NCBI GenBank assembly: GCA_964447385.1 | Contig: CAYUSV010000002.1 | Location: forward strand, 1-52,695 | DNA length: 52,695 bases | Reading direction: 5' to 3' | DNA from: an uncultured Campylobacterales bacterium | GTDB lineage: Bacteria; Campylobacterota; Campylobacteria; Campylobacterales; QNZT01 | Part shown: piece by piece, positions 1-52,695 of the stretch | Layout of the letters: each line of letters opens with the position of its first letter | How positions within the stretch are numbered: position 1 is the first letter of the stretch | Position numbers and translations under genes: made by a program | Notes under the pieces: generated by a model | What the model saw: the letters and a program-made list of their open reading frames with translations, nothing else | What the model was told of the DNA's origin: nothing | Databases searched by the model: none

Positions 1-922
1 CAATATCAGAAACAACAGCACTAGCAGTAGCATCGCCACCAGCTCCAGGACCATAGTATAGAGTCTCTCCTACAAAATCACCAATAACACTAATTCCATT
101 CATAACACCATCAATTTTAGCAATCATTTGAGAATTTTTAATAAGCACAGGGTGAACTCTTAGCTCTATATTGTTGTCTGATTTTTTTGCAATTGCTAAA
201 AGTTTTATGCTATAGCCAAACTCTTTTGCAAAATCCATATCATGCTCATTTATCCCCTCAATTCCCTCGATCAAAATATCTTCAGGTTTAGCATCGATAC
301 CATAAGCGATAGAAGCTAAAATCAAAAGTTTATGAGCTGCATCAAATCCCCCAACATCAAAAGTTGGATCAGCTTCAGCATAACCTAAATCTTGTGCTTC
401 TTTAAGAATCAGATCAAAACTTACATTTTCATTCATCATCTTTGTAAGCATATAGTTACATGTACCGTTTAAAATACCTTTTATAGATAAAATTTGATTT
501 GCACTAAGTCCAACTTTTAAGGCATTGATGATAGGAATTCCCCCAGCTACACTTGCTTCATATCCAATAGGCAAGTTCTTGGCGATATCTTGAAGATCAT
601 ATCTATGATAAGCTAGAAGCGCTTTGTTTGCAGTTACTACGGCTTTACCATTTGTAAGGGCAGTTTTTACAACTTCATAAGCCCCATCAACACCACCCAT
701 CAATTCCACAATTATATCGATAGAATCATCTTTTAAAACTTCATCTATGCTGTCTGTTAAAGGTATAAGAGTATCTCTCTTTTTTGAAAGATTTTTTACA
801 ACCCCTTTGACAACATTTATCTCTTTTCCTGCTCTTGCACTTATAAGCTCTCTATTTTTTTCCAATATTTGAGCTACACTTTGCCCTACGGTGCCAACAC
901 CGATAATTGCTACATTTATCAT
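1..922 (-). CDS. hom: homoserine dehydrogenase (N-terminal ~307 codons; C-terminus runs off the window)
   Basis: Own reverse-strand translation from ATG at comp(920..922): [27 protein letters not shown]... (GxGxVG NAD fold). Later motifs: ...VTANKALLA..., ...NGTCNYMLT..., ...[20 protein letters not shown].... Open to position 1. Missing from the ORF track only because it is truncated. Confidence 0.85.
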
Positions 923-2140
923 CTATTTGTTATTCTTTAAACTTTGTAAATATTTTTTGATATTTTTTGCAGCTTGTCTAATTCTTTTTTCATTTTCAAT
1001 AAGCGCAATTCTCACATAACCATCACCCTGTTCTCCAAACCCAATTCCAGGACTTACGGCTACTTTAGCCTCAGTTAAAAGTTGTTTTGAAAACTCCAAA
1101 CTACCAAGATGTATAGCCTCTGGTGGAAGTTTTGCCCAAACAAACATTGAAGATTTTGGTTTTTCAAACGCCCATCCGGCATTATAAAAACTTTCACAAA
1201 GTACATCTCTTCGATATTTATATTTGGCGACTATTTCATCTTGACACTCTTGTGGACCATCAAGAGCAACTGTTGCAGCCACTTGAATAGGCGTAAACAT
1301 CCCATAATCAAACCAAGACTTAATCTTTTGTAAAGCTCCAATCATCTTAGGATTACCTACAAAAAAACCAACTCTCCAACCGGCCATATTGTAGCTTTTT
1401 GAAAGAGTAAAACTCTCAACAGCAACATCTTTTGCACCTTCAACTTCAAGAATAGATGGTGTTTTATAGCCATCAAAAGTAATATCTGCATAAGCAATAT
1501 CACTGATAATATAAAACCTCTCTTTTTTGGCAAGTGCTACAAGGCGGACATAAAAATTTTTTTCCACAGTAACTGTCGTAGGATTGTGTGGAAAATTTAC
1601 AACAACAAATTTAGGTCTTGGTAACGATTCACTAAATGCTTTGTGAAGATTAGAGAAAAAACTCTCCTCATCTAACTCATATGCATCATTAAATATCAAA
1701 GGCATTTTAACAACATTTCCACCTGCTATGATAAAAGCATGTGTATGTATAGGATAAGCAGGCTCTGGCACAACAGCTACATCACCATGGTTGGTAATTG
1801 CTTGAACCAAATGAACATATCCCTCTTTTGATCCCATAGTTGCTACTGCTTCACTCTCTGGATCAATATCTACATTGTATTTTCTTTTATACCAATTACA
1901 GACAGCAAGGCGAAGTTTATAGATGCCTTTACTTGCAGAGTAGCCATAGTTTTTTGGTTTTTTTGCAGTCTCTATAAGTTTATCAACTATATGTTCAGGT
2001 GTTGGACCATCAGGATTTCCCATGCTAAAATCGATGATATCTTCACCGTTTTGCCTAGCTTTTAATTTTATTGCATTGATCTCTGCAAAAACATAATTTG
2101 GCAACCTATCAATAGTATTAAATTGTATTTCGTCAAACAT
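923..2140 (-). CDS. class I/II PLP-dependent aminotransferase (aspartate/alanine-type)
   Basis: 405-aa ORF with NFPHNPT and [15 protein letters not shown] (Schiff-base Lys context) motifs. Directly abuts the hom start. Confidence 0.85.
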
Positions 2141-2156
2141 TATCTACCCATAAATT

Positions 2157-2972
2157 TTATTTCGATATATAAACGCTTAACCCTCTTTTGAGATTTTTAA
2201 GAGTATAAATATCGCTAATTTTTACATATTTTGCATTTGCTGGAATGCTAAGCCTTTCATTATAGCTTTTTATCTCTTTTGTAATGTTATCAAGGATATT
2301 TAAATCTCTATCATAAAACACAATATAAGGGTGCCAACTATTTGCTCTAGAGCTATTTATGACCAGAGTTCTAGCCCTTTGTATATCAATCCAGTAAGGG
2401 TTTAATGGTTTTTTTAGTTTTATTTTTTTGTTAAAAGTTATATTTTCAGGTACAATATCAATATTTGTGATGTTGATATTGTACCTCCAATTTGTTTTGG
2501 AGTACCGTTTTAGTTGTGTAATGTAACAATTTTGTTTTTTTAACTCTTGAGCAAAGAGTAAGGGATCAATTGCAGAAGAGGTTTTAAGTGATACTTTCCA
2601 TAAAAACCCACTATGATCTCTCATCGCCTTTTCTGTCCAAAGTGCACTATAACCTAAAGCATTTAGACTATTTTGTATCATTTTCATAAAAATAAGTGGG
2701 TTGTTTTGTTCGGTTGCAAAGCTAAGATGCAAATCTTTTGTCTTTTTAAAATCAAGTTGCAACAAATTGTTCTCTTTTATGGTTGATAAAACTTTATGAA
2801 TATCAATTTGGCTACCTACATAAAACTTTTGCTCATCTTTAAAGAGAATATTGAGAAACCTCTTTTTAGCAAAATAACTGTTTTGTCCTAAGATATTTTT
2901 TAATTCATCATTTAGCATATTTGCAAACGAGACATTTAAAAGTAGTGATAGGATTATAATAATTTTTACCAA
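2157..2972 (-). CDS. hypothetical secreted protein
   Basis: 271-aa ORF with an N-terminal signal-like segment MVKIIIILSLLLNVSFANM. Overlaps the upstream ORF by 7 nt. No recognisable motif. Confidence 0.5.
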   Translation of the reverse strand: MVKIIIILSLLLNVSFANMLNDELKNILGQNSYFAKKRFLNILFKDEQKFYVGSQIDIHKVLSTIKENNLLQLDFKKTKDLHLSFATEQNNPLIFMKMIQNSLNALGYSALWTEKAMRDHSGFLWKVSLKTSSAIDPLLFAQELKKQNCYITQLKRYSKTNWRYNINITNIDIVPENITFNKKIKLKKPLNPYWIDIQRARTLVINSSRANSWHPYIVFYDRDLNILDNITKEIKSYNERLSIPANAKYVKISDIYTLKNLKRGLSVYISK

Positions 2973-3991
2973 CCAACACCTGCGCTACTTCTTTTAAACT
3001 CTTTTTTATTAATTTCCATTAACTCTCCATCTCTATAGATAAAACGAACAAGATTTTTACTGCGAAATTTGACCGAGTATGACTTGTTATAAATGCGAAA
3101 ATGACTGTGACCAACTACAATTAACTGATCTCGCCCCGCATCTAATGGTAACTTAGTACGAATTAAAAAATCCTTTTTTGTAAAATCATCAAGATAAATT
3201 ATACCAACCCAAGCCTTTTTTGTTGGATAAATATAAAAATTACCTTTATCTATTACTTTTTTGACTGGTTTAGTCATCTCTTTTACTATAGGTTTTTGGA
3301 CTTCGTCTGTTTCAATTATTTTTGGTTTAGATAAAACAATTGGTGCTATATTATCACTTATATTGTGTTCGTCGCTAGAGTCGCTAGATATGTTTCTATC
3401 TTTCATCATTTGTAAGACTACTTTGTCAAGATCAAGATCAAAGTTTGTATTTTGCTCATCCTTTACAAGTTTTTTGTCAAGATCATTATCTACATCAAAG
3501 AGAGATTTAGTTCTATTTTCTTCAATTTTTTCTATATTCTTTTGCGCCTCTTTTATAACGCTTTTATTCTCTTCAATATGTGAAATTAGAGAGTCAACAG
3601 ACGCTGGTTTTTTATTGTCCATGGTAAAGAGATAGTATGCAAGCCCTAAAGCAACCAAAATAAGAGCTACATATTGTAAATACTTTTGCCATGCTTTACC
3701 ATCTGACATCGGAGTTTCGGTAAAAAGAGTTTCAGGTTCTTTAACCCTATTAGTACTCTCATGCTCTAAATATGCCTTTTTTAATGAAGTCAAATCAACA
3801 TCATACTCTCGCTCAAGAATTTGAATAAATCCTAAAGCTCTTGTTTTGTTTATATTTGTAAAATCTTTATTTAAAAAACTCTCTAAATCTGCATCACTGA
3901 TAAAAGTTTTTGTCGAAACTTTTTTATATCCCTGCTCAATTAGATACTCAACACCGGGTTTTTGACTCTTTTCTTCTTTCTTCTTTTGCAT
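2966..3991 (-). CDS. RodZ-like membrane protein (N-terminal HTH-like region, one TM, K/D/E-rich linker)
   Basis: 341 aa. N-terminal ~80 aa is HTH-like, followed by the TM segment YVALILVALGLAYYLF and a low-complexity periplasmic part. The architecture resembles RodZ, but the assignment is not secure. Confidence 0.45.
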   Translation of the reverse strand: MQKKKEEKSQKPGVEYLIEQGYKKVSTKTFISDADLESFLNKDFTNINKTRALGFIQILEREYDVDLTSLKKAYLEHESTNRVKEPETLFTETPMSDGKAWQKYLQYVALILVALGLAYYLFTMDNKKPASVDSLISHIEENKSVIKEAQKNIEKIEENRTKSLFDVDNDLDKKLVKDEQNTNFDLDLDKVVLQMMKDRNISSDSSDEHNISDNIAPIVLSKPKIIETDEVQKPIVKEMTKPVKKVIDKGNFYIYPTKKAWVGIIYLDDFTKKDFLIRTKLPLDAGRDQLIVVGHSHFRIYNKSYSVKFRSKNLVRFIYRDGELMEINKKEFKRSSAGVGW

Positions 3992-3993
3992 TC

Positions 3994-4671
3994 CTATCTC
4001 ATCCTATCGCATAATATCGCTGCTGCTGCACTAACATTGAGAGAATCGAATGCTTTTTGCATAACAATTTTGAGTTTTTGATCACACATATTTAAAACCT
4101 TATTTGAAATACCTTCATTTTCGCTACCTAAAAGAAGTACCTTTTTTGATCCAAAAGAGATCTCTCTCACATCATCACCACTCATATCGGCTGCATAAGT
4201 TTTAAATCCACTCTGCTTTAACTCATTAACCAATGTTGCTGTATCTTTAAAAAGTGCTATTGGCATATCAAGCGCTGCTCCGCTACTCGCTCTTACAACA
4301 CCCTCAATTGCCAATGAACCTATGCCACTTACAATCACACCATCCACGCCAAACGCATAAGCACTCCTAATGATAGCTCCAATATTGCCAACATCAGTGA
4401 TGCCAACTAAAACCAATAAAAATTCCTCTTTTTTCAAATCTTTAATATCAATAAGTTCGATATGCTTTATTTTCAAAAGAAAACCTTGATGGTTACCGCC
4501 ACGCGCCATGCTCTGTGCTTTTTTTGCATCGAGCTTAACAATCTTTTTATCAAGTTTGGCAATACGAGAAAATATCTTTTTATCAATCTCTTTTGCAAGA
4601 CAAATCTCTTCAATGAGTTCAGGATACTTCTGAGTTATATAAAAAAATATTTGTTTACCATATACTATCAT
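3994..4671 (-). CDS. TrmH/SpoU-family RNA 2'-O-methyltransferase (RlmB-like)
   Basis: SpoU methylase motifs NIGAIIRSAYAFG, LLLGSENEGIS and DSLNVSAAAAILC in the 225-aa translation. Confidence 0.8.
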   Translation of the reverse strand: MIVYGKQIFFYITQKYPELIEEICLAKEIDKKIFSRIAKLDKKIVKLDAKKAQSMARGGNHQGFLLKIKHIELIDIKDLKKEEFLLVLVGITDVGNIGAIIRSAYAFGVDGVIVSGIGSLAIEGVVRASSGAALDMPIALFKDTATLVNELKQSGFKTYAADMSGDDVREISFGSKKVLLLGSENEGISNKVLNMCDQKLKIVMQKAFDSLNVSAAAAILCDRMR

Positions 4672-4704
4672 GATTGTATTTTACTAAAAAAAATTTAACC
4701 TAAT

Positions 4705-5511
4705 CTAAAGTAGAGCATTATAACACTCTTTTGGTGACTTTTTTGTGATTTTTGCGATGATTTTTGCTGCTTGCTTCTTTGGAATGTCTAATTTTAAGAT
4801 ATCATCTACTGTTATCATGCCAAGTTCTCTTTTGTAAGCATCAAAAACTACAACCCATTCACCTTTGATATTTTGTTCTTTTAGTTGCTCCTTTATCTCT
4901 AAAGCTTTACCTTTAAAACTTTTTTGATGCAATTTTGTGGCTTCTTTGATCAAAAAAAGCTCACGATTTGGAGTTAATTGACAAATTTGCTCTATCAGTT
5001 TTAAAATTCTATGAGGAGCTTCATATATAATAGTTGTATACCCATTATATAGTGCTTCTTCTAATGCTTTTTGTCTATCACCGCCCTTATGAGGTAAAAA
5101 TCCAAAAAAGAGAAATTTTGTATCACAAAAACCACTAGAAGTATATGCTAAAAGAGCTGCATTTGCTCCCGGGAGCACATCATAGGGGATATCGTGAAGA
5201 TTGCAATAACTTACTAAAGAAGAACCAGGATCACTAACACCCGGCATACCGGCATCACTAACATAGATCACGGTATCATCAAAAAGTTTAGGGGAGAGTT
5301 CTTGCAAAAGTTTTTTTTCGTTATGTGAATGAAGTGAGATAAACTGTTCTACACAAGGAGAGATTTGGTATTTGGTTTTGAGTAAATGCAAAAGTCTTTT
5401 GATAACTCTTGTATCTTCACAAAGAATAACTTTTGCATTTTCGAGGAGTTTTAAACTCCGAAAAGATAAATCTTCCAAGTTCCCAATCGGAGTGGGTACA
5501 AAATAAAGCAA
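4705..5511 (-). CDS. rsmI: 16S rRNA (cytidine1402-2'-O)-methyltransferase
   Basis: MLYFVPTPIGNLEDLSFRSLKLL start and DAGMPGVSDPG motif, typical of RsmI tetrapyrrole-methylase-fold enzymes. Confidence 0.88.
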   Translation of the reverse strand: MLYFVPTPIGNLEDLSFRSLKLLENAKVILCEDTRVIKRLLHLLKTKYQISPCVEQFISLHSHNEKKLLQELSPKLFDDTVIYVSDAGMPGVSDPGSSLVSYCNLHDIPYDVLPGANAALLAYTSSGFCDTKFLFFGFLPHKGGDRQKALEEALYNGYTTIIYEAPHRILKLIEQICQLTPNRELFLIKEATKLHQKSFKGKALEIKEQLKEQNIKGEWVVVFDAYKRELGMITVDDILKLDIPKKQAAKIIAKITKKSPKECYNALL

Positions 5512-5519
5512 TACAGGGA

Positions 5520-5720
5520 CTATTTTAAGTTATACTTTTTCTTAAATTTTTCAACTCTACCTGCAGCATCTACAATTTTTTCACTACCTGTAAAAAATGG
5601 ATGACACTCATTGCAGATATCAATTCTCATCTCTGGTGTATTTGACATACTCTCAAAACTATTGCCACAAGCACATGATACTTGGCAAGTTACATAATCT
5701 GGATGGATTTCTTTTCTCAT
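5520..5720 (-). CDS. rpmE: 50S ribosomal protein L31 (Zn-ribbon type)
   Basis: 66 aa. MRKEIHPDY start, CxC...CxxC cysteines, ...VEKFKKKY tail. AGGAAA RBS upstream. Confidence 0.95.
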
Positions 5721-5880
5721 CGTTTTTTCCTATTTAAATTGTGTTAAGTGCGCAATTGTACCCAAAAATATTTATTTTAACCTTAAATATTAAAGTACTA
5801 TTTTAATTACATTTAACTTGATAATAGTGCTGTTCATCTGCACGCGGGCACTCCGCCGAGGAGATAAAAATAAAAAAGGT

Positions 5881-5911
5881 AAAAAACAGCAGACCCAAAA
5901 TGAGCCCACTG
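5881..5911 (-). terminator. candidate rho-independent terminator after rsmE
   Basis: Minus strand reads CAGUGGGCUC-AUUUU-GGGUCUGCUG. This is a 10-bp stem including G-U pairs, followed by UUUUUUACCUUUUUU, ~45 nt downstream of the rsmE stop. Confidence 0.5.
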
Positions 5912-5955
5912 CCATATAGGGGGAGGGGAACCGTAAGTATATCAGAAAAATTATA

Positions 5956-6618
5956 TTAAATCAAGAGTTTTGAAGCGATTGTGACTACAGCTGTCTCACT
6001 TTTTAGTATAAAATCTGTTTTAAAACCTATTTTATTGTTTTTAAGTAACTTTTTACGCTCATTTTCACTAAATCCACCTTCGCACCCGATCAAGATTGAA
6101 AATAACTCTTCACATGTCTGTTTTCCACCAAAATCCAAAACAGCAAAATCACTATATATTTTTAAAACATCATCCAAAGTTTTTAAAACTTCGATTTTCA
6201 TCAAATCACTTCTGCCACACTGTTGAGATGAATTTATCAATATCTTTTGAATTTTGGAAAGATCTAATTTGAAATTTTTCTGACTCCTATCACAATAGAC
6301 AAATGTTATCTTGCTAACTCCAATCTGGTTAAGCATAGGTAGCGTGGCATAAATTACTTTAGGCTCGATGATACACCAAATAAGATGTAGTTTTTTTACA
6401 TGAGAATTAGTTACATTGATGATATCAACAAGAGAGAGTAACGCCTCTTTTTTCCCAATCTCCTTTATCTGATATTTATATGTAAAACTATCTTCTAAGT
6501 TTTTAAAATTTACAATATCTCCAATTTTTACTCTTTTTGCTTTAAAAAGATATCTATAGTTTTCATCTCTTATCTTAAGTAGCTCTTTTGAAGCGTTTTG
6601 ATCATAAACAAATTGCAT
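5956..6618 (-). CDS. rsmE: 16S rRNA (uracil1498-N3)-methyltransferase
   Basis: 220 aa. PUA-like N-terminus, IGCEGGFSENE and FILKSETAV motifs of the RsmE family. Confidence 0.8.
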   Translation of the reverse strand: MQFVYDQNASKELLKIRDENYRYLFKAKRVKIGDIVNFKNLEDSFTYKYQIKEIGKKEALLSLVDIINVTNSHVKKLHLIWCIIEPKVIYATLPMLNQIGVSKITFVYCDRSQKNFKLDLSKIQKILINSSQQCGRSDLMKIEVLKTLDDVLKIYSDFAVLDFGGKQTCEELFSILIGCEGGFSENERKKLLKNNKIGFKTDFILKSETAVVTIASKLLI

Positions 6619-6620
6619 TT

Positions 6621-7034
6621 TTATCTCAATATAAAGCTCACACCGCCAATTATAAACATCAATACAATATCACCAATATATTTCTTTTTTATCCAAGCTC
6701 TAAGTAATTGAGTAGAGGTAGAATCATTTGTATTTGTATTTACTCTCAATATATGTTTTTTAACACTTGTGTAGATCATTATCAAAACAGCGATAATCAT
6801 AAGTATCAAAGAGGATTTAAGATCAAAATGGTTTACTGCCATGACGGTAATACCGGTAAAGATAATAGCCACAACAAGTAGAAGGTATTGAGGCTGTAGA
6901 TATTTCATCCGATTGATATAAATAACCTCATCTTTGAGATTTAAACTTACATAGATATTGTAAAGTGCAAGTAAGATAGTGGCACCTATGATGAAAAGGT
7001 GAAAATTTATTGACATAGTTATCATTTGTTCCAT
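6621..7034 (-). CDS. small integral membrane protein, unknown function
   Basis: 137 aa with four hydrophobic segments. Abuts rsmE. Confidence 0.5.
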   Translation of the reverse strand: MEQMITMSINFHLFIIGATILLALYNIYVSLNLKDEVIYINRMKYLQPQYLLLVVAIIFTGITVMAVNHFDLKSSLILMIIAVLIMIYTSVKKHILRVNTNTNDSTSTQLLRAWIKKKYIGDIVLMFIIGGVSFILR

Positions 7035-7084
7035 GGTTTCTCCGATATATAGATAGGCGACATTCTAGCAAAAGTTCTTGAAAA

Positions 7085-7100
7085 TGGCATAGAGTGTGCT
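7085..7100 (+). promoter_or_regulatory. candidate sigma-54 promoter (TGGCAT-N5-GTGCT)
   Basis: GG (7086-7087) and GC (7098-7099) are separated by exactly 10 nt, as in the -24/-12 consensus TGGCAC-N5-TTGC. Lies 42 nt upstream of the ATG at 7143. AGGAAA RBS at ~7131. Confidence 0.45.
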
Positions 7101-7142
7101 TTTAAATTAAGGACACCTTAAATAAATGTTAGGAAACTTCTT

Positions 7143-9143
7143 ATGAAAAAACACCATTTAATCAATTTTTTAATTTTGCTATACATATTTTCAGCAAATG
7201 CATATGCATGGAAAGTTGAAAAAAGCTCTGTAGTACAATTAAAACTTACAAATAACGGAGACTTAGGTATCGGCACAGAAACTCCCGCAGCTAAACTAGA
7301 AGTACAAGGAAATATCAAAATAGTTGATGGAAATCAAAGCGATGGGTATGTTTTGACTTCAGATGCAAATGGATTAGCAACTTGGAAAAGCTCATCAGGA
7401 GGTGGTGCATCATCGATTAATGATTTGAGTGATGGAAAAACAATGTCCACTTCTATGTTTTTAGGAACTAATGCTGGTGTAGATACTAATAATACTGGTA
7501 TATACAATATTGGTATCGGTACAGAGTCTTTGTATAGCAACACGGACGGAACAAATAATATTGCAGTAGGATACCGTTCGTTAAAATTTAATACAAGAGG
7601 AGAATACAATACAGCGCTAGGAGGACGAAGCTTATATAGTAATATATCTGGAATGTATAGTGTTGCGTTAGGTCATAAAGCACTTTTTTCAAATACAACA
7701 GGAAATCAAAATGTTGCTATTGGGGTTAATTCCATGGCTACTTCAACTACAGGAGGAAATAATACAGCAATTGGATATCAAGCTTTAAATAAAAATCTAA
7801 CAGGAAGTAATAATACAGCAATTGGACATAGAGCACTCTACAACAATACAGAAAGTTACAATACGGCAACTGGATTTCGTGCTTTGTATAGTAATACTAT
7901 AGGAACTCATAATGTTGCGATGGGATATTCTGCCTTATCTAAAAACACAGAAGGAAACAATGGTACAGCAGTTGGTTATCAAGCTCTTAATCGTAACACA
8001 ACTGGAAATAATAACACAGCAACTGGACTTGAATCTTTAGGATATAATACAATAGGGAGTAATAACACTGCAATGGGAAACCAAGCTCTTAGGGATAATA
8101 CAACAGGAGACAATAACACTGCAATAGGAAATCAAACTCTTAGGTCTAATACAATTGGTATTAATAATGTAGCAACAGGATATCAAACTCTTAGATCCAA
8201 TACGATAGGTAGCTATAATACAACAGGTGGGTATAGAGCTATGTATAATAATATAGATGGCAATAAAAGTACCGCTGTAGGATATCAAGCTCTATATAGC
8301 AATACAAGCGGTAACAATAATAGTGCAAATGGATATGGGGCATTACAAAATAATACAACAGGTAATGATAACACTGCTACTGGATATTATGCCTTACTCA
8401 CCAATGAAACAGGAAGCTCAAATACGGCAACTGGATATGGAGCACTGCAAAATAATACTGATAGTAGTAATACCGCAATTGGATATAAGACACTACATAA
8501 TAATACAAGTGGTGGAGATAACACAGCAATTGGTCTTAAGACACTATTTTTAAATGAAACAGGAAATTTTAATACTGCAATTGGTCACTCAGCTGGTTAC
8601 AAATCTACCGGTGATGGAAATGTGTTTATTGGTTATAGAGCCGGTTATAATGAAACAGGTTCAGATAAACTATTTATAGACAATACAGATACAGTAGATC
8701 CTCTGATATGGGGAGATTTTAGTAATAATTGGTTAAGTGTAAATGGAGATTTGACAGTAACGGGTCCTTTAAATGTAAATGACAATGTAACAATAGATGG
8801 GGATTTAACTGTAAATGGTAATATCACTGCAACTGGCACAATTACCCCTTCTGATCGTCGCTTAAAAAAAGAGATTCAGACAATTGATAAAGCAGTAGAT
8901 AAAATTAACAGACTTCGAGGTGTTAGTTTTAAATATAAAAAAGATGATCGTCCAAGTATTGGTTTGATTGCACAAGAAGTTGAAGAGGTTTTCCCTGAGC
9001 TTGTGAGTGAAAATAAGAATGGATATAAAGGAGTGCAGTACCAAAACTTAGTTGGTGTGCTTATAGAGGCAGTAAAAGAGCAAAATAGAGAACTAAAAAG
9101 TTTAAAAGCTCAAATTGTAGAGTTAAAAAATAGTATAAAATGA
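7143..9143 (+). CDS. secreted tail-fibre-like repeat protein with C-terminal intramolecular-chaperone (peptidase S74-type) autoprocessing domain
   Basis: Signal peptide (..FSANA/YA). GIGTETPAAKLEVQG N-terminal motif. 23 x 17-aa NTAIGYxALxxNTxGxx repeats. C-terminal ..SDRRLKKEI..L.GVSFKYK....IGLIAQEVEEVFPELV....GVQYQNLVGVLIEAVKEQ + coiled coil. Its stop overlaps the next start (ATGA at 9140). Confidence 0.8.
   Translation: MKKHHLINFLILLYIFSANAYAWKVEKSSVVQLKLTNNGDLGIGTETPAAKLEVQGNIKIVDGNQSDGYVLTSDANGLATWKSSSGGGASSINDLSDGKTMSTSMFLGTNAGVDTNNTGIYNIGIGTESLYSNTDGTNNIAVGYRSLKFNTRGEYNTALGGRSLYSNISGMYSVALGHKALFSNTTGNQNVAIGVNSMATSTTGGNNTAIGYQALNKNLTGSNNTAIGHRALYNNTESYNTATGFRALYSNTIGTHNVAMGYSALSKNTEGNNGTAVGYQALNRNTTGNNNTATGLESLGYNTIGSNNTAMGNQALRDNTTGDNNTAIGNQTLRSNTIGINNVATGYQTLRSNTIGSYNTTGGYRAMYNNIDGNKSTAVGYQALYSNTSGNNNSANGYGALQNNTTGNDNTATGYYALLTNETGSSNTATGYGALQNNTDSSNTAIGYKTLHNNTSGGDNTAIGLKTLFLNETGNFNTAIGHSAGYKSTGDGNVFIGYRAGYNETGSDKLFIDNTDTVDPLIWGDFSNNWLSVNGDLTVTGPLNVNDNVTIDGDLTVNGNITATGTITPSDRRLKKEIQTIDKAVDKINRLRGVSFKYKKDDRPSIGLIAQEVEEVFPELVSENKNGYKGVQYQNLVGVLIEAVKEQNRELKSLKAQIVELKNSIK
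7503..8663 (+). repeat. 23 tandem degenerate 51-nt (17-codon; four units 48 nt) coding repeats
   Basis: Counted unit by unit in the translation (residues 121-507). Neighbouring units such as 8050-8200 are visibly similar at the DNA level. Confidence 0.85.
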
Positions 9144-11029
9144 AAAAGTTTGTTTTTATTATGGCATTTTTTCCTCTTTTGCTAAGTGCTAGATGTATAA
9201 GTAGTTATAGTGAAGATTTTACTCAAATCTGTGAAGAACATGTTGTAGTAGCAGAGGCACATGAAGCTGCTTGTTGTATTCAGCTTGGTTTAAATGCAGT
9301 AAATAGAAGTGGTGGTTGTTATAACTGGGACAACAATATCACAACAAAAACGGCCAACAAAAGCTTTGATTTAACAATTTTGGCAAATGATACCCTCTCT
9401 TCTTCACCCTTAAAGGATACAAATATAACCAAACTTGAGCTTTTAAGCTTTAGTGATGCTTTATGTACGACACAATATGCAACTGAAACTATCTGGAATG
9501 ATAGTGGAAAATCAGATATACAAGGGTGTTTTGAGCCAACAACTGCTTTTACACACACAAAAGCAATAAAATGTGCAAAAATAAGAGTATATGCTACACA
9601 TGATGATAATGATTTTAATGCTACTTCATCTGATACTTTTTCCATAAAACCTGATAGATTTGAGTTTATCATTTCACAAAGTGGAAAACTAATAGCTCAA
9701 AGAAATTACACAGTAGGTGTTAAAGCACTAGAATATGCAAACAGTAATGAGGTAGAGGATTATAACATTACTATTTTACCGGCTTCTAACAAGTATTTTA
9801 GAAATGGTAGTGATGGCTTGGCGATGGCTGGGAGTTTTGTACCAAGTACTAGTTTTGCTTTTGCAAATGGAGTGGTAGCAAATACAACTCTTAGTTTTGA
9901 CAATGTTGGTATCATTGGACTAGAGTTAAATGATACAACATGGAGTGAAGTTGATAGTGATGATACGCCTTTAGTAAAAAGAAGAATTTATCTTGAAGAG
10001 AATTTATCTTTTATACCAGATAGATTTGATATAAATTTTACTTTAACTCCAACGATGAAAAATTATGACAATAAAACATTTACCTATTATGCTGATGACA
10101 CTGTTAATATGGGGGCAAATTTAAAAAACCTTACCCACACCATTACCGCACTTGGAAAAGATGGAGCTATCATGACAAATTATCAAAATCCACAAACTAC
10201 ATATTTTGCAAATGATATAGATTTTCTACTAAATTTAAATATAGATCAAAATCCAACTCTTTTACCAGATATAAATGAAAATGTAACAAAAGATTTAAAC
10301 TTTACAGGAGGAGTTGCGACATTAACATACAGTGGTGTAAAATTTAATTTTGGCAGGGAAAAAAATGTAAGTAAAAATCCGCTCTTAGTAGATGGAACAA
10401 ATAGTGACATAAACATAACAACAACGGATAGTATTGATAGTGGTGTAAAAGGAGATATTCTACAAACTTTTGAAAACAATGCAACCTTTTATTATGGCAA
10501 AATACAAACCAAAGATATAAAAACAGCGATCTCTCCAACTACTGAGAGTTTAATTACTGAAGTCTATTGGGATGGTAGTGGTAGCAGAGTCTTTCCTTCT
10601 ACATTTGTGCAAAATACGACCTCTTGGTATACAAATGTAGATGACGATACAATTTCCACTTTAATAGATGGAGATTTCACTCCAATGAATAAGAGAAAGA
10701 TCGAAACTCCTCTCTTAGGTGTAACCATCAGCGTAGATTCACCAAATCCAACCAATGGAGAGATCGGTTATACTATCACAAAATCAGATACTACTAAGAC
10801 TCAAAAAGTTTATTATCATGTAGATATACCTATTTGGTTATGGTATAGCAGATATGAGGATTATAACTTTAGTACAGATAGTACTTGTGCTTCACATCCA
10901 TGTTTTGAGTATATTTTTGAGGCAGAAGATACGACTTCTGGTATTAAAAGTGGAAATTTTAAAGGTAGTAAATTTGATAATAATTTTGACTCGAAAATAG
11001 AGAAAAAGGCGATAAAGTTGATGAGGTAA
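9140..11029 (+). CDS. large secreted Cys- and sequon-rich protein, unknown function (positional candidate for pilus-associated adhesin, MshQ/PilY1-like role)
   Basis: 629 aa. N-terminal signal-like MKKFVFIMAFFPLLLSA. 12 D/E-x-N-x-S/T sequons by manual count. Translationally coupled to the fibre gene. No motif recognised. Confidence 0.6.
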   Translation: MKKFVFIMAFFPLLLSARCISSYSEDFTQICEEHVVVAEAHEAACCIQLGLNAVNRSGGCYNWDNNITTKTANKSFDLTILANDTLSSSPLKDTNITKLELLSFSDALCTTQYATETIWNDSGKSDIQGCFEPTTAFTHTKAIKCAKIRVYATHDDNDFNATSSDTFSIKPDRFEFIISQSGKLIAQRNYTVGVKALEYANSNEVEDYNITILPASNKYFRNGSDGLAMAGSFVPSTSFAFANGVVANTTLSFDNVGIIGLELNDTTWSEVDSDDTPLVKRRIYLEENLSFIPDRFDINFTLTPTMKNYDNKTFTYYADDTVNMGANLKNLTHTITALGKDGAIMTNYQNPQTTYFANDIDFLLNLNIDQNPTLLPDINENVTKDLNFTGGVATLTYSGVKFNFGREKNVSKNPLLVDGTNSDINITTTDSIDSGVKGDILQTFENNATFYYGKIQTKDIKTAISPTTESLITEVYWDGSGSRVFPSTFVQNTTSWYTNVDDDTISTLIDGDFTPMNKRKIETPLLGVTISVDSPNPTNGEIGYTITKSDTTKTQKVYYHVDIPIWLWYSRYEDYNFSTDSTCASHPCFEYIFEAEDTTSGIKSGNFKGSKFDNNFDSKIEKKAIKLMR

Positions 11030-11070
11030 TACATCCATAAAAACGGAATACAATTTGCTATATATCCATC

Positions 11071-11712
11071 ATGAGAGCTGGATTTAACTTAATTGAACTT
11101 ATTTTTACTATTGTTATTATGGCTGGTATATTTGTGGTTATTCCAAAGATTATTTTTGCTACAAACAAAAGTGATACCTTTGCCCTAAAACAGGAGGCAT
11201 TTTTTAACGCTATCTCACTTACCAATATCGCCTCTTTTCTTGCATGGGATGAAAATAGTACTCAAACTTTGTCTATTTTAGCAACTTCTGATGATATGAT
11301 AGCTTGTGATAAGAGTACATTTTTACGCTCTGGTGGATTTTTAAGCTCATATGGCAGAAATTGTGAAGAAGACTTTAATGCCTCAACAATTGGCTCAGAT
11401 GGGGAAAGCGATTATCTACTATTTAATGATATAGATGACTTTGATGGTGAGAGTATTGATGTAAATCTTAGCACAAAAACAAAATATAAAATTTTTACAC
11501 AAGTGCGTTATTTAGATGATAATATTTTTAGTGTTAGTGGTAATAAAATGACAATTGCACTTGACAACTCTTCTCGCATAGCAACATCAAATATTAAAAA
11601 ATTTAAAGCAACTGTTAGTTATGCAGGAAAAAGAGGGGATAAAAACATCTCCTCTTTTTCCTACTATTCAACCAATATCGGGCAAATCACATTAAATAGT
11701 GAGCCATGGTAA
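11071..11712 (+). CDS. minor prepilin-like protein
   Basis: N-terminus MRAG/FNLIELIFTIVIMAGI: G/F cleavage site, Glu at +5, hydrophobic helix. 213 aa. Confidence 0.75.
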   Translation: MRAGFNLIELIFTIVIMAGIFVVIPKIIFATNKSDTFALKQEAFFNAISLTNIASFLAWDENSTQTLSILATSDDMIACDKSTFLRSGGFLSSYGRNCEEDFNASTIGSDGESDYLLFNDIDDFDGESIDVNLSTKTKYKIFTQVRYLDDNIFSVSGNKMTIALDNSSRIATSNIKKFKATVSYAGKRGDKNISSFSYYSTNIGQITLNSEPW

Positions 11713-12611
11713 TGAGAAAAGCTTTTACTATGGTAGAGCTTATCACAACGATTGTGATCATGGGGATTTTAGCAGGAGGTACATATATATCTTTGGCAAA
11801 TCTTTATACAAAAAGTGCAAAATCAAAAGCAATAAGTGAATTATCGTTTGATTCAATTCTAATTTCAAATCAAATTTCAGCACTTCTCTTTCACAGAGTT
11901 CCATCTACGGTTATCGGCTATGATGCCCAAACTGGAAATTTTGAGTCGATCTATAGCATGGGCGCTAATTACACAATTTTTGAGTGGATTGCAACGGATT
12001 TTGAAGAGTATAAAGCAAAAAAATATAGTAGTTTTGTGGATTTTGAGAAATCAGACAAAAATACAAATTTACTCTACTCGCCAGATACAAATATATCTAC
12101 TGTTAGTAGTGATGCATTGGTATTTGCAGGCTCTTTTGATGAGGGTGGTGTAGTTTATGGCAGTGATTTTAATGACTCTTTTGGTTGGCATGGAAATAGT
12201 AGTGATAAGATATATGATATCAACAGTAGTTCCAGTGATAATGAAATAAGACTAACAGATAAACCCTCAAAAATTTATGAAAAATATTATCTACTAAAAG
12301 GTGCTTTTGCTCTTGCAAGATATGCAGATATCAATCAAAGTGCAAATTGTTTAAGTGATCTAAATATCACTTTAGGAGATGATACGCTTCTTTTGTTTTA
12401 TGATTACTATCCATACAAAGGCAAAACTTTTTGTGCAGATACTAGCGGAGATATAAATGGCAGTGTTACTCTTCTTTCAAACGAAGTTCAAGGTTTTGAG
12501 TTAGATTTCGTTAATGGTAATTTACAGTTTAATTTAACTCTAAAAAGAGAGGTACGAAAAAGAGGTAAAAATTTAACTATTCAAATTTCAAAACAGAAGG
12601 TGATATTTTGA
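11712..12611 (+). CDS. minor prepilin-like protein
   Basis: MRKA/FTMVELITTIVIMGILAGG class III signal. Preferred ATG at 11712 overlaps the upstream TAA (TAATG). The track start at 11706 adds MV. Confidence 0.75.
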   Translation: MRKAFTMVELITTIVIMGILAGGTYISLANLYTKSAKSKAISELSFDSILISNQISALLFHRVPSTVIGYDAQTGNFESIYSMGANYTIFEWIATDFEEYKAKKYSSFVDFEKSDKNTNLLYSPDTNISTVSSDALVFAGSFDEGGVVYGSDFNDSFGWHGNSSDKIYDINSSSSDNEIRLTDKPSKIYEKYYLLKGAFALARYADINQSANCLSDLNITLGDDTLLLFYDYYPYKGKTFCADTSGDINGSVTLLSNEVQGFELDFVNGNLQFNLTLKREVRKRGKNLTIQISKQKVIF

Positions 12612-13021
12612 TGCGAAGTGGTTTTGGGATGATTCAGGTTATATTTTTTATGCTTATTTTATCTGGTATTTTAGCAATCTCTATGAGATATGCCTCAATC
12701 ACTACCAAGCAGACACAAGATTTATATATCAAAGAACAAGCTTCTCTTTTTATGCAAAGTGCAATTGAGTTGGCACTGCTTGGAATTAGTTCACATGATT
12801 ATAACTCTAGTGGATTTATTGAAGATATAGAGGTTATATCTGATGATAAAAGGTTTATTGCAGACATCAATATCACTACCTACTATATATATGGTGTAAA
12901 TATTGATACAGAAGTATCTAGTGGAATGATAAACTTAGATATTGTGGTTGAAACAAACAATACTCACCCCAAAAATAGTAGAAAGATTAGAATTACAAAG
13001 AGGAGTTTACAAAAATTATGA
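12611..13021 (+). CDS. minor prepilin-like protein lacking Glu+5 (GspK/PilX-like feature)
   Basis: MRSG/FGMIQVIFFMLILSGI has Gln instead of Glu at +5. ATG 12611 overlaps the upstream TGA (TGATG). The track start at 12608 is TTG. Confidence 0.7.
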   Translation: MRSGFGMIQVIFFMLILSGILAISMRYASITTKQTQDLYIKEQASLFMQSAIELALLGISSHDYNSSGFIEDIEVISDDKRFIADINITTYYIYGVNIDTEVSSGMINLDIVVETNNTHPKNSRKIRITKRSLQKL

Positions 13022-13473
13022 AAAGTGCATTTTCTATGATAGAACTTATCTTTATAATAGTTATTATAGGTATTTTGGGTGCAACGATGCAGATGAATAT
13101 GCCTGATAATAGACTCTTTAGTGATATAAACTTTATCACTCAAAAAATAAAATCAAAACAGATTTATGCACTCTCTTATGATAATTTTGATTATGAAAAT
13201 AGTCAATTTATTGATAACTCTACATGTATTACAATAAGTAGAGATTTTTTAAATGAAGATGAGAGAAACAGTTCAAAAGCAAATCCTTACCAAATTAGCT
13301 CTTATACTACTCTATCTATAAGTGATGAAAATCTCTGTTTTGATAATTTAGGAAGAGTCTATAAATTAAATAATTTACTAAAATTGCCGATAGAGTTAAA
13401 TATAACCTATAAGAATAAAACAAAAACAGTAAATATCATGCCACTAAGTGGCAGTGTTGTAGTAAAGAAGTAA
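13018..13473 (+). CDS. minor prepilin-like protein
   Basis: MKSA/FSMIELIFIIVIIGILGA class III signal. ATGA overlap with the upstream ORF. Confidence 0.75.
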   Translation: MKSAFSMIELIFIIVIIGILGATMQMNMPDNRLFSDINFITQKIKSKQIYALSYDNFDYENSQFIDNSTCITISRDFLNEDERNSSKANPYQISSYTTLSISDENLCFDNLGRVYKLNNLLKLPIELNITYKNKTKTVNIMPLSGSVVVKK

Positions 13474-13476
13474 GAG

Positions 13477-14964
13477 ATGCCAAAAATTATCAACTATATC
13501 AATTTGCAAAATAGCCAAACTTTCTCTTTTGATAAATTAGTTAATGATAAGGCAAGTTTTAAAAATAGAAAAACTCCAGTAGGGGCAAGGTTTCTTTATG
13601 GCGATATAATTTCACATAGTTTTAAAATAGCAGATAACCTCTCAAAACAAGAATTACTTGTCAAGATAGAGCTTAAAATGTATGAAGATATAGGATTGGA
13701 TCCGACAAAAACATACCAAATTTCCTATATTCAAAAAGAGGTAGCGTTAAATAGTGAAATTCTTTTGGAAGCTTTTGCAGTTGATAAAGATGCAGTTAGC
13801 AACAAGTACCAAAATTATGTTAAAAAGAGTAAATATATAGATTTTATCGCTATTCCTTTTTTAGTATTTCAAACGCTATACACAAACAAAACTTTAGAAC
13901 CTAAAAATGACATATTTATCTATATCTCATATGATGAAGCGTTTACCACCTCCTATAAAGACGGTAACTATATATCTTCTAAAAGAATTAAAACTATTGA
14001 TGATATGGTACACGATCTTGGTAGCAGAAATATCACTATCAGTAGTGAAGAGCTTTATGAAATTATCACGACAAAAGGACTTAAAAAAAGTAGTTATGAA
14101 CTTTTACAATATGAGCTATATGAGTATCTAGTAGAGACATTTGAAACTCTATTTTCAAAGATAAAAAACTTAAGTCTACACAACAGAAATGTTTATAGTT
14201 TTACCCAGATTGATAGAGTCTTTTTTACTTGTAATCAAAAAAATGTGCCACATCTGCAAGAGCAGGTACAAAGTTATGTAGAAAATGCAGAATTTAAAAC
14301 GCTAAATTTTTTACAAACAAAAACAGTTAATGTATTGGATGCAATTAGTTCATCATATATCAAAGATAAGTTATCACAAAATGATCATGATCATAATGTT
14401 ACCCTCTTTAAGCCAAAAGCACCTTTTTATAAAAGCGAAGTTGGAAAGTTTACTTTTGCAACAGTCGCTTCGGCGCTTATTTTATCAATTTATCCTATAT
14501 ATTTACAGCTTGAAATATCTTCAAAAAAACAGGAAAATGAGATACTTATAGATAAAGAATTACAGATTAGTAAAACCTCAAAAAAGTTTCAACTTAAATT
14601 AAAAAAGATTAAAACCCAAATTTCCCAGTATAATCAAAAAAAAGAGATAGATCAAAAAAAACTACAGAACCTTCAATCTATTGCGAATTCTCTTCTTTTG
14701 CTTAAATCAAAAGATACAAAATATACAGATATGATTTTAAAGATCAATAAAATTCTAGGTAGATACCATCTCAGTATCGATAAAATTACCCAAACTGATA
14801 CTCATGCACTGAATTTAGAGTTATCATCAAAAAAAGATAAACGAGATACAATAGCTCTTTTTATGAAAGATCTTTTAAACAATGGTTTTAGCTCTGCTAT
14901 ATCTTCAGAAATAACTCTAAAAGATGATGATATTTATAAAAGTATCGTTACGGTAAAGAGGTAA
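13477..14964 (+). CDS. MshI-like pilus assembly protein (PilM-like cytoplasmic part + TM + coiled coil)
   Basis: 495 aa. One TM (FTFATVASALILSIYPIYL) followed by a K/Q-rich coiled coil. First position of the I-J-K-L-M-N-E-G order. Confidence 0.5.
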   Translation: MPKIINYINLQNSQTFSFDKLVNDKASFKNRKTPVGARFLYGDIISHSFKIADNLSKQELLVKIELKMYEDIGLDPTKTYQISYIQKEVALNSEILLEAFAVDKDAVSNKYQNYVKKSKYIDFIAIPFLVFQTLYTNKTLEPKNDIFIYISYDEAFTTSYKDGNYISSKRIKTIDDMVHDLGSRNITISSEELYEIITTKGLKKSSYELLQYELYEYLVETFETLFSKIKNLSLHNRNVYSFTQIDRVFFTCNQKNVPHLQEQVQSYVENAEFKTLNFLQTKTVNVLDAISSSYIKDKLSQNDHDHNVTLFKPKAPFYKSEVGKFTFATVASALILSIYPIYLQLEISSKKQENEILIDKELQISKTSKKFQLKLKKIKTQISQYNQKKEIDQKKLQNLQSIANSLLLLKSKDTKYTDMILKINKILGRYHLSIDKITQTDTHALNLELSSKKDKRDTIALFMKDLLNNGFSSAISSEITLKDDDIYKSIVTVKR

Positions 14965-14969
14965 ATTAG

Positions 14970-15596
14970 ATGACAACAGTAGAAAAATTTGAAAATTATC
15001 TAAAAAAGGTGAAACCAGCACAAAAAATTTTAATATTTTTAATGCCTTTGATTTTTTTTGGTGGAATTTTTTTTATGATGATTTTACCTATGCAAGAAGA
15101 AGATATAGAGATGCTCAATGCCCAAAATAGCAAACTTTATGCCAACATAAAAAGAAAATCATCAAAAACAGTGAAAAAAAAGATACAAAAATCCAAAAAA
15201 GAACTTTTAGATCTTAAAGAGAAGGTTCAAAAAGATCATGATTCACTCAGCTTTTTATATGCTAAACTTACTAATCTGGAAATTTTAGAGTTTAGCCAAG
15301 CGCAGTGGGCTGCAACGCTTGATGATATTTTGAAAAAATCTTTGAGTTTAAATATCAAAATTAAATATATCAAAAATAGTGACTCAGAAACTAAAAAAGT
15401 ACAAGAGAAAATTGTACCTAAAAAGTATGTTGAAATTAGAGGAAGTGCAAAATTTAGCGATGCATTAGAGTATCTGAATTTTATAGAAAATAGACAATTT
15501 TTAGTAGATATCAAAAATATTCAGATGAATAGAAGTGAAAATTTGCAAGATATTGACTTTGTTATCAATTTTACCATTTATGGAGTAAATATATGA
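14970..15596 (+). CDS. MshJ/PilO-like bitopic assembly protein
   Basis: 208 aa. N-terminal TM (ILIFLMPLIFFGGIFFMMIL), coiled coil, C-terminal globular part. AAGAGG RBS. Confidence 0.5.
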   Translation: MTTVEKFENYLKKVKPAQKILIFLMPLIFFGGIFFMMILPMQEEDIEMLNAQNSKLYANIKRKSSKTVKKKIQKSKKELLDLKEKVQKDHDSLSFLYAKLTNLEILEFSQAQWAATLDDILKKSLSLNIKIKYIKNSDSETKKVQEKIVPKKYVEIRGSAKFSDALEYLNFIENRQFLVDIKNIQMNRSENLQDIDFVINFTIYGVNI

Positions 15597-16024
15597 AAAT
15601 TTTTATACTTTTTAGTTTAACTCTCTCTTTTCTTTTTTGTGATGCTAAACTTATTGCAAATATTGATAAAACTTTTCAAGAGGTTATAAATCAAAGCAGA
15701 GCCAAAAAAGTCAATGATATTAAGGTTGATTATGATCCATTTAATATAAAAACATCAAAACCAACAACCAAAAATGTAGCGAAACTCAACAACCAAAAAC
15801 AATCAAAACCTAAAAATAGTTCAAAAAAACCAGTTTTAAGTATGATTTTGAATAAAAAAGCTTTTATAAATGGTAAATGGTATAAAGAAGGTGGAAAATT
15901 TGCCGATTATGCGATAAGAGAAATAAATCAAGATATTGTAATTTTGGAAAAAAATAGTAAATATTCCACATTAAAACTTCCATTGACAGATACCGTCTTG
16001 ATAATACATCAGGAGATAGAGTGA
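15593..16024 (+). CDS. MshK/PilP-like small secreted protein
   Basis: 143 aa. Signal peptide, K-rich linker, C-terminal ..AFINGKWYKEGGKFADYAIREINQDIVILE.. ATGA overlap upstream, GTGA overlap downstream. Confidence 0.45.
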   Translation: MKIFILFSLTLSFLFCDAKLIANIDKTFQEVINQSRAKKVNDIKVDYDPFNIKTSKPTTKNVAKLNNQKQSKPKNSSKKPVLSMILNKKAFINGKWYKEGGKFADYAIREINQDIVILEKNSKYSTLKLPLTDTVLIIHQEIE

Positions 16025-17406
16025 AGATATTTGTAGCTATTGTTGTTCTATTTATGAGTATCAGTTTACACGCAACATGTCAAAGTAAATTTTTCTCATT
16101 TAAAGTCAATAGCACAAAAAGCGCTCCAGGGACAATCTTAAATGTCTTAGAGAGTCTCTCAAGTGAGTGTAAAATGAGTATTATATTTAAAGATGATACA
16201 GCGAGAGAGATGACAGAAAAAAAGATCAGTTATCTTAGTGTTAATGATTTTACACTTGAAGAGATTTTAGATCTGCTTTTGAGTGAAAACAATCTTTTTT
16301 ATACATTAAGCGATAGAAATGTCTTAAAGATATCATATTTACAGACTAAAACATTTTTTATAGATTATGTAAGCTTCACTGATCGAAGTAGTACTTCAAA
16401 CAGAACTATTCAAACAGGTTCAAATGATGGTGGTGATGGTTCAACCTCTTTAAACTCTACTAGCTCATTTAGACTCTGGGATGAGATAGAAAATGAGATG
16501 AAAACTATTTTAAACAGAGATGGAGACACTTATAGCTCTGAAAATACAATCATAAATCAAGATGCAGGTTTAGTCACTGTAACTGGAACCAAAAGACAAA
16601 TTGATCGTATGCAAAAGTATATTGATATTCTTATGGATAGATTGCATAAGCAGATTTTAATAGATGCGAAGGTTATCGAAGTCACATATGCGCAGGATCA
16701 GACAATAGGTATTGATTGGAGTAAATTTGAAGCTACTTTAAATGGTACAGCAGATGGATCAAAGGGGACAGGGATTATAAACACTCTTAGTGATCCGACA
16801 TATCTCTCAAAATACAATTTTACAATTGCAGGTCTTATAGATTTTTTAAAAACTCAAGGAGATGTAGATATCGTCTCAAATCCAAAAATACTCACACTAA
16901 ATAACCAACCTGCTATCATAAATGTTGGTGAAGAGAAAAATTATAAATATACAACAGGTGTTACAACAACAGCAACAACAGCAGGCACAGTACAAGTACC
17001 ACAGTTTGAAGTTGGTTCAACTTTTGTAGGAGTTACGCTCTCAATTGTACCTGAAGTCACTAAAGATGATTTCATTATTTTAAAAATAAATCCATCAATT
17101 AGTGAAATATCAAAACAACATGTAGATGAAAACGGTGTTCCAAACTTAGCTCCTGATATAAAAATCAAACAACTCTCTTCAGTAGTAAAAGTAAAAAATA
17201 ATAAAAAAATATTACTAGGAGGACTAATTCAGAGAAAAAGTCAAGAAAACATTACAAAAATCCCAGGTTTGAGTGCTATACCTATTTTGGGAAATGTTTT
17301 TAGGAGTAAAAAAACAGTTAATACTAAGAGTGAATTGATTATAGTTATAACGCCAAAACTTATTCGAGGTGATGAGAATGAACCTACCTTGGAGGATTTG
17401 GACTAA
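16021..17406 (+). CDS. mshL: secretin (MshL/PilQ/GspD family)
   Basis: Secretin C-domain motifs NNQPAIINVGEE, IPGLSAIPILGNVFRSKK, SELIIVITPKLI. Signal peptide present. GTG start. Confidence 0.85.
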   Translation: MKIFVAIVVLFMSISLHATCQSKFFSFKVNSTKSAPGTILNVLESLSSECKMSIIFKDDTAREMTEKKISYLSVNDFTLEEILDLLLSENNLFYTLSDRNVLKISYLQTKTFFIDYVSFTDRSSTSNRTIQTGSNDGGDGSTSLNSTSSFRLWDEIENEMKTILNRDGDTYSSENTIINQDAGLVTVTGTKRQIDRMQKYIDILMDRLHKQILIDAKVIEVTYAQDQTIGIDWSKFEATLNGTADGSKGTGIINTLSDPTYLSKYNFTIAGLIDFLKTQGDVDIVSNPKILTLNNQPAIINVGEEKNYKYTTGVTTTATTAGTVQVPQFEVGSTFVGVTLSIVPEVTKDDFIILKINPSISEISKQHVDENGVPNLAPDIKIKQLSSVVKVKNNKKILLGGLIQRKSQENITKIPGLSAIPILGNVFRSKKTVNTKSELIIVITPKLIRGDENEPTLEDLD

Positions 17407-17445
17407 ATAAGTAATGTTCCTATTACTTAACCTTAAAGAGGAAAC

Positions 17446-18252
17446 ATGAATCAATACGCTAGAGCAAAAGATCTATTTAACGATGATTTTGATTTAAGTG
17501 GGTATTTTGACTCTTTGACCTTCGAGTATGCAAAAAAGAGTTTAGTCGATGCTATCACTGCACATGACACACCTTTAGTGTTTGTTTTGGGTAGTCCAGG
17601 AAGTGGAAAAAGTTTTTTGTTAAATTATATCACCCAAAAAGTTAAAGATGTCAGGGTAGCGAAGTATTTTACCCATCCATACTTTGATGATAAAGAGTTT
17701 TTGGAGATTCTCTTATCTCTTGCAGGTAAAAACATCGGACGAAACGAATTTACAACCGAAGCGTTAATTTCACAACTGAGAAGAAGCTTTAGCAATCTTG
17801 AATATACGATTTTTATCGATGAAGCACAACTTTTAACAGAAGAGCAAATAGAGCTTATTAGAATTTTAAGTGACCAGAAAATCTTTCAATTTGTTTTAGC
17901 TATGCATGAAAAAGAGGGAAGATATATCTTACAAAAGGATCATTTTAAATCTCGCACAAATAGGGTAGTAAAAATCGAACAACTCCAAGATCATGAAGTA
18001 ACCAGATATATAGAACACCGCCTAATCTCAAACAATCTATCAGAACTAGCATCTGAGTTTAAAAAAAGACACATCCAATACATAAGTCAATATGCAAAAA
18101 GGAACTTTCGAACAACCAAAAAATTAGTCCGAACTCTTTTTGAAATTATGAATATCGCGCACAAAGAAAATCTCTCTAGCAAATATACAAAAGTGAGTGA
18201 AAGAACATTAACTATGGCAGCTATAGATACAGGACTTTTAGATGTTAAATAA
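17446..18252 (+). CDS. mshM: ExeA/MshM-type AAA ATPase
   Basis: Walker A GSPGSGKSF, Walker B IFIDEAQ. 268 aa. Sits directly after the secretin, as in msh operons. Confidence 0.75.
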   Translation: MNQYARAKDLFNDDFDLSGYFDSLTFEYAKKSLVDAITAHDTPLVFVLGSPGSGKSFLLNYITQKVKDVRVAKYFTHPYFDDKEFLEILLSLAGKNIGRNEFTTEALISQLRRSFSNLEYTIFIDEAQLLTEEQIELIRILSDQKIFQFVLAMHEKEGRYILQKDHFKSRTNRVVKIEQLQDHEVTRYIEHRLISNNLSELASEFKKRHIQYISQYAKRNFRTTKKLVRTLFEIMNIAHKENLSSKYTKVSERTLTMAAIDTGLLDVK

Positions 18253-18922
18253 TAATTTTAATGAACTTGTCAAAAAATATGAAAAATATAGAGGTAAAAG
18301 AAGAGATAAAATGCTTCTTAGTACATTGCTTGTTTTAGCGATATTAGCTGGTGGTTATTATTTGGTAACAAATAGCGGTTTTATCACACAAAGTTTCAAA
18401 AAAACTACACCAGAGTCACAAAAGAGTGGAACTATTGTAGATACTCAAATAGCTGATGAAACAACAGAAGATAACCCGGTACAAGAGATTAAAACACACA
18501 AAGAAGAGAAAGCTGAAAAACCACTCCAAAGAGTTAAGGTAGATACACCAAAAACTGAAGAGTTGCCAAATAAAGTCTATGATCGTACCACTAAAAAAAT
18601 AGAAAATACAAATCCATTTCAACTAAAAGTCAAGGAGAGAAAAAACCTATATAAACTCTTAACAGATGATAAAAAACAAAATAGTTATCAATCTGCTATA
18701 AGTGTGGCTCAGTTTTATTTTGAAGAAAAAAATTATGATCAGACAATTATCTGGTCTGTAAAAGCAAGTAAAAAAGATCCTAGAGAGAGTCTTCCGTGGA
18801 TTTTATATGCAAAATCAAAAGCTACACAGGGTAAAACAAAAGTTGCAAAAAAAGCACTCGCTATCTATTTAAAACATACCGACTCAAAAAAGGTACAAGA
18901 TTTGCTAGATACTTTGAAATAG
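18242..18922 (+). CDS. MshN-like bitopic protein (TM + C-terminal TPR-like helices)
   Basis: 226 aa. TM LLSTLLVLAILAGGYYLV, charged linker, C-terminal helical repeat (..AISVAQFYFEEKNYDQTIIWSVKA..). 11-nt overlap with mshM. Confidence 0.45.
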   Translation: MLNNNFNELVKKYEKYRGKRRDKMLLSTLLVLAILAGGYYLVTNSGFITQSFKKTTPESQKSGTIVDTQIADETTEDNPVQEIKTHKEEKAEKPLQRVKVDTPKTEELPNKVYDRTTKKIENTNPFQLKVKERKNLYKLLTDDKKQNSYQSAISVAQFYFEEKNYDQTIIWSVKASKKDPRESLPWILYAKSKATQGKTKVAKKALAIYLKHTDSKKVQDLLDTLK

Positions 18923-18959
18923 GATCATTTTAAACTAAATGATCCTCAAATTTTGAGGT
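18921..18959 (+). promoter_or_regulatory. two overlapping hairpins between the mshN-like ORF and mshE; the second pairs with the mshE Shine-Dalgarno
   Basis: AGGATCATTT(18921-30)/AAATGATCCT(18937-46) form a 10-bp stem. CCTCAAAATTTTGAGG (18944-59) is a perfect 16-nt palindrome. Its GAGG is the RBS 9 nt before the ATG at 18969. Confidence 0.5.
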
Positions 18960-18968
18960 AATTTAGAT

Positions 18969-20633
18969 ATGCGAAAAACGGTACGAATTGGTGATATCCT
19001 TATAGAAGAGGGAAAAATCACCCAAGAACAACTCATGCATGCTCTCAGCGTTCAAAAGGGGAGTAACTTTTCAAAAAAACTTGGTGAAATTTTTGTCGAT
19101 GAAGGGCTTATCAGTGAAAAAGAGTTTGCTCAGGTTTTAGCTAGTCAACTTGATTTTGAGTTTATTGATCTTTATGGTACCAATATTAATTTTAACACCT
19201 TAAAAAACTTTTCACTAAATATGCTTAAAAGCGCAGATGCTCTTGTGATAAAAGAGGATGAAGATTTTATCCATATAGCAATCTCTGATCCTTTGAATTA
19301 TGATCATATGGAGTTGTTGGAGCGAAATATAGTCATAAAACCTATAAGATACTATATCTCTTTAAAATCAGATATCAAACATGTATATGAGAGATTTGAG
19401 ATCATAGAGACTACACAATCATTGATGCAAAAAGTAAAAAATGAGATAAATTCTAAAGAGTTTAAATTAGACAATGAACAGAGTTCTATCATGCAGCTTA
19501 TTGAGCAGATTATCAAAAGTGCTGTAAGAAATGGTGCTAGTGATATTCATATAGAGCCAAACAACAAAGATGTCTCTGTTAGAAATAGAGTTGATGGAGT
19601 TTTAAGAGAAGTTTTTATCTTGGATATCGATATATACAATGCACTAGCTTCTCGTATCAAAATTTTGGGAAATCTTGATATTTCTGAAAAAAGAAGATCA
19701 CAAGATGGAAGATTTTCACTAGAAGTTAATGGCAATATATATGATTTTAGGCTCTCAACAGCACCTACACTTCACGGAGAGTCAATTGTACTTCGAATTT
19801 TGGATCAGCAAAAGGTTCTTTTAAAACTTGATAAATTAGGCATGAGTGAGACAAACTTAAAAAAATTTCAAGCACTACTTGATACTCCATATGGTGTTGT
19901 TTTTGTAACAGGACCCACAGGAAGTGGTAAAACAACCACACTTTATGCTGCACTAAACGAGATAAAAAGTATCGAAAATAAGATAATCACTATCGAAGAC
20001 CCTATTGAGTATCAACTGCCACTTGTGCAACAAATACAAACAAATGAGAAGATAAATTATACATTTAACCATGTTTTAAAATCAGTCCTGAGACAAGATC
20101 CAGATATAATCATGGTAGGTGAGATAAGAGACGATGAAACTCTAAATACAGCAGTTGGTGCCTCTTTAACGGGTCACTTGGTATTTTCAACTCTACACAC
20201 CAATGATGCGCCGAGTGCTATTACAAGATTGGTTCAAATGGGATTACAATCATATCTTATTGCTGATTCTCTTATTGGGATTGTAACTCAAAGATTGGTT
20301 AGAGAAATTTGTCAAAGTTGCAAAGAGTCACATAAACCTCAAAATACTCTTATTGAAAAAGTTAAAAAATATCTACCTGAGTCTTATATGTTTTATCACG
20401 GTAAAGGGTGTACAAAATGTAGTTTTAGTGGTTATCGTGGAAGAGTTATGATTTGTGAGATATTGCAGATAAACGATACGATATCTAGTCAAATCTCTGA
20501 AGAGAAAAACAGACATGAGATCTATAAAGAGGCGCTTAAAGGTGGATATGAACCTATGCTCATAGATGGTCTTAAAAAAGCACTACAATCAACAACATCT
20601 TTAGAAGAGGTGCTTAGAGTTGTTAAAATATGA
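18969..20633 (+). CDS. mshE: GspE/PilB-family assembly ATPase with MshE-type N-terminal domain
   Basis: Walker A GPTGSGKTT, Asp/His boxes, tetracysteine CQSC...CTKC. N-terminus carries two tandem RLGxxhhxxGhhxxxxLxxxLxxQ-like motifs. Confidence 0.9.
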   Translation: MRKTVRIGDILIEEGKITQEQLMHALSVQKGSNFSKKLGEIFVDEGLISEKEFAQVLASQLDFEFIDLYGTNINFNTLKNFSLNMLKSADALVIKEDEDFIHIAISDPLNYDHMELLERNIVIKPIRYYISLKSDIKHVYERFEIIETTQSLMQKVKNEINSKEFKLDNEQSSIMQLIEQIIKSAVRNGASDIHIEPNNKDVSVRNRVDGVLREVFILDIDIYNALASRIKILGNLDISEKRRSQDGRFSLEVNGNIYDFRLSTAPTLHGESIVLRILDQQKVLLKLDKLGMSETNLKKFQALLDTPYGVVFVTGPTGSGKTTTLYAALNEIKSIENKIITIEDPIEYQLPLVQQIQTNEKINYTFNHVLKSVLRQDPDIIMVGEIRDDETLNTAVGASLTGHLVFSTLHTNDAPSAITRLVQMGLQSYLIADSLIGIVTQRLVREICQSCKESHKPQNTLIEKVKKYLPESYMFYHGKGCTKCSFSGYRGRVMICEILQINDTISSQISEEKNRHEIYKEALKGGYEPMLIDGLKKALQSTTSLEEVLRVVKI

Positions 20634-21871
20634 AATATTTTGAAATAGTCTACATGATAGGAGGAGAGAAAAGCTCAACTATCATCCAATCCCTACACAA
20701 GATAGACGCTCTAAAGCAGTTTCAAAATCGCACTTTGGGCATAATGGTCTCAGTGGATGAGGTAAACGAACCTCTAATGATGCGTTTAGAAAATTTTACA
20801 AAATCAATCAAAAACAGATCGCTAAAAAAACGAGTCAAACCAGAGCCTTATATCGCTTCTCTTCGACAATTAGGTGTCATGCTTGATGCTGGAATTCCTA
20901 TAAATCAATGTTTTTTGGAAGTTGTAAATACAACCGACAACAAACAGATAAGAGAAATTTTTAGACAAATCGCTCTAAAAGTAGAATCAGGAAGTAGCAT
21001 ATCTCAGACATTTGCTGATTTCTCGTTTGAGCTTGGAAGTCTCTCTTATTCTCTTATCTCCCTTGGAGAGCAGACAGGTGCTTTGGCAGAAGCGGTGATA
21101 AAACTCTCAAATATATTGGATGAGATAGAACAAAATAGGAAAAAATTAAAAAAAGCTCTTCGTTACCCTTTTATTGTCATGCTTGCTATGGTTGGTGCTT
21201 TTATCACTGTTATAAAGATGATTGTTCCACAGTTTAAAGAGATGTTTGAAGAGTACAACAGCGATCTTCCCCTGCCTACTCAAATACTTTTAGGTATTGA
21301 GGATTTTATAAAAGAGAGTGGTTTGCTTATCTTAATCTCAATTATAGGCATTATCATAACTCATATTATACTCTATCGCCAAAAAGGTAGATACAAATAT
21401 CTAATGGATAAATATATCTTAAAAATCTATTTAGTAGGGAAAATTACCCGCTTATCTATGACAGGAAGATTTATGTATGTTTTTAACTCTCTTACAAACT
21501 CAGGAGTACCAATCATAAAAGCTCTCACTATTTCAGAAAATATAGTAGAAAATAGTTATCTTAAGGAGCGATTTGAACAGATAGAAGACTCTATCGAAGA
21601 GGGTAAGACACTAACCCAAGGATTTACAGAGAGTGAACAATTTGAAAATATGATCATACAGATGATCAAAGCCGGAGAGACAAGCGGATCTCTTAACAAA
21701 ATGCTTGAAAAAGTACATATCTACTACTCTGCCAAGTATAATGACCTAATCGACAATATCTCAACCTATATTGAACCAATCATGATAGCAGCTCTTGCTG
21801 GTTTTTTAACTCTATTTGCTCTTGGTATCTTTTTACCTATGTGGTCTATGGCTGAAGTAATTGGACAATAA
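20630..21871 (+). CDS. mshG: GspF/PilC-family inner-membrane platform protein
   Basis: 413 aa. Duplicated GspF domain (..LGVMLDAGIPI.., ..LTNSGVPIIKAL..) and three TM segments. ATGA overlap with mshE. Confidence 0.88.
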   Translation: MKYFEIVYMIGGEKSSTIIQSLHKIDALKQFQNRTLGIMVSVDEVNEPLMMRLENFTKSIKNRSLKKRVKPEPYIASLRQLGVMLDAGIPINQCFLEVVNTTDNKQIREIFRQIALKVESGSSISQTFADFSFELGSLSYSLISLGEQTGALAEAVIKLSNILDEIEQNRKKLKKALRYPFIVMLAMVGAFITVIKMIVPQFKEMFEEYNSDLPLPTQILLGIEDFIKESGLLILISIIGIIITHIILYRQKGRYKYLMDKYILKIYLVGKITRLSMTGRFMYVFNSLTNSGVPIIKALTISENIVENSYLKERFEQIEDSIEEGKTLTQGFTESEQFENMIIQMIKAGETSGSLNKMLEKVHIYYSAKYNDLIDNISTYIEPIMIAALAGFLTLFALGIFLPMWSMAEVIGQ

Positions 21872-21876
21872 TATAT

Positions 21877-22515
21877 TTATGTACATGTTATACTAAATGC
21901 CATACCAAGGTCAGAGCTAGAAAAATCAACAGAGTTGGTAGTATTAACATCAATGAGCATAAAATCACCACTTATAATTTGTCTCTTCTTGCTTAAGGAG
22001 CTTTCAACATAACATTTATTTGTAGAGTTTGTATCTACCATATAAAGCCAAAAGTCATTTTTATCAGGTTTTCCCTCTATGTCTCTTGAGTTATTTGTTG
22101 AACTAAATTTAACTCCAACAGTAGGATCAGAAGCTTTAGCTGTATAAATTCTGTAGATATTTGTACTATTATTTTCAAACTGCTTTTTAAAACCACTTTT
22201 GCCAGAAGTTTTTATCAATGCTCCTATATCGTCACCGTTTCGTGATAGATTATAAGGATAACCACTAGATGCTAAATCTGTCTCTATATCATCATCTACA
22301 CCATCATTGTTCCAATCAAAATCATCATCATTTACACTCCAAGTCCCATGAATTGACTCTAACGCTGCCGTAATAGCTGCTACGCTTGAGAGTTCTGTGG
22401 ATCTTTTTGCTTGATCTTTGATATTGGTAAATTTTGGTATAGCTACAGAAGATAGTATACCGATAATCACAATTACAAATATAAGCTCAACCATAGTAAA
22501 AGCATTTCGCTTCAT
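21877..22515 (-). CDS. type IV pilin (major-pilin candidate 1)
   Basis: MKRNA/FTMVELIFVIVIIGILSSVAIPKF class III signal. 212 aa. Two C-terminal Cys (..NKCYV.., ..SITCT) could form a D-region disulfide. AAGGAA RBS. Confidence 0.85.
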   Translation of the reverse strand: MKRNAFTMVELIFVIVIIGILSSVAIPKFTNIKDQAKRSTELSSVAAITAALESIHGTWSVNDDDFDWNNDGVDDDIETDLASSGYPYNLSRNGDDIGALIKTSGKSGFKKQFENNSTNIYRIYTAKASDPTVGVKFSSTNNSRDIEGKPDKNDFWLYMVDTNSTNKCYVESSLSKKRQIISGDFMLIDVNTTNSVDFSSSDLGMAFSITCT

Positions 22516-22547
22516 AAAGTTTCCTTGGATAGTATTTATATACTATT

Positions 22548-22574
22548 ATATCGACAAGGTAAACTAAATATATA
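22548..22574 (-). promoter_or_regulatory. candidate sigma-28 (FliA-type) promoter TATA-N15-GTCGATAT
   Basis: Minus strand reads TATA-TATTTAGTTTACCTT-GTCGATAT, ending 32 nt before the pilin ATG. The -10 octamer is identical to those at 27629 and 31492. The -35 has one mismatch to TAAA. Confidence 0.5.
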
Positions 22575-22639
22575 CTTATACTGAAAAAATAGATTAATTT
22601 TTTTTGTTTATGTAAAAAATTGTTACATTATATACACAA

Positions 22640-23350
22640 TTAAGTATGACACTCCAAAGGTGTTCTCTCTGGCTGGTTTAAAAACTTGTATCCATTGTAT
22701 ATTGTAAATATCCCATAAAGAATTACAGCAATAGAAGCTAGTTTTATCATCGTATTTCTAAAGCTTGTTTGCTTAAATACTCCTACAAAAAATCCCAATG
22801 AAAACAGAGCAGGGATAGTGCTAAGTCCAAATATCCCCATGACAATTGCACCCCAAAGCGGACTAGTTGTGCTGGCTGCTATGATGGCAAATGAGTAGAC
22901 CAGTCCACATGGCAAAAGTCCATTTAACATGCCTAATAGGAAAAAACTATAAAACGATTGTTTGCCCAAAAGAGTTTTAAAAGCATTTTGATACCAACTA
23001 TTTTTTGAGATAGAGTGCTCGATAAGGGTTAAAAACTTTATCTTTCCCGTTAGTGACAATCCAGCCAATATCATAGCAACTCCGGCTACGATGAGTAGTG
23101 TACCGTTTGCAGTGTTATTGATAGTAGTAACACCCCCGATAAAACCAAACACTCCACCCAAAATCATGTAGGTAAATATACGCCCAAAAGAGTAGGTAAG
23201 ATGAGCTATTGACTGTTTTGCTTTGCTCCATTTGTCATCTACTTTTGTACTAGTGTATGCGATGACAATTCCTCCACACATGCCGATACAGTGTCCAAAA
23301 GAGCCTAAAAAAGCGATAGCAATGATACTTAGTAAATTTACTGCTTCCAT
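22640..23350 (-). CDS. DsbD_2/TauE-like polytopic membrane protein (HCxxMCGG motif)
   Basis: 236 aa, ~6 TM. N-terminal GSFGHCIGMCGG and a second ..LLPCGL.. motif. 1-nt gap from the upstream NosL-like ORF. Confidence 0.6.
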   Translation of the reverse strand: MEAVNLLSIIAIAFLGSFGHCIGMCGGIVIAYTSTKVDDKWSKAKQSIAHLTYSFGRIFTYMILGGVFGFIGGVTTINNTANGTLLIVAGVAMILAGLSLTGKIKFLTLIEHSISKNSWYQNAFKTLLGKQSFYSFFLLGMLNGLLPCGLVYSFAIIAASTTSPLWGAIVMGIFGLSTIPALFSLGFFVGVFKQTSFRNTMIKLASIAVILYGIFTIYNGYKFLNQPERTPLECHT

Positions 23351-23351
23351 A

Positions 23352-23855
23352 TCACAGACCCAATACCTGTTTTTTGACTCTTGGGTCGGTTAGGTTTTCG
23401 CCTCGGAGCATTTTTAGACGCATTTTATCAAAATCCATCGCATCTTTTTCCTTTTTTTCTCTTGCACCAAATCCATATTTCATAGGAGTAGAAGCACCTA
23501 AAACATACCAAGCTTTTCTTGCATCTATCCACCCTCCACTATCTTCAGCATGTGTCCATATAGTAGCTTTTTCTTTGAACTCTTTATCTTCTAGCCATTT
23601 TATGAGACACCCTATATCATCAAAAAACCAAGTAGTTCCACTAGGGGATATGACTTGGGCAGCGTAGTTTTCACTTTTTATAGTCATAGCACATTGAGTA
23701 TCTTGAAAGTGATTTGGAATAATTTTTATAGGGAGCTTTTTTGTGTTATTTTCTTTTACTGTAACCATCTGTTTTTTATTAGAGAGCGCTACTATCACTA
23801 TTATAATAATTGAAGCGATAATCAAAGTTGTTAGAATTGGTACTAATTTTTTCAT
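23352..23855 (-). CDS. NosL-like protein A (membrane-anchored)
   Basis: Preferred ATG at comp(23853..23855) overlaps the upstream TGA (ATGA). TM anchor. ..QCAMTI..WFFDDIGCLIKW.. and ..AWYVLGASTPMKYGFGA.. resemble the NosL family. Confidence 0.65.
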   Translation of the reverse strand: MKKLVPILTTLIIASIIIIVIVALSNKKQMVTVKENNTKKLPIKIIPNHFQDTQCAMTIKSENYAAQVISPSGTTWFFDDIGCLIKWLEDKEFKEKATIWTHAEDSGGWIDARKAWYVLGASTPMKYGFGAREKKEKDAMDFDKMRLKMLRGENLTDPRVKKQVLGL

Positions 23856-24814
23856 AAAAAAACTCCGTTTTTGATGTAATACACCAAAGGATATAGTGTA
23901 CATAGTATGACAAAAATTGTGTTAAAAAGCCGTGAATATCGGTATAAACTCTCTACCTCCGTGTGGATTAGAAGTTTTAACACCAAGTTTGAAACTCCAA
24001 AAAACACTCCCAAAAAAAGTGTACCCCATAAAAGATAACCGATATAAAAATACTCTTTTTGTAACATACAAAATGGGCACTTATGTGCTGGAAGTTCATA
24101 GATATAGATACCAAAAAAATGAACAACTGATTGATAAGCAATATACAAAAAAACTAAATTAGAGATAGACAATAGTAGCGAATTTTTTCCAAAGCTCAAA
24201 ATAGTATTTAAAATATAAAGAAGATAAAAAAGTACCAAAAGTGTCGTTATACTCAACCCAAAAGAAAGTCTATTGTCTCCTGCTGATCCAAAGACAACAG
24301 AGCAACATTGTGCTAAATTTTCTATCCCTATAGTAGAAAAGTAAACAATATCTAAAGTAAATTCAACACCTATAAGTACAAATATCAAGGTAAAAAACCA
24401 AAACTTAACTTTTAAATATGGATAATCTTTAGCTTGGAAATCTTTTTGGTTGATGATAAGCCAGATACCGATGAAAAAAAGTATGATAATTTTTAAAAAC
24501 AGAAGCACATTTCCAAAATCACCAGCACCTAGCACACCAGTTGCGCACATAGCACCAGGTACTAAAACAGAAAGAGAATCAATCGTATAAGCAAAATAAG
24601 GCATAAGTAAAATTTTAAATATAAGCGAAAACAAGATGATCAAAACAATCAGATAAGCTCTTTTTTCTAATGTATACTGCTTGGTCGAGGTAGCGTTAAA
24701 ATCCCAATCTTTTAAGATACTAATAGCTCCTATAAGTGCGATAGAGTTTAATATCAAAAGCACTCCTTCGCTAAATATATAGATAAAAACGCTATTAGAT
24801 AAAAATATCTGCAC
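23852..24814 (-). CDS. Cys-rich polytopic membrane protein, unknown family
   Basis: 320 aa, about 9 hydrophobic segments. Cys motifs GAMCATG, AQCCSVVFG, HKCPFCM. Abuts the ABC ATPase stop. Confidence 0.6.
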   Translation of the reverse strand: MQIFLSNSVFIYIFSEGVLLILNSIALIGAISILKDWDFNATSTKQYTLEKRAYLIVLIILFSLIFKILLMPYFAYTIDSLSVLVPGAMCATGVLGAGDFGNVLLFLKIIILFFIGIWLIINQKDFQAKDYPYLKVKFWFFTLIFVLIGVEFTLDIVYFSTIGIENLAQCCSVVFGSAGDNRLSFGLSITTLLVLFYLLYILNTILSFGKNSLLLSISNLVFLYIAYQSVVHFFGIYIYELPAHKCPFCMLQKEYFYIGYLLWGTLFLGVFFGVSNLVLKLLIHTEVESLYRYSRLFNTIFVILCTLYPLVYYIKNGVFL

Positions 24815-25483
24815 CTATATAATCTCACCATCTTTTATATTTATAACTCTGTCTTCAAAATTAACTTCATCAAAAATAGGATCATGAGTTGCTATGACGA
24901 TCGTGATACCTAGTTTTTTAAGTGTTTTTAAAACCTCTATAAAGTTTAAAGAGTTTGCCAAGTCTAAATTTGCTGTCGGCTCATCACATAAAATTATCTT
25001 TGGGTCATTGACCAAAGCTCTTGCTATGGCACATCTTTGTTTTTCACCACCTGAGAGGTTATTAACGCATTGATGAGCTTTGTGTGTTATATTTGCTAAA
25101 TTCATAGCTTTTTGAACTTTTTCCCTGATTTGTGATGGTGCAAAACCTAGTGGAATAAGAGGCAAAGAAATGTTTTCACTTACACTTAGTATCTCAAAAA
25201 GATTAAAAGGTTGGAAGATAAAACCGATATTTTGCACTCTAAACTTTGATGCATGATGCTCAGGTAGTTTTGCGATACGCTCACCATCTATGATAATCTC
25301 TCCACTTGTGGGCTTGATAAGAGCAGATATAAGTGATAGAAGCGTAGATTTACCACTACCACTTACCCCTTTTAAGATGACAAGCTCTCTCTCTTTTATA
25401 GAGAGATTTATATTTTTTAAAGCACAAAACTCTCTGTTTGAGTTTGGATTAAAAGTCATATAGAGTGATTTTATCTCTATCAT
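24815..25483 (-). CDS. ABC transporter ATP-binding protein (MacB/LolD/FtsE-like)
   Basis: Walker A GVSGSGKST, signature LSGGEKQR, Walker B ILCDEPT. 4-nt overlap with the permease. Confidence 0.9.
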   Translation of the reverse strand: MIEIKSLYMTFNPNSNREFCALKNINLSIKERELVILKGVSGSGKSTLLSLISALIKPTSGEIIIDGERIAKLPEHHASKFRVQNIGFIFQPFNLFEILSVSENISLPLIPLGFAPSQIREKVQKAMNLANITHKAHQCVNNLSGGEKQRCAIARALVNDPKIILCDEPTANLDLANSLNFIEVLKTLKKLGITIVIATHDPIFDEVNFEDRVINIKDGEII

Positions 25484-26664
25484 TTCATCGCCTCTATCGG
25501 GTCAATGATAGATATCTTCCATACAGGTATGAGAACTGAAGCTATAAAAGGGGTTATGAAAAATAAAAAGAGTGAAAAAAGAAATCCAAAATCAATAACA
25601 GGGATAAAAGTTGTACTATTTTGCAAGTTATTAAAGCCTAAAAATATATCTCTTAACAGTGGTGCATTAAAAATATAGACATACATGTATGCAATGATAG
25701 CACCTATGATAAAAGCTGTGACACCAATCACTAAAGTCTCTAAAACTTTTAGTTTAATTAGATCTTTTATGCTCCAGCCCAAAGCCCTAAGTATGCCTAT
25801 CTCTTTTTTATCTACTGAGTTTACCATAGAGTATCGCTGATAGAGAATCATCATAAATGTCAAAAGTGTGATAACAAAAAGAAGCAAAAACAGTCCACCT
25901 TTATAATTAAATAGTTTTTCATACGAGTTTTGTATATCATCTTTTGAAATGACTCTAGTATCATAATGTTTTAATAATAGCTTGAACTTGACATTATCTC
26001 GTTCTGCATCATTTGGTACATTTAAGATGATGTCGGTTGCTTTATCGTCATCGATACCTAAAATATCTCTTGCTAAGTCTATGTTTACCATTATTATATC
26101 ATTGCCTATTAAACTAGTGTCTTTTGGTAATGTTTCGTATATATGAACTTTTTTAACACCCTTTTGTGGTGTTTTGAAAAGAAAGTTTTTTGTATAGTGA
26201 TTTTTCGCCATAAAGTTTTTGACACCTTCGCCAACGACCATGTTGTCTTTTTCAAGAAATTTTTTGATATCAAAGTCGCTAAATAGTTTTTTAAACTCCT
26301 CATCTAAAAAAGGATCAAAAAAATCAACTCCCACAACCGTAAAATACTCACTTTGAGCTCTCATAAAATATCTGCCAAATACCCTAGCTTGTACATCACT
26401 AACACCTTTGATAGAGCTATATAAATCAATAACATCAGTATCGATGTCAACACTCCTTCCGCCTCTAATCTTTTGCACAACAAAGTCTGGTTGTGCATCA
26501 AGAGTAGTTAAGACTTCATATCTAATCGAAGAGCTTATAAAAAGTACCGAACACAAAAGAGCAATCATAAATACAGAGATAAAAAAAACTACACTATGTT
26601 TTGTTCTATGTTTATAGATGAGTAAAAACAAAAAGTTAAAAAAAGTACTATTATTCATATACAA
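25480..26664 (-). CDS. FtsX/MacB-type ABC permease
   Basis: 394 aa. N-terminal TM, ~220-aa extracytoplasmic domain, three C-terminal TMs (FtsX-like topology). Confidence 0.8.
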   Translation of the reverse strand: MYMNNSTFFNFLFLLIYKHRTKHSVVFFISVFMIALLCSVLFISSSIRYEVLTTLDAQPDFVVQKIRGGRSVDIDTDVIDLYSSIKGVSDVQARVFGRYFMRAQSEYFTVVGVDFFDPFLDEEFKKLFSDFDIKKFLEKDNMVVGEGVKNFMAKNHYTKNFLFKTPQKGVKKVHIYETLPKDTSLIGNDIIMVNIDLARDILGIDDDKATDIILNVPNDAERDNVKFKLLLKHYDTRVISKDDIQNSYEKLFNYKGGLFLLLFVITLLTFMMILYQRYSMVNSVDKKEIGILRALGWSIKDLIKLKVLETLVIGVTAFIIGAIIAYMYVYIFNAPLLRDIFLGFNNLQNSTTFIPVIDFGFLFSLFLFFITPFIASVLIPVWKISIIDPIEAMK

Positions 26665-26848
26665 AACCCATAAAATCGATAGGCTTCATCTTTGGATATA
26701 ATCGTAACTCTTCATCATATACTCTAAACCTTGGCTCTAAATAAGAAGTTGATAACGAAAGAGAGGGAAGATGTGTAAAAGTTGCTACAGTTTGGGTACT
26801 CTTTTTATTATGCACAAAGGCATGCCACAAAATGAAGGTTATAATCAT
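26651..26848 (-). CDS. possible small membrane protein (uncertain start)
   Basis: 65-aa ORF overlapping the permease start by 14 nt. No SD before its ATG. The in-frame upstream codons continue a hydrophobic helix back to an AGGAG at comp(26902..26906). Confidence 0.25.
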   Translation of the reverse strand: MIITFILWHAFVHNKKSTQTVATFTHLPSLSLSTSYLEPRFRVYDEELRLYPKMKPIDFMGFVYE

Positions 26849-26909
26849 AAAAAGAGCTAGAAAAAAAGAGAAAAAAACCTTAGTAAGAGTTGTGATGATA
26901 TCTCCTGTA

Positions 26910-27551
26910 TCAGTCTAAATCATAGACTAGTTTTTCATCTATATCACTAAATTTTACTATTTTTTTCCCATGATGTTCATATGAAAAACTTTTGGCATCT
27001 TTTTGGGTTTTAAAAGCGATAAATTCATCTCCCATAGGACCATAGACAGTGGAGCCTGTAACATACCAAGCTGTTTTGGCATCTATAGGTTCTAGTGTAT
27101 AGTAATCATTTACGATAATCTGTGCAATATCTATCTTTTTGTGTTTATCAAGATAGTACTTTAGCATATCTTTAACACCATCAAAATAGTAAGTTTTATC
27201 TTCTATTTGTAATGATGTTATCCATTTTGGAAATTTTACTACAAACATACCACAAACTGGACACTTTGCATCTTTAGGAGGATTGACTTTTTGTAAAATT
27301 TTAGTCTTAGGCTCTCTTTTGGTTAAGTATATTACCACTGCATATAATTTTTTATTATCTATGTTGGAGCAATAATTTTTATCTTTTATCTGAAGTTTTA
27401 GCTCATTTGGTGTGTTGTATCTGATAGTTTCAATGGCTTTTTTATCACACATGATATCATATAGTTTTTCGCCTCTTTTGAGTAGTTTTGTCTCATCAGC
27501 CAAGGCTATGGTAAAGATAAAAGAGAACAAAAACAGAGTTTTTATAAACAT
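26910..27551 (-). CDS. NosL-like periplasmic protein B (CPVCGM motif)
   Basis: Signal peptide (..IALA/DE). KCPVCGMFVVKF.. then ..AWYVTGSTVYGPMGDEFIAFKTQKDAKSF..HGKKIVKFSDI, typical of the NosL family. AAGGA RBS, TATAAT at comp(27581..27586). Confidence 0.7.
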   Translation of the reverse strand: MFIKTLFLFSFIFTIALADETKLLKRGEKLYDIMCDKKAIETIRYNTPNELKLQIKDKNYCSNIDNKKLYAVVIYLTKREPKTKILQKVNPPKDAKCPVCGMFVVKFPKWITSLQIEDKTYYFDGVKDMLKYYLDKHKKIDIAQIIVNDYYTLEPIDAKTAWYVTGSTVYGPMGDEFIAFKTQKDAKSFSYEHHGKKIVKFSDIDEKLVYDLD

Positions 27552-27609
27552 TAAAATCCTTGATAAAATTAAGATACAAGATTATACAGATGCTTTATTA
27601 AGTGTTTGT

Positions 27610-27636
27610 TAAAGGGCTTCTATTTTTAGTCGATAT
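27610..27636 (+). promoter_or_regulatory. candidate sigma-28 promoter TAAA-N15-GTCGATAT
   Basis: TAAA 27610-13, a 15-nt spacer, GTCGATAT 27629-36. The AGGAG RBS follows at 27644-48 and the ATG at 27656. Confidence 0.55.
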
Positions 27637-27655
27637 TGGCTATAGGAGATTTATT

Positions 27656-28714
27656 ATGGATTTTAAATTAGTACAAGAGTATACAAAAGACCTAAGTATA
27701 CTTTATGTTGAAGACAATGATGCAATTAGAGCAAGTACGACTTCCGTTTTTGAAAATTTTTTCAAAAACGTTGATGTTGAGACTAATGGACTTAGCGCTT
27801 TAGAGAAGTATGTAAACTACTATAGCTCACATGGTGTTGATTATGATTTGGTAATCACTGATATAAATATGCCGGTTCTTAACGGTATTGACATGGCTAA
27901 AAAAATTCTTGAACAAACCCCAACTCAACCCATAATTTTTGTAACCGCCCACGATGAAAGTTCCTATATGCTTGAAGCTATCAGAATGGGCGCATCAAGC
28001 TTTTTAATTAAGCCTCTGAAAATTGATGATCTCGCTTCTGTTTTACATAAAGTATCTCAAGCAATTTGTGATAGGCAACAAGTACAACAACACTACACTC
28101 AAATAGAAGAGTTTAGTGCAAAACTGCAAGAACGGAACAGTGAGCTTGAAAAATCCCTGAGAGTTTTGAATACAATGGTTTATAAAGATCATCATACAAA
28201 CATAGATAAAACTGACAAAAAAAAATCAACCCCTAAAGAGAGTGAATTATATAGAGCACAAGAGCAAATTGCTTTTCTTGTAAAAGATGATCTACCTGAA
28301 TTAAAAGAGTTACATTTAGAGATTGATTCACTGCTAATTGCGATTATTGTTAATGATGTTGATGAAAATATTATATATGAAAACTTACCAAAGATGACAA
28401 TACTCTTTTCTAACTATGCAGCTATCTTGCAACTATACTCTTTTTACAATGAGCTCAGTAAAGCAATGTTAGAATTTACAAAAATCATTCAAACAGTTGA
28501 TCTCCCAGAGGAAAAAGAGAGTAGATTAAATATATTTTTATTTCTTGAGAGTTTCATACATGTACTCGGTAAATGGCAAAATGATCTACATCTTCTTGAA
28601 TATGACAAATTAAACTATTTAGATGCATCAATAATCAGTGATATGAGTACAATTTCGATTATGTGGAAACAAGAAGAAGTATCAATCGAGTCAAGTGAAT
28701 TAGAGTTTTTTTAG
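27656..28714 (+). CDS. response regulator: REC domain + ~230-aa helical C-terminal domain of unknown type
   Basis: LYVEDND..DLVITDINMP..FVTAH..K REC motifs. No HTH, AAA+, GGDEF or HD motif seen after it. ATG 27656 with an AGGAG RBS is preferred over the track GTG at 27602. Confidence 0.8.
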   Translation: MDFKLVQEYTKDLSILYVEDNDAIRASTTSVFENFFKNVDVETNGLSALEKYVNYYSSHGVDYDLVITDINMPVLNGIDMAKKILEQTPTQPIIFVTAHDESSYMLEAIRMGASSFLIKPLKIDDLASVLHKVSQAICDRQQVQQHYTQIEEFSAKLQERNSELEKSLRVLNTMVYKDHHTNIDKTDKKKSTPKESELYRAQEQIAFLVKDDLPELKELHLEIDSLLIAIIVNDVDENIIYENLPKMTILFSNYAAILQLYSFYNELSKAMLEFTKIIQTVDLPEEKESRLNIFLFLESFIHVLGKWQNDLHLLEYDKLNYLDASIISDMSTISIMWKQEEVSIESSELEFF

Positions 28715-28727
28715 GATAAGTATAAAT

Positions 28728-30191
28728 ATGAAAAATAAATCATTTATACAAACATTAAAAACTACAGAGTATCATCCAGAACTTGTCAAAATGTTTCTGG
28801 ATACCGTCTCAAAGGGAATCATATCTGCGAATATTATGATTCCACTCTTTTATGCTACTATCTTTATAAAGTTTGTTCCTGTATATATCTTAGCCATATG
28901 GTTATCTGCTCATGCTATAACCATCTACTTTAGACTAAAGATTAAAACTTCAATATTAAAATTCCAAGATAATAATAATCCAAAAATTAAAAAATATGTT
29001 CAATTAAATATTTATGTCATTGCACTAAGCGGTCTGCTCTGGGGAGTAGCAAGTATCATCTCAGTCATATATGCACCTGAATTTTACATGTTTTTAACTA
29101 TGGGGCTTATTATGGGTTTAAGTGCAGGTGCTGCATTTACACTTACGCCTATATTACATGCTTTTTTGAGTTTTGTATTTTCATCTATTGTACCTTTTAT
29201 TTGTGCACTATTTATTTTTAATTCCAATGAATATTTTATAATAATTCTAATGCTACTTTTCTTTATGACTTTTGTTGTCCTTAATGGATATGGTTTTTAT
29301 AAAAAACTTTTACAAAATATCGAACTTAAACACAAGTTTATCAAACTTAATAATAATTTAGAGAAAGAGGTTGCCAATCGAACGGTACAGTTATGTGAAT
29401 TAAATAATTCTCTTGAAAAAAGAATCAGGCAAGAGGCAAAAGCCAACAGAGATAAAGATAGTCAACTTCTTCAACAATCTCGTTTAGCTCAAATGGGTGA
29501 AATGATTAGCATGATTGCACACCAATGGAGACAACCACTGTCTGCTATCTCATCAACAAGTATTAACATGAAAATGAAATTTTTCTTTGATGAGTTTAAT
29601 TTAAATGATAAAGAGCAACAACAACTGTGTAAAAAATACTTTGAGCAACAACTAGATAATATAGAAAGCTATGTCCAAAACCTTACAACTACAATCGATG
29701 ACTTTAGAAATTTTTACAAACCAAACAGAGGTACAAAAAGGGTCAATGTAAATGAACCTATTCAAAAGGCACTTAGTATCATCAAAGACTCTATCAATTC
29801 ATCAGGCGTTAAAGTGATCGAAACTTTTAAAGCAAATATAGAATTAGATCTATTTGAAAGTGAATTGATGCAAGTGTTTTTAAATATTTTGAAAAATGCG
29901 CAAGATAATTTTAAAGAAAAAGATATTGAAAACCCCTATATAAAAATTATCACTGCAAATGCAAATGGTGGTGTTAGGATAGTTTTTAGAGATAATGGTG
30001 GTGGAATTGATAAAAATATACTTGTAAAGATATTTGATCCTTATTTCTCAACAAAAGATGAAAAAAATGGTACAGGATTGGGGCTATATATGAGTAAAAT
30101 AATCGTAGAAGAGCATCATAACGGTAAACTTTATGTAGAAAATATTGATGATGGTGTACAATTTGTTGTAGAGTTTAGAGATAAGATATAA
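28728..30191 (+). CDS. sensor histidine kinase with polytopic N-terminal domain
   Basis: ~6 TM segments, coiled coil, H-box MIAHQWRQPLSAI, N/G boxes (..NILKNAQDN.., ..DNGGGI.., ..GTGLGLYMS..). Confidence 0.85.
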   Translation: MKNKSFIQTLKTTEYHPELVKMFLDTVSKGIISANIMIPLFYATIFIKFVPVYILAIWLSAHAITIYFRLKIKTSILKFQDNNNPKIKKYVQLNIYVIALSGLLWGVASIISVIYAPEFYMFLTMGLIMGLSAGAAFTLTPILHAFLSFVFSSIVPFICALFIFNSNEYFIIILMLLFFMTFVVLNGYGFYKKLLQNIELKHKFIKLNNNLEKEVANRTVQLCELNNSLEKRIRQEAKANRDKDSQLLQQSRLAQMGEMISMIAHQWRQPLSAISSTSINMKMKFFFDEFNLNDKEQQQLCKKYFEQQLDNIESYVQNLTTTIDDFRNFYKPNRGTKRVNVNEPIQKALSIIKDSINSSGVKVIETFKANIELDLFESELMQVFLNILKNAQDNFKEKDIENPYIKIITANANGGVRIVFRDNGGGIDKNILVKIFDPYFSTKDEKNGTGLGLYMSKIIVEEHHNGKLYVENIDDGVQFVVEFRDKI

Positions 30192-30219
30192 TTTTGTAAG
30201 AAATCTATCTTATAATATT

Positions 30220-30235
30220 TGGCACAATAATTGCT
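30220..30235 (+). promoter_or_regulatory. candidate sigma-54 promoter TGGCAC-N5-TTGCT
   Basis: Exact match to the -24/-12 consensus (TGGCAC 30220-25, AATAA, TTGCT 30231-35), 35 nt before the ATG at 30270. A TATAAT at 30211-16 is an alternative sigma-70 -10. Confidence 0.5.
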
Positions 30236-30269
30236 AAAACTAAAATATATTAATTTTTTAGGAGCTATT

Positions 30270-30752
30270 ATGTTAAGTACTTTATCTTTTGAATATCAAA
30301 ATCCAAAAATTACCTCTTCATTGAAACAGACAACAAAATTTATGCGTATAGATGAGATCGATCAAGAGCTAAATACCATTTTTCAAATCCCACAAACACT
30401 ATCAAGGACAAAACAGAGAGAGCTTTATCACATAATGTCAAAAATGGATAAAATCCATATAAAAAACTTTGCTGATGAAGTAGAAGATATCTACAACCAA
30501 ATTGACTCAATTTATACTAATGATGAGATAACACCAACTCAAAAACAGACTCTTTCAACCTTAGAAAAACAGTTAAATCGTCTATTTAAATATGATTTAA
30601 ACAACCCTATTACAATAGAAGATGAAGAGAAGTTAGATCAACTAAATAGAGAAATTGATGCTCTATATGAGGTAAAAGAGCCAACGATACAAGAACTTAC
30701 AAGAGCGGGAGTTTTGTTTTGTGAGAAGAAGATGCTATCCGCATCTTCTTAA
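30270..30752 (+). CDS. hypothetical cytoplasmic acidic helical protein (160 aa)
   Basis: ATG 30270 has a GGAG RBS 5 nt upstream. The TTG start at 30231 in the track coincides with the -12 element. No signal peptide or TM. Repeated ..EID..IY.. helical motifs. Confidence 0.6.
   Translation: MLSTLSFEYQNPKITSSLKQTTKFMRIDEIDQELNTIFQIPQTLSRTKQRELYHIMSKMDKIHIKNFADEVEDIYNQIDSIYTNDEITPTQKQTLSTLEKQLNRLFKYDLNNPITIEDEEKLDQLNREIDALYEVKEPTIQELTRAGVLFCEKKMLSASS
30726..30750. terminator. 10-bp hairpin between convergent genes (no clear U-tract)
   Basis: AAGAAGATGC-TATCC-GCATCTTCTT spans the last codons of the 160-aa ORF, 17 nt from the pilin-2 stop. Confidence 0.35.
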
Positions 30753-30766
30753 AATTAATATTCACC

Positions 30767-31456
30767 CTATAAAGAGTCTATTATAGCTACATTAGCTGTT
30801 GAAGTTCCATTCACATCACATGATACTGCTATTTCACCAGCGGCGTCGGCAGCAGCAACTGTATCTACAAATGTATTTGCTGTCGTTAAAGCAGTCGTTA
30901 AATCTATCAATTTTATCTCTCCACTAACTAATTTTACATTAGTTGATGATGCACCATATGTAACATTTGCATCATATGCTGAAGCATTAAAGACCCAAAC
31001 ATCATTTTTATCAGGTTTACCATTTGTATCAGATGTTCCTTGTCTAACTCCTGAAGAAGCATTTGAAGCTTTTCCTTTGATAAAATAGATATCATCATAA
31101 ATACCATCACCACCTGGTGTACCTGCATCTGCATAAGCAATAATTCTTAATCCGTCACCTTTTTTTATAATTTTACTAAGTACTTTATCATTACTATTTG
31201 CAGCAGCATATGTAGTTGCTAAGTTAGTATTCCAAGAAGTATCATGCCAATCTACATTTACATTATCATTATCTTCTAGTTGAAACTCCATTGCTGCTAC
31301 AATAGCTCCATCCAATCCAGTTAAACTTGAATACTCAGCATTTACCTTAGCTCTATCTTTAATATCTCCAAATTTTGGAACGGCAGCGACTGCTAATATA
31401 CCTATGATTATGATCACAAAAATTAACTCTACCATTGTAAAACCACTTCTTCTCAT
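30767..31456 (-). CDS. type IV pilin (major-pilin candidate 2, paralogue of 21877..22515)
   Basis: MRRSG/FTMVELIFVIIIIGILAVAAVPKF class III signal. Shares ..GKPDKNDVW.. with pilin 1 (..GKPDKNDFW..). 229 aa, single Cys. Confidence 0.85.
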   Translation of the reverse strand: MRRSGFTMVELIFVIIIIGILAVAAVPKFGDIKDRAKVNAEYSSLTGLDGAIVAAMEFQLEDNDNVNVDWHDTSWNTNLATTYAAANSNDKVLSKIIKKGDGLRIIAYADAGTPGGDGIYDDIYFIKGKASNASSGVRQGTSDTNGKPDKNDVWVFNASAYDANVTYGASSTNVKLVSGEIKLIDLTTALTTANTFVDTVAAADAAGEIAVSCDVNGTSTANVAIIDSL

Positions 31457-31491
31457 CGAAAAATCCTTTAAAATTTAATTTCCTACAAACT

Positions 31492-31518
31492 ATATCGACC
31501 CTTGAAAAGATTTCTTTA
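31492..31518 (-). promoter_or_regulatory. candidate sigma-28 promoter TAAA-N15-GTCGATAT
   Basis: Minus strand reads TAAA-GAAATCTTTTCAAGG-GTCGATAT, ending 35 nt before the pilin-2 ATG. AAGGA RBS. Confidence 0.55.
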
Positions 31519-31523
31519 CTTTT

Positions 31524-31532
31524 TGATATAAT
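31524..31532 (+). promoter_or_regulatory. extended -10 element TGaTATAAT for moeA
   Basis: TGATATAAT lies 18 nt before the ATG at 31550, with AAGGA in between. Confidence 0.45.
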
Positions 31533-31549
31533 GACAAAAAAGGATCTCT

Positions 31550-32758
31550 ATGGCAATTTCTATTTATGAAGCTCTAGCACTTATAGAAAAAAACCTACCT
31601 ACTATTTCAAGTGAAACTATTCCCATAGAAAATGCTATCTCCCGTATAGCTTCAAAAACCGTTAAGGCAACTTTAGCTCTACCAATATTTAACAATTCTG
31701 CTATGGATGGTTATGGACTTTGTGGATCATCAGATAGTTATAAAATAATCGGCAAAATTCTTGCAGGAGATGCTCATACCTATAATTTAAAAAACACAGA
31801 GTGTATAAAAATTCTAACAGGTGCAAGAGTACCCAAAAGTGTTGATACTATCATTCCACAAGAGAATACAAAAGAGAGTGAATCTTTTATAAATATACAA
31901 AAACCAGTCAAATTTGGAGCAAATATCCGATATCGTGGTGAAGATATAAAAGAAAACGATATTGTTGTTTTAAAAGGTGATACAATAGATTCATCACATA
32001 TCGGATTGTTAGCTAGTCAAGGCATAACCCATATAGAAATATATCGTAAAATTCGTGTAGCTATTTTTGCTAGTGGAAGCGAGCTAAAACTCCACCACGA
32101 GCCGTTAGAAGGTTCACAAATTTATAATTCAAACACACCTTATTTACTCTCAAGATCTGAGGAACTTGGATGTCAAACACGATTTGTAGGTAAGAGCAAA
32201 GATGATATAGAATCACTAAAAGAACTCATAAAGACATCATTAGATTGTGATATCATTATCACTAGCGGTGGTGTTAGTGTGGGAGAAGCTGACTATACAA
32301 AAGAGGCATTTAAAGATCTATCTATGGAAACTTTTTTTGATAAAATTCAGATAAAACCAGGCAAACCAACTACTTTTGGAAAAATTAATGATAAAATCAT
32401 ATTAAATCTTCCTGGCAATCCTTTGGCAAGTGCACTGAATTTTGAGATATTTGGTAAATTTATGATAGCAAAATTAAGTGGCAAAAAAAACCATCACTTA
32501 AATACAATTAAAACAACAATAAGCACAAATATACCCTCACCTCGTCCAGTGGCAAATGTTATACCAGGTTTTTATAATGGTTCATCTTTTACTCCAACAA
32601 AAAAATTCGCACCGGGAATGGTAAATGTTTTAAACCACTGCAATGGATTGATTGTCATAGATGAGATGACAAATGAGTTAAAAACAGGAGATACTGTAAA
32701 GTTTTTACCATTAAAATGGGACTTTATGAGGGAAGATTTTGTGAAATTTACTTCATAA
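31550..32758 (+). CDS. moeA: molybdopterin molybdotransferase (copy 1)
   Basis: 402 aa. ..NSAMDGY.., ..IITSGGVSVGEADY.., ..KPGKPTTFG.., ..LPGNPLAS.. MoeA motifs. Confidence 0.88.
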   Translation: MAISIYEALALIEKNLPTISSETIPIENAISRIASKTVKATLALPIFNNSAMDGYGLCGSSDSYKIIGKILAGDAHTYNLKNTECIKILTGARVPKSVDTIIPQENTKESESFINIQKPVKFGANIRYRGEDIKENDIVVLKGDTIDSSHIGLLASQGITHIEIYRKIRVAIFASGSELKLHHEPLEGSQIYNSNTPYLLSRSEELGCQTRFVGKSKDDIESLKELIKTSLDCDIIITSGGVSVGEADYTKEAFKDLSMETFFDKIQIKPGKPTTFGKINDKIILNLPGNPLASALNFEIFGKFMIAKLSGKKNHHLNTIKTTISTNIPSPRPVANVIPGFYNGSSFTPTKKFAPGMVNVLNHCNGLIVIDEMTNELKTGDTVKFLPLKWDFMREDFVKFTS

Positions 32759-32778
32759 AGAGACAAACGCCTCTTTAT
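32755..32778. terminator. AT-rich 8-bp hairpin between convergent moeA and the cytochrome gene
   Basis: ATAAAGAG-ACAAACGC-CTCTTTAT includes the moeA stop codon. The stem is weak. Confidence 0.3.
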
Positions 32779-32788
32779 GAAATATAGA

Positions 32789-33556
32789 CTATTTTAAAGT
32801 ACTGATATATGCTGAAACATTTGCGATATCAGCGTCACTCATCCTTGTAACTTGACCTTTCATAACACCTTTCATGCTACCACCATAAGAACCATCTTTG
32901 TAGCCCTTTAATGCAGCTTCAGTTTTAGATGCATCCCAGCCAGAAATAACAGCACTCGCACTCAACGCCTTTTTCTCACCATTTGCCCCATGACAACCTA
33001 TACATTTTGAGTATAATGTTTTACCAGCTGCTGCATCACCGGCAGATGTAACAGTTTTACTTACTTTTTCAGTAGCTGATGCTACCGCACCAGTTGTTGC
33101 TGCTACTGCACCTACAGCTGTTTGCGCTACAGCCGAAGTTGTGCTACTCGCTTTATCTACAACCGCAGACCCTGCATCTTTTGCAGCCTCTACTGCACTA
33201 CTCCCAGCATCTTTTACTTTATCTACCGCACCACCCGCTGCATCTTTAGCACCATCAACAACAGCTCCGGCAGCGTCTTTTGTAGCTTCAACTGCACCAT
33301 TTGCAGTATCTACTACCGCATCTTTTGCAGCAGTTGCTATATCTTTCCCCTCTTTTACAGCTTCTACTGCACCAGCTGCTGCATCTTTAGCTACCTCTTT
33401 TGTAGCTTCAACTGCCTCTCCTGCAACTTCACCTGCTTTATCAGCAACCTTACTTGCTGCATCTTTTACGCCATCAGCGATACTGCCACCCTCTTTATCA
33501 CCACATCCTACTAAAAATGCTACTACTACCAACGAATAAATGAATGTTTTTTTCAT
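32789..33556 (-). CDS. lipoprotein monohaem cytochrome c (c553-like domain tethered by an Ala/Lys/Asp-rich repeat linker)
   Basis: Lipobox LVGC. ~150 aa of degenerate (A/V)xKDAAxGAVxx repeats. C-terminal ..CIGCHG..GYKDGSYGGSMKGVMKGQ..ISTLK class I cytochrome c domain. Confidence 0.8.
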   Translation of the reverse strand: MKKTFIYSLVVVAFLVGCGDKEGGSIADGVKDAASKVADKAGEVAGEAVEATKEVAKDAAAGAVEAVKEGKDIATAAKDAVVDTANGAVEATKDAAGAVVDGAKDAAGGAVDKVKDAGSSAVEAAKDAGSAVVDKASSTTSAVAQTAVGAVAATTGAVASATEKVSKTVTSAGDAAAGKTLYSKCIGCHGANGEKKALSASAVISGWDASKTEAALKGYKDGSYGGSMKGVMKGQVTRMSDADIANVSAYISTLK

Positions 33557-33642
33557 AATTGTCCTACTCCTTTAAATTTGTATTATATAGTGTATTCTAC
33601 AGCTTAATAGTTAAAAATAAGTTGAAAGTTATTTTAATCAAT

Positions 33643-34224
33643 TTAATTTGGGCTTGGATTTATAAAAATACTATTATTTAAAAGATTATCCCACATCAAA
33701 AGATCACTCCATTCACTCTTAACCTGTTTGGAAAAAATGATATCTCTTAAATTAATCTCTCCCATAAGTTTACTATACGCATCTTCTCTAAACCCTTGTG
33801 CATATCCTGTATCTGTCTCATGAACTATTACACTATGTACTCTTACATTTTTTTCACCATTTACCATTTTTGTCTGAGAAAGTAACCTGTCTACCATCAA
33901 AAATATAATACGAGAAAACTGTTCAGCAGATGGAGAAACAGGGAGGATTACCCACCTAAGACTATGCTTTTTTATCATATCTATATACTCTTTGTCATCT
34001 TTTTCCCAAATAGCAGTAGCATGATCAAATGAATCAATCAACTCTTTTATAGATAACTTTGTCAATCCAAAATCATAGACCATCTGCCCATGATCGAGAT
34101 AATTTGACTCAAACAAAACTTCTATCTTGTATGAGTGTCCGTGTATGCTATATTTACATCTATCGCTAGTACATCCTCTAACTACATGAGCATTTTCAAA
34201 CTTAAATAATTTTCTTATTATCAC
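33643..34224 (-). CDS. queD: 6-carboxytetrahydropterin synthase
   Basis: ..FKFENAHVV.., ..HGHSYKIEV.., ..HETDT.. PTPS/QueD motifs. 4-nt overlap with queE. Confidence 0.8.
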   Translation of the reverse strand: MIIRKLFKFENAHVVRGCTSDRCKYSIHGHSYKIEVLFESNYLDHGQMVYDFGLTKLSIKELIDSFDHATAIWEKDDKEYIDMIKKHSLRWVILPVSPSAEQFSRIIFLMVDRLLSQTKMVNGEKNVRVHSVIVHETDTGYAQGFREDAYSKLMGEINLRDIIFSKQVKSEWSDLLMWDNLLNNSIFINPSPN

Positions 34225-34955
34225 CTACCCTCCTCATTATCCCATAACCTTATATGCATCCTATCTACATAATTATAACCGTTTTGAATACAAAAAAGCG
34301 CAACAGCCTTATCATTTTTACAAAGTTCACTTGCTGTACTTCCCATCGGCATACAGTAGACTTGAGTTTTGAGATATGATTTTGTTATCTCTCTTATCTC
34401 TTTAGTATCAAGATCATCTCTACTCAAAACAAATTTAAAAAATGACTCTTTTGTATTTAAGATTATCTCTTTTATCGCTTCTTTATTGATCCGCTTTGAT
34501 CTACTCTCTGCACTATTTTTAAGCTTTACGCTCATAGCAAATACTATCTCTTTATAGATTGAATATTTTTCAAAATCTATCTTTATCGTTGCATTGGTCT
34601 CAAACGTGATCTTATGACCCAACGCTCTATAATAAATAAGCGCATCTAAAAGAACTCTATTTTGATAATGCAAAAGCGGTTCCCCACCAGTAAAAACAAT
34701 ATCAGGTCTAAAATCCAAATCATGCAAATAACTATCAATTATCGGCACAAGATCATCAACCCTATCCCAAGTATCACCAAAATACTTTTCATTAACAGCC
34801 CTAATAGAGTCACAACCTACCAACTCTTCATAACGCACCCCAAATCCTGCACATCCAAGATTACACCCACCAAGTCTTATAAAAACAGAAGGTGTACCTA
34901 CAAACTTACCCTCTCCTTGAAATGAATAAAAAGATTCAACAACAAAAAGCATCAA
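34221..34955 (-). CDS. queE: 7-carboxy-7-deazaguanine synthase (radical SAM)
   Basis: ..[29 protein letters not shown].. N-terminus typical of QueE. 4-nt overlap with moaA. Confidence 0.8.
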
Positions 34956-35917
34956 CCGCCTGTCTCATAAAATGCTCTACTTGAACTCTCACCATTTTCA
35001 TTATCCCAACGATTCTCTTTTGGCTTATCTTTTAGTACAGTTTTTAAAATTTCCACCGCTTTTGGTATATCTTTGGCTTTAACAGCCTCTTTGATACTCA
35101 TCGCTTCATCAAAATACAAACACGGTATGAGATGCCCTTCAGCCGTCAACCTAATACGATTACAACTCTCACAAAAATCATGCTTATGTGGATCAATCAA
35201 TCCAAATTTATATCCATCTTCTAGAAAATAAGAAAAAGATGGGCTACTACCTTCTCGTCCCAGCTTTTTAATAATATACTTCTCTTTGATAATTTCCAAT
35301 ATCTCTTTACCAAGAAGCCCTTTAAGCTCATCTAATGCCATTGCATTTTTCATATACTCGATAAAACGAATCTCTATATCTCGCTCTTTACAAAAATCCA
35401 ATATATCAACTATCTCTCTTTCGTTAATTCCTTTTAAAGGAACCATATTGATCTTGACTTTAAGTCCAGCTTTTAAAGCTGCATCTATCCCACTTAAAAC
35501 ATCTTTTAAAATATCTTTTTGTGCAATTTTTTGTGCAACCTCAGGTTTTAAAGAGTCTAAAGAGATATTGAGTCTAATTAACCCTGCATTTTTTAGTTTT
35601 TTAGCTAATGAGGGTAAAAGATATCCATTTGTAGTAAGAGCCAAATCAATACCACTTTTATAATTTGAAATCATCCCTATAAACGAATCCAGATCATATC
35701 TCAAAAGTGGCTCACCGCCTGTAATCCTGATCTTTGTAATCCCTTCATCAATAGCTGCTTTTATAAACAAAAAAAGTTCTTCAAAACTGAGTAAATCCTC
35801 TCTTGGCACCCATGAAAAAGGTTTATCAGGCATACAATACAGACATCTAAAATTGCACCTCTCCGTCACCGAAACCCTAAGATAATCAACTTTTCTACCA
35901 CACCCATCTATCAACAT
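34952..35917 (-). CDS. moaA: GTP 3',8-cyclase
   Basis: ..[18 protein letters not shown].. radical SAM cluster, C-terminal ..[19 protein letters not shown].. second cluster, GG tail. Confidence 0.92.
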
Positions 35918-35931
35918 CTATTTCCCACCCC

Positions 35932-35958
35932 TAAAACATAATATCTTTTAACCGATAT
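35932..35958 (+). promoter_or_regulatory. candidate sigma-28 promoter TAAA-N15-ACCGATAT
   Basis: TAAA 35932-35, a 15-nt spacer, ACCGATAT 35951-58, ending 33 nt before the ATG at 35992. AAGGAG RBS. Confidence 0.55.
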
Positions 35959-35991
35959 TGTATCAAAGAGTTTAATTCAAGGAGATTAATT

Positions 35992-36501
35992 ATGAGTGCG
36001 CCTATGCCAAACAACCATGAAAAGGTTCTAGAGGATGAAGATTTTATAGTCTCAAAAACTGATACTAGCGGAAAAATCACCTACTGCAACAAAATATTTA
36101 TGAATATAACAGGGATGGATGAAAAACAACTTTTAGGAAAACCCCACAGTGTAGTTAGACATCCTGACATGCCAAAAGCTATATTTAAACTCCTTTGGGA
36201 AAAAATACAAAATAAAGAAGAGATATTTGCTTATGTTAAAAACATTACTAATGATGGTAGCTTCTATTGGGTTCTTGCCAATGTAACTCCTTCATATGAT
36301 AATAGTGGAAAAATTATCGGTTATTACTCTGTTAGAAGAAAACCTAACCCAAAAGCATTAGAAATAATAAAACCACTCTATACAAAAATGTTACAAATAC
36401 AAAATAGCAATGGTATAGACGCTTCAATGAAGTATCTAATAAATACATTAAAAGATAAAGGAGTCTCCTATGATAGGTTTATTACAAACATCCAAAACTA
36501 A
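35992..36501 (+). CDS. Aer/CetB-type PAS (FAD-type) sensor protein, stand-alone
   Basis: ..[57 protein letters not shown].. matches the Aer-PAS signature. 169 aa. Confidence 0.85.
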
Positions 36502-37777
36502 AAAAAAATCAATGCTTACTTCCCAAATAGAGTCTGTAACATACGATGCATCACAAGGAAAACTAGAATCAAGAATCACAAATATTCATAAAGATGACCC
36601 TTTAGCCCAAAGTGCATGGAATATCAATAATTTACTAGATCAGATAGAAACACTTATGAGAGAAACTGCTACATCTGTTGAACAATCTTTACCAAACAAT
36701 GACCATCGAAATATTTACTGTACAGGACTAAAAGGTGGATTTAAAACAAATGGCGACCACATTTCAAAAGGGGTTGAAGCGATCATAGAGTCCAATAAAG
36801 AGAAAATAAAAGGAGAACTTGGAACAAGGTTTGCCAATATCGGTGGAGGTGTAGAACAAGGGATTTCTACAATGAGAGATGGTGCTCTTAATACAACCAA
36901 CCATGTAAAAGAGATTAGCAATATTGCAGATACAACTGCACAAAAATCAAAGGAAAGTTTAAAAAAGACTTCAATATTGTCTGATAAAATTTACAATTTA
37001 TCAGAACTTATAGCTAACATCACACATGCTATAAACTCACTCAATGATAGAGCAGGTGAAATTACATCTATAGTGAACCTAATCAAAGATATCGCTGATC
37101 AAACTAATCTTCTTGCTCTAAATGCGGCCATAGAGGCAGCTCGTGCTGGTGAACATGGCAGAGGCTTTGCTGTAGTTGCTGATGAAGTGCGAAAATTGGC
37201 AGAAAGAACGCAAAAAGCAACTTCTGAAATATCTATCACAATCCAAACCCTACAACAAGAGACCAACCAAATGCAGACTAGTTCACAAGAGATAAATGCT
37301 ATCACTGTGGAGTCAAGTGATACTGTATTGGAGTTTCAAAACACAGTTGAAGAGTTAAATGAGATGGCACAAGCAACAGCACAATTAGCATATTCACTTG
37401 AGTTATCAAACTTTGTATCACTTGTAAAAGCTGATCATATCTCCTATAAGTCAAATGCCTATAGAGAGATTTTTAATGATAATCCAGAGATAATAGAGGG
37501 AGACCACAATAGTTGTAGACTTGGAAAATGGTACAACACAAAAGGTGAAGAGACATTTGGATCTTTACAACAATTTAAAAATATCAATGAACCGCATAAA
37601 ATTGTACACCACTATGCAAACAAAAATATTCAAGAGGTAATTGATAATGGTCTTACAGCCAAAACAATGGATATGCTAGTTGACAACTTTACAAAAATGG
37701 AAAAAGCTAGTACAACACTTTTTGAACTACTAGATGCTATAGTAGATGTAAAAACTAAATCAAAAGTAGTCTCATAG
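36470..37777 (+). CDS. soluble methyl-accepting chemotaxis protein with C-terminal CZB (zinc-binding) domain, TlpD-like
   Basis: No TM. Signalling hairpin ..[38 protein letters not shown]... CZB pattern HISY..(x)..CRLGKW..(x)..HKIVH. AAGGAG RBS before the ATG at 36470, which overlaps the PAS ORF by 32 nt. Confidence 0.88.
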
Positions 37778-38468
37778 GTTTAAAAAGCTTATGAGCATCA
37801 CTATCGGTAATAAAACTAATATTGTAAGGATGGGGCATTGTATGTTTTTTAAAGCTTTTAGCCTCATCTACTTTCTCTAAAACTTCTGCCATTTTTCCAA
37901 ATAAAATCAACTCTATCTCTTGATCTTTTAACTCACCAAGCAATCTTTTTACAAATTTACTCCAAGCCTTAACATGTTTTTTTGAGTCCTCTTTTGTTGT
38001 AAAAACCAAAGCCATATTTAAAAGCAACACTCCATTTTGTTCAAAATTATCTTTGAGTTGGTAGATAGTATTGATATAAAGTGTTTTATCTATTTTGGAA
38101 ACAGCATCTTTAGAAAAATCTTCTTTTAACTCTCCCTCACACAAAAGTGTCATCTTGATAAAATTTCTAAGACTTGTGGCACGATTAACCTCTTTTGAAA
38201 GTCCATTTTCACCAAATACCGACTCAACCTTCCCATCAATAAAAGCGTAACCAATAGCACTCTGCTCTCTTGGATATGGATCTTGTCCAAAAAGAATATA
38301 TTTTGTTTTATCCAATGGAAGTGTTTTAAAAGCATTTAGAAAATTATCTCTATCTGGAAAATATGAGTTATCAGTTTTCAAAAACTCCAAATACTCTTGC
38401 TCTAGCACTCCCAAAGAGTTCTCTAAAACAATTTGCCATGATGGGTGTATATTATCTAAGATTTGCAA
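37755..38468 (-). CDS. uracil-DNA glycosylase-like protein with divergent motifs
   Basis: ..FGQDPYP.. (UNG has GQDPYH), ..[10 protein letters not shown].., ..MPHPYNISF.. (UNG has HPSPLS). 237 aa. Confidence 0.6.
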
Positions 38469-38970
38469 TCCTTAAAATTAATTCTACTTCACCGATAGGC
38501 GTTCGCTCTCTTTTGGCAATCTCTTCAGCACTATATCCTGCTTTGTAAAGATCAACAATCGCTTTTTCGTTGATAAGTTTTGCATTATTTGACATTGTAG
38601 ATAATTTTGTATTCTCTTCAAGCCTATTGATTCTCTCATTTACATCATTGTTAATTCTTTTGATCTCAATTTCCATATCTTTAAGAGCTCTTATGGTTTT
38701 TAAAAGTGGATCACTTAGATCATCAAGCCTATCATTTAAGCCCTCTTCAATTTTACTAAGTGTCTGCTCAAAATTTGCAATATTTTCCAAACCAAAGTTT
38801 TGTGGGTCATCTTTTTGTTCAACTTTATGAAGCCTAGCGCTTAAATCATCAATCGCTACTTCATATGACTCTAACTGCTTTATAATCCCTCTATCTTTAT
38901 AATAAAAATAACTAATAAGCAACATCAAAACAATTGCAAAAGCAATAAAAGTAAGCATCTCTAAGATCAT
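38452..38970 (-). CDS. bitopic coiled-coil protein with C-terminal HTH-like segment
   Basis: 172 aa. N-terminal TM, long coiled coil, C-terminal ..[28 protein letters not shown]... Confidence 0.45.
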   Translation of the reverse strand: MILEMLTFIAFAIVLMLLISYFYYKDRGIIKQLESYEVAIDDLSARLHKVEQKDDPQNFGLENIANFEQTLSKIEEGLNDRLDDLSDPLLKTIRALKDMEIEIKRINNDVNERINRLEENTKLSTMSNNAKLINEKAIVDLYKAGYSAEEIAKRERTPIGEVELILRIANLR

Positions 38971-39488
38971 TTTTGTACCTTCATCTCTCTTATCATGATA
39001 CGCTCTCTAGCCGTAACATATGCATTCCAATCCTTTTGATCTTTCTCATGCATCAAAACAATCTGTGCTATATTTTTATCAACTGCTTTGACAAATATAG
39101 GCATCTCTCTCTTTGGAAAAACAGGCATTTCTATACGACAATAGTACTCTTCCTCTGCCTTAAGAAAATCATCTTCAATCTTAATATGATCAAATCCAAT
39201 TTCACAAATCTTTGCACCTTGTTTTAAGCTCAAAAGTTCTCTCTCTTCATTTTTTATCAATGCCGTCAAAAGGTCAACTTTTTTATGGAGCTCCACCAAA
39301 AGCGTCAATAAAACATCATCACTATCACTTGTCTCGCCTCTAGCTTTAGCAAGTTTGAGCCACTGTCCTACTGCGTCTTCCTCAAAATCAGACAATACAC
39401 GATACTCTTTTTTAAAAGCCTCATCACACACTCCATGCATAGATTCCAAGTGTATGTTTAAAACGCTTTTAACAAGTCTGATATCCAT
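38967..39488 (-). CDS. hypothetical protein, possibly a degenerate PilZ-like domain
   Basis: 173 aa. The C-terminal half looks like a beta-barrel, but canonical RxxxR and DxSxxG motifs are not both present. 4-nt overlap downstream. Confidence 0.35.
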   Translation of the reverse strand: MDIRLVKSVLNIHLESMHGVCDEAFKKEYRVLSDFEEDAVGQWLKLAKARGETSDSDDVLLTLLVELHKKVDLLTALIKNEERELLSLKQGAKICEIGFDHIKIEDDFLKAEEEYYCRIEMPVFPKREMPIFVKAVDKNIAQIVLMHEKDQKDWNAYVTARERIMIREMKVQK

Positions 39489-40346
39489 TTAAATAGCCTT
39501 ATCAATTATCACAAAAATCAAAAACATTATACCTAGATAACCATTAAGAGTAAAAAAAACTTTATTAATCTTGGTAAAATCTCTATTTACTATCACATGT
39601 TCAAAATACAAAATTACAGCCGAAGCAACTACTGCTAAAAAAACAAAAAAACCACTCATTGAGAAATAAGCAAAAAAGAGCCAAAACAAAACAGCAAGCA
39701 TATGAAAAATTTTTGATAAAAAAAGTGTACATTTTGAACCATAAATAGAGGGAATTGAGTGAAGTTTTACCTCTTTATCATACTCAATATCCTGCAAAGA
39801 GTACAAAAGATCAAATCCAGCTACCCAAAACATCACACCAATAGAGAGAAAAATCGACCAAAGCGTTATCTGCCCTTCTACTGCAACTACACCAGCAATT
39901 GGTGCAAGCCCCAAAGAGAGCCCAAGAATAAGATGAGCAAAAGAGGAAAATCTTTTAAAAAGAGAATAACCACCCAAAATCACAAGTATAGGAAATGAGA
40001 GCCAAAATGCCAGAGTGTTTATAAAATAAGCAACAACAACAAATATAAAAGCGTTTAAACATGTAAAAAATAAAATTGTATTTTTATTTAACCTGCCATC
40101 AACACTTGGTCTATTTGCTGTTCTTGGATTATCTTTATCGATATCAATATCAACATAACGGTTAAACCCCATCGCAAAATTTCGTGCACTAACAGCTGCT
40201 AAAACACCTAAAACAAAAAGTTTCCAACCAAACCAGCCATCAGCAGAGACAATCATAGCAATAAAGATAAAAGGGAGTGAAAAAATAGAGTGTTTAAACA
40301 TAACTAATTCATTTAAATCACCTAATATCTTTAAAATTTTTTGCAC
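39489..40346 (-). CDS. UbiA-family aromatic prenyltransferase (menaquinone/futalosine-route candidate)
   Basis: 285 aa, ~8 TM. ..NRYVDIDIDKDNPRTANRP.. Asp-rich motif. Confidence 0.8.
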   Translation of the reverse strand: MQKILKILGDLNELVMFKHSIFSLPFIFIAMIVSADGWFGWKLFVLGVLAAVSARNFAMGFNRYVDIDIDKDNPRTANRPSVDGRLNKNTILFFTCLNAFIFVVVAYFINTLAFWLSFPILVILGGYSLFKRFSSFAHLILGLSLGLAPIAGVVAVEGQITLWSIFLSIGVMFWVAGFDLLYSLQDIEYDKEVKLHSIPSIYGSKCTLFLSKIFHMLAVLFWLFFAYFSMSGFFVFLAVVASAVILYFEHVIVNRDFTKINKVFFTLNGYLGIMFLIFVIIDKAI

Positions 40347-40493
40347 TTTTTATCACCTTTATATAAAAATAGTTTCATATGCTACTAAAATTTAACAAAA
40401 TAATACAAGTTTTAAATAAATCTTATAAATTTTAATATAGTTAAAAAATAAGTCCACATGAGGTATCATCACTTATCTTAAAAAATTATCAAT

Positions 40494-41336
40494 TTGGAGT
40501 GTAGTATAATTATTAAACAATTTATATATAAATTTGAAGTAATGAGCGCTCCTGCTGAGCTTATTCTCTTTACCGATGTAAAATCAAAAGCCGATAATAT
40601 TGCCGAATCGGTTCTTCGTGAAGCTAAAAGATTGGAGAACAAATATAACTATTATGATCCAAATTCTCTTCTATCAAAAATAAATCAACGAACTGGAAAT
40701 AGGCTAGATGCTGAAAGTAAATCCCTCTTGCAAAGAGCAAAGCAGTATTATAAACTCACTGACAAAATTTTTGATATCACCATTGCTACGGTAAAAGACC
40801 TATATATCTCTCAAAAATCAACTTCCTCTTTATTTAAAGAAAAAGCAACACTTATAAATTTTGTAGGCTGTGAACATTTTGAGATCAAAAAAGATAAAAT
40901 CATATTTGACAATGAATATACCAAAATCGATCTTGGTGGTTTTGTTAAAGAATATGCAGTTGACAGAGCTGTAAATATAATTATAAAAAACAAAATAAAA
41001 TCAGCACTTATCAATTTTGGTGGTGATATTTATGCTATTGGGAGAAAACCAAACGGTACAAAATTCAAAGTCGGAATCAAAAACCCAAAAGATAAAACAA
41101 AACATATAAAATTTATTGAGATAGAAAATCAAGCGTTAACTACCTCAGCATCGTATGAAAGAAACTATAAGATTGAAAATCAAGACTATTCACACATCAT
41201 TTCAAAAAACTTACCAGTTAACAATCATACATCTGCAACAGTAATTTCAAAAAACTGTGTAGAGAGTGGTGTTTTCTCAACCTCTTTGATAATAAATCCT
41301 AATTTAAAAACCAAAAATAAAATATTTCTTTTTTAA
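40494..41336 (+). CDS. apbE: FAD:protein FMN transferase (ApbE family)
   Basis: ..FEVMSAPAELILF.., ..DLGGFVKEYAVDRA.., ..INFGGDIYAIG.., ..TSASYER..HII.. ApbE motifs. The start is uncertain: TTG 40494 versus ATG 40542. No signal peptide seen. Confidence 0.75.
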   Translation: MECSIIIKQFIYKFEVMSAPAELILFTDVKSKADNIAESVLREAKRLENKYNYYDPNSLLSKINQRTGNRLDAESKSLLQRAKQYYKLTDKIFDITIATVKDLYISQKSTSSLFKEKATLINFVGCEHFEIKKDKIIFDNEYTKIDLGGFVKEYAVDRAVNIIIKNKIKSALINFGGDIYAIGRKPNGTKFKVGIKNPKDKTKHIKFIEIENQALTTSASYERNYKIENQDYSHIISKNLPVNNHTSATVISKNCVESGVFSTSLIINPNLKTKNKIFLF

Positions 41337-41405
41337 TCCTGTTAACATTTTATTAACAAGAATTGTGATATAATTGTGGAAATCGGTATGTAGAGGATAA
41401 AAATT

Positions 41406-42041
41406 ATGAGTAGAGTATTATTATTAGAGGATGATAAAGTTTTAGCAAAAACAATGCAGATTGGCTTACAAGATGAAGGATTTGATGTGATTGTTATAAA
41501 AGAACCAAAAGAGGCATTTAGAAGAGCATCAACTGAACAATTTGATCTCTATTTGTTAGATATCAACACTCCTTTTATTGAAAGCTTTGATCTTTTAACA
41601 GAGCTAAGAGAAACCGGAGATAGAACTCCTGCATTTTTTGTTACAGCACTTAAAGATCTTGGATCACTTTCAAAAAACTACGATACAGGTATAGATGACT
41701 ATATCAAAAAACCTTTTCAAATAGATGATCTTTTAGTTCGCATAAAAGCAAGTATCAGTAAAAAGTTTGACTTTTTAGACTATGGGGCTCTTAAATACGA
41801 CCCACTAAACAAACGAGTTATATCTAACAACAAAGAGATTCATATGACACATGTTGAGCGGAATATTTTTGATCTTTTGATTAGAAACTTAGAGCAAAAT
41901 ATCACTAAAGAGCAGTTTTTTGAAGTTATGGAGAGACCTTCCGAAATGGCCCTAAGAGTACATATTAATAAATTAAAACACAAATTAAATATCGCTATCA
42001 AAAACGCAAGAGGTATAGGATATAGGCTTGAAAAGTTGTAG
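41406..42041 (+). CDS. OmpR-family response regulator (no cognate kinase adjacent)
   Basis: REC (..LLLEDD..DLYLLDINTP..K) plus a winged-helix C-terminus (..VHINKLKHKL..RGIGYRL). TGaTATAAT upstream at ~41372-41380. Confidence 0.85.
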   Translation: MSRVLLLEDDKVLAKTMQIGLQDEGFDVIVIKEPKEAFRRASTEQFDLYLLDINTPFIESFDLLTELRETGDRTPAFFVTALKDLGSLSKNYDTGIDDYIKKPFQIDDLLVRIKASISKKFDFLDYGALKYDPLNKRVISNNKEIHMTHVERNIFDLLIRNLEQNITKEQFFEVMERPSEMALRVHINKLKHKLNIAIKNARGIGYRLEKL

Positions 42042-42045
42042 TAAT

Positions 42046-42576
42046 ATGAGAGGTTTTTACAGAAATAATCTTATCTTAGTTGTCATCTTCGCAATCATAT
42101 TTTTTATAGGTTGCGCTGGTGGTACAGCTACGAACCAAATAAACATTAAAAAAACACGATTTCAAAGTGCTTCAATAGAAAAAGTAATACTTTTACAAAC
42201 AACTAAAGATAAAACATCATGTGCCATTTGCGGTATGAGCTTACCAACATTTTATAAAACAAATCATGTGGCAGATACTAAAATGGGCATAAAACAGTAC
42301 TGCTCTATCCATTGTGTAATGCATGACAACGAACTAAACAAGACAAACCTCAAAAACCTCCGAGTTGTAGATACAAATAGCCTAGAATTTATCCCCGCAC
42401 TAAAAGCTTATTATGTAGTAGGCAGCTCAAAACCAGCAACCATGAGTCGTGTAAGTAAATATGCATTTAGCAAAAAATCAGAAGCTACAACATTTGCCAA
42501 AAAATTTGGTGGCAAAATCGTCAAGTTTTACAAAGCTTATGATGAAGCAACCAAAGACTTTACCAAAAAGCACTAG
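42046..42576 (+). CDS. NosL-like lipoprotein C (CAICGM motif)
   Basis: Lipobox FIGC. ..CAICGMSL.. then ..AYYVVGSSKPATMSRVSKYAFSKKSEATTFAKKFGGKIVKF... ATG 42046 lies 4 nt after the regulator stop. The alternative TTG at 42028 overlaps it. Confidence 0.65.
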   Translation: MRGFYRNNLILVVIFAIIFFIGCAGGTATNQINIKKTRFQSASIEKVILLQTTKDKTSCAICGMSLPTFYKTNHVADTKMGIKQYCSIHCVMHDNELNKTNLKNLRVVDTNSLEFIPALKAYYVVGSSKPATMSRVSKYAFSKKSEATTFAKKFGGKIVKFYKAYDEATKDFTKKH

Positions 42577-43598
42577 TGCCAAACACCTTCAAGGGTATAG
42601 CCACAATATGGGCAAAGTCCATTTTCATCAAGTTCATTGCTAACTTGCTCTCCAATATATCCTATCCTGTCAATCACTCTTTTACTACATTTTGGACAAT
42701 AAGTTGACTCATGATCTTCATCATCAATATTTCCAACATAAAGATATTTTAACCCCTCCTCTTTGCCTATTTTATAAGCTTTTAGTAGTGTCGAAGCTGG
42801 TGTACGAGGTACATCAAGCATTTTGTATGTCGGATGAAATGCAGAGATATGCCATGGTATAGATGAACCTACACTTGCAATAAATTTAGCGATACTTCTT
42901 ATCTCTTCATCGGAATCATTACGACCGGGGATTAAGAGTGTCGTTATCTCTATCCAAATCCCTTTTTTATGAGCATATTTGACACACTCAAGTACCGGTT
43001 TTAGTCTTGCGCCACAAATCTCTTTATAAAATTCATCACTAAAAGATTTGATATCTATGTTCATCCCATCAATATAAGGATAGAGTAGATCAAGAGCTTT
43101 ATGTGTCTCAAATCCACTAGTAACATAAATATTTTTCAACCCTTTTTGATGTGCTAATTTTGCCGTATCATATGTATACTCAAAAAAGACAATTGGCTCA
43201 TTGTAGGTGTAGGCGATTGACTCACACCCTTGCTCTATGGCAAGTTCAACGATACGCAAAGGCGGAAGCTCTTGTCCTACAATTTGAAGATTATGTTCTT
43301 TTGGATATTGAGAGATATCATGATTTTGACAAAACTTACATGAGAAATTGCATCCAACAGTTCCTATGGAAAACGCCCTACTCTGTGGCAAAAAATGAAA
43401 CATCGGCTTCTTCTCTACCGGATCAACATTTACAGCAGCGGAGAGTCCATACACAAGCAGTTTAAGCTCACCACCTTCAACTTTCCTAACACCGCAAATA
43501 CCATACTCACCCTCATCTAACCTGCAAGCTTGAGCACAAGCTTCACACAATATCTTTCCACTATTTAGTTTTTTACTAAGCCATGCTGTTTTTGACAT
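42573..43598 (-). CDS. AmmeMemoRadiSam-type radical SAM enzyme
   Basis: N-terminal Cys cluster (CEACAQAC..C), ..DPVEKKPMFHFLP.., ..GCNFSCKFCQNHDIS.. and a C-terminal CPKC..CPYC Zn-ribbon. Confidence 0.7.
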   Translation of the reverse strand: MSKTAWLSKKLNSGKILCEACAQACRLDEGEYGICGVRKVEGGELKLLVYGLSAAVNVDPVEKKPMFHFLPQSRAFSIGTVGCNFSCKFCQNHDISQYPKEHNLQIVGQELPPLRIVELAIEQGCESIAYTYNEPIVFFEYTYDTAKLAHQKGLKNIYVTSGFETHKALDLLYPYIDGMNIDIKSFSDEFYKEICGARLKPVLECVKYAHKKGIWIEITTLLIPGRNDSDEEIRSIAKFIASVGSSIPWHISAFHPTYKMLDVPRTPASTLLKAYKIGKEEGLKYLYVGNIDDEDHESTYCPKCSKRVIDRIGYIGEQVSNELDENGLCPYCGYTLEGVWH

Positions 43599-43747
43599 GC
43601 TATCCTCCTCACGTAATTTTTCTCTAAATTATACTCCAAATTAATTTTACATACCCTAGTAAGTAATAGAACACAACTATTACTTATAAACAATTACTAC
43701 ATATTCTATCGATACAATTTTATATATCATTAAACAGGAGAAGTATT

Positions 43748-44185
43748 ATGTGGAAAAACTTTTATGTAAAGGGGGCACGACTTTTTGACTATTTGGGTTC
43801 TTTTGCTCTGCTTGGGGCTAGACTTACGGTTGCATATGGATTTTTCAAACCAGCTATGATGAAATTTGCCGATATCGGTGCTACAGCTAAATGGTTTGGT
43901 AGTATGGGCATACCTTTTCCTACCCTAAACGCTTACATGGCAGCAACCACGGAGATGTTAGGTGTAATTCTTTTGACTCTTGGACTTTTTACAAGAATTA
44001 TCTCCCTACCTTTGATAGTGATTATGATTGTAGCGATCACTACTGTACACCTAGGAAATGGCTTTGATGCTGGTGATAATGGTTTTGAGATACCTCTTTA
44101 TTATATACTTTTTCTATTAATTTTTCTTTCACATGGTGGTGGAAAATTTAGCATAGATCATCTTTTATTTAAAAATGACAAATAA
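43748..44185 (+). CDS. DoxX-family membrane protein
   Basis: 145 aa, four TM. ..LLGARLTVAYGFF..G..K.. DoxX-like N-terminus. CAGGAG RBS. Confidence 0.7.
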   Translation: MWKNFYVKGARLFDYLGSFALLGARLTVAYGFFKPAMMKFADIGATAKWFGSMGIPFPTLNAYMAATTEMLGVILLTLGLFTRIISLPLIVIMIVAITTVHLGNGFDAGDNGFEIPLYYILFLLIFLSHGGGKFSIDHLLFKNDK

Positions 44186-44224
44186 TCCGGGTTAAATATA
44201 TTATCATGTATACTACCACTCATC

Positions 44225-45115
44225 ATGAAAGAGATCGCCATACTAGGTGCAACTGCATCTGGGAAAACAGCACTTGCTATAGAAATTGCAAAAGAGATAG
44301 ATGCAAATATACTCTCACTTGACTCTTTAAGCATATATAAAGAGGTTGATATCGTCTCGGCCAAACCTACTATCAAAGAGAGAGAGGAGATAAAGCATTA
44401 TGGAATTGATGAGCTTTGCATAAACGAATATTTTAGTGCCGTTACCTTTTTCAATCTATATAAAAGAGCAAAAGAAGACTCTCTAAAAAATAACAAACAC
44501 CTCATCATAGTAGGAGGTACAAGCTTTTATCTAAAATCGATGATAGATGGACTCTCCGTCAAACTTACTGTATCAAGCAAGACAAAAGAGAAAATTGCAA
44601 AACAACTTTTAGATCCTTCATCTGCCTTTTTAACGATAAAAAAGTTAGATCCTATATATGCAACAAAAATTTCTCTCAACGATCGTTATAGAATAGAAAA
44701 ATGGTATGAAATCTATTATGAAAGCAAAGAGATAGCAACAGATTATTTTACTAAAAATCAAAAAAAAGCAATTATCAATGATATCTCTATTTTTGATATA
44801 TCAATAGATAGAGAAAAATCAAGAGAAAAAATCAACCAAAGAACACTACAAATGATAAAAAATGGACTCATAGAGGAAGTTTTTTACCTAGAGAAAAAAT
44901 ATACCCGCACTCCAACAGCTATGAATGCAATAGGAATTAAAGAAACCTTGGCATTTCTTGATGGTAAAATTGATAAAAAAGAGCTTATAGCGCTTATAAC
45001 TATCCACACTTCGCAATTAGCAAAAAGGCAAGAGACCTTTAACAAATCGCAGTTTCCTAACAGAATTAAACTACTTAAAGATGACTTAAGTAAAAAAATA
45101 AAGTCAATCTTTTAA
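44225..45115 (+). CDS. miaA: tRNA dimethylallyltransferase
   Basis: ..ILGATASGKTALAIEIA.. P-loop, ..SLDSLSIYKEVDIVSAKP.., ..IIVGGTSFYLKS... Confidence 0.9.
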   Translation: MKEIAILGATASGKTALAIEIAKEIDANILSLDSLSIYKEVDIVSAKPTIKEREEIKHYGIDELCINEYFSAVTFFNLYKRAKEDSLKNNKHLIIVGGTSFYLKSMIDGLSVKLTVSSKTKEKIAKQLLDPSSAFLTIKKLDPIYATKISLNDRYRIEKWYEIYYESKEIATDYFTKNQKKAIINDISIFDISIDREKSREKINQRTLQMIKNGLIEEVFYLEKKYTRTPTAMNAIGIKETLAFLDGKIDKKELIALITIHTSQLAKRQETFNKSQFPNRIKLLKDDLSKKIKSIF

Positions 45116-45235
45116 TTAAAATATTATATTAAGTAAAATAAAGTTTTAATTATTTACACAAAATAATGTTTTTTTAACATTTATACTGTAAAATGGCATC
45201 ATCTAACGATAATCACAATATTAAAAGGATTGCGG

Positions 45236-46429
45236 ATGAAAAAAATATTACTATGTTCAGTACTAGCTTCTTCCTTGCTCATAGGAGCTGAAAAAGCCTA
45301 TGAACTTGGAGTCAATGCAGGTATGACATCCATCAAAAATGATAAAAATATAAAGTTGGAAAATGCAACTTTTGGTTTTACTCTTCAAAAAAATAGACCA
45401 GGACTAAAACCTAGACTTGATTTTGAATATGTCAGAATTCAAGAAAACAACATAACAGTAAGTTCACTCATAAAAGGTTCTGTAAATGCTGTTTATGAGT
45501 TTATGCCGGAATCTAGTTTTTTTCCATATCTTATAGCTGGTATCGGTTATGAAAATGTTTCGGATCCAAGAAAAAAGAAAAATTTTGAATTTGAGAGCCA
45601 TGCATTTATGCAAGGTGGTGGTGGGGTTGGCTATAGAATCGGAGATAATGACCTTGTTCTTCGAGCAGAAGCAAGGGTATTTCAAGTTATCGGAGGAGAC
45701 AAAGATGAAGAGAATGAAGTCATAACTACCATAGGTCTTAGTATTCCATTTGGTGCAATTCCTCTCCCACCTGAACCAAAACTACAAATTGTAGATACAG
45801 ATGGTGATGGTGTTATGGATGAACTTGACAAATGTCCTGATACTCCACAAGGTGTTGCTGTAGATGGTGCGGGATGCCCACTTCCTGTGCCAAAGCCTCA
45901 AATTATCAAAGAGATCAGAGAGACTATTCCTGTAGGATTTGACAACAACGAGTGCCCAGTCAAGATAGATGAACCAGATCGCGACCGTGATGGTGTTGAA
46001 GATAGCATAGACCAGTGTCCAAATACGCCATGCGATTTTTCAGTGGACACAAAAGGTTGTCCAGTCAAAGCAAATCTTAGAATCCACTTTGAAACAGACA
46101 AAGCAAGAATTACCGAATATTCAAGACCTTTGGTAGAAAAATTTGCAGACTTTCTTGTAACCAACAAAGGTAGTCTAGTACATATCATCGGGCATACAGA
46201 CTGGAGAGCTTCAGATAACTACAACATGATTTTATCTAAAAAAAGAGCAAAAAGTGTTAGAGATGCGTTAATAGAGCTTGGAGTAAGCGCATCAAGGCTC
46301 TCTACAGAAGGAAAAGGCGAAAGTGAGCCAATGGCAACAAATAAAACACAAGAGGGTATGGCTCTAAATAGAAGAATAGAGGTTCAACTAACTTATCCTC
46401 AAGAGATAAATCCAGGAGGAGAAATATAA
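45236..46429 (+). CDS. OmpA-family outer-membrane protein with thrombospondin type-3 (Ca-binding) repeats
   Basis: Signal peptide and a beta-barrel-like N-domain. DTDGDGVMDELDKCPDTP / DRDRDGVEDSIDQCPNTP repeats. OmpA_C motif ..GHTD..SDNYNMILSKKRAKSV..NRRIEV. ATG 45236 (AAGGA RBS) is preferred over TTG 45230. Confidence 0.85.
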   Translation: MKKILLCSVLASSLLIGAEKAYELGVNAGMTSIKNDKNIKLENATFGFTLQKNRPGLKPRLDFEYVRIQENNITVSSLIKGSVNAVYEFMPESSFFPYLIAGIGYENVSDPRKKKNFEFESHAFMQGGGGVGYRIGDNDLVLRAEARVFQVIGGDKDEENEVITTIGLSIPFGAIPLPPEPKLQIVDTDGDGVMDELDKCPDTPQGVAVDGAGCPLPVPKPQIIKEIRETIPVGFDNNECPVKIDEPDRDRDGVEDSIDQCPNTPCDFSVDTKGCPVKANLRIHFETDKARITEYSRPLVEKFADFLVTNKGSLVHIIGHTDWRASDNYNMILSKKRAKSVRDALIELGVSASRLSTEGKGESEPMATNKTQEGMALNRRIEVQLTYPQEINPGGEI

Positions 46430-47829
46430 TGAAAACTATACTCAAAACAACGATAGTATCTATTACAGTAAGTGCGTATATATTGACATTTACAGGGTGC
46501 ATCGAAGATAGGACTAATTTTAGTGATTTAGAAACAAAAAGTGTCGTTGTCATCGATCCAGATGGTGATCCAGACAATGATGGACTCACAAATCAAGAAG
46601 AGGTAGATTTAGGAACTGACCCTGATGATGCTGATAGTGACGATGATGGACTTGATGATGGATTGGAAGTTAAAATCACAGGTACTTCTCCTTTGGCAAG
46701 TGATAGTGATGGTGATGGCGTTACAGATGGAATTGAAGTACTTGGTACTGACATTGACAACATCAATTCTAGTGGAAAAGTAATAACTGCAGGAGAAAAT
46801 AAAACACCTCTAAAAGAGGGTAAAAATGGGTTAAAGGTTTTGGATATAAATAAACCTATTTCTATTGAAGATTGGGGAGATAAAGCAACTGCAAATACCA
46901 ATACGAATCCATTTACAGACCCTCAAGATAAAATTGATGCACTTGACCCTATGAACGATAGCGATTATGATAAAAGACAAAATGAAAATGAAAAAATGAA
47001 AAGTACAAATCCCCTAGACAAGGAAAGCTACTACCCATGGATATACGAAACTCCTGTTGGAAAGATCATGGAAAATGCTGGTTTTGTCTATATCCCAGGA
47101 GGTTTTGATCTTGATGGTGGTGGCGATGAAAGTGGCTTTTGGATGGCAAAATATGAAGCTAGAGGAGACTCTCCTACAAACATACAAGGTGGTAATTTAC
47201 AAAATATAATTAATAGATATTTTGATCCAGATACAATCCACTATACACAAGACCCTGCCCCAACATCAGGAGAAAAGCTTTTTATTCCGATCTATGATAA
47301 TAAAGATGGTGATTCACTATCTGGAATGCGTCCTTATGAAATGGCAGAATTGGTATCTACAAATCAAATTATTGATAGTACTGACACTAATACTACTCTT
47401 GGTGAGCCAATTATGCTTCCAACAAATAAACAATACGCACATGTATTAAAATTAATTAGTAAATACAAAACAGATCAAATCAAAAATAGTATCCTTGCTT
47501 ATGATGAGAATGTTGAAGAAGATTATAGAAGAGATATAAAAGAGATTAACTCTGGGAAAAGAGAAGTTACTAGAGACTTAGTTAGACTTGTAGATCTAAA
47601 AAATTATCCTTCTTGGTGGGATGTTGATGGTATTCAAAGAAGTGACAAGAACAAAGCTGCTGCCGGCCAAAATGTTTTTGCCTCGCAAAATAATGGTGAA
47701 GGTATGGAGCAAGACGACTATGCAGTAATTATTAGAGATGGCAAAAAACTTGACCTGCGATATGGACCATCATATGCTGAAAAATCATATAATGGCTTTA
47801 GAGCTGCAAGTGATTATCTAGCAAAATAA
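46429..47829 (+). CDS. lipoprotein with acidic TSP3-like repeats and a C-terminal FGE-sulfatase-like region
   Basis: Lipobox FTGC. DPDGDPDNDGLTNQEE../DSDDDGLDDGLE../DSDGDGVTDGIE repeats. ..GFVYIPGGFDL....FWMAKYEAR.. resembles the formylglycine-generating-enzyme fold. TAATG overlap with the OmpA gene. Confidence 0.65.
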   Translation: MKTILKTTIVSITVSAYILTFTGCIEDRTNFSDLETKSVVVIDPDGDPDNDGLTNQEEVDLGTDPDDADSDDDGLDDGLEVKITGTSPLASDSDGDGVTDGIEVLGTDIDNINSSGKVITAGENKTPLKEGKNGLKVLDINKPISIEDWGDKATANTNTNPFTDPQDKIDALDPMNDSDYDKRQNENEKMKSTNPLDKESYYPWIYETPVGKIMENAGFVYIPGGFDLDGGGDESGFWMAKYEARGDSPTNIQGGNLQNIINRYFDPDTIHYTQDPAPTSGEKLFIPIYDNKDGDSLSGMRPYEMAELVSTNQIIDSTDTNTTLGEPIMLPTNKQYAHVLKLISKYKTDQIKNSILAYDENVEEDYRRDIKEINSGKREVTRDLVRLVDLKNYPSWWDVDGIQRSDKNKAAAGQNVFASQNNGEGMEQDDYAVIIRDGKKLDLRYGPSYAEKSYNGFRAASDYLAK

Positions 47830-47837
47830 TATATATC

Positions 47838-47863
47838 TAGAGTTTGGAACTTTCCAAACTCTA
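47838..47863. terminator. 12-bp perfect inverted repeat between convergent genes
   Basis: TAGAGTTTGGAA-ct-TTCCAAACTCTA. The right arm covers the stop codon of the minus-strand gene. There is no strong U-tract on either side. Confidence 0.45.
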
Positions 47864-48766
47864 ACAGCCATCTTTTCTATTTTCCGTAGCTTTGAGGTAT
47901 ATGGACAAACCAATTAAGAGTATACCAACTCCACCAAGAATATATACTGCATTTATAATCTTTTCAGGCTCAGTTAGGGCAAATTTAAACACGAGCATCA
48001 ATGATTCTATTGAAAGTGCAATGATGATAGAGCCTAAAAATTTCACCATTGTATGATGTATATCTTTTGATTTATGGTCATGATGACCTAAAACTTCTTC
48101 TTGAAATATCGTCTTTACAAGATCAAATATAGCAAGCGCTAAAGTGAGCAAAATAGTTACTTTAAACATCTCATTTATTTCGATTGTGCCAATATTAAAA
48201 CCATGTGAAAAGATTTTTTGAGAGGCTTGAAAAAAGAGTATAAAAGCAACAACCAATAGTGCAGCTGAAAATAGAGCATAACTAGTTTTTCCTATAACAG
48301 CAAAAATATTTTCATAATTTGTTGGCTGAGCAAATTTTAAAAGATCAGATAGCGCTATATCCATACAGACAATAAACTTTAAGTTCTTTTTATCATCATA
48401 AACAGGATATGAAGCCGTAACAGTAAGAGTATTTGTCAGTGTTGAGGGATAAGGGCTAGTAATAACACATTTTTTCTCTCTAACAGCCCGATAATAATAA
48501 GCTCTTGCACTATGATTTCCCGGCTTTACTTCTTTAAACTTTGGGTTATCTGATATGTTTTTTGTAACTTGTTCCCCTTTTGGATTTAGCACATAGAGCG
48601 CTTCTACCTTGATTTGCTCTTTTTTTAATATTTTTATACCACTTATAATAACATTCAAATCAGGGCTTGGTAGATAATTTGGTATACTTCTGTTTAAAAG
48701 TAGACACAAATAGGCTCTCGCTTGTACTCTAACCTTTTCAAACTGGGCAATCTCTTGTGGCATCAT
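47861..48766 (-). CDS. membrane protein: N-terminal Cache/PDC-like domain + PsiE-like 4-TM domain
   Basis: ..ALYVLNPKGEQV..RAYYYRAV..VITSPYPSTLTNTLTVTASYPVYD..FIVCMDI.. resembles a Cache fold with no preceding TM. The C-terminal TM bundle has ..GHHDHKSKDIHHTMVKFLG... Confidence 0.45.
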   Translation of the reverse strand: MMPQEIAQFEKVRVQARAYLCLLLNRSIPNYLPSPDLNVIISGIKILKKEQIKVEALYVLNPKGEQVTKNISDNPKFKEVKPGNHSARAYYYRAVREKKCVITSPYPSTLTNTLTVTASYPVYDDKKNLKFIVCMDIALSDLLKFAQPTNYENIFAVIGKTSYALFSAALLVVAFILFFQASQKIFSHGFNIGTIEINEMFKVTILLTLALAIFDLVKTIFQEEVLGHHDHKSKDIHHTMVKFLGSIIIALSIESLMLVFKFALTEPEKIINAVYILGGVGILLIGLSIYLKATENRKDGC

Positions 48767-48767
48767 T

Positions 48768-49415
48768 TTATATTTCCTTTAAAAAAAGTTTTAAACTTTT
48801 TGCTGATTTTTGGTCTATATTATAATTAATAAGCTTTAAATATTCTACAACATCACTACATGATATATCTGCTTTTTTTGCATATCTTTTTAAAATATAT
48901 TGTGGTATTTTTCTCTTGGTTTTTAAAAAACTGTTCACTAGCTTGTTATAAAATTTATAATTTCTAACTACACAAAAGCGTGCAAATACAAATGGTAACT
49001 TATACTTATCATACCAAAGCTCTGCCAAATCAACATAATTTTTTGGATTTTTAAGGTAGAGCTTTAATGCTTTGTCCCCGATAATAACCTCTCCATCAAT
49101 TTTAAGTATTTTTGCCAAAGCGTTGGATGTAGCGGAGTGAGAATCTTCTATATATTTTCCTTTCTTTACAAGTACACTTCTTACCTCTTTTTTAGAAACT
49201 ATACCAGCATCAAATTTATGAAAATTACCCCTTTTACTCTCAATACTTGAGATAAAAGCAGCATCAATTTGGCGTCTTTTAAATTTACGATTTAAATCTG
49301 AGGGAAAACTCTTTTTATATTCGATAGATTGCTTAAATTGTGAGTTTCTAATATAAGCTTTTAAAAAAACATGAAATGGAGCTAAATTTATATAGTCAAT
49401 TTTTCCAAATAACAA
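48768..49415 (-). CDS. mqnA: chorismate dehydratase (futalosine pathway)
   Basis: MLFGKIDYINLAPFHVFLK.. N-terminus and ..PFVFARF.. typical of MqnA. 215 aa. Confidence 0.75.
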   Translation of the reverse strand: MLFGKIDYINLAPFHVFLKAYIRNSQFKQSIEYKKSFPSDLNRKFKRRQIDAAFISSIESKRGNFHKFDAGIVSKKEVRSVLVKKGKYIEDSHSATSNALAKILKIDGEVIIGDKALKLYLKNPKNYVDLAELWYDKYKLPFVFARFCVVRNYKFYNKLVNSFLKTKRKIPQYILKRYAKKADISCSDVVEYLKLINYNIDQKSAKSLKLFLKEI

Positions 49416-49462
49416 CTAAACACCCTTTTGTATGCGATTATATTGAAAAATTGTTTTGATGT

Positions 49463-49471
49463 TGGTATAAT
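49463..49471 (+). promoter_or_regulatory. extended -10 element TGgTATAAT for moaDE-moeA
   Basis: TGGTATAAT lies 22 nt before the ATG at 49494. CAGGAG RBS at 49481. Confidence 0.45.
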
Positions 49472-49493
49472 ACTAAGAAACAGGAGAGTACAC

Positions 49494-49715
49494 ATGGCAA
49501 CGGTTGAATTTTTGGGACCAATAGATAGAGAGACTATGGAGTTAGATATCGCAAACTTAGGTGAACTTAAAGAGATATTCAAAAATGACACAGAGCTTGA
49601 AAAATGGCTTGAACACTGTGCAATCGCCGTCAATGATACGATGGTATCGCACTTAAACATTCCTCTTCTCTCACAAGACAAAGTATCACTCCTGCCACCA
49701 GTTTGCGGAGGTTAA
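49494..49715 (+). CDS. moaD: molybdopterin synthase sulfur-carrier subunit
   Basis: 73 aa from MATVEFLGPI.. to the C-terminal ..PPVCGG. The ATG at 49428 in the track lies upstream of the promoter and RBS and adds 22 unlikely residues. Confidence 0.85.
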   Translation: MATVEFLGPIDRETMELDIANLGELKEIFKNDTELEKWLEHCAIAVNDTMVSHLNIPLLSQDKVSLLPPVCGG

Positions 49716-50156
49716 ATGTTAGAGCTTTATGAAGGTGCTTTAAATGTTGATAACACACTAAATCGTTGGTATAACTCACTACACAGCCAAAACTATGGTG
49801 CTTTTATAAGCTTTGTTGGCACAGTGAGAAAAGAGGGAGGCATACAGGGGCTAAGTTTTGATATATATGAGCCTATTCTTACAAATTGGTTTAACCAGTG
49901 GCAAGAAGAGGCAAAAAAACAAAATGCTATTGTTTTGATGGCTCACTCCAAAGGTGATGTTTTGGTGCACCAATGCTCATACATATCTGCTGTTTGTTCA
50001 CCCAAAAGAAGAGTTGCCCTAGAGATGATTGATGCATTTGTTGAAGACTTTAAAGCAAAAGCTCCTATTTGGAAATATGACATCATCAAAGGCAAGCGAA
50101 TTTACGCAAAAAATAGAAGTACAGCTCTTCCACATAGCGGATTGTTAGGAGAATAG
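49716..50156 (+). CDS. moaE: molybdopterin synthase catalytic subunit
   Basis: 146 aa. ..GAFISFVGTVR.., ..HSKGDV.., ..APIWK.. MoaE motifs. Abuts moaD and moeA. Confidence 0.85.
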   Translation: MLELYEGALNVDNTLNRWYNSLHSQNYGAFISFVGTVRKEGGIQGLSFDIYEPILTNWFNQWQEEAKKQNAIVLMAHSKGDVLVHQCSYISAVCSPKRRVALEMIDAFVEDFKAKAPIWKYDIIKGKRIYAKNRSTALPHSGLLGE

Positions 50157-51368
50157 ATGTCATTTATATCTTATGAAGAGTCAATCAAAAACTTACAGCA
50201 AACTTTCACGCCCCCAACTCTAAAAGAGAAAGTTTTTTTAAGCCAGGCACTTGGTCGAATCAATGCAAATGACATCATAGCAGATCATAACTCACCGGAG
50301 TTTCCAACATCTGCGATGGATGGTTATGCCATAAAATTTGACGACCAAATGCTAGGTCAGATTAAAATAAACGGTGATCTCCCTGCCGGAGAGTTTAATG
50401 AGCGTGAAGTTATTGGTGGCGAGTGCATAAAAACTTTTACAGGCTCACTTATAAGCAGAGGATGTGATACTCTTATACCTATTGAAAATGTTGAAGTTAT
50501 AAATAATCACATTATAATCAAAAAAGAAGTTCCCAAAGGTTTTAGTGTCAGACCAATTGGAGAAAATTACAAAAAAGATGAGATACTTATCAGAAAATCA
50601 ACTAAAATAGATTTTGCCGAAATTGGCGTATTAGCAAGTCTAAATATCTCACAAGTTGAAGTTTATAAACAACCAAAAATCTCCATCATTTGTACAGGCA
50701 GTGAGATACTTGATGTTGGTGAAAAACAGACCAACCCTTCACAGATAAGAAGTTCAAACCAATTTACTCTCCAAGCACTTGCTAAAAAAGCAGGAGCCTA
50801 TACACTAAGAGTACCGCTTATAAAAGATGATAAAAATCTTATAAAATCAACCATAACAGAAGCTTTGGAAAATTGTGATATCGTTGTCACAACAGGTGGT
50901 GTGAGTGTTGGGGATTATGATTTTGTCAAAGATATTATTGCAGATTTTAACCCTGAGTATATCACAAAAGGTGTTTTAATAAAACCAGGACAACATATAA
51001 AAATTGTAAAAATTGGCAAAAAATATATCTTTGCACTTGCAGGGTTTCCATATAGTGCAACCGTAACATTTATACTCTATGTGATACCACTTATCTATCA
51101 GATGCAGGGATTAAAAAAAGATTTACCCACTATCAAAGCAAAACTAAAAGATTCTTACAAGAAAAAATCTAACAAAACAGAGTTTGTCGTAGCAAACTTA
51201 AACTACAGTGAGGGTAGCTATCATGTAGATTTTGATGGCAAAAAAAGTGGCTCTAGCGCTATTCTTACTAACATGTTGGGAGATGTAGGATTGATACATA
51301 TAAAAGAGGACTCAAACGACCTTTGCGCTGGCGACATCGTAGATGTAATCAACTTAAAAGAGATCTAA
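50157..51368 (+). CDS. moeA: molybdopterin molybdotransferase (copy 2)
   Basis: 403 aa. ..TSAMDGYA.., ..VVTTGGVSVGDYDF.., ..KPGQH.. MoeA motifs. Paralogue of 31550..32758. Confidence 0.85.
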   Translation: MSFISYEESIKNLQQTFTPPTLKEKVFLSQALGRINANDIIADHNSPEFPTSAMDGYAIKFDDQMLGQIKINGDLPAGEFNEREVIGGECIKTFTGSLISRGCDTLIPIENVEVINNHIIIKKEVPKGFSVRPIGENYKKDEILIRKSTKIDFAEIGVLASLNISQVEVYKQPKISIICTGSEILDVGEKQTNPSQIRSSNQFTLQALAKKAGAYTLRVPLIKDDKNLIKSTITEALENCDIVVTTGGVSVGDYDFVKDIIADFNPEYITKGVLIKPGQHIKIVKIGKKYIFALAGFPYSATVTFILYVIPLIYQMQGLKKDLPTIKAKLKDSYKKKSNKTEFVVANLNYSEGSYHVDFDGKKSGSSAILTNMLGDVGLIHIKEDSNDLCAGDIVDVINLKEI

Positions 51369-51369
51369 T

Positions 51370-51927
51370 TTGATCAAAAAACTCATCCATATAGCTCTTA
51401 GCTTTATAATATTTACCTATATCATTTTTGAAGAGGTTATATGGGAGAATATTGCAAAGCCAATCTATAACTATCTTCATTCATTAAAAATTATTCAAAA
51501 AGTTGAACTTTTCATCCACAAACAACATCGCTTAATGCTTTTAATATTTTTTGTGATACTTTTTATCATTGTTGAGCTTTTAGGATTTATTGCTGTGGCA
51601 TTTTTAGCAAAAGGAGACATTTATAGTGGGGTGCTACTCTATATTTGTAAAATCCCCGTTGGTATTATTACATTTTGGCTTTTTCGTATCTCTAAAGATA
51701 AATTGATAACATATCAGTGGTTTAGCACAACTTATGATTTTATCATAAAAGTTATAGACAAAATCAAAAAGAGCCAAATCTATCAAAACATTAAATCCAA
51801 AACCTATCACATGAAAGTATATTTAAAAGGAAGAATCAAGATATTTAAAACCAAATACCTACAAAACAATGGCAATATCAAGATAAAAATTAAAAAAATT
51901 TATCAAAGTATTAAAGAGCGTTTTTAG
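51370..51927 (+). CDS. integral membrane protein, unknown function
   Basis: 185 aa, TTG start. Three or four hydrophobic segments and a K-rich tail. Its 3' end overlaps the convergent MNT gene by 17 nt. Confidence 0.45.
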   Translation: MIKKLIHIALSFIIFTYIIFEEVIWENIAKPIYNYLHSLKIIQKVELFIHKQHRLMLLIFFVILFIIVELLGFIAVAFLAKGDIYSGVLLYICKIPVGIITFWLFRISKDKLITYQWFSTTYDFIIKVIDKIKKSQIYQNIKSKTYHMKVYLKGRIKIFKTKYLQNNGNIKIKIKKIYQSIKERF

Positions 51928-52222
51928 GATATATAGTAACACCAAATTGATCAATATGCTCTTTTAATGCCTTATTTTTCACTCTATCATAATGTATAAT
52001 ATCAAACATAAAAGGGAGAGTTCCTTTTTCATTTAAATTATATAATAGACTCCAAATACTAGAGATATCAACCTCTTTACCTTTAACAGCTATATCTACA
52101 TCTGAGCCATTTTTATATGTACCAAGTGCACGAGAACCAAACAGTATAGCTTCACTTATCTGTGGTAATTTTTTTATCTCATCTACTATTTTTTTTGTAG
52201 TATCTTCATCCAAACCTGTCAT
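51911..52222 (-). CDS. minimal nucleotidyltransferase (MNT-type antitoxin)
   Basis: ..FGSRALGTYKNGSDVDIAV.. GSx10-ish SDxD NTase motif. 103 aa. 4-nt overlap with the HEPN gene. Confidence 0.8.
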   Translation of the reverse strand: MTGLDEDTTKKIVDEIKKLPQISEAILFGSRALGTYKNGSDVDIAVKGKEVDISSIWSLLYNLNEKGTLPFMFDIIHYDRVKNKALKEHIDQFGVTIYPKNAL

Positions 52223-52617
52223 AATTCTCTACTTAATTTCTCATAAAGAGCATACATTTGAGGAAAATATTCATCACAGATCAACACCCAAAACTCATCT
52301 AAAATCGTTTCATCATAAGTATGAGATGCCAAATTTCTCTTTTGTAATGCATCTAGCCAAATTTCACCATGTGTAATAATATCATTTTGATAAGCAAGTT
52401 TTATAGCTTCTCTTGGACTTTTTACAATAAATCCGTCTGATTCAAGATAATCTTTTAACACTTTCCACGCAAGTTCAAAACTTACTTCAAAAAATTGAAT
52501 CAATCCAGCCTGTTCTATTTTACTAGGCTTTTTTATCTCTTTTGCAACTTGTAAATTTTTAATTGCTTTTGTATAATTCTCAAACCTCTGCTTCCATCGT
52601 ATAGACTTTTGATTCAT
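52219..52617 (-). CDS. HEPN-domain protein (HI0074-type nucleotidyltransferase substrate-binding protein, toxin candidate)
   Basis: 132 aa. C-terminal RNLASH (Rx4H) HEPN motif. GGGAGA RBS. Confidence 0.8.
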   Translation of the reverse strand: MNQKSIRWKQRFENYTKAIKNLQVAKEIKKPSKIEQAGLIQFFEVSFELAWKVLKDYLESDGFIVKSPREAIKLAYQNDIITHGEIWLDALQKRNLASHTYDETILDEFWVLICDEYFPQMYALYEKLSREL

Positions 52618-52695
52618 AAAATTTCTCCCAATTTTGTTGTATACTCAATCCATATAAGTATCAACTCTTTTAAACCATCCTTTGAGCCATTTTTT

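Follow-up and report, generated by a model that had tools for sequence, protein, structure and literature searches.

Layout of the gene string

The window, a 52,695-nt stretch of contig CAYUSV010000002.1 (assembly GCA_964447385.1) from an uncultured Campylobacterales bacterium, carries a string of 14 plus-strand open reading frames between positions 7143 and 21871. These overlap or are at most 46 nt apart; the junctions along the string, in order, are -4, 41, -7, -4, -4, 3, 5, -4, -4, 39, -11, 46 and -4 nt. A pilin gene on the minus strand (21877-22515) converges on the string. All 14 open reading frames and both pilin genes of the window are intact, and conserved motifs are kept, i.e. the Walker boxes, the tetracysteine motif, the prepilin sites and the C-terminal K..R of a 629-aa protein. 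The preliminary description had placed eight overlapping or abutting machine genes at 13477-21871, with four prepilin-like genes, the 629-aa secreted protein and a tail-fibre-like gene upstream in the same string, and major pilin candidates on the opposite strand. These genes are all present as described, at the coordinates stated.

A Pfam scan of all window open reading frames of at least 200 aa reveals neither Peptidase_A24 nor PilT, which agrees with the earlier observation that prepilin peptidase and retraction ATPase are missing. Loci of the MSH class normally have no prepilin peptidase (PMC6668835), and pilT of Vibrio cholerae is located elsewhere than the MSH locus (PMC4624765). An MSH locus is thus expected to lack both.

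The machine genes

The MshI-position protein (495 aa, 13477-14964, plus strand, as are all genes of the string) has a cytoplasmic PilM-like actin-fold domain, a transmembrane helix with a long coiled coil and, on the periplasmic side, a ferredoxin-like domain of the PilN/GspL-C type. It matches no Pfam or NCBIfam family. In Foldseek searches its AF2 structure (pLDDT 85) resembles PilM (5eox, 5eou and 3jc8_M, ∼1e-11) and, at 1.5e-4, the cytoplasmic domain of PulL (5tkw), and the protein models as a PilM-PilN fusion with a PilN-like architecture. The family is confined to Campylobacterales in a scan of 185,579 species genomes. The MshJ-position protein (208 aa, 14970-15596) is a PilO-like bitopic membrane protein, and the sole significant match of its family profile to the PDB is Myxococcus xanthus PilO (3jc8, 1.4e-4). 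The MshK-position protein (143 aa, 15593-16024) is small, secreted and lysine-rich, with a conserved YDPF motif and a GspB-like C-terminal domain that is weakly matched (Pfam T2SSB 0.0096; NCBIfam GspB 0.0034). Nine of 15 family members match T2SSB, the best at 6e-4, and all are under the threshold.

The secretin (461 aa, 16021-17406) matches Pfam Secretin at 2.4e-43. Among NCBIfam families it ranks MshL first (238 bits, just under the MshL cutoff of 250 bits), followed by GspD (161) and PilQ (117), and it aligns with Aeromonas MshL at P=99.9 (hhalign). Next is an MshM/ExeA-type AAA+ ATPase (268 aa, 17446-18252; AAA_22, 7.5e-15) with Walker A GSPGSGKS and Walker B IFIDEAQ and without a peptidoglycan-binding domain. 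It aligns with Aeromonas MshM over 242 columns (hhalign, P=96.9), and its homologues carry the JGI name 'ATPase ExeA'. The MshN-position protein (226 aa, 18242-18922) has one transmembrane helix, followed by a charged linker and, at the C-terminus, a TPR domain; its family profile matches consensus TPR proteins over residues 154-225, down to 1.7e-29, and the protein also matches Pfam ANAPC3/TPR. In one related genome the M-N pair stands alone, and thus M and N may not be specific to the pilus.

The MshE-type extension ATPase (554 aa, 18969-20633) displays T2SSE (2e-130) and MshEN (1e-8) domains, Walker A GPTGSGKT and the tetracysteine motif. Two tandem MshEN c-di-GMP-binding motifs are predicted from sequence at its N-terminus; the NF053729 c-di-GMP motif scores 63 bits against a cutoff of 38, and the match to MshE-N (PDB 5htl) is 5e-12. 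Of seven matching places in the Aeromonas caviae genome, the best is the ATPase of the msh cluster. The last gene encodes an MshG/GspF-type inner-membrane platform (413 aa, 20630-21871) with two T2SSF domains (4.6e-47), which is similar to Aeromonas MshG (BLASTP, 1.7e-56).

The reading of these eight genes as an I-J-K-L-M-N-E-G machine thus holds under profile and structure searches, with MshL as the best secretin family, the MshEN domain, the MshM alignment and the PilO match. For I, J, K, M and N the searches return a PilM-PilN fold, PilO, a weak GspB, MshM and TPR, respectively. In profile-versus-sequence comparison no similarity to the Aeromonas counterparts is seen for I, J, K and N, and I has no named family. 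These four are therefore assigned from fold, architecture and position. MshH and MshF have no counterpart in the cluster.

Pilins and the tip protein

Four consecutive open reading frames upstream of the machine genes bear class III signal peptides. The first, pp213 (213 aa, 11071-11712; motif MRAG/FNLIE, TIGR02532), is a minor pilin of the MshD/GspI-PilV type. Its family profile aligns with the Aeromonas MshD-position open reading frame over 166 columns (hhalign, P=97.3; BLASTP 6e-6 for pp213), and it is kept in 35 loci. The second, pp301 (301 aa, 11706-12611; motif RKA/FTMVE; Pfam N_methyl 1e-4, TIGR02532 2e-5), is placed as MshO/GspJ-PilW type by position and size. In hhalign the N-terminal helix alone aligns with Aeromonas, where MshO is 309 aa; the gene lies between D-type and K-type pilins, as in mshDOP (order from PMC13533445). 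The third, pp137 (137 aa, 12608-13021; motif RSG/FGMIQ), is of the MshP/GspK-PilX type and has Gln for Glu at +5. Among 42 family members this residue is Gln in 33 and Glu in none, and apical K-type minor pilins are characterised by a missing Glu5 (PMC13533445). The fourth, pp151 (151 aa, 13018-13473; motif KSA/FSMIE), is of the MshC/GspH type, with a weak NCBIfam GspH match (0.017) and an alignment to the Aeromonas MshC-position open reading frame over 108 columns (hhalign, P=95.4).

The major pilin candidate, pilin212 (212 aa, 21877-22515, minus strand), has the motif MKRNA/FTMVELIF, two C-terminal Cys residues, an N_methyl match (4e-5) and GspG/PilA N-terminal matches. It aligns with Aeromonas MshA/B in the N-terminal part only (hhalign, P=98). 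A minus-strand pilin follows the G gene in 21 of 27 loci. A second paralogue, pilin229 (229 aa, 30767-31456, minus strand; N_methyl 1.3e-5), corresponds by orthology to the second or third of the tandem pilin genes that adjoin the cluster in relatives, and is 55% identical to those at L010 19927-20574 and L002 19977-20684. In the window ∼8 kb separate it from the cluster, and the tandem array is thus split. The two pilins correspond to MshA/B.

The 629-aa protein (9140-11029) has a signal peptide, an Ig-like all-beta stalk and a tail that is disordered in the monomer model (AF2, pLDDT 84); Foldseek matches are to arrays of Ig/MG-type domains. It belongs to a family of 1403 cluster representatives in which the shared module is at the extreme C-terminus. 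The protein ends in the motif K-x-x-R-COOH, of which K(-4) and the final R are present without exception (26 of 26 members). This tail is a candidate C-terminal assembly strand. The protein itself falls under Pfam detection for DUF6701, and the link runs through family members: relatives P0201 and P0226 match DUF6701 at 59 and 46 bits, and P0201 bears the NCBI name of a DUF6701 protein. The family HMM also matches a 3' fragment of Aeromonas mshQ (3.9e-11). Longer relatives have variable lectin-type heads (PA14, LamG or pentraxin); the short form has no recognisable binding head. On sequence grounds the protein is classed as a short, head-less MshQ-type tip protein of the DUF6701 family.

GspI, GspJ and GspK have their equivalents in MshD, MshO and MshP, and PilY1 in MshQ, with beta-strand addition (PMC13533445). 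The upstream block had been taken as a non-canonical set replacing mshBACD-OPQ. The MshD and MshC alignments, the Glu5-less pp137, the MshQ link and the conservation of the block together with the machine genes do not support this. Instead, the block holds the reordered equivalents of that set (D-O-P, C and DUF6701/MshQ), with pilin212 and pilin229 as MshA/B.

The phage-type fibre gene

At the front of the string is a gene for a secreted, phage-tail-fibre-like protein (666 aa, 7143-9143). It has a Sec signal peptide (…SANAYA/W), ∼20 repeats of 17 aa (NTAxGYxALxxNTxGxx) encoded by 51-nt DNA repeats, and a C-terminal S74 self-cleaving chaperone domain that starts at PSDRRLKKEI (Pfam Peptidase_S74, 9e-19). 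Matches to PHROG virion structural, tail spike and tail fibre families range from 4e-82 to 1e-9, and the best phage relatives are tail fibres of marine podophages (35-37% identity). The S74 domain with its SDxRxK start and the beta-helical repeats are shared with phage tail fibres and spikes of the endosialidase type. The window protein differs from these in its Sec signal peptide, in having no prophage context and in heading a pilus operon.

The fibre gene has the same orientation as the 629-aa gene and overlaps it by ATGA. It had been counted as a member of the system, but no homologue is found in 50 related loci, and distant relatives in other places never adjoin pilus genes. The rsmE-tm137-fibre-629 junction is also present on an independent Logan contig, L058, and the window sequence was assembled from several samples. 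The gene is a window-specific add-on outside the conserved pilus system, inserted at the operon start and probably co-expressed with the pilus genes.

The signal peptide and ATGA overlap of the fibre gene raise the question of a type II-like secretion machine, in which a short pseudopilus would push the self-trimerising fibre, or a different cargo, out to the cell surface by way of the secretin. MshL is the only secretin nearby, the top NCBIfam matches of the ATPase and platform are GspE and GspF, K resembles GspB and M resembles GspA/ExeA. However, the fibre is missing from all 50 related loci, and neither GspC nor a GspG-type major pseudopilin is found; the pilins, of 212-229 aa, match GspG in the N-terminal helix only. 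In addition, the secretin fits MshL better than GspD (238 versus 161 bits) and the tip protein is of the MshQ type. Such a secretion machine is quite improbable.

Conservation across Campylobacterales

All 50 related loci are from Campylobacterales. The synteny comparison proposed earlier shows that the 21 complete loci are all colinear, with the 13 genes in the same order and the fibre gene in none. Because 21 independent loci share gene set and order, the 13-gene cluster is far beyond chance. The cultured Sulfurospirillum sp. 1307 is among them. The cluster is conserved in many environmental Campylobacterales, and the fibre gene alone is peculiar to this genome.

The head-less short tip protein, the tandem pilins split by ∼8 kb and the foreign gene at the operon start might suggest that this genome keeps the cluster as a silent or decaying remnant. 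This is highly improbable, as the 14 open reading frames and both pilin genes are intact with their conserved motifs, short tip proteins that have a signal peptide of their own are also found in L014, L031 and L043, and the identical sequence was assembled from several samples.

Relationship to known systems

The closest known system is the MSHA pilus of V. cholerae and Aeromonas (mshHIJKLMNEGF and mshBACDOPQ), a member of the MSH class of the type IV filament superfamily. The MSH model has A, E, G, L and M as mandatory genes and describes single loci (PMC6668835). Shared with MSHA are the I-J-K-L-M-N-E-G order, with an MshL-type secretin, ExeA-like MshM, TPR-containing MshN, MshEN-bearing MshE and MshG; the D-O-P order of minor pilins with a Glu5-less third; the large secreted DUF6701/MshQ-type protein; and a single locus that holds neither prepilin peptidase nor PilT. 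In the window the structural genes precede the machine genes on the same strand as Q-D-O-P-C, whereas those of MSHA are downstream as (B-A-)C-D-O-P-Q. The window also differs in its opposite-strand major pilins, its lack of MshH and MshF, an MshI that is a single 495-aa fusion (separate open reading frames in Aeromonas), I, J, K and N diverged beyond sequence recognition, a head-less 629-aa tip protein and the extra phage-type fibre gene.

A similar layout is found on Legionella adelaidensis plasmid NZ_LR134433 (annotated mshL), where one strand carries four pseudopilin genes and, immediately after them, I-PilN-J-K-MshL-AAA-N-GspE. That cluster has no MshQ-type gene, the fourth of its pilins is GspK-like and 563 aa long, and its PilM-like and PilN-like parts are separate. 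Thus, a 'minor pilins first' arrangement is not unique to Campylobacterales. The type IVa tip module (PilV-W-X-Y1/FimU) and GspH-I-J-K of type II secretion likewise have four minor pilins with a Glu5-less apical one, together with a large tip protein whose extreme C-terminus is conserved, in line with the beta-strand-addition model (PMC13533445). In contrast, the window tip protein has an Ig-like DUF6701 stalk and no PilY1 beta-propeller, and is encoded before the minor pilins.

The experimentally studied DNA-uptake system of Campylobacter jejuni, Cts (ctsR-D-P-X-E-F, with ctsG elsewhere), has, by description, a secretin, small NTPase, small membrane protein, GspE-type ATPase and platform of similar sizes. 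The locus could then be a competence pilus, the full-length counterpart of Cts, that binds and reels in DNA, with adhesion secondary or absent. Transformation is often served by type IV pili, both organisms are Campylobacterales, and cj1474c-cj1471c (secretin, 472 aa; NTPase CtsP, 202 aa; CtsX, 195 aa; GspE-type CtsE, 519 aa; PMC8308473, Table 3) follow the L-M-N-E order of the window at similar sizes, where CtsP and CtsX are compared with M and N by order and size alone. Yet the Cts locus is without known I, J and K genes, the four-minor-pilin block and the MshQ-type protein, and ComEA and ComEC are absent from the window (Pfam scan). Among I-family loci in 185,579 species genomes none is labelled as genus Campylobacter, and three are labelled Campylobacteraceae at family level only. 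Naturally transformable A. butzleri has no ctsP or ctsX, and its E/F genes are apart from the secretin. The competence pili covered in PMC13533445 have no large tip adhesin, whereas the window encodes an MshQ-type protein whose relatives have lectin-type heads, and its ATPase has c-di-GMP-binding (MshEN) motifs. A competence function is unlikely.

The preliminary statement that such machines have not been studied experimentally in Campylobacterota needs qualification. Putative MSH systems were already detected computationally in Epsilon-proteobacteria (Denise et al., 2019, PMC6668835), and Cts, with the same local gene order, has been studied experimentally.

Proposed function

The region is probably one complete, rearranged MSHA-type (MSH) type IV pilus system, in which a single string unites the 'structural' and 'secretory' gene sets, with a likely role in attachment. 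In V. cholerae, MshE and c-di-GMP control attachment (PMC4624765). As in the accepted models for type IV filaments, the 629-aa protein would pair, via its invariant extreme C-terminus, with Glu5-less pp137; pp213 and pp301 would join to form a tip initiation complex, which pp151 would link to the major pilin. Once activated by c-di-GMP, MshE would polymerise pilin212/229 on the MshG platform. The pilus fibre would exit via the MshL secretin, whose assembly M, N and K may help, and the system would be completed by a prepilin peptidase, and possibly PilT, encoded elsewhere. The system is thus predicted to work, most likely, as an adhesive pilus that is under c-di-GMP control and bears a tip adhesin, and it may serve in reversible attachment to surfaces or to host or particle glycans.

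Identity of the system

The cluster is well supported as an MSH system, the MSHA-type class of type IV filament systems. Denise et al. (PMC6668835) define MSH by mandatory A, E, G, L and M genes in a single locus lacking a prepilin peptidase, and the identity is well supported because all five are present at one locus with no prepilin peptidase. The genes concerned encode the pilins of 212 and 229 aa (21877-22515 and 30767-31456, minus strand), an extension ATPase (E, 554 aa), a platform protein (G, 413 aa), a secretin (L, 461 aa) and an AAA ATPase (M, 268 aa), matched by Pfam, NCBIfam, BLASTP and hhalign. As had been noticed from the sequence, neither a prepilin peptidase nor a retraction ATPase occurs among the window ORFs of at least 200 aa; MSH loci generally lack a prepilin peptidase (PMC6668835), and V. 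cholerae pilT lies outside the MSH locus (PMC4624765). Putative MSH systems were detected in Epsilon-proteobacteria by Denise et al. (PMC6668835), and the presence of MSH in Campylobacterota has thus already been noted by computational survey.

[quoted passage not shown] A T2SS has a GspC/PDZ/HR protein, of which there is none at the locus, and a GspG-type major pseudopilin of ∼140 aa, whereas the pilins here have 212-229 aa and match GspG in the N-terminal helix only (38 bits; the cutoff is 89). The GspK of a T2SS should moreover have an alpha-domain, but the pilin lacking Glu5 is just 137 aa long. Type IVa pili have separate PilM, PilN, PilO and PilP proteins, in contrast to the fused PilM-PilN found here, a PilQ with AMIN domains, whereas PilQ is only the third-best model for the secretin, and a PilY1 beta-propeller tip, in place of which there is an all-beta Ig-like array with no propeller.

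Locus layout and surroundings

The ORF map of the preliminary description was matched exactly. Fourteen ORFs lie on the plus strand at 7143-21871, with successive junctions of -4, 41, -7, -4, -4, 3, 5, -4, -4, 39, -11, 46 and -4 nt, and the pilin gene at 21877-22515 follows convergently, 5 nt past the last of them. The left flank consists of minus-strand housekeeping genes (rsmI, L31, rsmE) and a gene for a four-TM membrane protein of 137 aa (tm137, 6621-7034, minus strand) located between rsmE and the cluster; the right flank begins with a DsbD-type gene. G+C content is even over the region (27-34%), and tRNA and Rfam scans found no element. Promoter and terminator scans of this AT-rich DNA gave counts equal to the shuffled expectation and are therefore uninformative on transcript structure.

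Relatives have the two pilin paralogues in tandem; in the window ∼8 kb (22640-30752) lie between them. This segment looks like an insertion or rearrangement. It carries a DsbD-type gene, an ABC ATPase with an FtsX-like permease, NosL, a response regulator and a histidine kinase, together with two further ORFs and one ORF of 173 aa. The right half of the window has two MoeA paralogues (31550-32758 and 50157-51368), MoaA and other molybdenum-cofactor and radical-SAM genes; the best PLSDB match of MoaA is to a Sulfurovum mangrovi replicon (72% identity).

The machine genes

The proposed I-J-K-L-M-N-E-G order in one locus is present, is colinear in all 21 complete related loci and is identical to that of the Aeromonas caviae msh cluster. 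The secretin has TIGR02519 MshL as its best NCBIfam model (238 bits, 1e-70, below the 250.2-bit cutoff), with GspD at 161 and PilQ at 117 bits, and its family profile aligns with Aeromonas MshL (hhalign, P=99.9). M is an AAA_22 ATPase by Pfam, and its family profile aligns with Aeromonas MshM over 242 columns (hhalign, P=96.9). N has a TM segment and TPRs, and its family profile matches TPR proteins at residues 154-225; profile-versus-sequence hhalign detected no similarity to Aeromonas MshN beyond the TPR. The ExeA-like MshM and TPR-type MshN are located between secretin and ATPase, as in MSH systems.

The extension ATPase is of GspE/PilB type, with a Walker A motif (GPTGSGKT), a tetracysteine motif and an MshEN domain (PF05157, 1.2e-8). 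The MshE-related c-di-GMP motif model NF053729 scores 63 bits against a cutoff of 38, and two 24-residue MshEN motifs are legible in the sequence, RIGDILIEEGKITQEQLMHALSVQ and KLGEIFVDEGLISEKEFAQVLASQ. The N-terminus matches the N-domain structure of V. cholerae MshE (5htl, 4.8e-12). The MshEN domain is also present in PilB proteins of some type IVa pilus systems. Among the seven matches of E in the Aeromonas caviae genome the best is the msh-cluster ATPase, and the 120 best matches of the E profile are all close family members. G is a GspF-type platform protein by Pfam and NCBIfam.

Positions I, J and K match no curated family in Pfam or NCBIfam, and an exact look-up of the I protein gave no match. 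Aeromonas MshI and MshK also have no Pfam family; absence of family matches at I and K is therefore uninformative and is not counted against the assignment. An AlphaFold model of I (495 aa; alignment of 22 sequences, pLDDT 85) runs from an N-terminal actin-like domain through a TM helix and a long helix to a C-terminal ferredoxin-like domain. The best PDB matches of the actin-like domain are PilM of P. aeruginosa and M. xanthus (∼1e-11), with the PulL cytoplasmic domain ranked lower. The modelled architecture is that of MshI, reported as PilM-PilN/GspL-like (PMC4624765, Table 1). PilO is the sole significant PDB match of the J-family profile (1.4e-4). K is secreted, small and rich in Lys, and shares a conserved YDPF motif with its family; the family profile has no match in the PDB, and 9 of 15 members show a weak GspB C-terminal family match in the C-terminal domain, all below threshold. 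Profile-versus-sequence hhalign gave no alignment of I, J, K or N with the Aeromonas counterpart ORFs. By predicted fold and architecture, I, J and K are candidate MshI, MshJ and MshK proteins. Profile and structure searches agree with the types first read from the ORFs in that I resembles PilM-PilN, J resembles PilO, M is an ExeA-like ATPase and N is a TPR protein.

Minor pilins

Four class III signal peptides are found upstream of the machine genes: RAG|FNLIE, RKA|FTMVE, RSG|FGMIQ and KSA|FSMIE, in prepilins of 213, 301, 137 and 151 aa (pp213, pp301, pp137 and pp151). In hhalign, the alignment of pp213 with the Aeromonas MshD-position ORF covers the whole protein (P=97.3), and pp151 aligns with the MshC-position ORF (P=95.4). 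pp301 is assigned to MshO by size and position only (301 aa versus 309 aa in Aeromonas). Position +5 is Gln in 33 of 42 members of the pp137 family and Glu in none; a pilin without Glu5 is the mark of an apical minor pilin of the GspK/PilX/MshP type (PMC13533445). V. cholerae MshD, MshO and MshP have been equated with GspI, GspJ and GspK (PMC13533445). With pp213, pp301 and pp137 assigned to the MshD, MshO and MshP types, the D-O-P order is kept in the window.

Ala, not the canonical Gly, precedes the predicted cleavage site in the two opposite-strand pilins (21877-22515 and 30767-31456) and in the minor pilins at 11706-12611 and 13018-13473. Ala at -1 is found in 17 of 20 members of the major pilin family and in 25/39 and 33/43 members of the two minor pilin families. 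These sequences suggest that the prepilin peptidase of this clade accepts Ala at -1.

The MshQ-type protein

The 629-aa protein (9140-11029) has a signal peptide; its model (pLDDT 84) is all beta, with Ig-like domains in a row and the last 30 residues disordered. Foldseek returned only generic Ig/MG-domain arrays with low TM-scores. The family has 1403 cluster representatives, proteins of 550-2400 aa in which the module nearly always forms the extreme C-terminus. Two close family members score above threshold against Pfam DUF6701 (P0201, 59 bits; P0226, 46 bits), the first of which NCBI names a DUF6701 domain-containing protein. We take DUF6701 to be the MshQ family on the Aeromonas result, not on a curated statement; a literature search on DUF6701 found nothing useful. 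The 629-aa protein and its relatives are also grouped as a precomputed Pfam family, PF28247, in the protein collection.

In hhalign, the family gave no alignment with the Aeromonas ORFs as first delimited. The match emerged only with the 3′ part of the gene after mshP, which is split by an ISAs12-family element: an HMM of 26 locus sequences matches this ORF of 580 aa at 3.9e-11. The insertion sequence is at about 24518-25961 of the Aeromonas locus, probably with a second element upstream. The PLSDB record for this locus, 'Aeromonas caviae plasmid pKAM479_3' (NZ_AP026896.1, 330620-360308), is 4.9 Mb and evidently a chromosome. No MshQ was recognisable in an MshM-like locus of Photobacterium sp. 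GJ3.

Judged by sequence, the 629-aa protein is of MshQ type, in a short form without head, because its relatives carry DUF6701 and the family HMM matches the Aeromonas gene after mshP. MshQ has been proposed as a PilC/PilY1-like tip protein whose extreme C-terminal strand is donated to the K-type pilin (PMC13533445). The C-terminal sequence [GA][IV]K[VLIT][FLM]R occurs at the same end position in 26 of 26 family members, with Lys at -4 and the terminal Arg invariant, and this appears to fit the proposed C-terminal assembly signal.

Hhalign, the missing Glu5 and DUF6701 accordingly replace the non-canonical upstream set of the preliminary description by minor pilins of the MshC, D, O and P types with an MshQ-type protein. 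The earlier interpretation is partly supported: the MSHA-type machine and its I-J-K-L-M-N-E-G order stand, and the non-canonical set does not. The system is a divergent, rearranged member of MSH, in which the only unusual element is a window-specific phage-type fibre gene.

Relatives of the cluster

The MshI-position family has 52 members in a collection of 5.8 billion proteins. A scan of one genome per species gave 50 loci, all in Campylobacterales, with hosts in Sulfurospirillum/Sulfurospirillaceae, Sulfurimonas and one Arcobacter MAG. All 13 genes from MshQ-type to MshG are present in 21 loci, each of them colinear. In one of these, a MAG locus (L005, 58-7371, minus strand), the MshQ-type gene runs opposite to the rest of the cluster, through either a real inversion or an assembly error; its product has 2438 aa and an LRR-like N-terminus. 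One to three opposite-strand pilin genes follow MshG in 21 of the 27 loci that reach it; the window pilin at 30767-31456, ∼8 kb from the cluster, is orthologous to the second or third of the tandem pilins in relatives. Most relatives have a far longer MshQ-type protein, of up to ∼2400 aa, with PA14, Laminin_G_3 and pentraxin-type domains at the N-terminus; short forms with their own signal peptide, as in the window, occur in three loci (L014, L031 and L043). An annotated mshL cluster on a Legionella adelaidensis plasmid has four pseudopilin genes directly upstream of I-to-E, and the 'minor pilins first' layout thus recurs outside Campylobacterales.

The gene for tm137 separates rsmE from the cluster both in the window and in loci L002, L008, L010, L014, L031 and L043, and rsmE also adjoins the cluster in L034 and L048. 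These shared neighbours indicate that much of the clade carries the cluster at one fixed place in the chromosome, an argument for vertical inheritance.

In a related genome (L059, 10001-11447; GCA_054012275.1, JBPLSZ010000037.1), homologues of M (80% identical) and N (56%) form an isolated pair. Fumarate reductase/succinate dehydrogenase genes lie on one side of the pair and rfaD-hldE-gmhA on the other, and the surrounding 10 kb contain no pilus gene. The pair may be a paralogue distinct from the M and N of the cluster, or the function of the M-N module may not depend on the pilus.

The cultured Sulfurospirillum sp. 1307, whose genome is complete, has the cluster too; the genome paper makes no mention of pili. 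This locus and a JGI contig (L052 and L053) have a DUF433/DUF5615 toxin-antitoxin-like pair between the MshQ-type gene and the minor pilins (L052 2952-3541, L053 likewise) and an extra ORF of 178 aa between N and E (L052 11510-12046, L053 likewise). The window has neither. Many Sulfurospirillaceae loci show a ∼500 bp gap between N and E, which suggests that the 178-aa ORF is common among them.

The tail-fibre-like gene

The fibre gene, first of the plus-strand string, encodes 666 aa with repeats of about 17 aa and a Pfam S74 chaperone domain starting at PSDRRLKKEI (9e-19). PHROG tail-spike and fibre families match to 4e-82, and identity with marine podophage tail fibres is 35-37%; a Sec signal peptide sets the protein apart from phage fibres. 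Its gene has no phage genes around it, nor was a tRNA or Rfam element found nearby. The arrangement of fibre and 629-aa genes is real, and an independent contig shows the order L31-rsmE-tm137-fibre-629. There is no fibre homologue in the 50 related loci, and the relatives retrieved by a metagenome scan, just 13 and all distant, are never adjacent to pilus genes; it is concluded that an insertion in this lineage placed the gene at the front of the operon. The ATGA overlap with the next gene makes co-expression with the cluster probable. The fibre is nevertheless not a component of the conserved pilus system. A split-off N-terminal part of a long MshQ was considered and rejected: the fibre has no similarity to any long form, and its own signal peptide and S74 terminus also speak against this origin.

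The machine might be thought to export the fibre in the manner of a T2SS. The restriction of the fibre to this genome and the missing T2SS hallmarks make this unlikely as a general function. A narrower proposal, which is improbable, is that the MSH pilus of this lineage has given up its built-in lectin head in favour of a separate fibre adhesin, borne at the tip or exported through MshL. The head-less short form of MshQ would then be at the tip, and the fibre would be a phage-derived, Sec-exported, self-trimerising protein, encoded by the first gene of the operon with translational coupling to the rest. If true, a type IV filament machine would have domesticated a phage receptor-binding fibre, either as its cargo or as its adhesin.

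Possible function

Marine and sediment Campylobacterales (Sulfurospirillum, Arcobacter-like bacteria, Sulfurimonas) live attached to particles, mats and animal hosts. To our knowledge, their means of attachment have been little studied. The pilus probably has a role in attachment, since the extension ATPase has the MshEN c-di-GMP receptor, the tip protein of relatives carries lectin-type heads, and V. cholerae offers a precedent (PMC4624765). DNA uptake, as by the C. jejuni transformation system (Cts), is a less likely alternative. The products of cj1474c-cj1471c are, in turn, a secretin, an NTPase, a small protein and a GspE-type ATPase, which follow the order of L-M-N-E and have similar sizes (PMC8308473, Table 3), the likeness being one of gene position and size only.

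The cluster is conserved and would encode a candidate attachment organelle, probably controlled by c-di-GMP, and the variable lectin-type heads of the tip protein could set surface or host specificity. Its presence in the cultured Sulfurospirillum sp. 1307 makes it directly testable. Otherwise it is an expected kind of machine, flagged earlier in Epsilonproteobacteria by genome survey. Yet it represents an MSH system that, though very divergent, appears to follow the proposed tip-complex rules, with an apical pilin lacking Glu5 and a conserved C-terminal strand on the MshQ-type protein.

Follow-up and report, generated by a model that had tools for sequence, protein, structure and literature searches.

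Gene organization of the fibre locus

The stretch of DNA analysed here, referred to below as the window, covers 52,695 nt of contig CAYUSV010000002.1 from an uncultured Campylobacterales bacterium. It contains a gene for a large repeat protein, the fibre, followed by genes related to those of type IV pili:

7035..7142, + strand, divergent intergenic region 5' of the fibre gene, presumed operon promoter region
7143..9143, + strand, fibre precursor ORF, 666 aa, ATG start
9140..11029, + strand, MshQ-like putative pilus-tip adhesin, 629 aa (precomputed PF28247 DUF6701_3rd)
11071..13473, + strand, four small genes (213, 301, 137 and 151 aa), presumed to encode minor pilins that belong to the tip complex
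13477..16024, + strand, three genes (495, 208 and 143 aa) located where MshI/J/K alignment-complex genes would be expected
16021..21871, + strand, block of five genes, secretin through T2SSF, as follows
16021-17406, + strand, secretin
17446-18252, + strand, AAA_22 MshM-like protein
18242-18922, + strand, TPR MshN-like protein
18969-20633, + strand, MshE ATPase (T2SSE and MshEN domains)
20630-21871, + strand, T2SSF platform protein

The operon is of the MSHA type, with secretin, AAA_22, TPR, MshE and T2SSF genes in that order, together with prepilin-like and MshQ-like genes. As the first-pass annotation of this DNA had reported, the fibre gene comes first, with the secretin gene downstream, and its stop codon overlaps the start of the MshQ-like gene (ATGA at 9140-9143). 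A Shine-Dalgarno-like AGGA is present at 7131-7134, 8 nt before the fibre ATG. Scans for promoters (29 found for 25.2 expected) and for terminators (3 found for 1.5 expected) did not exceed chance, and neither element was therefore assigned. No Rfam match was found in the whole window. Among the products of the small genes, a prepilin N-methylation motif is present in those of 213 and 301 aa, and the one of 137 aa is weakly similar to the 213-aa pilin. The 495-, 208- and 143-aa proteins gave no significant match in a Pfam search; their genes are conserved across all related loci.

Domain structure of the fibre protein

The fibre protein can be divided into the following segments:

7143..7208, + strand, Sec-type signal peptide, aa 1-22, predicted cleavage AYA/W (by inspection)
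7209..7274, + strand, near-invariant mature N-terminal module WKVEKSSVVQLKLTNNGDLGIG, aa 23-44
7260..7385, + strand, GIGTxxPxxxLxV…VLTSDAxGxxxW unit, aa 40-81 (phmmer)
7506..8663, + strand, shaft of 23 x 17-residue NTAIGYxALxxNTxGxx repeats, aa 122-507 (repeats in register over aa 122-510)
8664..8849, + strand, pre-cleavage stalk, aa 508-569, with short-period DLTVNG-type repeats
8850..9140, + strand, Peptidase_S74 intramolecular chaperone/autoprocessing domain, aa 570-666, 97 residues
8850-8852, + strand, Ser570 codon, first residue of the S74 domain
8865-8867, + strand, Lys575 codon, dyad partner of Ser570
9039-9140, + strand, predicted C-terminal helix, residues 633-665

The C-terminal part is a genuine intramolecular-chaperone domain of the S74 type and has the SDxxxK dyad. 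An autoprocessing domain had been suspected there, and the HMM search identified PF13884 at aa 570-621 (E 9.4e-19, 67.9 bits for a cut-off of 22). The motif is intact (S570-D-R-R-L-K575), and both S570 and K575 are invariant among 30 homologues as well as in the 8 members of the subfamily described below. At the sequence level the domain matches the solved structures 6f45 (E 5e-10), where SDRRLKKEI of the fibre aligns with SDRRIKKDI, 7dc3 and 8jov, and the C-terminus of the fibre also matches over 20 tail-fibre families in PHROG. The AF2 monomer model has pLDDT values of 73-89 across aa 570-666, and a Foldseek comparison matched this domain to the MyRF ICA domain (7dc3, E 5.6e-4, TM 0.63). By analogy with characterised S74 proteins, the domain would cleave itself off at Ser570 in a trimerisation-dependent manner.

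S74 is the sole Pfam match of the fibre and NCBIfam gave none, so that the protein carries neither an autotransporter barrel nor a T9SS tail, in agreement with the earlier description. We thus rejected its assignment to the trimeric autotransporter adhesins, as the C-terminal YadA-type beta-barrel anchor is absent in both Pfam and NCBIfam searches. A T9SS substrate is likewise ruled out, there being no C-terminal sorting domain and the host not belonging to the Bacteroidota. No literature was found on PF26696/PTL_trimer.

At the other end of the protein, MKKHHLINFLILLYIFSANAYA/WKVEK shows on inspection the n/h/c layout of a Sec-type signal peptide, with a helix predicted at residues 2-24, and the alignment reveals an identical layout in every subfamily member. 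The Sec signal peptide and the motif GIGTETPAAKLEVQG (aa 42-56) noted in the first-pass annotation were thus both recovered. In the mature N-terminal module, W23, K24, V25, Q32, K34, L35, T36, G39 and G44 are invariant among the 8 subfamily sequences, which are 27-34% identical outside the module. This subfamily corresponds to seven clusters, with a sharp score drop beyond them; the WKVEK…KLT motif was present in none of the other 250 proteins retrieved and was not found in viral contigs. We consider the module (aa 23-44) a candidate docking or export signal. The GIGT-containing unit that begins within it recurs in many homologues of the larger family, and phmmer detected multiple copies in P0105, P0115, P0114 and others. 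In the AF2 monomer model, residues 23-113 have pLDDT values below 50.

The shaft repeats could be laid out in register, giving 23 units as counted previously, of which two are 16-mers and the last is degenerate. Self-identity of the fibre is 0.40 at an offset of 17 residues, 0.34 at 34 and 0.31 at 51, most other offsets giving about 0.03-0.13. The monomer model places strands every 17 residues with pLDDT values of 80-92, and the shaft is accordingly predicted to be a regular beta-solenoid. In BFVD it matches 'FhaB-like adhesion protein'/chlorovirus glyco-repeat proteins (E 6e-23), and it also matches PHROG tail spike and virion structural families. For the shaft, Foldseek matched nothing in the PDB significantly; the hits were weak ones to right-handed beta-helices, with TM near 0.1, and the fold class is therefore based on the monomer model and the BFVD matches. 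At the DNA level the repeats are 75-78% alike; a tandem-repeat search gave only a weakly similar central triplet, and recent repeat expansion was rejected on this basis. The stalk that follows has an 18-nt periodicity at 8733-8818, low pLDDT in the monomer model, and aligns with the region preceding the S74 serine in 6f45 and 7dc3. In the mature fibre, this short, putatively beta-helical stalk would become the distal tip.

The MshQ-like neighbour and its Cys/His leader

The protein encoded immediately downstream of the fibre (P0121 in our set) comprises four parts:

9140-9190, + strand, signal peptide
9191-9277, + strand, Cys/His leader RCISSYSEDFTQICEEHVVVAEAHEAACC, about 29-30 aa (leader HMM)
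9278-10927, + strand, Ig-like beta-sandwich body (model and Foldseek)
10928-11026, + strand, conserved C-terminal tail …KKAIKLMR

Alignment to the long forms of this protein indicates that both LamG lectin domains have been lost from the window copy. No NCBIfam family was found for it. The leader is not that of a lipoprotein, as no lipobox precedes the first Cys (SAR/C, AKA/AC). For MshQ, a role as a tip protein of the PilC/PilY1 kind, docking through its C-terminus, has been proposed (PMC13533445). The segments of the fibre and of the MshQ-like protein that we propose below to interact have pLDDT values below 50 in both AF2 monomer models.

Co-occurrence of the fibre gene and the leader

In six related Campylobacterales lineages (the window, L010, L058/59, L060, L062 and L063/64), an MshQ-like gene is preceded, at a distance of -4 to +11 nt, by an S74 gene whose mature product has the near-invariant WKVEK…KLT N-terminus. 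Among the 25 related operons with a visible head, the leader HMM detected the Cys/His leader in all six S74 carriers and in none of the 19 non-carriers, with no discordant case. The expectation that the fibre gene would accompany msh clusters thus held in part: six lineages share the arrangement, 19 of the 25 operons lack the gene, and three family members inspected elsewhere do not lie next to pilus genes. The modules that follow the leader vary (LamG, DUF285/PKD-like or none), but the leader itself persists. In L062, the pair formed by the S74 gene and the leader-protein gene is followed by an xseA-like gene and not by pilus genes.

The S74 gene and the leader are two separate differences that always change together, the mshQ signal-peptide coding region between them being kept. 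The retention of this intervening region rules out one deletion as the source of the S74-less, leader-less state. Four of the six carrier lineages were found by a search with the S74 protein itself, which introduces an ascertainment bias into the count. The six lineages are also related to one another, and a single recombination cassette (the S74 gene plus the 5' end of mshQ) could yield the co-occurrence without physical interaction. The constant association with this special tag on the putative adhesin suggests that the pilus may carry the fibre or export it.

A cellular family with phage relatives

The fibre belongs to a family of 7938 proteins (E<1e-10), mostly from Bacteroidota, cellular and signal-peptide-bearing. 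One protein that has the N-terminal module, P0144, is encoded in a non-pilus setting, and its 6-kb contig carries no gene with the leader. By tblastn, the fibre matched 1511 phage records, the best being tail fibres of roseophages and pelagiphages at 35-37% identity. We searched for phage genes near the fibre gene and found none, the neighbours being rsmE, rpmE and rsmI on one side and the pilus operon on the other. This chromosomal synteny (rsmI-rpmE-rsmE next to the operon) is conserved in relatives, and the GC and GC3 of the fibre gene resemble those of the pilus operon. The fibre is a cellular protein and not the product of a prophage gene. As for the suggestion that a phage receptor-binding module was recruited to the pilus system, the S74 domain it was built on is present, but a phage source is only one possibility for so large a cellular family with 35-37% identity to phage proteins.

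Proposed mechanism and alternative explanations

We give roughly even weight to the view that the protein is a cellular, trimeric adhesin fibre resembling the MAT fibres of Bdellovibrio and acting as an accessory of the pilus-tip adhesin. The precursor would be exported by the Sec system and its signal peptide removed at AYA/W. In the periplasm, the S74 domain would nucleate trimerisation of the stalk and the 23-turn shaft, then cut itself off via Ser570 and Lys575, to give two products: the mature chain, of about 57 kDa, and a released fragment of about 11 kDa. The near-invariant N-terminus may then hand the mature fibre to the MSHA-like pilus. Docking would probably occur on the co-translated MshQ-like protein, at the Cys/His leader that forms its distal, N-terminal end, or alternatively on the minor-pilin tip complex. 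Pilus extension through the secretin could finally carry the fibre out for distal display as an adhesin. The docking and display steps are inferred from the gene coupling, the co-occurrence pattern and the analogy with TcpF/TcpB. Loss of LamG from the MshQ-like protein together with gain of a long shaft by the fibre is consistent with the fibre having assumed an adhesin role; it is no simple substitute for lectin domains, however, since L010 and L060 have the S74 gene together with a full LamG MshQ. A more specific version of this proposal is possible, though we hold it only tentatively: the WKVEK…KLT N-terminus and the MshQ Cys/His leader would form a two-part coupler that plugs an S74-chaperoned trimeric fibre onto the pilus tip, creating a modular 'fibre-on-pilus' adhesin. 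Docking of a trimer onto a monomeric leader raises a problem of stoichiometry.

The same observations have to be weighed against a fibre that shares only its promoter with the operon, is exported or anchored at the surface or in the periplasm by another route, and makes no contact with MshQ or the pilus. Such independence would fit with the 19 operons that work without the fibre gene, with the L062 pair not being followed by pilus genes, and with most of the family members examined, which are far from pilus genes. Bdellovibrio MAT fibres moreover reach the surface with no known pilus requirement (PMC10769870). We consider it less likely than the pilus-tip accessory. Against it stand the perfect association of the leader with the S74 gene, the persistence of the leader as downstream modules change, the tight spacing of the two genes in all six lineages, and the constant co-variation of an S74 gene and a 30-aa leader separated by the mshQ signal-peptide region.

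A fibre shed into the medium as a pilus exoprotein, in the manner of TcpF or CofJ and with its N-terminus serving as export signal, appears improbable to us. The protein is indeed operon-encoded and Sec-exported, its conserved mature N-terminus is poorly ordered in the model, and TcpF and CofJ offer a precedent, one in which a trimer is formed and the signal is lost by proteolysis. However, this is an MSHA-like and not a type IVb system and has no trimeric minor pilin of the TcpB/CofB type, no sequence similarity to TcpF or CofJ is seen, and a conserved base with a variable shaft fits an anchored adhesin, as in MAT and phage fibres, better than a soluble factor. A phage tail-fibre gene stranded by chance beside the operon is highly improbable. 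The PHROG tail-fibre and tail-spike matches, those in BFVD and the 1511 phage records (best identity 35-37%) would be expected from it, but the surroundings are housekeeping genes and a pilus operon without further phage genes, and six lineages carry such a gene at this very position, in a chromosomal neighbourhood whose synteny is conserved. The signal peptide, the native base composition, the absence of the N-terminal module from viral contigs and the old, diverged repeats also argue against a prophage remnant.

Significance and comparison with known systems

Secreted S74 fibres are abundant in bacteria, where we found thousands, mostly annotated as 'tail fiber domain-containing protein'. 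The kind is already known, with the Bdellovibrio MAT fibres as characterised precedent; these are Sec-exported and surface-located, with demonstrated S74 self-cleavage (PMC10769870). What is new is the translational coupling of an S74 fibre gene to an MshQ-like gene, with matching lineage-specific N-terminal elements gained or lost together. The MAT paper (PMC10769870) explicitly leaves open how such fibres cross the outer membrane and are anchored, and likewise what the conserved MAT N-domain binds, type IV pili being mentioned as a possibility. Beyond this passing remark, we found no literature joining S74 proteins with type IV pili. If the two-part coupler is correct, it would be the first identified export and anchoring route for cellular S74 fibres, and the first MSHA/T4a-type pilus with a separately encoded trimeric cargo. 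A physical link would represent a new form of pilus-adhesin diversification, in which a phage-like fibre is swapped for built-in lectin domains. It would also extend pilus-mediated cargo display beyond type IVb and provide an entry point for attachment studies in uncultured Campylobacterales.

Among known systems, the fibre resembles the S74 subgroup of the MATs (mosaic adhesive trimeric fibres) of Bdellovibrio bacteriovorus, for example Bd3182, as described in PMC10769870. Both are cellular proteins and presumed surface adhesins with a signal peptide, a conserved N-terminal region, a long beta-helical trimeric shaft (predicted in our case) and a C-terminal S74 domain with SDxxxK. The sequence GIGTETPAAKL (aa 42-52), of the GxGxxxPxxxL type, resembles the MAT capping-loop V-G-G/N-small-x-x-P-x-x-x-L but is offset by one residue. 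MATs share a beta-rich N-domain of about 130 aa. The subfamily of the present fibre has a conserved 22-residue N-terminal module of its own, and the shaft is made of a 17-residue 'chlorovirus glyco/FhaB-like' repeat. The fibre gene is single-copy in the window and translationally coupled to a putative tip-adhesin gene, an arrangement not found for MATs in the passages of PMC10769870 consulted.

Phage fibres with a chaperone domain (K1F endosialidase, T5 pb1, S16 long tail fibre 6f45) have in common with it the S74 domain and a pre-cleavage beta-helical stalk, and those of roseophages, pelagiphages and cyanophages share the repeat shaft at 34-37% identity. Phage fibres fold in the cytoplasm, in contrast to the present protein, which has a signal peptide and a chromosomal, non-phage setting; its lineage-specific N-terminal module takes the place of the virion-attachment domain. 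The best solved structural match, the ICA domain of eukaryotic MyRF, shares the SDxRxK site, but MyRF is a membrane-bound transcription factor whose biological setting is unrelated. Asn/Gly-rich repeats of the 'NTAIG' type recall the YadA-type heads of trimeric autotransporter adhesins, a name given by JGI to some homologues, a few of which carry PF05658. The repeat period of YadA heads is 14 residues, as opposed to 17 here, and with no C-terminal beta-barrel anchor the fibre presumably trimerises via S74.

The downstream protein resembles the MshQ/PilC/PilY1 tip adhesins (PMC13533445) in its DUF6701_3rd domain, its conserved C-terminal tail, the adjacent minor-pilin genes and its variable N-terminal modules, which are lectin-like in relatives. 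It differs from MshQ in having no LamG, in its Cys/His leader and in the fibre gene ahead of it; the mshQ-like gene also precedes the pilin genes, whereas mshQ follows mshDOP in Vibrio. In secretion dependent on type IV pili, exoproteins bind the minor pilin at the tip through their mature N-terminus; TcpF forms a trimer (PMC9565799, PMC10120004). Like TcpF with TcpB in V. cholerae and CofJ with CofB in ETEC, the fibre is encoded in a pilus operon, exported by Sec and has a conserved mature N-terminus (PMC9565799, PMC10120004, PMC6048534). It would further resemble them as a trimeric cargo, predicted in the present case, for which passage across the secretin at the tip of the pilus is proposed. 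TcpF and CofJ belong to type IVb systems, where a trimeric minor pilin serves as receptor; for the fibre, the pilus is MSHA-like and the leader of the MshQ-like protein is the candidate receptor. TcpF is released, whereas the fibre is more likely to be retained.

An S74 fibre encoded at the head of a pilus operon

The S74 (intramolecular chaperone, autoprocessing) assignment of the fibre and its tie to a pilus operon, both proposed in the first-pass annotation, hold and are strengthened by our analysis. The key new observation is that, in six lineages, an S74 gene co-occurs with a Cys/His-rich leader on the protein encoded downstream.

Features of the fibre locus in the window
6621-7034, -, 137-aa multi-pass membrane protein, no Pfam match, divergent from the operon head
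7143..9143, +, fibre ORF, 666 aa, ATG start, AGGA 8 nt upstream
9191-9277, +, leader RCISSYSEDFTQICEEHVVVAEAHEAACC in the N-terminal part of the MshQ-like protein
21877-22515, -, 212-aa prepilin-like gene with an N_methyl motif, convergent to the operon end, directly after the T2SSF gene
22640-27551, -, cluster of DsbD_2, two NosL-like, ABC ATPase and FtsX-type permease genes
27602-30191, +, response regulator and histidine kinase, after the DsbD_2/NosL cluster

The fibre starts with MKKHHLINFLILLYIFSANAYA followed by WKVEK, the layout of a Sec signal peptide by inspection, with a helix predicted at residues 2-24. The sequence repeats unmistakably every 17 residues: shifts of 17, 34 and 51 give self-identities of 0.40, 0.34 and 0.31, versus ~0.03-0.13 at most other offsets, and an in-register layout from aa 122 gives 23 repeats. 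In a monomer model, this repeat shaft forms a regular solenoid (pLDDT 80-92). The C-terminal 97 residues, starting at nt 8850, match Pfam Peptidase_S74 (E 9.4e-19) and the solved S74 domains 6f45 (E 5e-10), 7dc3 and 8jov, and their AF2 model matches the MyRF ICA domain (Foldseek E 5.6e-4, TM 0.63). The catalytic dyad is intact, with Ser570 and Lys575 (SDRRLK) invariant in 30 homologues. Neither Pfam nor NCBIfam detected a barrel anchor or sorting domain. The signal peptide, the 23 repeats, the autoprocessing domain and the missing anchor were thus all recovered as first described.

The fibre gene is translationally coupled to the next gene, its stop overlapping the start of the MshQ-like gene (ATGA at 9140). 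Directly downstream lies an MSHA-like type IV pilus operon encoding prepilin-like proteins, a secretin, AAA_22, TPR, T2SSE with MshEN, and T2SSF, so that the overlap and the coupling to a secretin-encoding operon are also borne out. The convergent prepilin-like gene may encode the major pilin or a further pilin. The DsbD_2/NosL/ABC cluster and the two-component genes appear unrelated to the fibre finding.

A variable slot for adhesins at the operon head

The MshQ-like protein (9140-11029, +, 629 aa) carries DUF6701_3rd in the precomputed Pfam annotation of its own entry and of its homologues, which are often 1000-1290 aa long with N-terminal Laminin_G_3 or pentaxin domains, the MshQ architecture. 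From synteny and AlphaFold modelling, MshQ has been proposed as a PilC/PilY1-like tip protein of MSHA pili that docks through its extreme C-terminus onto the minor-pilin complex (PMC13533445). The neighbour of the fibre is thus a putative pilus tip adhesin. Its monomer model shows a body like a string of Ig-like beta-sandwiches and has low confidence at the conserved C-terminal tail (…KKAIKLMR). Aligned to the long forms, it corresponds to a long MshQ minus both LamG domains, which have been lost in this lineage.

Related loci were gathered by context look-ups and by genome and metagenome scans; all are from Campylobacterota, mostly uncultured Campylobacterales MAGs. Synteny is kept, including the 137-aa membrane-protein gene, which holds its position in nearly all of them with the S74 gene present or absent, while the operon head varies and is a variable adhesin slot. 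It holds a fused LamG or pentaxin MshQ, a split LamG ORF (L006), discoidin-like repeats (L007/L008) or an S74 gene. Across Campylobacterota, the MshQ-like protein itself has a hypervariable N-terminal module slot, with one to three LamG/pentaxin domains, discoidin/Sad1_UNC-like repeats, or DUF285/PKD-like modules. The discoidin/Sad1_UNC-like repeats of L007 are interrupted by assembly gaps. L006 encodes the LamG part in an ORF of its own, with a 26-nt overlap with the DUF6701 ORF, which may reflect a split gene or a frameshift.

Comparison loci with the module slot
L006 8020-11863
L007 8395-11755
L009 3580-6714
L060 2337-6203
L062 1978-3075
L063 964-1905

An S74 subfamily and the leader occur together

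Locus L010 encodes a 289-aa S74 protein at the position of the window fibre. A search with this protein gave just seven clusters, after which scores fell sharply to those of generic S74 matches. This subfamily and the window fibre share a signal peptide, a near-invariant mature N-terminus (AYA followed by WKVEKDGTTQMKLTDTGRLWIG) and the S74 domain, but their middles differ, the subfamily being without 17-residue repeats, and overall identity is 27-34%. The 250 other retrieved proteins all lack the extreme N-terminal motif, as do viral contigs. In the short members P0138-P0143 (e.g. L010 9122-9991) the S74 helix is followed by a conserved Cys/His tail, LVCQDHPDADIC, which is of note because the partner protein has a Cys/His leader; the window fibre and P0144 have a longer terminal helix instead.

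The S74 gene lies between rsmE and mshQ for P0143 (Sulfurospirillum MAG, L058) and P0142 (L060). That of P0141 (L062) follows a 144-aa membrane-protein gene, the one flanking this slot in L060, and that of P0140 (L063/64) is directly upstream of a leader-bearing gene on a short contig. Only P0144, the most distant member, is located elsewhere: this 503-aa S74 protein with the shared mature N-terminus WKVEK…KLT (L061 3323-4834) is encoded between malic-enzyme and Fe-S protein genes, with no pilus or leader-bearing gene on its 6-kb contig.

In all six carrier lineages, the S74 stop lies -4, +9, +5, +7, +11 or +5 nt from the next start, and the following protein opens, past its own signal peptide, with a CxSxxSExHxQxCExHxVxxExHxAxCC leader. 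A leader HMM matches only these lineages (E 1e-16 to 1e-20); in other MshQ-like loci it gave no match beyond a faint half-motif in L031 and L053 (E 0.06). There (~971 and ~3525, respectively), what seems to be the opening half of the leader, CDSSLQNPHTQVC, sits on a Sulfurimonas-type MshQ-like protein; no S74 gene can be seen upstream, and the half-motif may be a leftover or a forerunner of the full leader. Behind the leader come LamG (L010, L058, L060), DUF285/PKD-like modules (L062, L063) or, in the window, the DUF6701 body directly; L010 and L060 thus keep LamG domains alongside the fibre gene.

Among distinct loci with a visible operon head, six have both S74 gene and leader, 19 have neither and none is discordant. 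The carriers are a small, related set, of which four came from searching with the S74 protein. As to the check on co-occurrence with msh clusters proposed in the first-pass annotation, an S74 gene adjoins an mshQ-like gene in six lineages, is absent from the 19 other loci and, as P0144, also occurs outside a pilus context. In neighbour-joining trees of RsmE, DUF6701 and secretin, carriers are scattered, each beside a non-carrier sister (window-L015, L010-L006, L060-L009). The S74-gene and leader differences flank an mshQ signal-peptide coding region retained in both states, which rules out one simple deletion as the source of the pattern. Swapping of the whole operon head as one recombination cassette could explain the co-occurrence. 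In L062 (1978-3332), the gene after the S74 gene encodes a 365-aa leader-bearing DUF285 protein, and an xseA-like gene rather than pilus genes comes next; the pair is thus not confined to places where the operon lies directly downstream.

Origin and possible display of the fibre

PHROG profiles of tail fibres, tail spikes and virion structural proteins match the fibre repeats and C-terminus. Among viral proteins, the shaft is closest in structure and sequence to 'FhaB-like adhesion'/chlorovirus glyco-repeat proteins from giant viruses and marine phages (E 6e-23; 41% identity across 465 columns). In phage genomes, tail fibres of roseophage, pelagiphage and Methylophilales phage match the fibre best (35-37% identity over ~80% of the protein). 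Cellular proteins are nevertheless the largest reservoir, with 7938 relatives at E<1e-10, mostly from Bacteroidota, none exceeding about 45% identity; typical ones are 'tail fiber domain-containing proteins' of 800-1150 aa with signal-like N-termini. Three cellular members checked in context had ordinary chromosomal neighbours and no pilus genes beside them. In another organism (L002 10001-18275), genes for a Y_Y_Y-type hybrid histidine kinase and two response regulators lie between two S74 fibre paralogues (639 and 615 aa), which hints that fibre genes of that lineage have their own two-component control.

The viral relatives recall the phage module first suggested, but the fibre is better read as a member of a large cellular and viral family. 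That it is a prophage remnant is barely credible: rsmI, rpmE, rsmE and a small membrane-protein gene lie upstream, the pilus operon downstream and, beyond it, the pilin-like gene, DsbD_2, NosL, ABC/FtsX and two-component genes. Its GC (0.34) and GC3 (0.18) match the operon, and its DNA repeats are diverged, with 75-78% identity in the central triplet only. A released exoprotein seems improbable. A co-expressed but physically independent adhesin is less so, though still unlikely, and we put the chance that the fibre partners the pilus-tip adhesin at about even.

Judging from characterised families, the fibre precursor would be exported by Sec, its S74 domain would nucleate trimerisation in the periplasm, and self-cleavage at Ser570 would release a mature chain of ~57 kDa and a fragment of ~11 kDa. 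Context and analogy suggest that the mature N-terminus may dock on the distal leader of MshQ or on tip pilins; the pilus could then carry the fibre out via the secretin and display it. The fibre and MshQ-like proteins were each modelled as monomers, with low confidence in the segments that might form the interface. That the pilus displays or secretes the fibre is a hypothesis. The main value of the finding is that it opens to direct test the way in which cellular S74 fibres are exported and anchored.

For docking and carriage, the analogy is with TcpF/TcpB and CofJ/CofB, where the mature exoprotein, encoded in the operon, carries its export signal in its N-terminal segment, which hooks onto the tip minor pilin; TcpF is trimeric (PMC9565799, PMC10120004). 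The characterised cellular precedent for a secreted S74 fibre is the set of mosaic adhesive trimeric (MAT) fibres of Bdellovibrio. Of these 21 Sec-exported trimeric fibres, which are located at the cell surface, 13 end in S74 with SDxxxK, and experiments demonstrated self-cleavage; an invariant domain at their N-terminus binds a surface element, and the authors mention a possible interplay with type IV pili (PMC10769870).

Follow-up and report, generated by a model that had tools for sequence, protein, structure and literature searches.

Introduction

PglB biology is, to our knowledge, known almost solely from Campylobacter and from a small number of Helicobacter species, whose clients carry few sites, and the Campylobacter clients known to us usually have one to a few sites each, with no type IV pilus among them. 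A bias for an acidic residue at position -2 relative to the modified Asn is the signature of the Campylobacter-type PglB. The glycosylated bacterial type IV pili that we know of are all O-linked, while N-linked pili are known to us from archaea only. In the O-glycosylated pilins of Neisseria (PglL/PglO), Pseudomonas (TfpO/PilO), Acinetobacter and Burkholderia, a lipid-linked glycan is transferred en bloc in the periplasm before assembly. The linkage is to Ser/Thr, the enzymes are O-oligosaccharyltransferases of the Wzy_C family, and the major pilin is usually modified at one site or a few (PMC9239064, PMC1976384). The pili and archaella of Methanococcus, Haloferax and Sulfolobales are N-glycosylated outside the membrane and before assembly by the STT3-family enzyme AglB, with dense sites on the surface-exposed parts. 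Archaeal type IV filament subunits that lack the glycan often fail to assemble (PMC4471445).

Here we analyze a pilus locus on a 52,695-nt contig stretch (CAYUSV010000002.1, assembly GCA_964447385.1; hereafter the window) from an uncultured hydrothermal-vent Campylobacterota bacterium (Campylobacterales; QNZT01). Its pilus proteins carry the acceptor motif of the C. jejuni and C. lari pgl system, D/E-X1-N-X2-S/T, on clients that are likewise predicted to be exported. Whereas the Campylobacter clients are sparse, the window and its relatives pack 17-53 sites per 1,000 residues into one functional module, for which the glycan side is predicted. Compared with the archaeal filaments, a bacterial PglB with its -2 acid rule is predicted in place of AglB and the short N-x-S/T sequon, and the strongest signal is found on the tip-side proteins instead of the major subunit; in contrast to the O-glycosylated pilins, the predicted sites are Asn-linked and number dozens per module. 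The first-pass annotation of the window knew of no N-glycosylated type IV pilus in this phylum, and we found no publication describing one in any bacterium. The sequon pattern suggests a bacterial pilus coated with sugar, for which the only descriptions so far are archaeal; this claim is built on sequence statistics and comparative genomics.

Results and Discussion

An MSHA-type pilus locus

The genes considered here are the following.

2966..3991, minus strand: single-pass membrane protein, 341 aa, four sequons, without Pfam match
7143..9143, plus strand: exported repeat protein rich in Asn, Peptidase_S74 chaperone domain at the C-terminus
9140..11029, plus strand: MshQ-like exported protein, 629 aa, signal peptide, 12 extended sequons
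11071..11712, plus strand: minor prepilin 1 (TIGR02532), 213 aa, four sequons
11706..12611, plus strand: minor prepilin 2 (N_methyl), 301 aa, six sequons
12608..13021, plus strand: minor prepilin 3, 137 aa, three sequons; N-terminus read from the sequence, no family match
13018..13473, plus strand: minor prepilin 4, 151 aa, two sequons; prepilin-like N-terminus, read from the sequence
13477..16024, plus strand: three assembly proteins at the MshI/J/K position (495, 208 and 143 aa), named from position and synteny only
16021..17406, plus strand: MshL-like secretin (PF00263, 2e-43)
17446..18922, plus strand: MshM-like AAA_22 ATPase and MshN-like TPR protein, no sequons
18969..20633, plus strand: MshE extension ATPase, T2SSE and MshEN domains (PF00437, 2e-130; PF05157), no sequons
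20630..21871, plus strand: MshG-like platform protein (T2SSF), no sequons
21877..22515, minus strand: major pilin candidate A, 212 aa, three sequons, all in the C-terminal half
30767..31456, minus strand: pilin candidate B, 229 aa, two sequons

Judged by its domains, this is an MSHA-type type IV pilus gene set, with the MshEN ATPase, the T2SSF platform, the secretin and the MshM/MshN-like proteins in one operon; no prepilin peptidase was seen in the window. It shares with the MSHA systems of Vibrio cholerae and other gammaproteobacteria (MshA-Q) the MshE with MshEN domain, MshG, MshL, MshM/N, several prepilins and a large MshQ-family protein. The gene order is different, however, and the MshQ-like protein is short, comprising the DUF6701 part only, and about 25% identical. 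This 629-aa protein gave no match in the local Pfam or NCBIfam copies, but its family profile matches proteins named MshQ (E = 1e-21 to 3e-44), and the precomputed domain PF28247 (DUF6701_3rd) is recorded for the window protein itself (P0020) and for its homologues, which often have N-terminal LamG domains too. By these matches the protein is assigned to the MshQ family (DUF6701). Four of the six prepilin N-termini matched PF07963 or TIGR02532, and the remaining ones were read from the sequence.

Extended sequons are concentrated in the pilus fibre proteins

Sequons were counted by regular expression on table-11 translations as D/E, not P, N, not P, S/T. The pilus set comprises the MshQ-like protein, the four minor prepilins and the two pilin candidates, seven proteins with 1,872 residues in total, and each protein was shuffled 20,000 times with its own composition kept. 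It is clear that the excess of sequons in this set is real and well above chance: 32 were found, or 17.1 per 1,000 aa, while the pooled shuffles averaged 3.2 and reached at most 11 in 20,000 trials (approximately 10-fold). The density is 15-fold that of the 52 other ORFs of the window (17 sequons in 14,897 aa, 1.14 per 1,000 aa). When the N-x-S/T sites are taken as the basis, 32 of 56 (57%) have D/E at -2 in the pilus set compared with 17 of 130 (13%) in the rest of the window (Fisher P = 2e-9).

The first-pass annotation proposed glycosylation from a bias towards periplasmic and surface proteins, a proposal that would fail if the pilus ORFs were no denser in sequons than other exported proteins. 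They are far denser, since the ten other exported or N-anchored window proteins have two sequons in 2,525 aa, similar to cytoplasmic proteins; by the same result the bias does not extend to periplasmic and surface proteins generally. The excess is confined to the fibre components and to the single-pass membrane protein at 2966-3991. Among the assembly components, the MshI/J/K-position proteins are unenriched with one, zero and zero sequons, the MshL-like secretin has an acid at -2 in none of its six N-x-S/T sites, and the recount agreed with the zero reported for MshE. The Asn-rich gene upstream of the MshQ-like gene, with which it overlaps by four bases, encodes 666 aa with 14% N and is likewise unenriched, because merely three of its 29 N-x-S/T sites have the -2 acid.

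Within the pilus set the MshQ-like protein has 12 sequons where its composition predicts 1.2 (shuffle P below 5e-5), and they are exactly those listed before: DNNIT, DTNIT, DFNAT, DYNIT, ELNDT, EENLS, DINFT, DLNFT, EKNVS, DINIT, ENNAT and DYNFS. The -2 acid is present at 12 of its 23 N-x-S/T sites and at 15 of 23 in the four minor prepilins together. The earlier counts of three, six, three and two for the prepilins stand for prepilins 2 to 4 and have to be raised to four for prepilin 1 (DENST, DFNAS, DVNLS and DKNIS; shuffle P 4.5e-4). Shuffle P values were below 5e-5 for prepilins 2 and 3 and 0.024 for prepilin 4. The two major-pilin candidates, whose three and two sequons were counted identically, are weakly enriched (P 0.009 for A and 0.040 for B), and the sequons of candidate A are retained in a 93%-identical relative. 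The pilin gene was looked for in RNA runs and was in none of them. The first 60 residues are sequon-free in every prepilin, all sequons lying past the N-terminal pilin helix, and the acceptor segments are predicted to be on the periplasmic side. The earlier proposal that the pilus and its accessory protein are heavily N-glycosylated is partly supported: the signal is very strong in the MshQ-like protein and in the minor prepilins and modest in the pilin candidates, and the case for heavy glycosylation is better for the tip complex than for the shaft.

The AF2 model of the MshQ-like protein (pLDDT 79) is an all-beta string of Ig-like domains with five of the 12 sequon Asn residues in coil and seven in strands, most of the latter no more than two residues from the end of the strand. 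PglB favours flexible segments of folded proteins, and with seven Asn residues in beta-strands some sites may therefore be unoccupied.

The sequons are conserved in relatives

In five syntenic loci with GC contents of 32-55% the fibre proteins contain 130 sequons in 9,213 aa, making up 58% of their N-x-S/T sites, compared with 8 in 9,878 aa (10%) for the machinery proteins (Fisher P = 2e-15). In the MshQ-like protein of the 55%-GC relative, 18 of 23 N-x-S/T sites are extended sequons. When 15 MshQ-like homologues were aligned, about ten sequon columns were retained in 12-14 of the 15 (for example DNNIT/ENNIT/DDNIT, DxNIT/EANIT, ESNS[ST] and ExN[LV]T), and in these columns D/E, N and S/T are held, with interchange of D and E and of S and T, and the x positions are variable. 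Conservation across three loci was also seen for sequons of the minor pilins, such as DENST of prepilin 1 (Asn62), which is kept in loci L004 and L005, and DINIT of prepilin 3, which is kept in all three aligned loci; many other sites have been gained or lost among orthologues. The Campylobacterota-type MshQ homologues have 7-32 sequons. The gammaproteobacterial-type MshQ proteins, one of them named from Pseudoalteromonas, lack the excess seen in the window protein and have 0-3 in their C-terminal 620 aa, where 0.4-1.1 are expected. As a separate observation, the cytoplasmic enzyme QueE keeps an ETNAT pentapeptide in two genomes.

PglB in related organisms

The window gave no STT3 match, its longest ORF being 666 aa. 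The nearest relative MAG with a syntenic pilus locus, which lies on JAJRSK010000064.1, has within a glycosyltransferase locus on JAJRSK010000065.1 an intact 702-aa PglB with the domains STT3, PglB-core and PglB-C. Compared with C. lari PglB, it retains D56, R147, D154, D156, E319, R331, R375 and the WWDYG motif; from the C. lari PglB structures we take R331 to be the residue that reads the -2 acid. The proteins tested from relatives, L090 and L084, are by their sequence features PglB oligosaccharyltransferases, with STT3, STT3-PglB_core and STT3_PglB_C in Pfam and invariant WWDYG, DxD, D56/E319, R375 and R331 (alignment A3). The PglBs of relatives share 38-42% identity with C. lari PglB, and their loci contain pglC/D/E/F-like genes. 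In a pattern search of species-representative genomes, 557 of 600 matches were PglB relatives, and the best 80 of these listed are nearly all from vent and sediment Campylobacterales; PglB was near-universal among the related MAGs retrieved.

Six candidate pglB loci were checked against the sequencing runs of the window and turned out to belong to other organisms or populations. A complete pglB-pglC-pglD-pglE locus, L084, was present at approximately 100% identity in all four tested metagenome runs that hold the window (X1-X4), at about one third of the depth of the window (approximately 10 versus 30 in X1 and 4 versus 10 in X2), and it is therefore probably from another genome or population. 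We infer that pglB is present in the window's own genome.

Alternative explanations for the excess

The reading that we consider quite probable is that the MshQ-like protein, the minor prepilins and, to a lesser extent, the pilin candidates of this MSHA-type locus have been selected for many PglB-type acceptor sites. It is based on the -2 bias, the conserved positions with varying residues, the absence of the excess in gammaproteobacteria, the exported location and the pglB in the closest locus-bearing MAG. The surface proteins are rich in the residues concerned (S/T 17-20%, N 5-11%) and the genome is AT-rich, so that composition or chance could in principle produce sequons. This is hardly credible, and we regard it as refuted by the shuffles, which never came above 11, and by the -2 position test: the Asn-richest neighbour has the -2 acid at three of its 29 sites, and the excess is still cleaner in the 55%-GC relative. 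Almost as improbable is another Asn-modifying system, either a cytoplasmic N-glycosyltransferase of the HMW1C type or an AglB-like enzyme. Every extended sequon does contain the short N-x-S/T sequon that such enzymes use, and 24 of the 56 sites in the pilus set are without the -2 acid, but neither HMW1C nor AglB is known to require this acid, whereas the PglBs of relatives have retained the Arg that reads it.

It is also unlikely that the pentapeptide is a structural or metal-binding motif, for example a turn or cap, of these folds. Several sequons are deeply conserved, seven of 12 are located within beta-strands or at their ends in a confident model, and the QueE pentapeptide indicates that such motifs can be conserved for other reasons. 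The enrichment nevertheless spans unrelated folds (the Ig-like string, four different pilin heads and the linker of a membrane protein), conserved columns hold D/E, N and S/T alone, sites are frequently gained and lost, and gammaproteobacterial-type MshQ of the same family is without excess. Slightly less unlikely is that the sites are unmodified relics in an organism of a PglB lineage that has lost pglB or does not express the pilus, for which the assignment of the six pglB loci to other populations could be cited. The -2 bias, which would decay without selection, is as strong in the window as in relatives with proven pglB, every pilus gene is an intact open frame, and nearly all of the related MAGs retrieved have PglB, which together disfavour this explanation.

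Proposed mechanism and implications

Selection for acceptor sites being our preferred reading, the fibre proteins are most likely PglB clients, with the tip complex as the strongest case, and the sequons are presumably occupied by glycan. The MshQ-like protein would leave via Sec, and the prepilins would be anchored in the inner membrane, their globular parts facing the periplasm. There an inner-membrane PglB, reading the -2 acid by the Arg equivalent to C. lari R331, would transfer a preassembled undecaprenyl-diphosphate-linked oligosaccharide to the Asn of D/E-x-N-x-S/T. MshE/MshG would then build the glycosylated subunits into a pilus that passes the MshL secretin and has an N-glycan cover on its tip complex and partly on its shaft. 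The cover could possibly shield against proteases, heat, chemistry, phage or grazers, or tune adhesion.

Going further, we lean towards the view that a purpose-built pilus module with dense N-glycosylation, made up of an MshQ-family adhesin and minor pilins, is common to the Campylobacterales of vents and sediments, its PglB sequons numbering 17-53 per 1,000 residues. As a type IV filament with Asn-linked glycans it would be the first from a bacterium and convergent with the glycosylated pili of archaea, and among known PglB substrates it would be by far the most heavily modified. If true, this would give the widespread pgl loci of free-living chemolithotrophic Campylobacterota a testable role, provide natural multi-site acceptor proteins for glycoengineering, and allow a direct bacterial-archaeal comparison of the reasons for which type IV filaments carry a sugar coat in hot, chemically harsh habitats.

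Outside the pilus, the membrane protein at 2966-3991 is a candidate PglB client as well: all four of its sequons are located directly past the transmembrane segment, and its orthologue in L004 has five.

The pilus locus

The window is a complete MAG contig of 52,695 bp with a GC content of about 32%, and derives from an uncultured Campylobacterota bacterium sampled in hydrothermal-vent metagenomes. An MSHA-type type IV pilus locus occupies positions 9140-22515, and a second pilin gene lies further along the contig:

9140-11029, first gene of the locus: MshQ-like exported protein of 629 aa with the precomputed domain PF28247 (DUF6701_3rd), also present in homologues
11071-13473: four prepilin-like genes
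within 9140-22515, between prepilins and secretin: three unassigned assembly genes, MshI/J/K-like by position
within 9140-22515: secretin
within 9140-22515: AAA_22 protein
18242-18922: TPR protein (MshN-like)
within 9140-22515: MshE ATPase with MshEN domain
within 9140-22515: T2SSF platform protein
within 9140-22515: pilin, on the strand opposite to the rest of the locus
30767-31456: second pilin

LamG domains at the N-terminus, a feature of MshQ proteins, occur in many homologues of the 629-aa protein. The pilin gene had no match in the RNA runs searched.

Extended sequons in the pilus proteins

A mechanical recount of the extended sequon (D/E-x-N-x-S/T, where x is not P) returned exactly the 12 sites that the first-pass annotation had listed for the MshQ-like protein, and its counts of three and two in the pilin candidates and of none in MshE were reproduced as well. 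For the four minor prepilins the reported 3, 6, 3 and 2 became 4, 6, 3 and 2, a correction of the first value only. Pooled over this pilus set, 32 sequons were observed where shuffling gave a mean of 3.2, confirming the dense clustering proposed earlier. The density is 17.1 per 1,000 residues compared to 1.14 in the other 52 ORFs, and a D or E occupies the -2 position at 32 of 56 N-x-S/T sites in the pilus set versus 17 of 130 elsewhere (Fisher P = 2e-9).

A bias towards periplasmic and surface proteins in general, as had also been claimed, was not found. When the window proteins were divided into exported and cytoplasmic by a simple hydropathy classification, the ten other exported or N-anchored proteins had 2 sequons in 2,525 residues, and the cytoplasmic class had about 0.9 per 1,000. 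The secretin and the MshI/J/K-like proteins, which cross or face the periplasm, show no enrichment either. One exception is a protein that spans the membrane once and matches no known family (2966-3991, minus strand), where four extended sequons are all placed in an acidic linker directly after the transmembrane segment; its orthologue in the syntenic locus L004 (3920-5002, minus strand) has five, making it a candidate N-glycoprotein not related to the pilus.

The MshN-like component of L004 (19094-19711) has four extended sequons and its window orthologue (18242-18922) none; the sequon load of this component varies by lineage. The motif ETNAT is retained by a QueE-like radical SAM protein of the cytoplasm in two distant genomes (window 34221-34955, minus strand, and 4925-5698 of the syntenic locus L005), a reminder that lone conserved sequons in cytoplasmic enzymes can arise for structural reasons.

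Conservation across homologues and syntenic loci

The homologue search for the MshQ-like protein returned seventeen sequences. In an alignment of 15 homologues the sequon density of each protein lies at 17-53 per 1,000 residues, with the -2 acid at 52-88% of its N-x-S/T sites. About ten alignment columns hold a sequon in 12-14 of the 15 proteins, while the choice of D or E, of S or T and both x positions vary. Keeping the sequon while its residues change is the pattern expected under selection on the sequon itself. In the long Campylobacterota MshQ proteins the DUF6701 part is far more enriched than the N-terminal LamG parts.

The comparison was extended to four syntenic pilus loci from other assemblies, L004 (38% GC), L005 (55% GC), L166 (32.5% GC; same genus as the window, judged by 94% aminotransferase identity) and L167. 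Together with the window, the fibre proteins of the five loci contain 130 sequons in 9,213 residues, corresponding to 58% of the N-x-S/T sites, compared to 8 sequons in 9,878 residues, or 10% of the sites, in the machinery proteins (Fisher P = 2e-15). Several of the minor-pilin sequons are conserved in position, among them DENxT of prepilin 1 and DINIT of prepilin 3, and others were gained or lost between orthologues.

In an AlphaFold2 model (pLDDT 79, pTM 0.71) the 629-aa protein is predicted to be a chain of beta-sandwich domains, for which a fold search returned only generic Ig-like adhesin and macroglobulin PDB matches with low TM-scores. Five of the 12 sequon Asn residues are modelled in coil and seven in strands, mostly at strand ends. 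PglB acts on flexible segments or on chains that are still unfolded, and the modelled placement favours neither access nor exclusion of the enzyme.

PglB in relatives and in the same samples

The nearest relative MAG with a retrieved pglB locus carries a syntenic pilus locus on JAJRSK010000064.1, and its aminotransferase and MshE are 84% and 75% identical to those of the window. Its 702-aa PglB is encoded on JAJRSK010000065.1 amid glycosyltransferase and PglF-like genes and retains D56, R147, D154, D156, E319, R331, R375 and WWDYG of the C. lari enzyme. R331, which we take from published structures to bind the -2 acid, is thus kept, in agreement with the form of the sequon in the pilus proteins.

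PglB is common in this group. Among the pattern matches listed from species-representative genomes, 557 of 600 are PglB relatives, and the best 80 listed belong almost all to vent or sediment Campylobacterales, e.g. Sulfurovum, Sulfurimonas and Hydrogenimonas. A query with the C. jejuni PglB sequence, checked against the PDB, matched only Campylobacter proteins. A PglB profile search gave 150 representatives, one of which led to L006, a pgl locus beside moaA-queE in a family-level relative. There (1-19374 of JBPLOI010000002.1) a pgl locus of 14 genes begins directly after moaA-queE and includes an ABC flippase, several GT2/GT4 genes, an AsnB-like gene, pglB, a pglA-like gene, pglC and pglD; the moaA-queE-queD genes of the window (33643-35917) have no adjoining pgl locus.

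A metagenome scan for pglB, like the genome scan, gave at least 600 matches, and the candidate loci were ranked by tetranucleotide similarity to the window and by similarity of their PglB to that of a relative. One 13.9-kb metagenome contig, L084, carries AsnB-like, GT4 and epimerase genes followed by pglB, pglC, pglD and pglE, and occurs in all four tested runs (two studies) that contain the window, with an identity of about 100%. The window has a depth of about 30 in one of these runs and about 10 in a second, and L084 reaches only about one third of it, so that a co-occurring relative is the probable source of this contig. Six further candidates come from other populations: L086, L098, L089 and L087 are absent from the runs that contain the window, and L099 and L157 were found in other runs only. 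A comparison at 80% likeness found many pglB genes in the sample and did not assign any one of them to the window's organism. A Campylobacterales-type pglB contig (JAJRPL010000330.1), with a PglB 52% identical to that of L084, was binned under the name 'Bacteroidetes bacterium'; the MAG in question and the JAJRSK01 relative come from one dive sample, and the placement is probably a binning error.

A putative N-glycosylated type IV pilus

Judged from sequence evidence, we consider it quite likely that PglB glycosylates the MshQ-like protein and the prepilins. At the periplasmic face the enzyme would transfer undecaprenyl-diphosphate-linked glycans onto the sequons of these exported proteins, and the glycosylated subunits would then be assembled and extruded via the secretin. 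The resulting pilus would have a tip complex coated with glycans and a shaft that is glycosylated in part. The analysis establishes the set of pilus genes, selection on the sequons and the PglB of the relatives; beyond these we infer a pglB gene in the window's genome, occupancy of the sites and a function for the glycan. The suggestion in the first-pass annotation that the pilus and its accessory protein are heavily N-glycosylated is partly supported and would apply to the tip-side proteins, where the sequon case is strong, and less so to the major pilins, where it is weaker.

Clustering by chance or composition was rejected and is highly improbable, as none of 20,000 shuffles of every protein gave a pooled count above 11 against the 32 observed. 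The Asn-richest neighbour, a 666-aa protein encoded at 7143-9143, has the -2 acid at only 3 of 29 N-x-S/T sites, and Asn richness is therefore not the explanation. A motif intrinsic to the fold could in principle have produced conserved sequons. A family profile search reached distant members, one named MshQ from Pseudoalteromonas and two named MshQ by JGI, and in the C-terminal 620 residues the gammaproteobacterial-type proteins of the same fold family have 0-3 extended sequons with 0.4-1.1 expected, compared to 7-32 in the Campylobacterota-type homologues. The excess is therefore specific to the lineage, and we rejected the fold-intrinsic explanation as improbable. Relic sites in an organism without pglB are unlikely to a similar degree, and another Asn-modifying system is very unlikely.

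The proposed PglB pathway would work in the same way as the Campylobacter Pgl system, here applied to a type IV pilus. Its outcome resembles the AglB-glycosylated pili of archaea, and its cell biology the O-glycosylated pilins of Neisseria and Pseudomonas. A full-text literature search on pilus glycosylation returned only O-linked bacterial and N-linked archaeal cases and no PglB-modified type IV pilus. The density and conservation of the sequons are striking, yet such a pilus, proposed here from sequence, would follow logically from a general glycosylation system.

Neighbouring genes and strain variation

The gene 5' of the MshQ-like gene (7143-9143, plus strand) overlaps it by 4 bases and encodes an exported protein with Asn-rich repeats and a C-terminal Peptidase_S74 (endosialidase chaperone) domain of the kind seen in tail fibres of phages. 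The same-genus locus L166 has instead one fused 1,446-aa MshQ (10001-14341) with a LamG/PA14/pentaxin N-terminal part, and in L004 a separate 668-aa LamG protein (8020-10026) occupies the position. It seems as if an adhesin-like front module is exchanged among close relatives.

When contigs from the four metagenome runs are compared with the window, substitutions cluster at 9538-9622, 10832-10878, 12161-12245 and 14656-14925, within the genes for the MshQ-like protein, prepilin and MshI-like protein, and the stretch from secretin to MshE is almost invariant. This strain-level microdiversity is concentrated on the fibre-side genes.

The stretches 22640-27551 and 42028-42576 contain three or four genes for NosL-like lipoproteins (the weakest Pfam match, 23352-23903, is slightly under the curated cut-off), accompanied by genes for a DsbD_2 membrane protein and for an ABC/FtsX transporter. 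The group, next to the pilus locus, resembles an accessory cluster for copper or for nitrous-oxide reductase.

Follow-up and report, generated by a model that had tools for sequence, protein, structure and literature searches.

Sigma-28-class promoter motifs before type IV pilin, response-regulator and taxis-receptor genes in an uncultured Campylobacterales bacterium

In a 52,695-nt stretch of DNA from an uncultured Campylobacterales bacterium (the window), four bipartite elements precede two type IV pilin genes, a response-regulator gene and a PAS/chemoreceptor pair, and are best read as promoters of the class used by sigma-28 (FliA), the late flagellar and chemotaxis sigma factor, a reading to which we assign a probability of about 0.78. 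Pilus supply would then probably be coupled to the programme for flagella and chemotaxis. Sequence comparison gives good support to the sigma-28 reading, through conservation across genomes, specificity for a 15-nt spacer and identity of the motif with that of flagellin and flaG promoters, and from this reading we infer FliA binding, the transcription start sites, coupling to FlgM and the physiological role.

The four sites and the genes that they precede

The genes under discussion were assigned as follows.

11071..21871, (+): MSHA-like type IV pilus assembly genes (domain matches)
21877..22515, (-): pilin 1, a type IV prepilin with the N-terminal methylation motif (Pfam N_methyl, NCBIfam IV_pilin_GFxxxE)
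27656-28714, (+): response regulator, REC domain plus about 200 aa matching no family (Pfam, NCBIfam)
28728-30191, (+): histidine kinase, downstream of the response regulator (Pfam, NCBIfam)
30767..31456, (-): pilin 2, a paralogous type IV prepilin (Pfam N_methyl, NCBIfam)
35992-36501, (+): PAS protein, first gene of the PAS and MCP-CZB pair (domain match)
36470-37777, (+): MCP with a C-terminal CZB domain, overlapping the PAS gene (domain match)

Searches against Pfam and NCBIfam bore out the gene identities originally proposed, with two N_methyl prepilins, a REC regulator with a kinase, and a PAS protein with an MCP-CZB receptor. The two pilins share 35% identity, and each matches Pfam N_methyl and NCBIfam TIGR02532, the class III signal and N-methylation motif (G/A-F-T-x-x-E). 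Pilin 1 and the pilus assembly operon converge at the operon's end, where pilin 1 lies beside the T2SSF gene, a synteny also found in relatives; this adjacency and the conserved T2SSF synteny suggest that both pilins are major-type subunits of an MSHA-like machine. The assembly genes encode an N_methyl minor pilin, an mshI-like protein, a secretin, an AAA_22 (MshM-like) protein, a TPR protein, a T2SSE ATPase with an MshEN domain and a T2SSF platform, so that the features expected of an MSHA-like system (MshEN-domain ATPase, platform, secretin and MshM/MshN-like accessory genes) occur together in one cluster. The response-regulator family is widespread in Campylobacterota, and in the relatives examined no kinase followed the orthologue. 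By their domains, the PAS and MCP-CZB proteins are a chemotaxis or energy-taxis pair, and the pair is syntenic in L006, L012 and L039 (L-numbers denote the loci compared, including those of related Campylobacterales and Sulfurospirillum MAGs).

The four sites were read directly from the sequence, and the positions and distances given for them in the original prediction were all correct.

Site 1, 22548..22574, (-): TATA-tatttagtttacctt-GTCGATAT, 32 nt upstream of the pilin-1 ATG (22515)
Site 2, 27610..27636, (+): TAAA-gggcttctattttta-GTCGATAT, 19 nt upstream of the response-regulator ATG (27656)
Site 3, 31492..31518, (-): TAAA-gaaatcttttcaagg-GTCGATAT, 35 nt upstream of the pilin-2 ATG (31456)
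Site 4, 35932..35958, (+): TAAA-acataatatctttta-ACCGATAT, 33 nt upstream of the PAS gene (35992)

For the response regulator the true start is the ATG at 27656, the ORF list having given a GTG at 27602. All four sites are intergenic, lie on the strand of their gene 19-35 nt from the start codon and carry the -10 octamer (G/A)(T/C)CGATAT (4/4), and an AGGA-type ribosome-binding site stands before each of the four downstream genes. The -35 TAAA with its 15-nt spacer is exact at sites 2, 3 and 4; site 1 has TATA and thus joins an imperfect -35 to a good -10, which overlaps a perfect TATAAT hexamer.

Frequency, spacing and conservation of the motif

An exhaustive scan of the window, which had been called for earlier, found TAAA-N15-RYCGATAT four times against 0.03 expected. 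The exact matches were sites 2, 3 and 4 and one further copy:

25204..25230, (+): fourth exact TAAA-N15-RYCGATAT match, antisense inside an ABC ATPase gene

This copy was rejected as a promoter and judged to have arisen by chance, being unconserved: the orthologous genes of L162, L165 and L167 read CCTATAT in place of CCGATAT. The octamer GTCGATAT occurs three times in the window, each time intergenic and correctly oriented, where 0.61 copies are expected; the original estimate of one or two by chance was slightly high, while its three intergenic copies stand. The hexamer CGATAT is common (46 matches against 12 expected in the window), with the majority in coding DNA, and is therefore of no diagnostic value by itself. 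The diagnostic feature is instead the bipartite pattern together with its position, in a window of which 6.4% is intergenic.

Enrichment specific to N15 was seen in the window, in pilin loci and before flagellin genes. Within the window, TAAA-Nx-NNCGATWW gave five matches at x=15 and 0-3 at each other spacing from 10 to 21. Across 717 kb of Campylobacterales pilin loci the motif occurred 44 times at N15 and 12-24 times at the other spacings of N10-N21, as against a mean of 13.3 (sd 3.8) in Markov simulations. A position weight matrix trained solely on sites from other genomes and then run on the window ranked site 3 first (19.9 bits), site 4 second (17.9 bits) and 13367..13393, within the assembly operon, third (15.4 bits).

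The motifs of the sites were kept in related genomes although the surrounding intergenic DNA has diverged. At site 3, the strongest candidate sigma-28 promoter, the full bipartite motif was found before all 12 of the pilin-2-type genes checked in related MAGs, 32-48 nt before the ATG, with L037 carrying the variant GCCGATGT. For site 4, the PAS orthologues of L006, L012 and L039 (3/3) carry the full motif as TAAAAT(A/T)AA...ATACCGATAT 30-34 nt before the ATG. For site 2, G(A/T)CGATA(T/G) was retained 19-33 nt before the ATG of response-regulator orthologues in all four lineages (53-61% identity), with a degenerate -35 (TACA, TTAA or TTTA). For site 1, the upstream region could be read in seven pilin-1 orthologues: six of them (L005, L007, L008, L009, L012 and L039) retained nnCGAT(A/T/C)(T/A) 29-41 nt before the start, with a TAAA -35 in L007 only, and the one of L006 showed no CGAT element. 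Sites 1 and 2, whose orthologues keep the -10 half only, are weaker than had been claimed. The pilin homologue of L033, the only MAG locus that contains a flagellar gene as control, also lacks the CGAT element, and together with L006 it indicates that the link between sigma-28 and pilins is not universal.

Flagellar genes, suggested as a positive control, carry the same motif in relatives and in Campylobacterota at large. In L033 it stands 32 nt upstream of flaG, and the next two genes resemble fliD and fliS in size and position. Among 72 distinct Campylobacterota flagellin genes, 37 are preceded by the sigma-28 motif (28 with a spacer of N15, five with N14 and four with N16) and another 23 by TGGAAC-N5-TTGC sigma-54 promoters, a division that is the known FlaA/FlaB split.

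Sigma factors that might read the sites

Profile searches of the window proteins revealed no fliA, flgM or flagellar structural genes in the 52,695 nt. In many bacteria sigma-28 classically controls chemoreceptor genes. FliA, FlgM, RpoN and FlgRS have been reported in every Campylobacterota species of the F3 chemosensory class, the genus Sulfurospirillum included, with loss in Arcobacter only (PMC9321776, PMC2147049); relatives and the literature thus point to the presence of FliA in this organism as well.

If so, FliA-RNA polymerase would recognise the -10 element nnCGATwt and, at the stronger sites, also TAAA 15 nt upstream, and transcription would start a few bases past the -10, so that the AGGA ribosome-binding site would lie in a short leader of about 12-27 nt. 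The FliA regulon of this Sulfurospirillum-related lineage would then include both major-type pilins of the MSHA-like type IV pilus, an orphan-type response regulator that in this window has a kinase downstream, the PAS/MCP-CZB taxis receptor pair and, probably, two internal promoters of the pilus assembly operon. Pilin would be made in the motile, chemotactic cell state and, should FlgM exert its usual checkpoint, not before the flagellar hook-basal body has been finished.

The reader of these sites could be a factor other than FliA, such as a second sigma-28-family paralogue for pili and taxis (compare WhiG of Streptomyces) or a regulator with a sigma-28-like site, which we consider improbable. 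Sigma-28-family factors with non-flagellar regulons are reported to exist (PMC13595943), and L033, with the motif before flaG and none before its pilin, indicates that the two promoter sets can be uncoupled. Against this, the pilin, PAS and regulator sites are indistinguishable in sequence, spacing and position from flagellin and flaG promoters of the phylum. The fixed position 19-48 nt from the start, the single orientation and the bipartite 4+8 structure with N15 are those of a sigma-factor promoter and speak against the binding site of a typical dimeric regulator.

Slightly less probable still is that these are ordinary sigma-70 promoters of an AT-rich genome, in which CGATAT merely overlaps a TATAAT-like -10 and TAAA is part of the AT-rich tract that Campylobacterota promoters typically have upstream. 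To our knowledge, sigma-70 promoters of Campylobacterota have no strong -35, and the failure of orthologues to keep the TAAA of sites 1 and 2 would fit such promoters. TATAAT-like hexamers can be read at all four sites (GATATAAT at site 1, TATAGT at site 3, GATATT at sites 2 and 4), and since the one in site 1 is a perfect TATAAT, a sigma-70 promoter could also use that site. What the orthologues conserve, however, is the CG of CGAT and not the TATAAT-like part, which is absent in L007 (GTCGATTT), L009 (GTCGATCT) and L036 (GCCGATTT), and CG is rare in intergenic DNA of 32% GC. The specific 15-nt spacing from TAAA is not accounted for by sigma-70, the same element marks flagellin and flaG promoters, and a sigma-70 scan of the region was at chance level (71 found, 70.9 expected). 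Finally, the idea that all four sites arose by chance in AT-rich intergenic DNA, for which the frequent CGATAT and the chance copy at 25204-25230 might be cited, is contradicted by the excess of exact matches, the N15-specific enrichment and the conservation at orthologous positions in up to 12 other genomes, comparative data that effectively refute it.

The assembly operon and comparison with known systems

The original prediction had placed the sigma-28 sites in a hierarchy, with a sigma-54-like element driving the assembly operon and sigma-28 the pilins. The elements relevant to this proposal are as follows.

7085..7100, (+): sigma-54-like element TGGCATagagtGTGCT, about 43 nt before the gene at 7143; fits GG-N10-GC
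13367..13393, (+): TAAA-N15-GCCGATAG in coding DNA, 83 nt before the mshI-like gene (13477)
15883..15909, (+): TAAA-N15-GCCGATTA in coding DNA, 111 nt before the secretin gene (16021)

The element TGGCATagagtGTGCT is similar to those sigma-54 flagellin promoters whose -12 box is GTGCT (L096, L101). It is missed by the strict pattern TGG-N8-TTGC, which shows no enrichment in the window (eight matches against 5.5 expected). The first gene of the operon encodes a tail-fibre-domain repeat protein with homologues mainly in Bacteroidota. Apart from 7085, at the head of the cluster, a sigma-54-like element occurs only ahead of an unrelated ORF (30219), and the pilin promoters have no GG-N10-GC. No enhancer-binding protein (AAA+ Sigma54_activat) was detected among the window proteins, the regulator at 27656 consisting of REC only; a sigma-54 activator may be encoded outside the window.

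The two copies in coding DNA lie inside the assembly operon. At the position of 13367..13393, L005, L006 and L012 have TAAA-N15-GCCGATA(G/T), and the Pro codon within it is CCG in all four genomes, whereas the Pro codons nearby vary; CCG accounts for 7% of Pro codons across the window. The counterpart of 15883..15909 is at the same position in L005 and L012 and shifted by one base in L006, with TAGA at the -35, and the copy uses the rare Ala codon GCC (8% of Ala codons). We consider 13367..13393 a candidate internal promoter of the assembly operon, and 15883..15909 a weaker candidate, so that the assembly genes may also receive sigma-28 input. Retention of these copies through rare codons blurs the proposed division into sigma-54 assembly genes and sigma-28 pilins: the sigma-28 reading of the pilin, regulator and receptor sites is supported, whereas the clean split is not.

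The general FliA consensus is TAAA-N15-GCCGATAA. Campylobacter jejuni and Helicobacter pylori are not known to have an MSHA-type pilus. Their late flagellar sigma-28 promoters (flaA, flaG-fliD-fliS and the sRNAs CjNC1/CjNC4) have the -10 element CGATwt, the sigma-28 -10 of C. jejuni (PMC4626219), in common with the sites described here and with environmental Campylobacterota flagellin genes. The window sites would likewise give short leaders, and they also have TAAA 15 nt upstream, as in the general consensus. They differ in their targets, which are flagellar filament genes in C. jejuni and H. pylori and here type IV pilins, a response regulator and a PAS/MCP pair, and in that FliA dependence has been demonstrated there and is deduced from sequence here.

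Accounts of flagella and type IV pili usually have the two regulated alternately or separately, and pilin genes are typically under sigma-70 or sigma-54. The PilS/PilR-RpoN pilin promoters of Pseudomonas and Xanthomonas (PMC7170775) resemble the reading proposed here in that an alternative sigma factor, and not sigma-70, drives the major pilin; those promoters are of the sigma-54 type, however, while the pilin promoters here carry the sigma-28 motif instead. A precedent is found in Bdellovibrio bacteriovorus and B. exovorus, in which FliA drives a Tad/Flp (type IVb) pilin operon along with the flagellins, so that a flagellar sigma factor acts on pilin genes and pili and flagellum belong to the same motile state (PMC5430801). 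Some of the pilin genes there, flp3 and flp4, were found to be outside FliA control (PMC5430801), which parallels the patchiness seen in L033 and L006. In contrast, Bdellovibrio belongs to another phylum with another lifestyle, its pilus is a Tad/Flp type IVb one whereas that described here is MSHA-like type IVa with an MshEN ATPase, and its promoter was tested with a heterologous FliA reporter. What is new is an added regulon member of a known promoter class, for which the FliA-driven Flp pilin genes of Bdellovibrio are the precedent.

The MSHA pilus is associated with surface attachment by motile cells. The assembly genes resemble the msh locus of Vibrio cholerae in their secretin, AAA_22 (MshM-like) protein, TPR protein, T2SSE ATPase with MshEN and T2SSF platform, identified here by domain. 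They differ from it in the placing of the pilin genes, which stand apart from the assembly operon and run the other way. The literature searched contained no account of mshA being preceded by FliA-type promoters. In V. cholerae, MshE is a receptor for c-di-GMP (PMC4624772).

More than a dozen environmental Campylobacterales genomes show the motif-before-pilin arrangement. If the reading is correct, a conserved sigma-28 promoter before MSHA-type pilins would be a simple, hard-wired way to give swimmers landing pili, and the FliA regulon would be extended in a phylum in which this regulon is known mainly from two host-associated pathogens without such pili. A bolder proposal, which we advance tentatively and would put a little short of even odds, is that in free-living Sulfurospirillum-related Campylobacterales FliA has captured the whole MSHA-type system, with pilins, assembly-internal promoters, a dedicated regulator and a receptor pair, so that pili would be FlgM-gated and borne by swimmers only; a more extreme version would have the lineage retain FliA mainly for pili and taxis. 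As a by-product, the comparison yielded a validated phylum motif, TAAA-N15-nnCGATwt with a tight spacer of 14-16 nt, by which flagellin genes under sigma-28 can be told from those under sigma-54 in metagenomic contigs.

Sigma-28-type elements in the window

Gene calls across the window were checked with Pfam and NCBIfam, and the gene identities of the original prediction were upheld. The features on which the analysis turns are listed below, with sites 1 to 4 denoting the four elements proposed as sigma-28 (FliA) promoters.

Features of the pilus and taxis region
+ strand: MSHA-like type IV pilus cluster with minor pilin, mshI-like, secretin, AAA_22, TPR, T2SSE+MshEN and T2SSF genes
13477, + strand: mshI-like gene of the pilus cluster
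16021-17406, + strand: secretin gene of the pilus cluster
18969-20633, + strand: T2SSE ATPase with MshEN domain, pilus cluster
20630-21871, + strand: T2SSF gene, pilus cluster
21877-22515, - strand: pilin 1, convergent with the end of the pilus cluster
comp(22548..22574), - strand: site 1, TATA-N15-GTCGATAT, 32 nt upstream of pilin 1
After pilin 1: NosL/FtsX/ABC/DsbD_2 block
27610..27636, + strand: site 2, TAAA-N15-GTCGATAT, 19 nt upstream of the response regulator
After that block: response regulator (REC plus about 200 aa without family match), then histidine kinase
30767-31456, - strand: pilin 2, 35% identical to pilin 1
comp(31492..31518), - strand: site 3, TAAA-N15-GTCGATAT, 35 nt upstream of pilin 2
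After pilin 2: molybdenum-cofactor genes, then PAS protein and MCP-CZB chemoreceptor
35932..35958, + strand: site 4, TAAA-N15-ACCGATAT, 33 nt upstream of the PAS gene

Direct reading bore out the positions and sequences of all four sites, the response regulator being taken to start at ATG 27656, which follows AGGAG, and not at the GTG 27602 of the ORF list. In a window of 32% GC and 94% coding DNA, TAAA-N15-RYCGATAT was matched four times on both strands against 0.03 expected, these matches being sites 2 to 4 and a copy at 25204-25230. The octamer GTCGATAT occurred three times against 0.61 expected, in each case at a predicted site. The hexamer CGATAT by itself has no diagnostic value, since it gave 46 matches against 12 expected, mostly in coding DNA. 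TAAA-Nx-NNCGATWW was found five times at x=15 and zero to three times at every other x from 10 to 21, and sites 1 to 4 were conspicuous among the intergenic CGATww elements of the window that face a nearby gene. An exhaustive scan of the window, which the original prediction had left undone for coding regions, yielded two further copies of the motif, both located within genes of the pilus assembly operon. The ABC ATPase gene contains the copy at 25204-25230 (+ strand, exact TAAA-N15-ACCGATAT) in antisense orientation. Three orthologues of the gene have CCTATAT there and so lack the CG, for which reason a reading as an antisense promoter was dropped; the copy is probably a chance match.

Conservation in related genomes

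The exact pilin 1 protein was found in short metagenomic contigs only, and the nearest species-representative genomes were Campylobacterales and Sulfurospirillum MAGs with a pilin identity of at most 68%. When species-representative genomes were scanned with an alignment of the pilin, 56 loci from Campylobacterales were obtained, 717,733 bp in all, in which TAAA-N15-NNCGATWW was matched 44 times, as against 12-24 times at the other spacings from N10 to N21 and 13.3 ± 3.8 times in Markov simulations. This excess at N15 was made up by matches in promoter position. The full bipartite motif was present 32-48 nt 5' of the ATG in 12/12 pilin-2-type genes checked, a set that takes in the leading gene of pilin arrays in tandem, and all three PAS orthologues (in related loci L006, L012 and L039) carried TAAAAT(A/T)AA...ATACCGATAT 30-34 nt 5' of the ATG. 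Among seven pilin-1 orthologues with a readable upstream region, the -10 was kept in six (L005, L007, L008, L009, L012 and L039) as nnCGAT(A/T/C)(T/A), 29-41 nt 5' of the start, while the upstream region in L006 had no CGAT -10; TAAA stood at -35 in L007 only. Orthologues of the response regulator and kinase were not found in the 56 pilin loci, and those of the regulator were obtained through a separate homologue search and four contigs. In four lineages (53-61% identity) these had G(A/T)CGATA(T/G) 19-33 nt 5' of the ATG together with a degenerate -35. A position weight matrix built from the sites of other genomes only ranked site 3 first and site 4 second in the window; because its spacer columns give orthologous spacers too much weight and leave sites 1 and 2 with scores that are too low, it serves as a ranking check only. 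The sigma-28 assignment is well supported overall and strongest for sites 3 and 4.

Several features of the surrounding loci were recorded alongside. The response regulator is always divergent from the NosL-FtsX-ABC-DsbD_2 block (L162-L168 and the window), its orthologues in relatives have no adjoining kinase, and a tandem TTGTTAAATTTT repeat lies 5' of its -10 in several lineages (L162-L168; 27552-27655 in the window). The two pilin genes are adjacent in L006, L012 and L039, and the response-regulator/NosL block thus appears to have been inserted between those of the window. In L036, another related locus, a sigma-28 motif (TAAACAAATTCTGCTTTTTGACGATTT, 2654-2680, + strand) precedes a gene for a membrane GGDEF diguanylate cyclase (2713-3759) directly 3' of the pilin, an arrangement of note because the pilus ATPase bears the c-di-GMP-binding MshEN domain. 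More distant pilin homologues of Sulfuricurvum and Sulfurimonas (L038, L059, L060 and L076) are without the CGAT motif and have in common a block ..ggttcataatga..ggttacaagagtaatc.. about 40-70 nt 5' of the pilin ATG, which suggests another regulatory solution for the pilins of Sulfurimonadaceae.

Flagellar controls and the probable sigma factor

Neither flagellar structural genes nor fliA or flgM were detected by Pfam and NCBIfam within the window, and flagellin genes were encountered in 0/56 of the Campylobacterales pilin loci, the single find being a Thiobacillus locus. The positive control of the original prediction, namely occurrence of the motif before flagellin-type genes, was thus run in other Campylobacterota, using flagellin loci from metagenomes retrieved with an alignment of FlaA N-termini from C. 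jejuni and H. pylori. T(A/T)AA-N15-NNCGATWW was present in 37/72 distinct flagellin upstream regions, with a spacing of N15 in 28, N14 in five and N16 in four and essentially none at others, and sigma-54 promoters of the form TGGAAC-N5-TTGC were present in 23/72. Such a FlaA/FlaB dichotomy between sigma-28 and sigma-54 flagellin promoters is familiar from Campylobacter and Helicobacter. The control also held in L033, a locus of a related MAG, where TAAATAAATATAGACAACTGCCGATTT lies 32 nt 5' of flaG (Pfam FlaG, 7.5e-23), followed by two genes that resemble fliD and fliS by size and position alone; the flaG-fliD-fliS operon is sigma-28 dependent in C. jejuni as well as in H. pylori. Most of the sigma-28-type flagellin leaders (L085-L160) also have a conserved hairpin whose loop contains AAGGA (e.g. 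gGCAAGGATGCc) and which looks similar to the structure that CsrA binds in flaA mRNA. In C. jejuni the sigma-28 -10 element is CGATwt (PMC4626219). FliA, FlgM, RpoN and FlgRS are reported for all Campylobacterota species that have the F3 chemosensory class, the genus Sulfurospirillum among them, their loss being restricted to Arcobacter (PMC9321776, PMC2147049).

Recognition by sigma-70 has in its favour that a perfect TATAAT overlaps with site 1, as a TATAGT does with site 3. However, what the orthologues keep is the CG of CGAT and not a TATAAT, and dependence on N15 is no property of sigma-70; a scan with the sigma-70 consensus gave matches at chance level and was uninformative. Much less probably than by FliA, the sites might be read by another paralogue of the sigma-28 family or by a regulator; they are indistinguishable from the flagellin and flaG promoters. 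Chance matches are excluded by the match statistics and the conservation. Taken with the N15 specificity and the flagellar controls, the evidence supports the assignment of sites 1 to 4 to the FliA class of promoters, to which we give a probability of a little under four in five.

On this FliA reading, FliA-RNA polymerase would recognise nnCGATwt, together with TAAA at the stronger sites, and would start transcription a few bases 3' of the -10, giving leaders of about 12-27 nt, ribosome-binding site included. Both pilins would be expressed together with the late flagellar and chemotaxis class of genes, as would the response regulator and the PAS/MCP-CZB receptor pair. If FlgM export acts here as the usual checkpoint, their expression would wait until the hook-basal body is complete; the physiological rationale may be to supply swimmers with pili with which to land on surfaces. 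The sigma-28 promoter class is well known, as are non-flagellar genes of FliA regulons. For FliA control of pilin genes, the experimental precedent is the Tad/Flp operon of Bdellovibrio (PMC5430801). An incomplete literature search, in which absence counts for little, returned no report of sigma-28 promoters before MSHA-type/type IVa pilin genes, nor a direct one of FliA control of mshA, nor of a FliA-pilin link of any such kind in Campylobacterota. The finding would represent an extension of the FliA regulon, conserved in the clade, by which it came to cover a type IV pilus together with a response regulator and a pair of taxis receptors.

Candidate promoter elements of the assembly operon

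The original prediction had envisaged a hierarchy in which sigma-54 serves pilus assembly and sigma-28 then serves the pilin. The elements that bear on the assembly operon are as follows.

Elements in and before the assembly operon
7085-7100, + strand: sigma-54-like element, TGGCATagagtGTGCT, fitting GG-N10-GC
13367-13393, + strand: internal copy of the sigma-28 motif, TAAATAATTTACTAAAATTGCCGATAG, inside coding DNA, 83 nt 5' of the mshI-like gene
15883-15909, + strand: internal copy of the sigma-28 motif, TAAAGAAGGTGGAAAATTTGCCGATTA, inside coding DNA, 111 nt 5' of the secretin gene

L005, L006 and L012 each have an equivalent of the 13367 copy in the matching place, with the sequence TAAA-N15-GCCGATA(G/T). 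Its CG derives from a proline codon that is CCG in 4/4 genomes, the window included; as CCG accounts for only 7% of the window's proline codons, and other proline codons nearby differ between the genomes, its constancy argues for selection that acts on the DNA as such. The 15883 copy, which uses the rare alanine codon GCC, is common to L005 and L012; its counterpart in L006 is displaced by one base and has decayed. Comparison of these four related genomes is suggestive of both copies as candidate internal sigma-28 promoters.

The 7085-7100 element resembles sigma-54 flagellin promoters with a GTGCT -12 box (L096 and L101). The fetched pilin loci end short of the operon start, and when homologues of the first operon gene were sought, nothing but repetitive proteins with tail-fibre domains came back, most of them from Bacteroidota. 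No enhancer-binding protein is encoded within the window, and the sigma-28-like sites inside the operon complicate matters further. On the whole the hierarchy is supported only in part, and a neat division between sigma-54 for assembly and then sigma-28 for the pilin would be a conjecture and perhaps an oversimplification.

The textbook sigma-54 promoter TTGGCACaataaTTGCT at 30219-30235 (+ strand), which matches far better than the 7085 element does, lies about 35 nt before the AGGAG-ATG start of ORF 30270-30752, which encodes a 160-aa protein without family match directly 3' of the histidine kinase; the TTG start at 30231 in the ORF list would overlap this promoter. The product of the first gene of the pilus-side cluster (7143-9143, + strand) is a 666-aa repeat protein whose C-terminal domain is Peptidase_S74 (endosialidase chaperone, tail-fibre), no pilus proteins being among its best homologues. 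Next to it follows a gene for a 629-aa protein without family match (9140-11029, + strand). At the window edge (51911-52617, - strand), a nucleotidyltransferase gene (Polbeta/NTP_transf_2) adjoins an NTase_sub_bind/HepT-like gene, a pair that we take to resemble an MNT-HepT toxin-antitoxin module.
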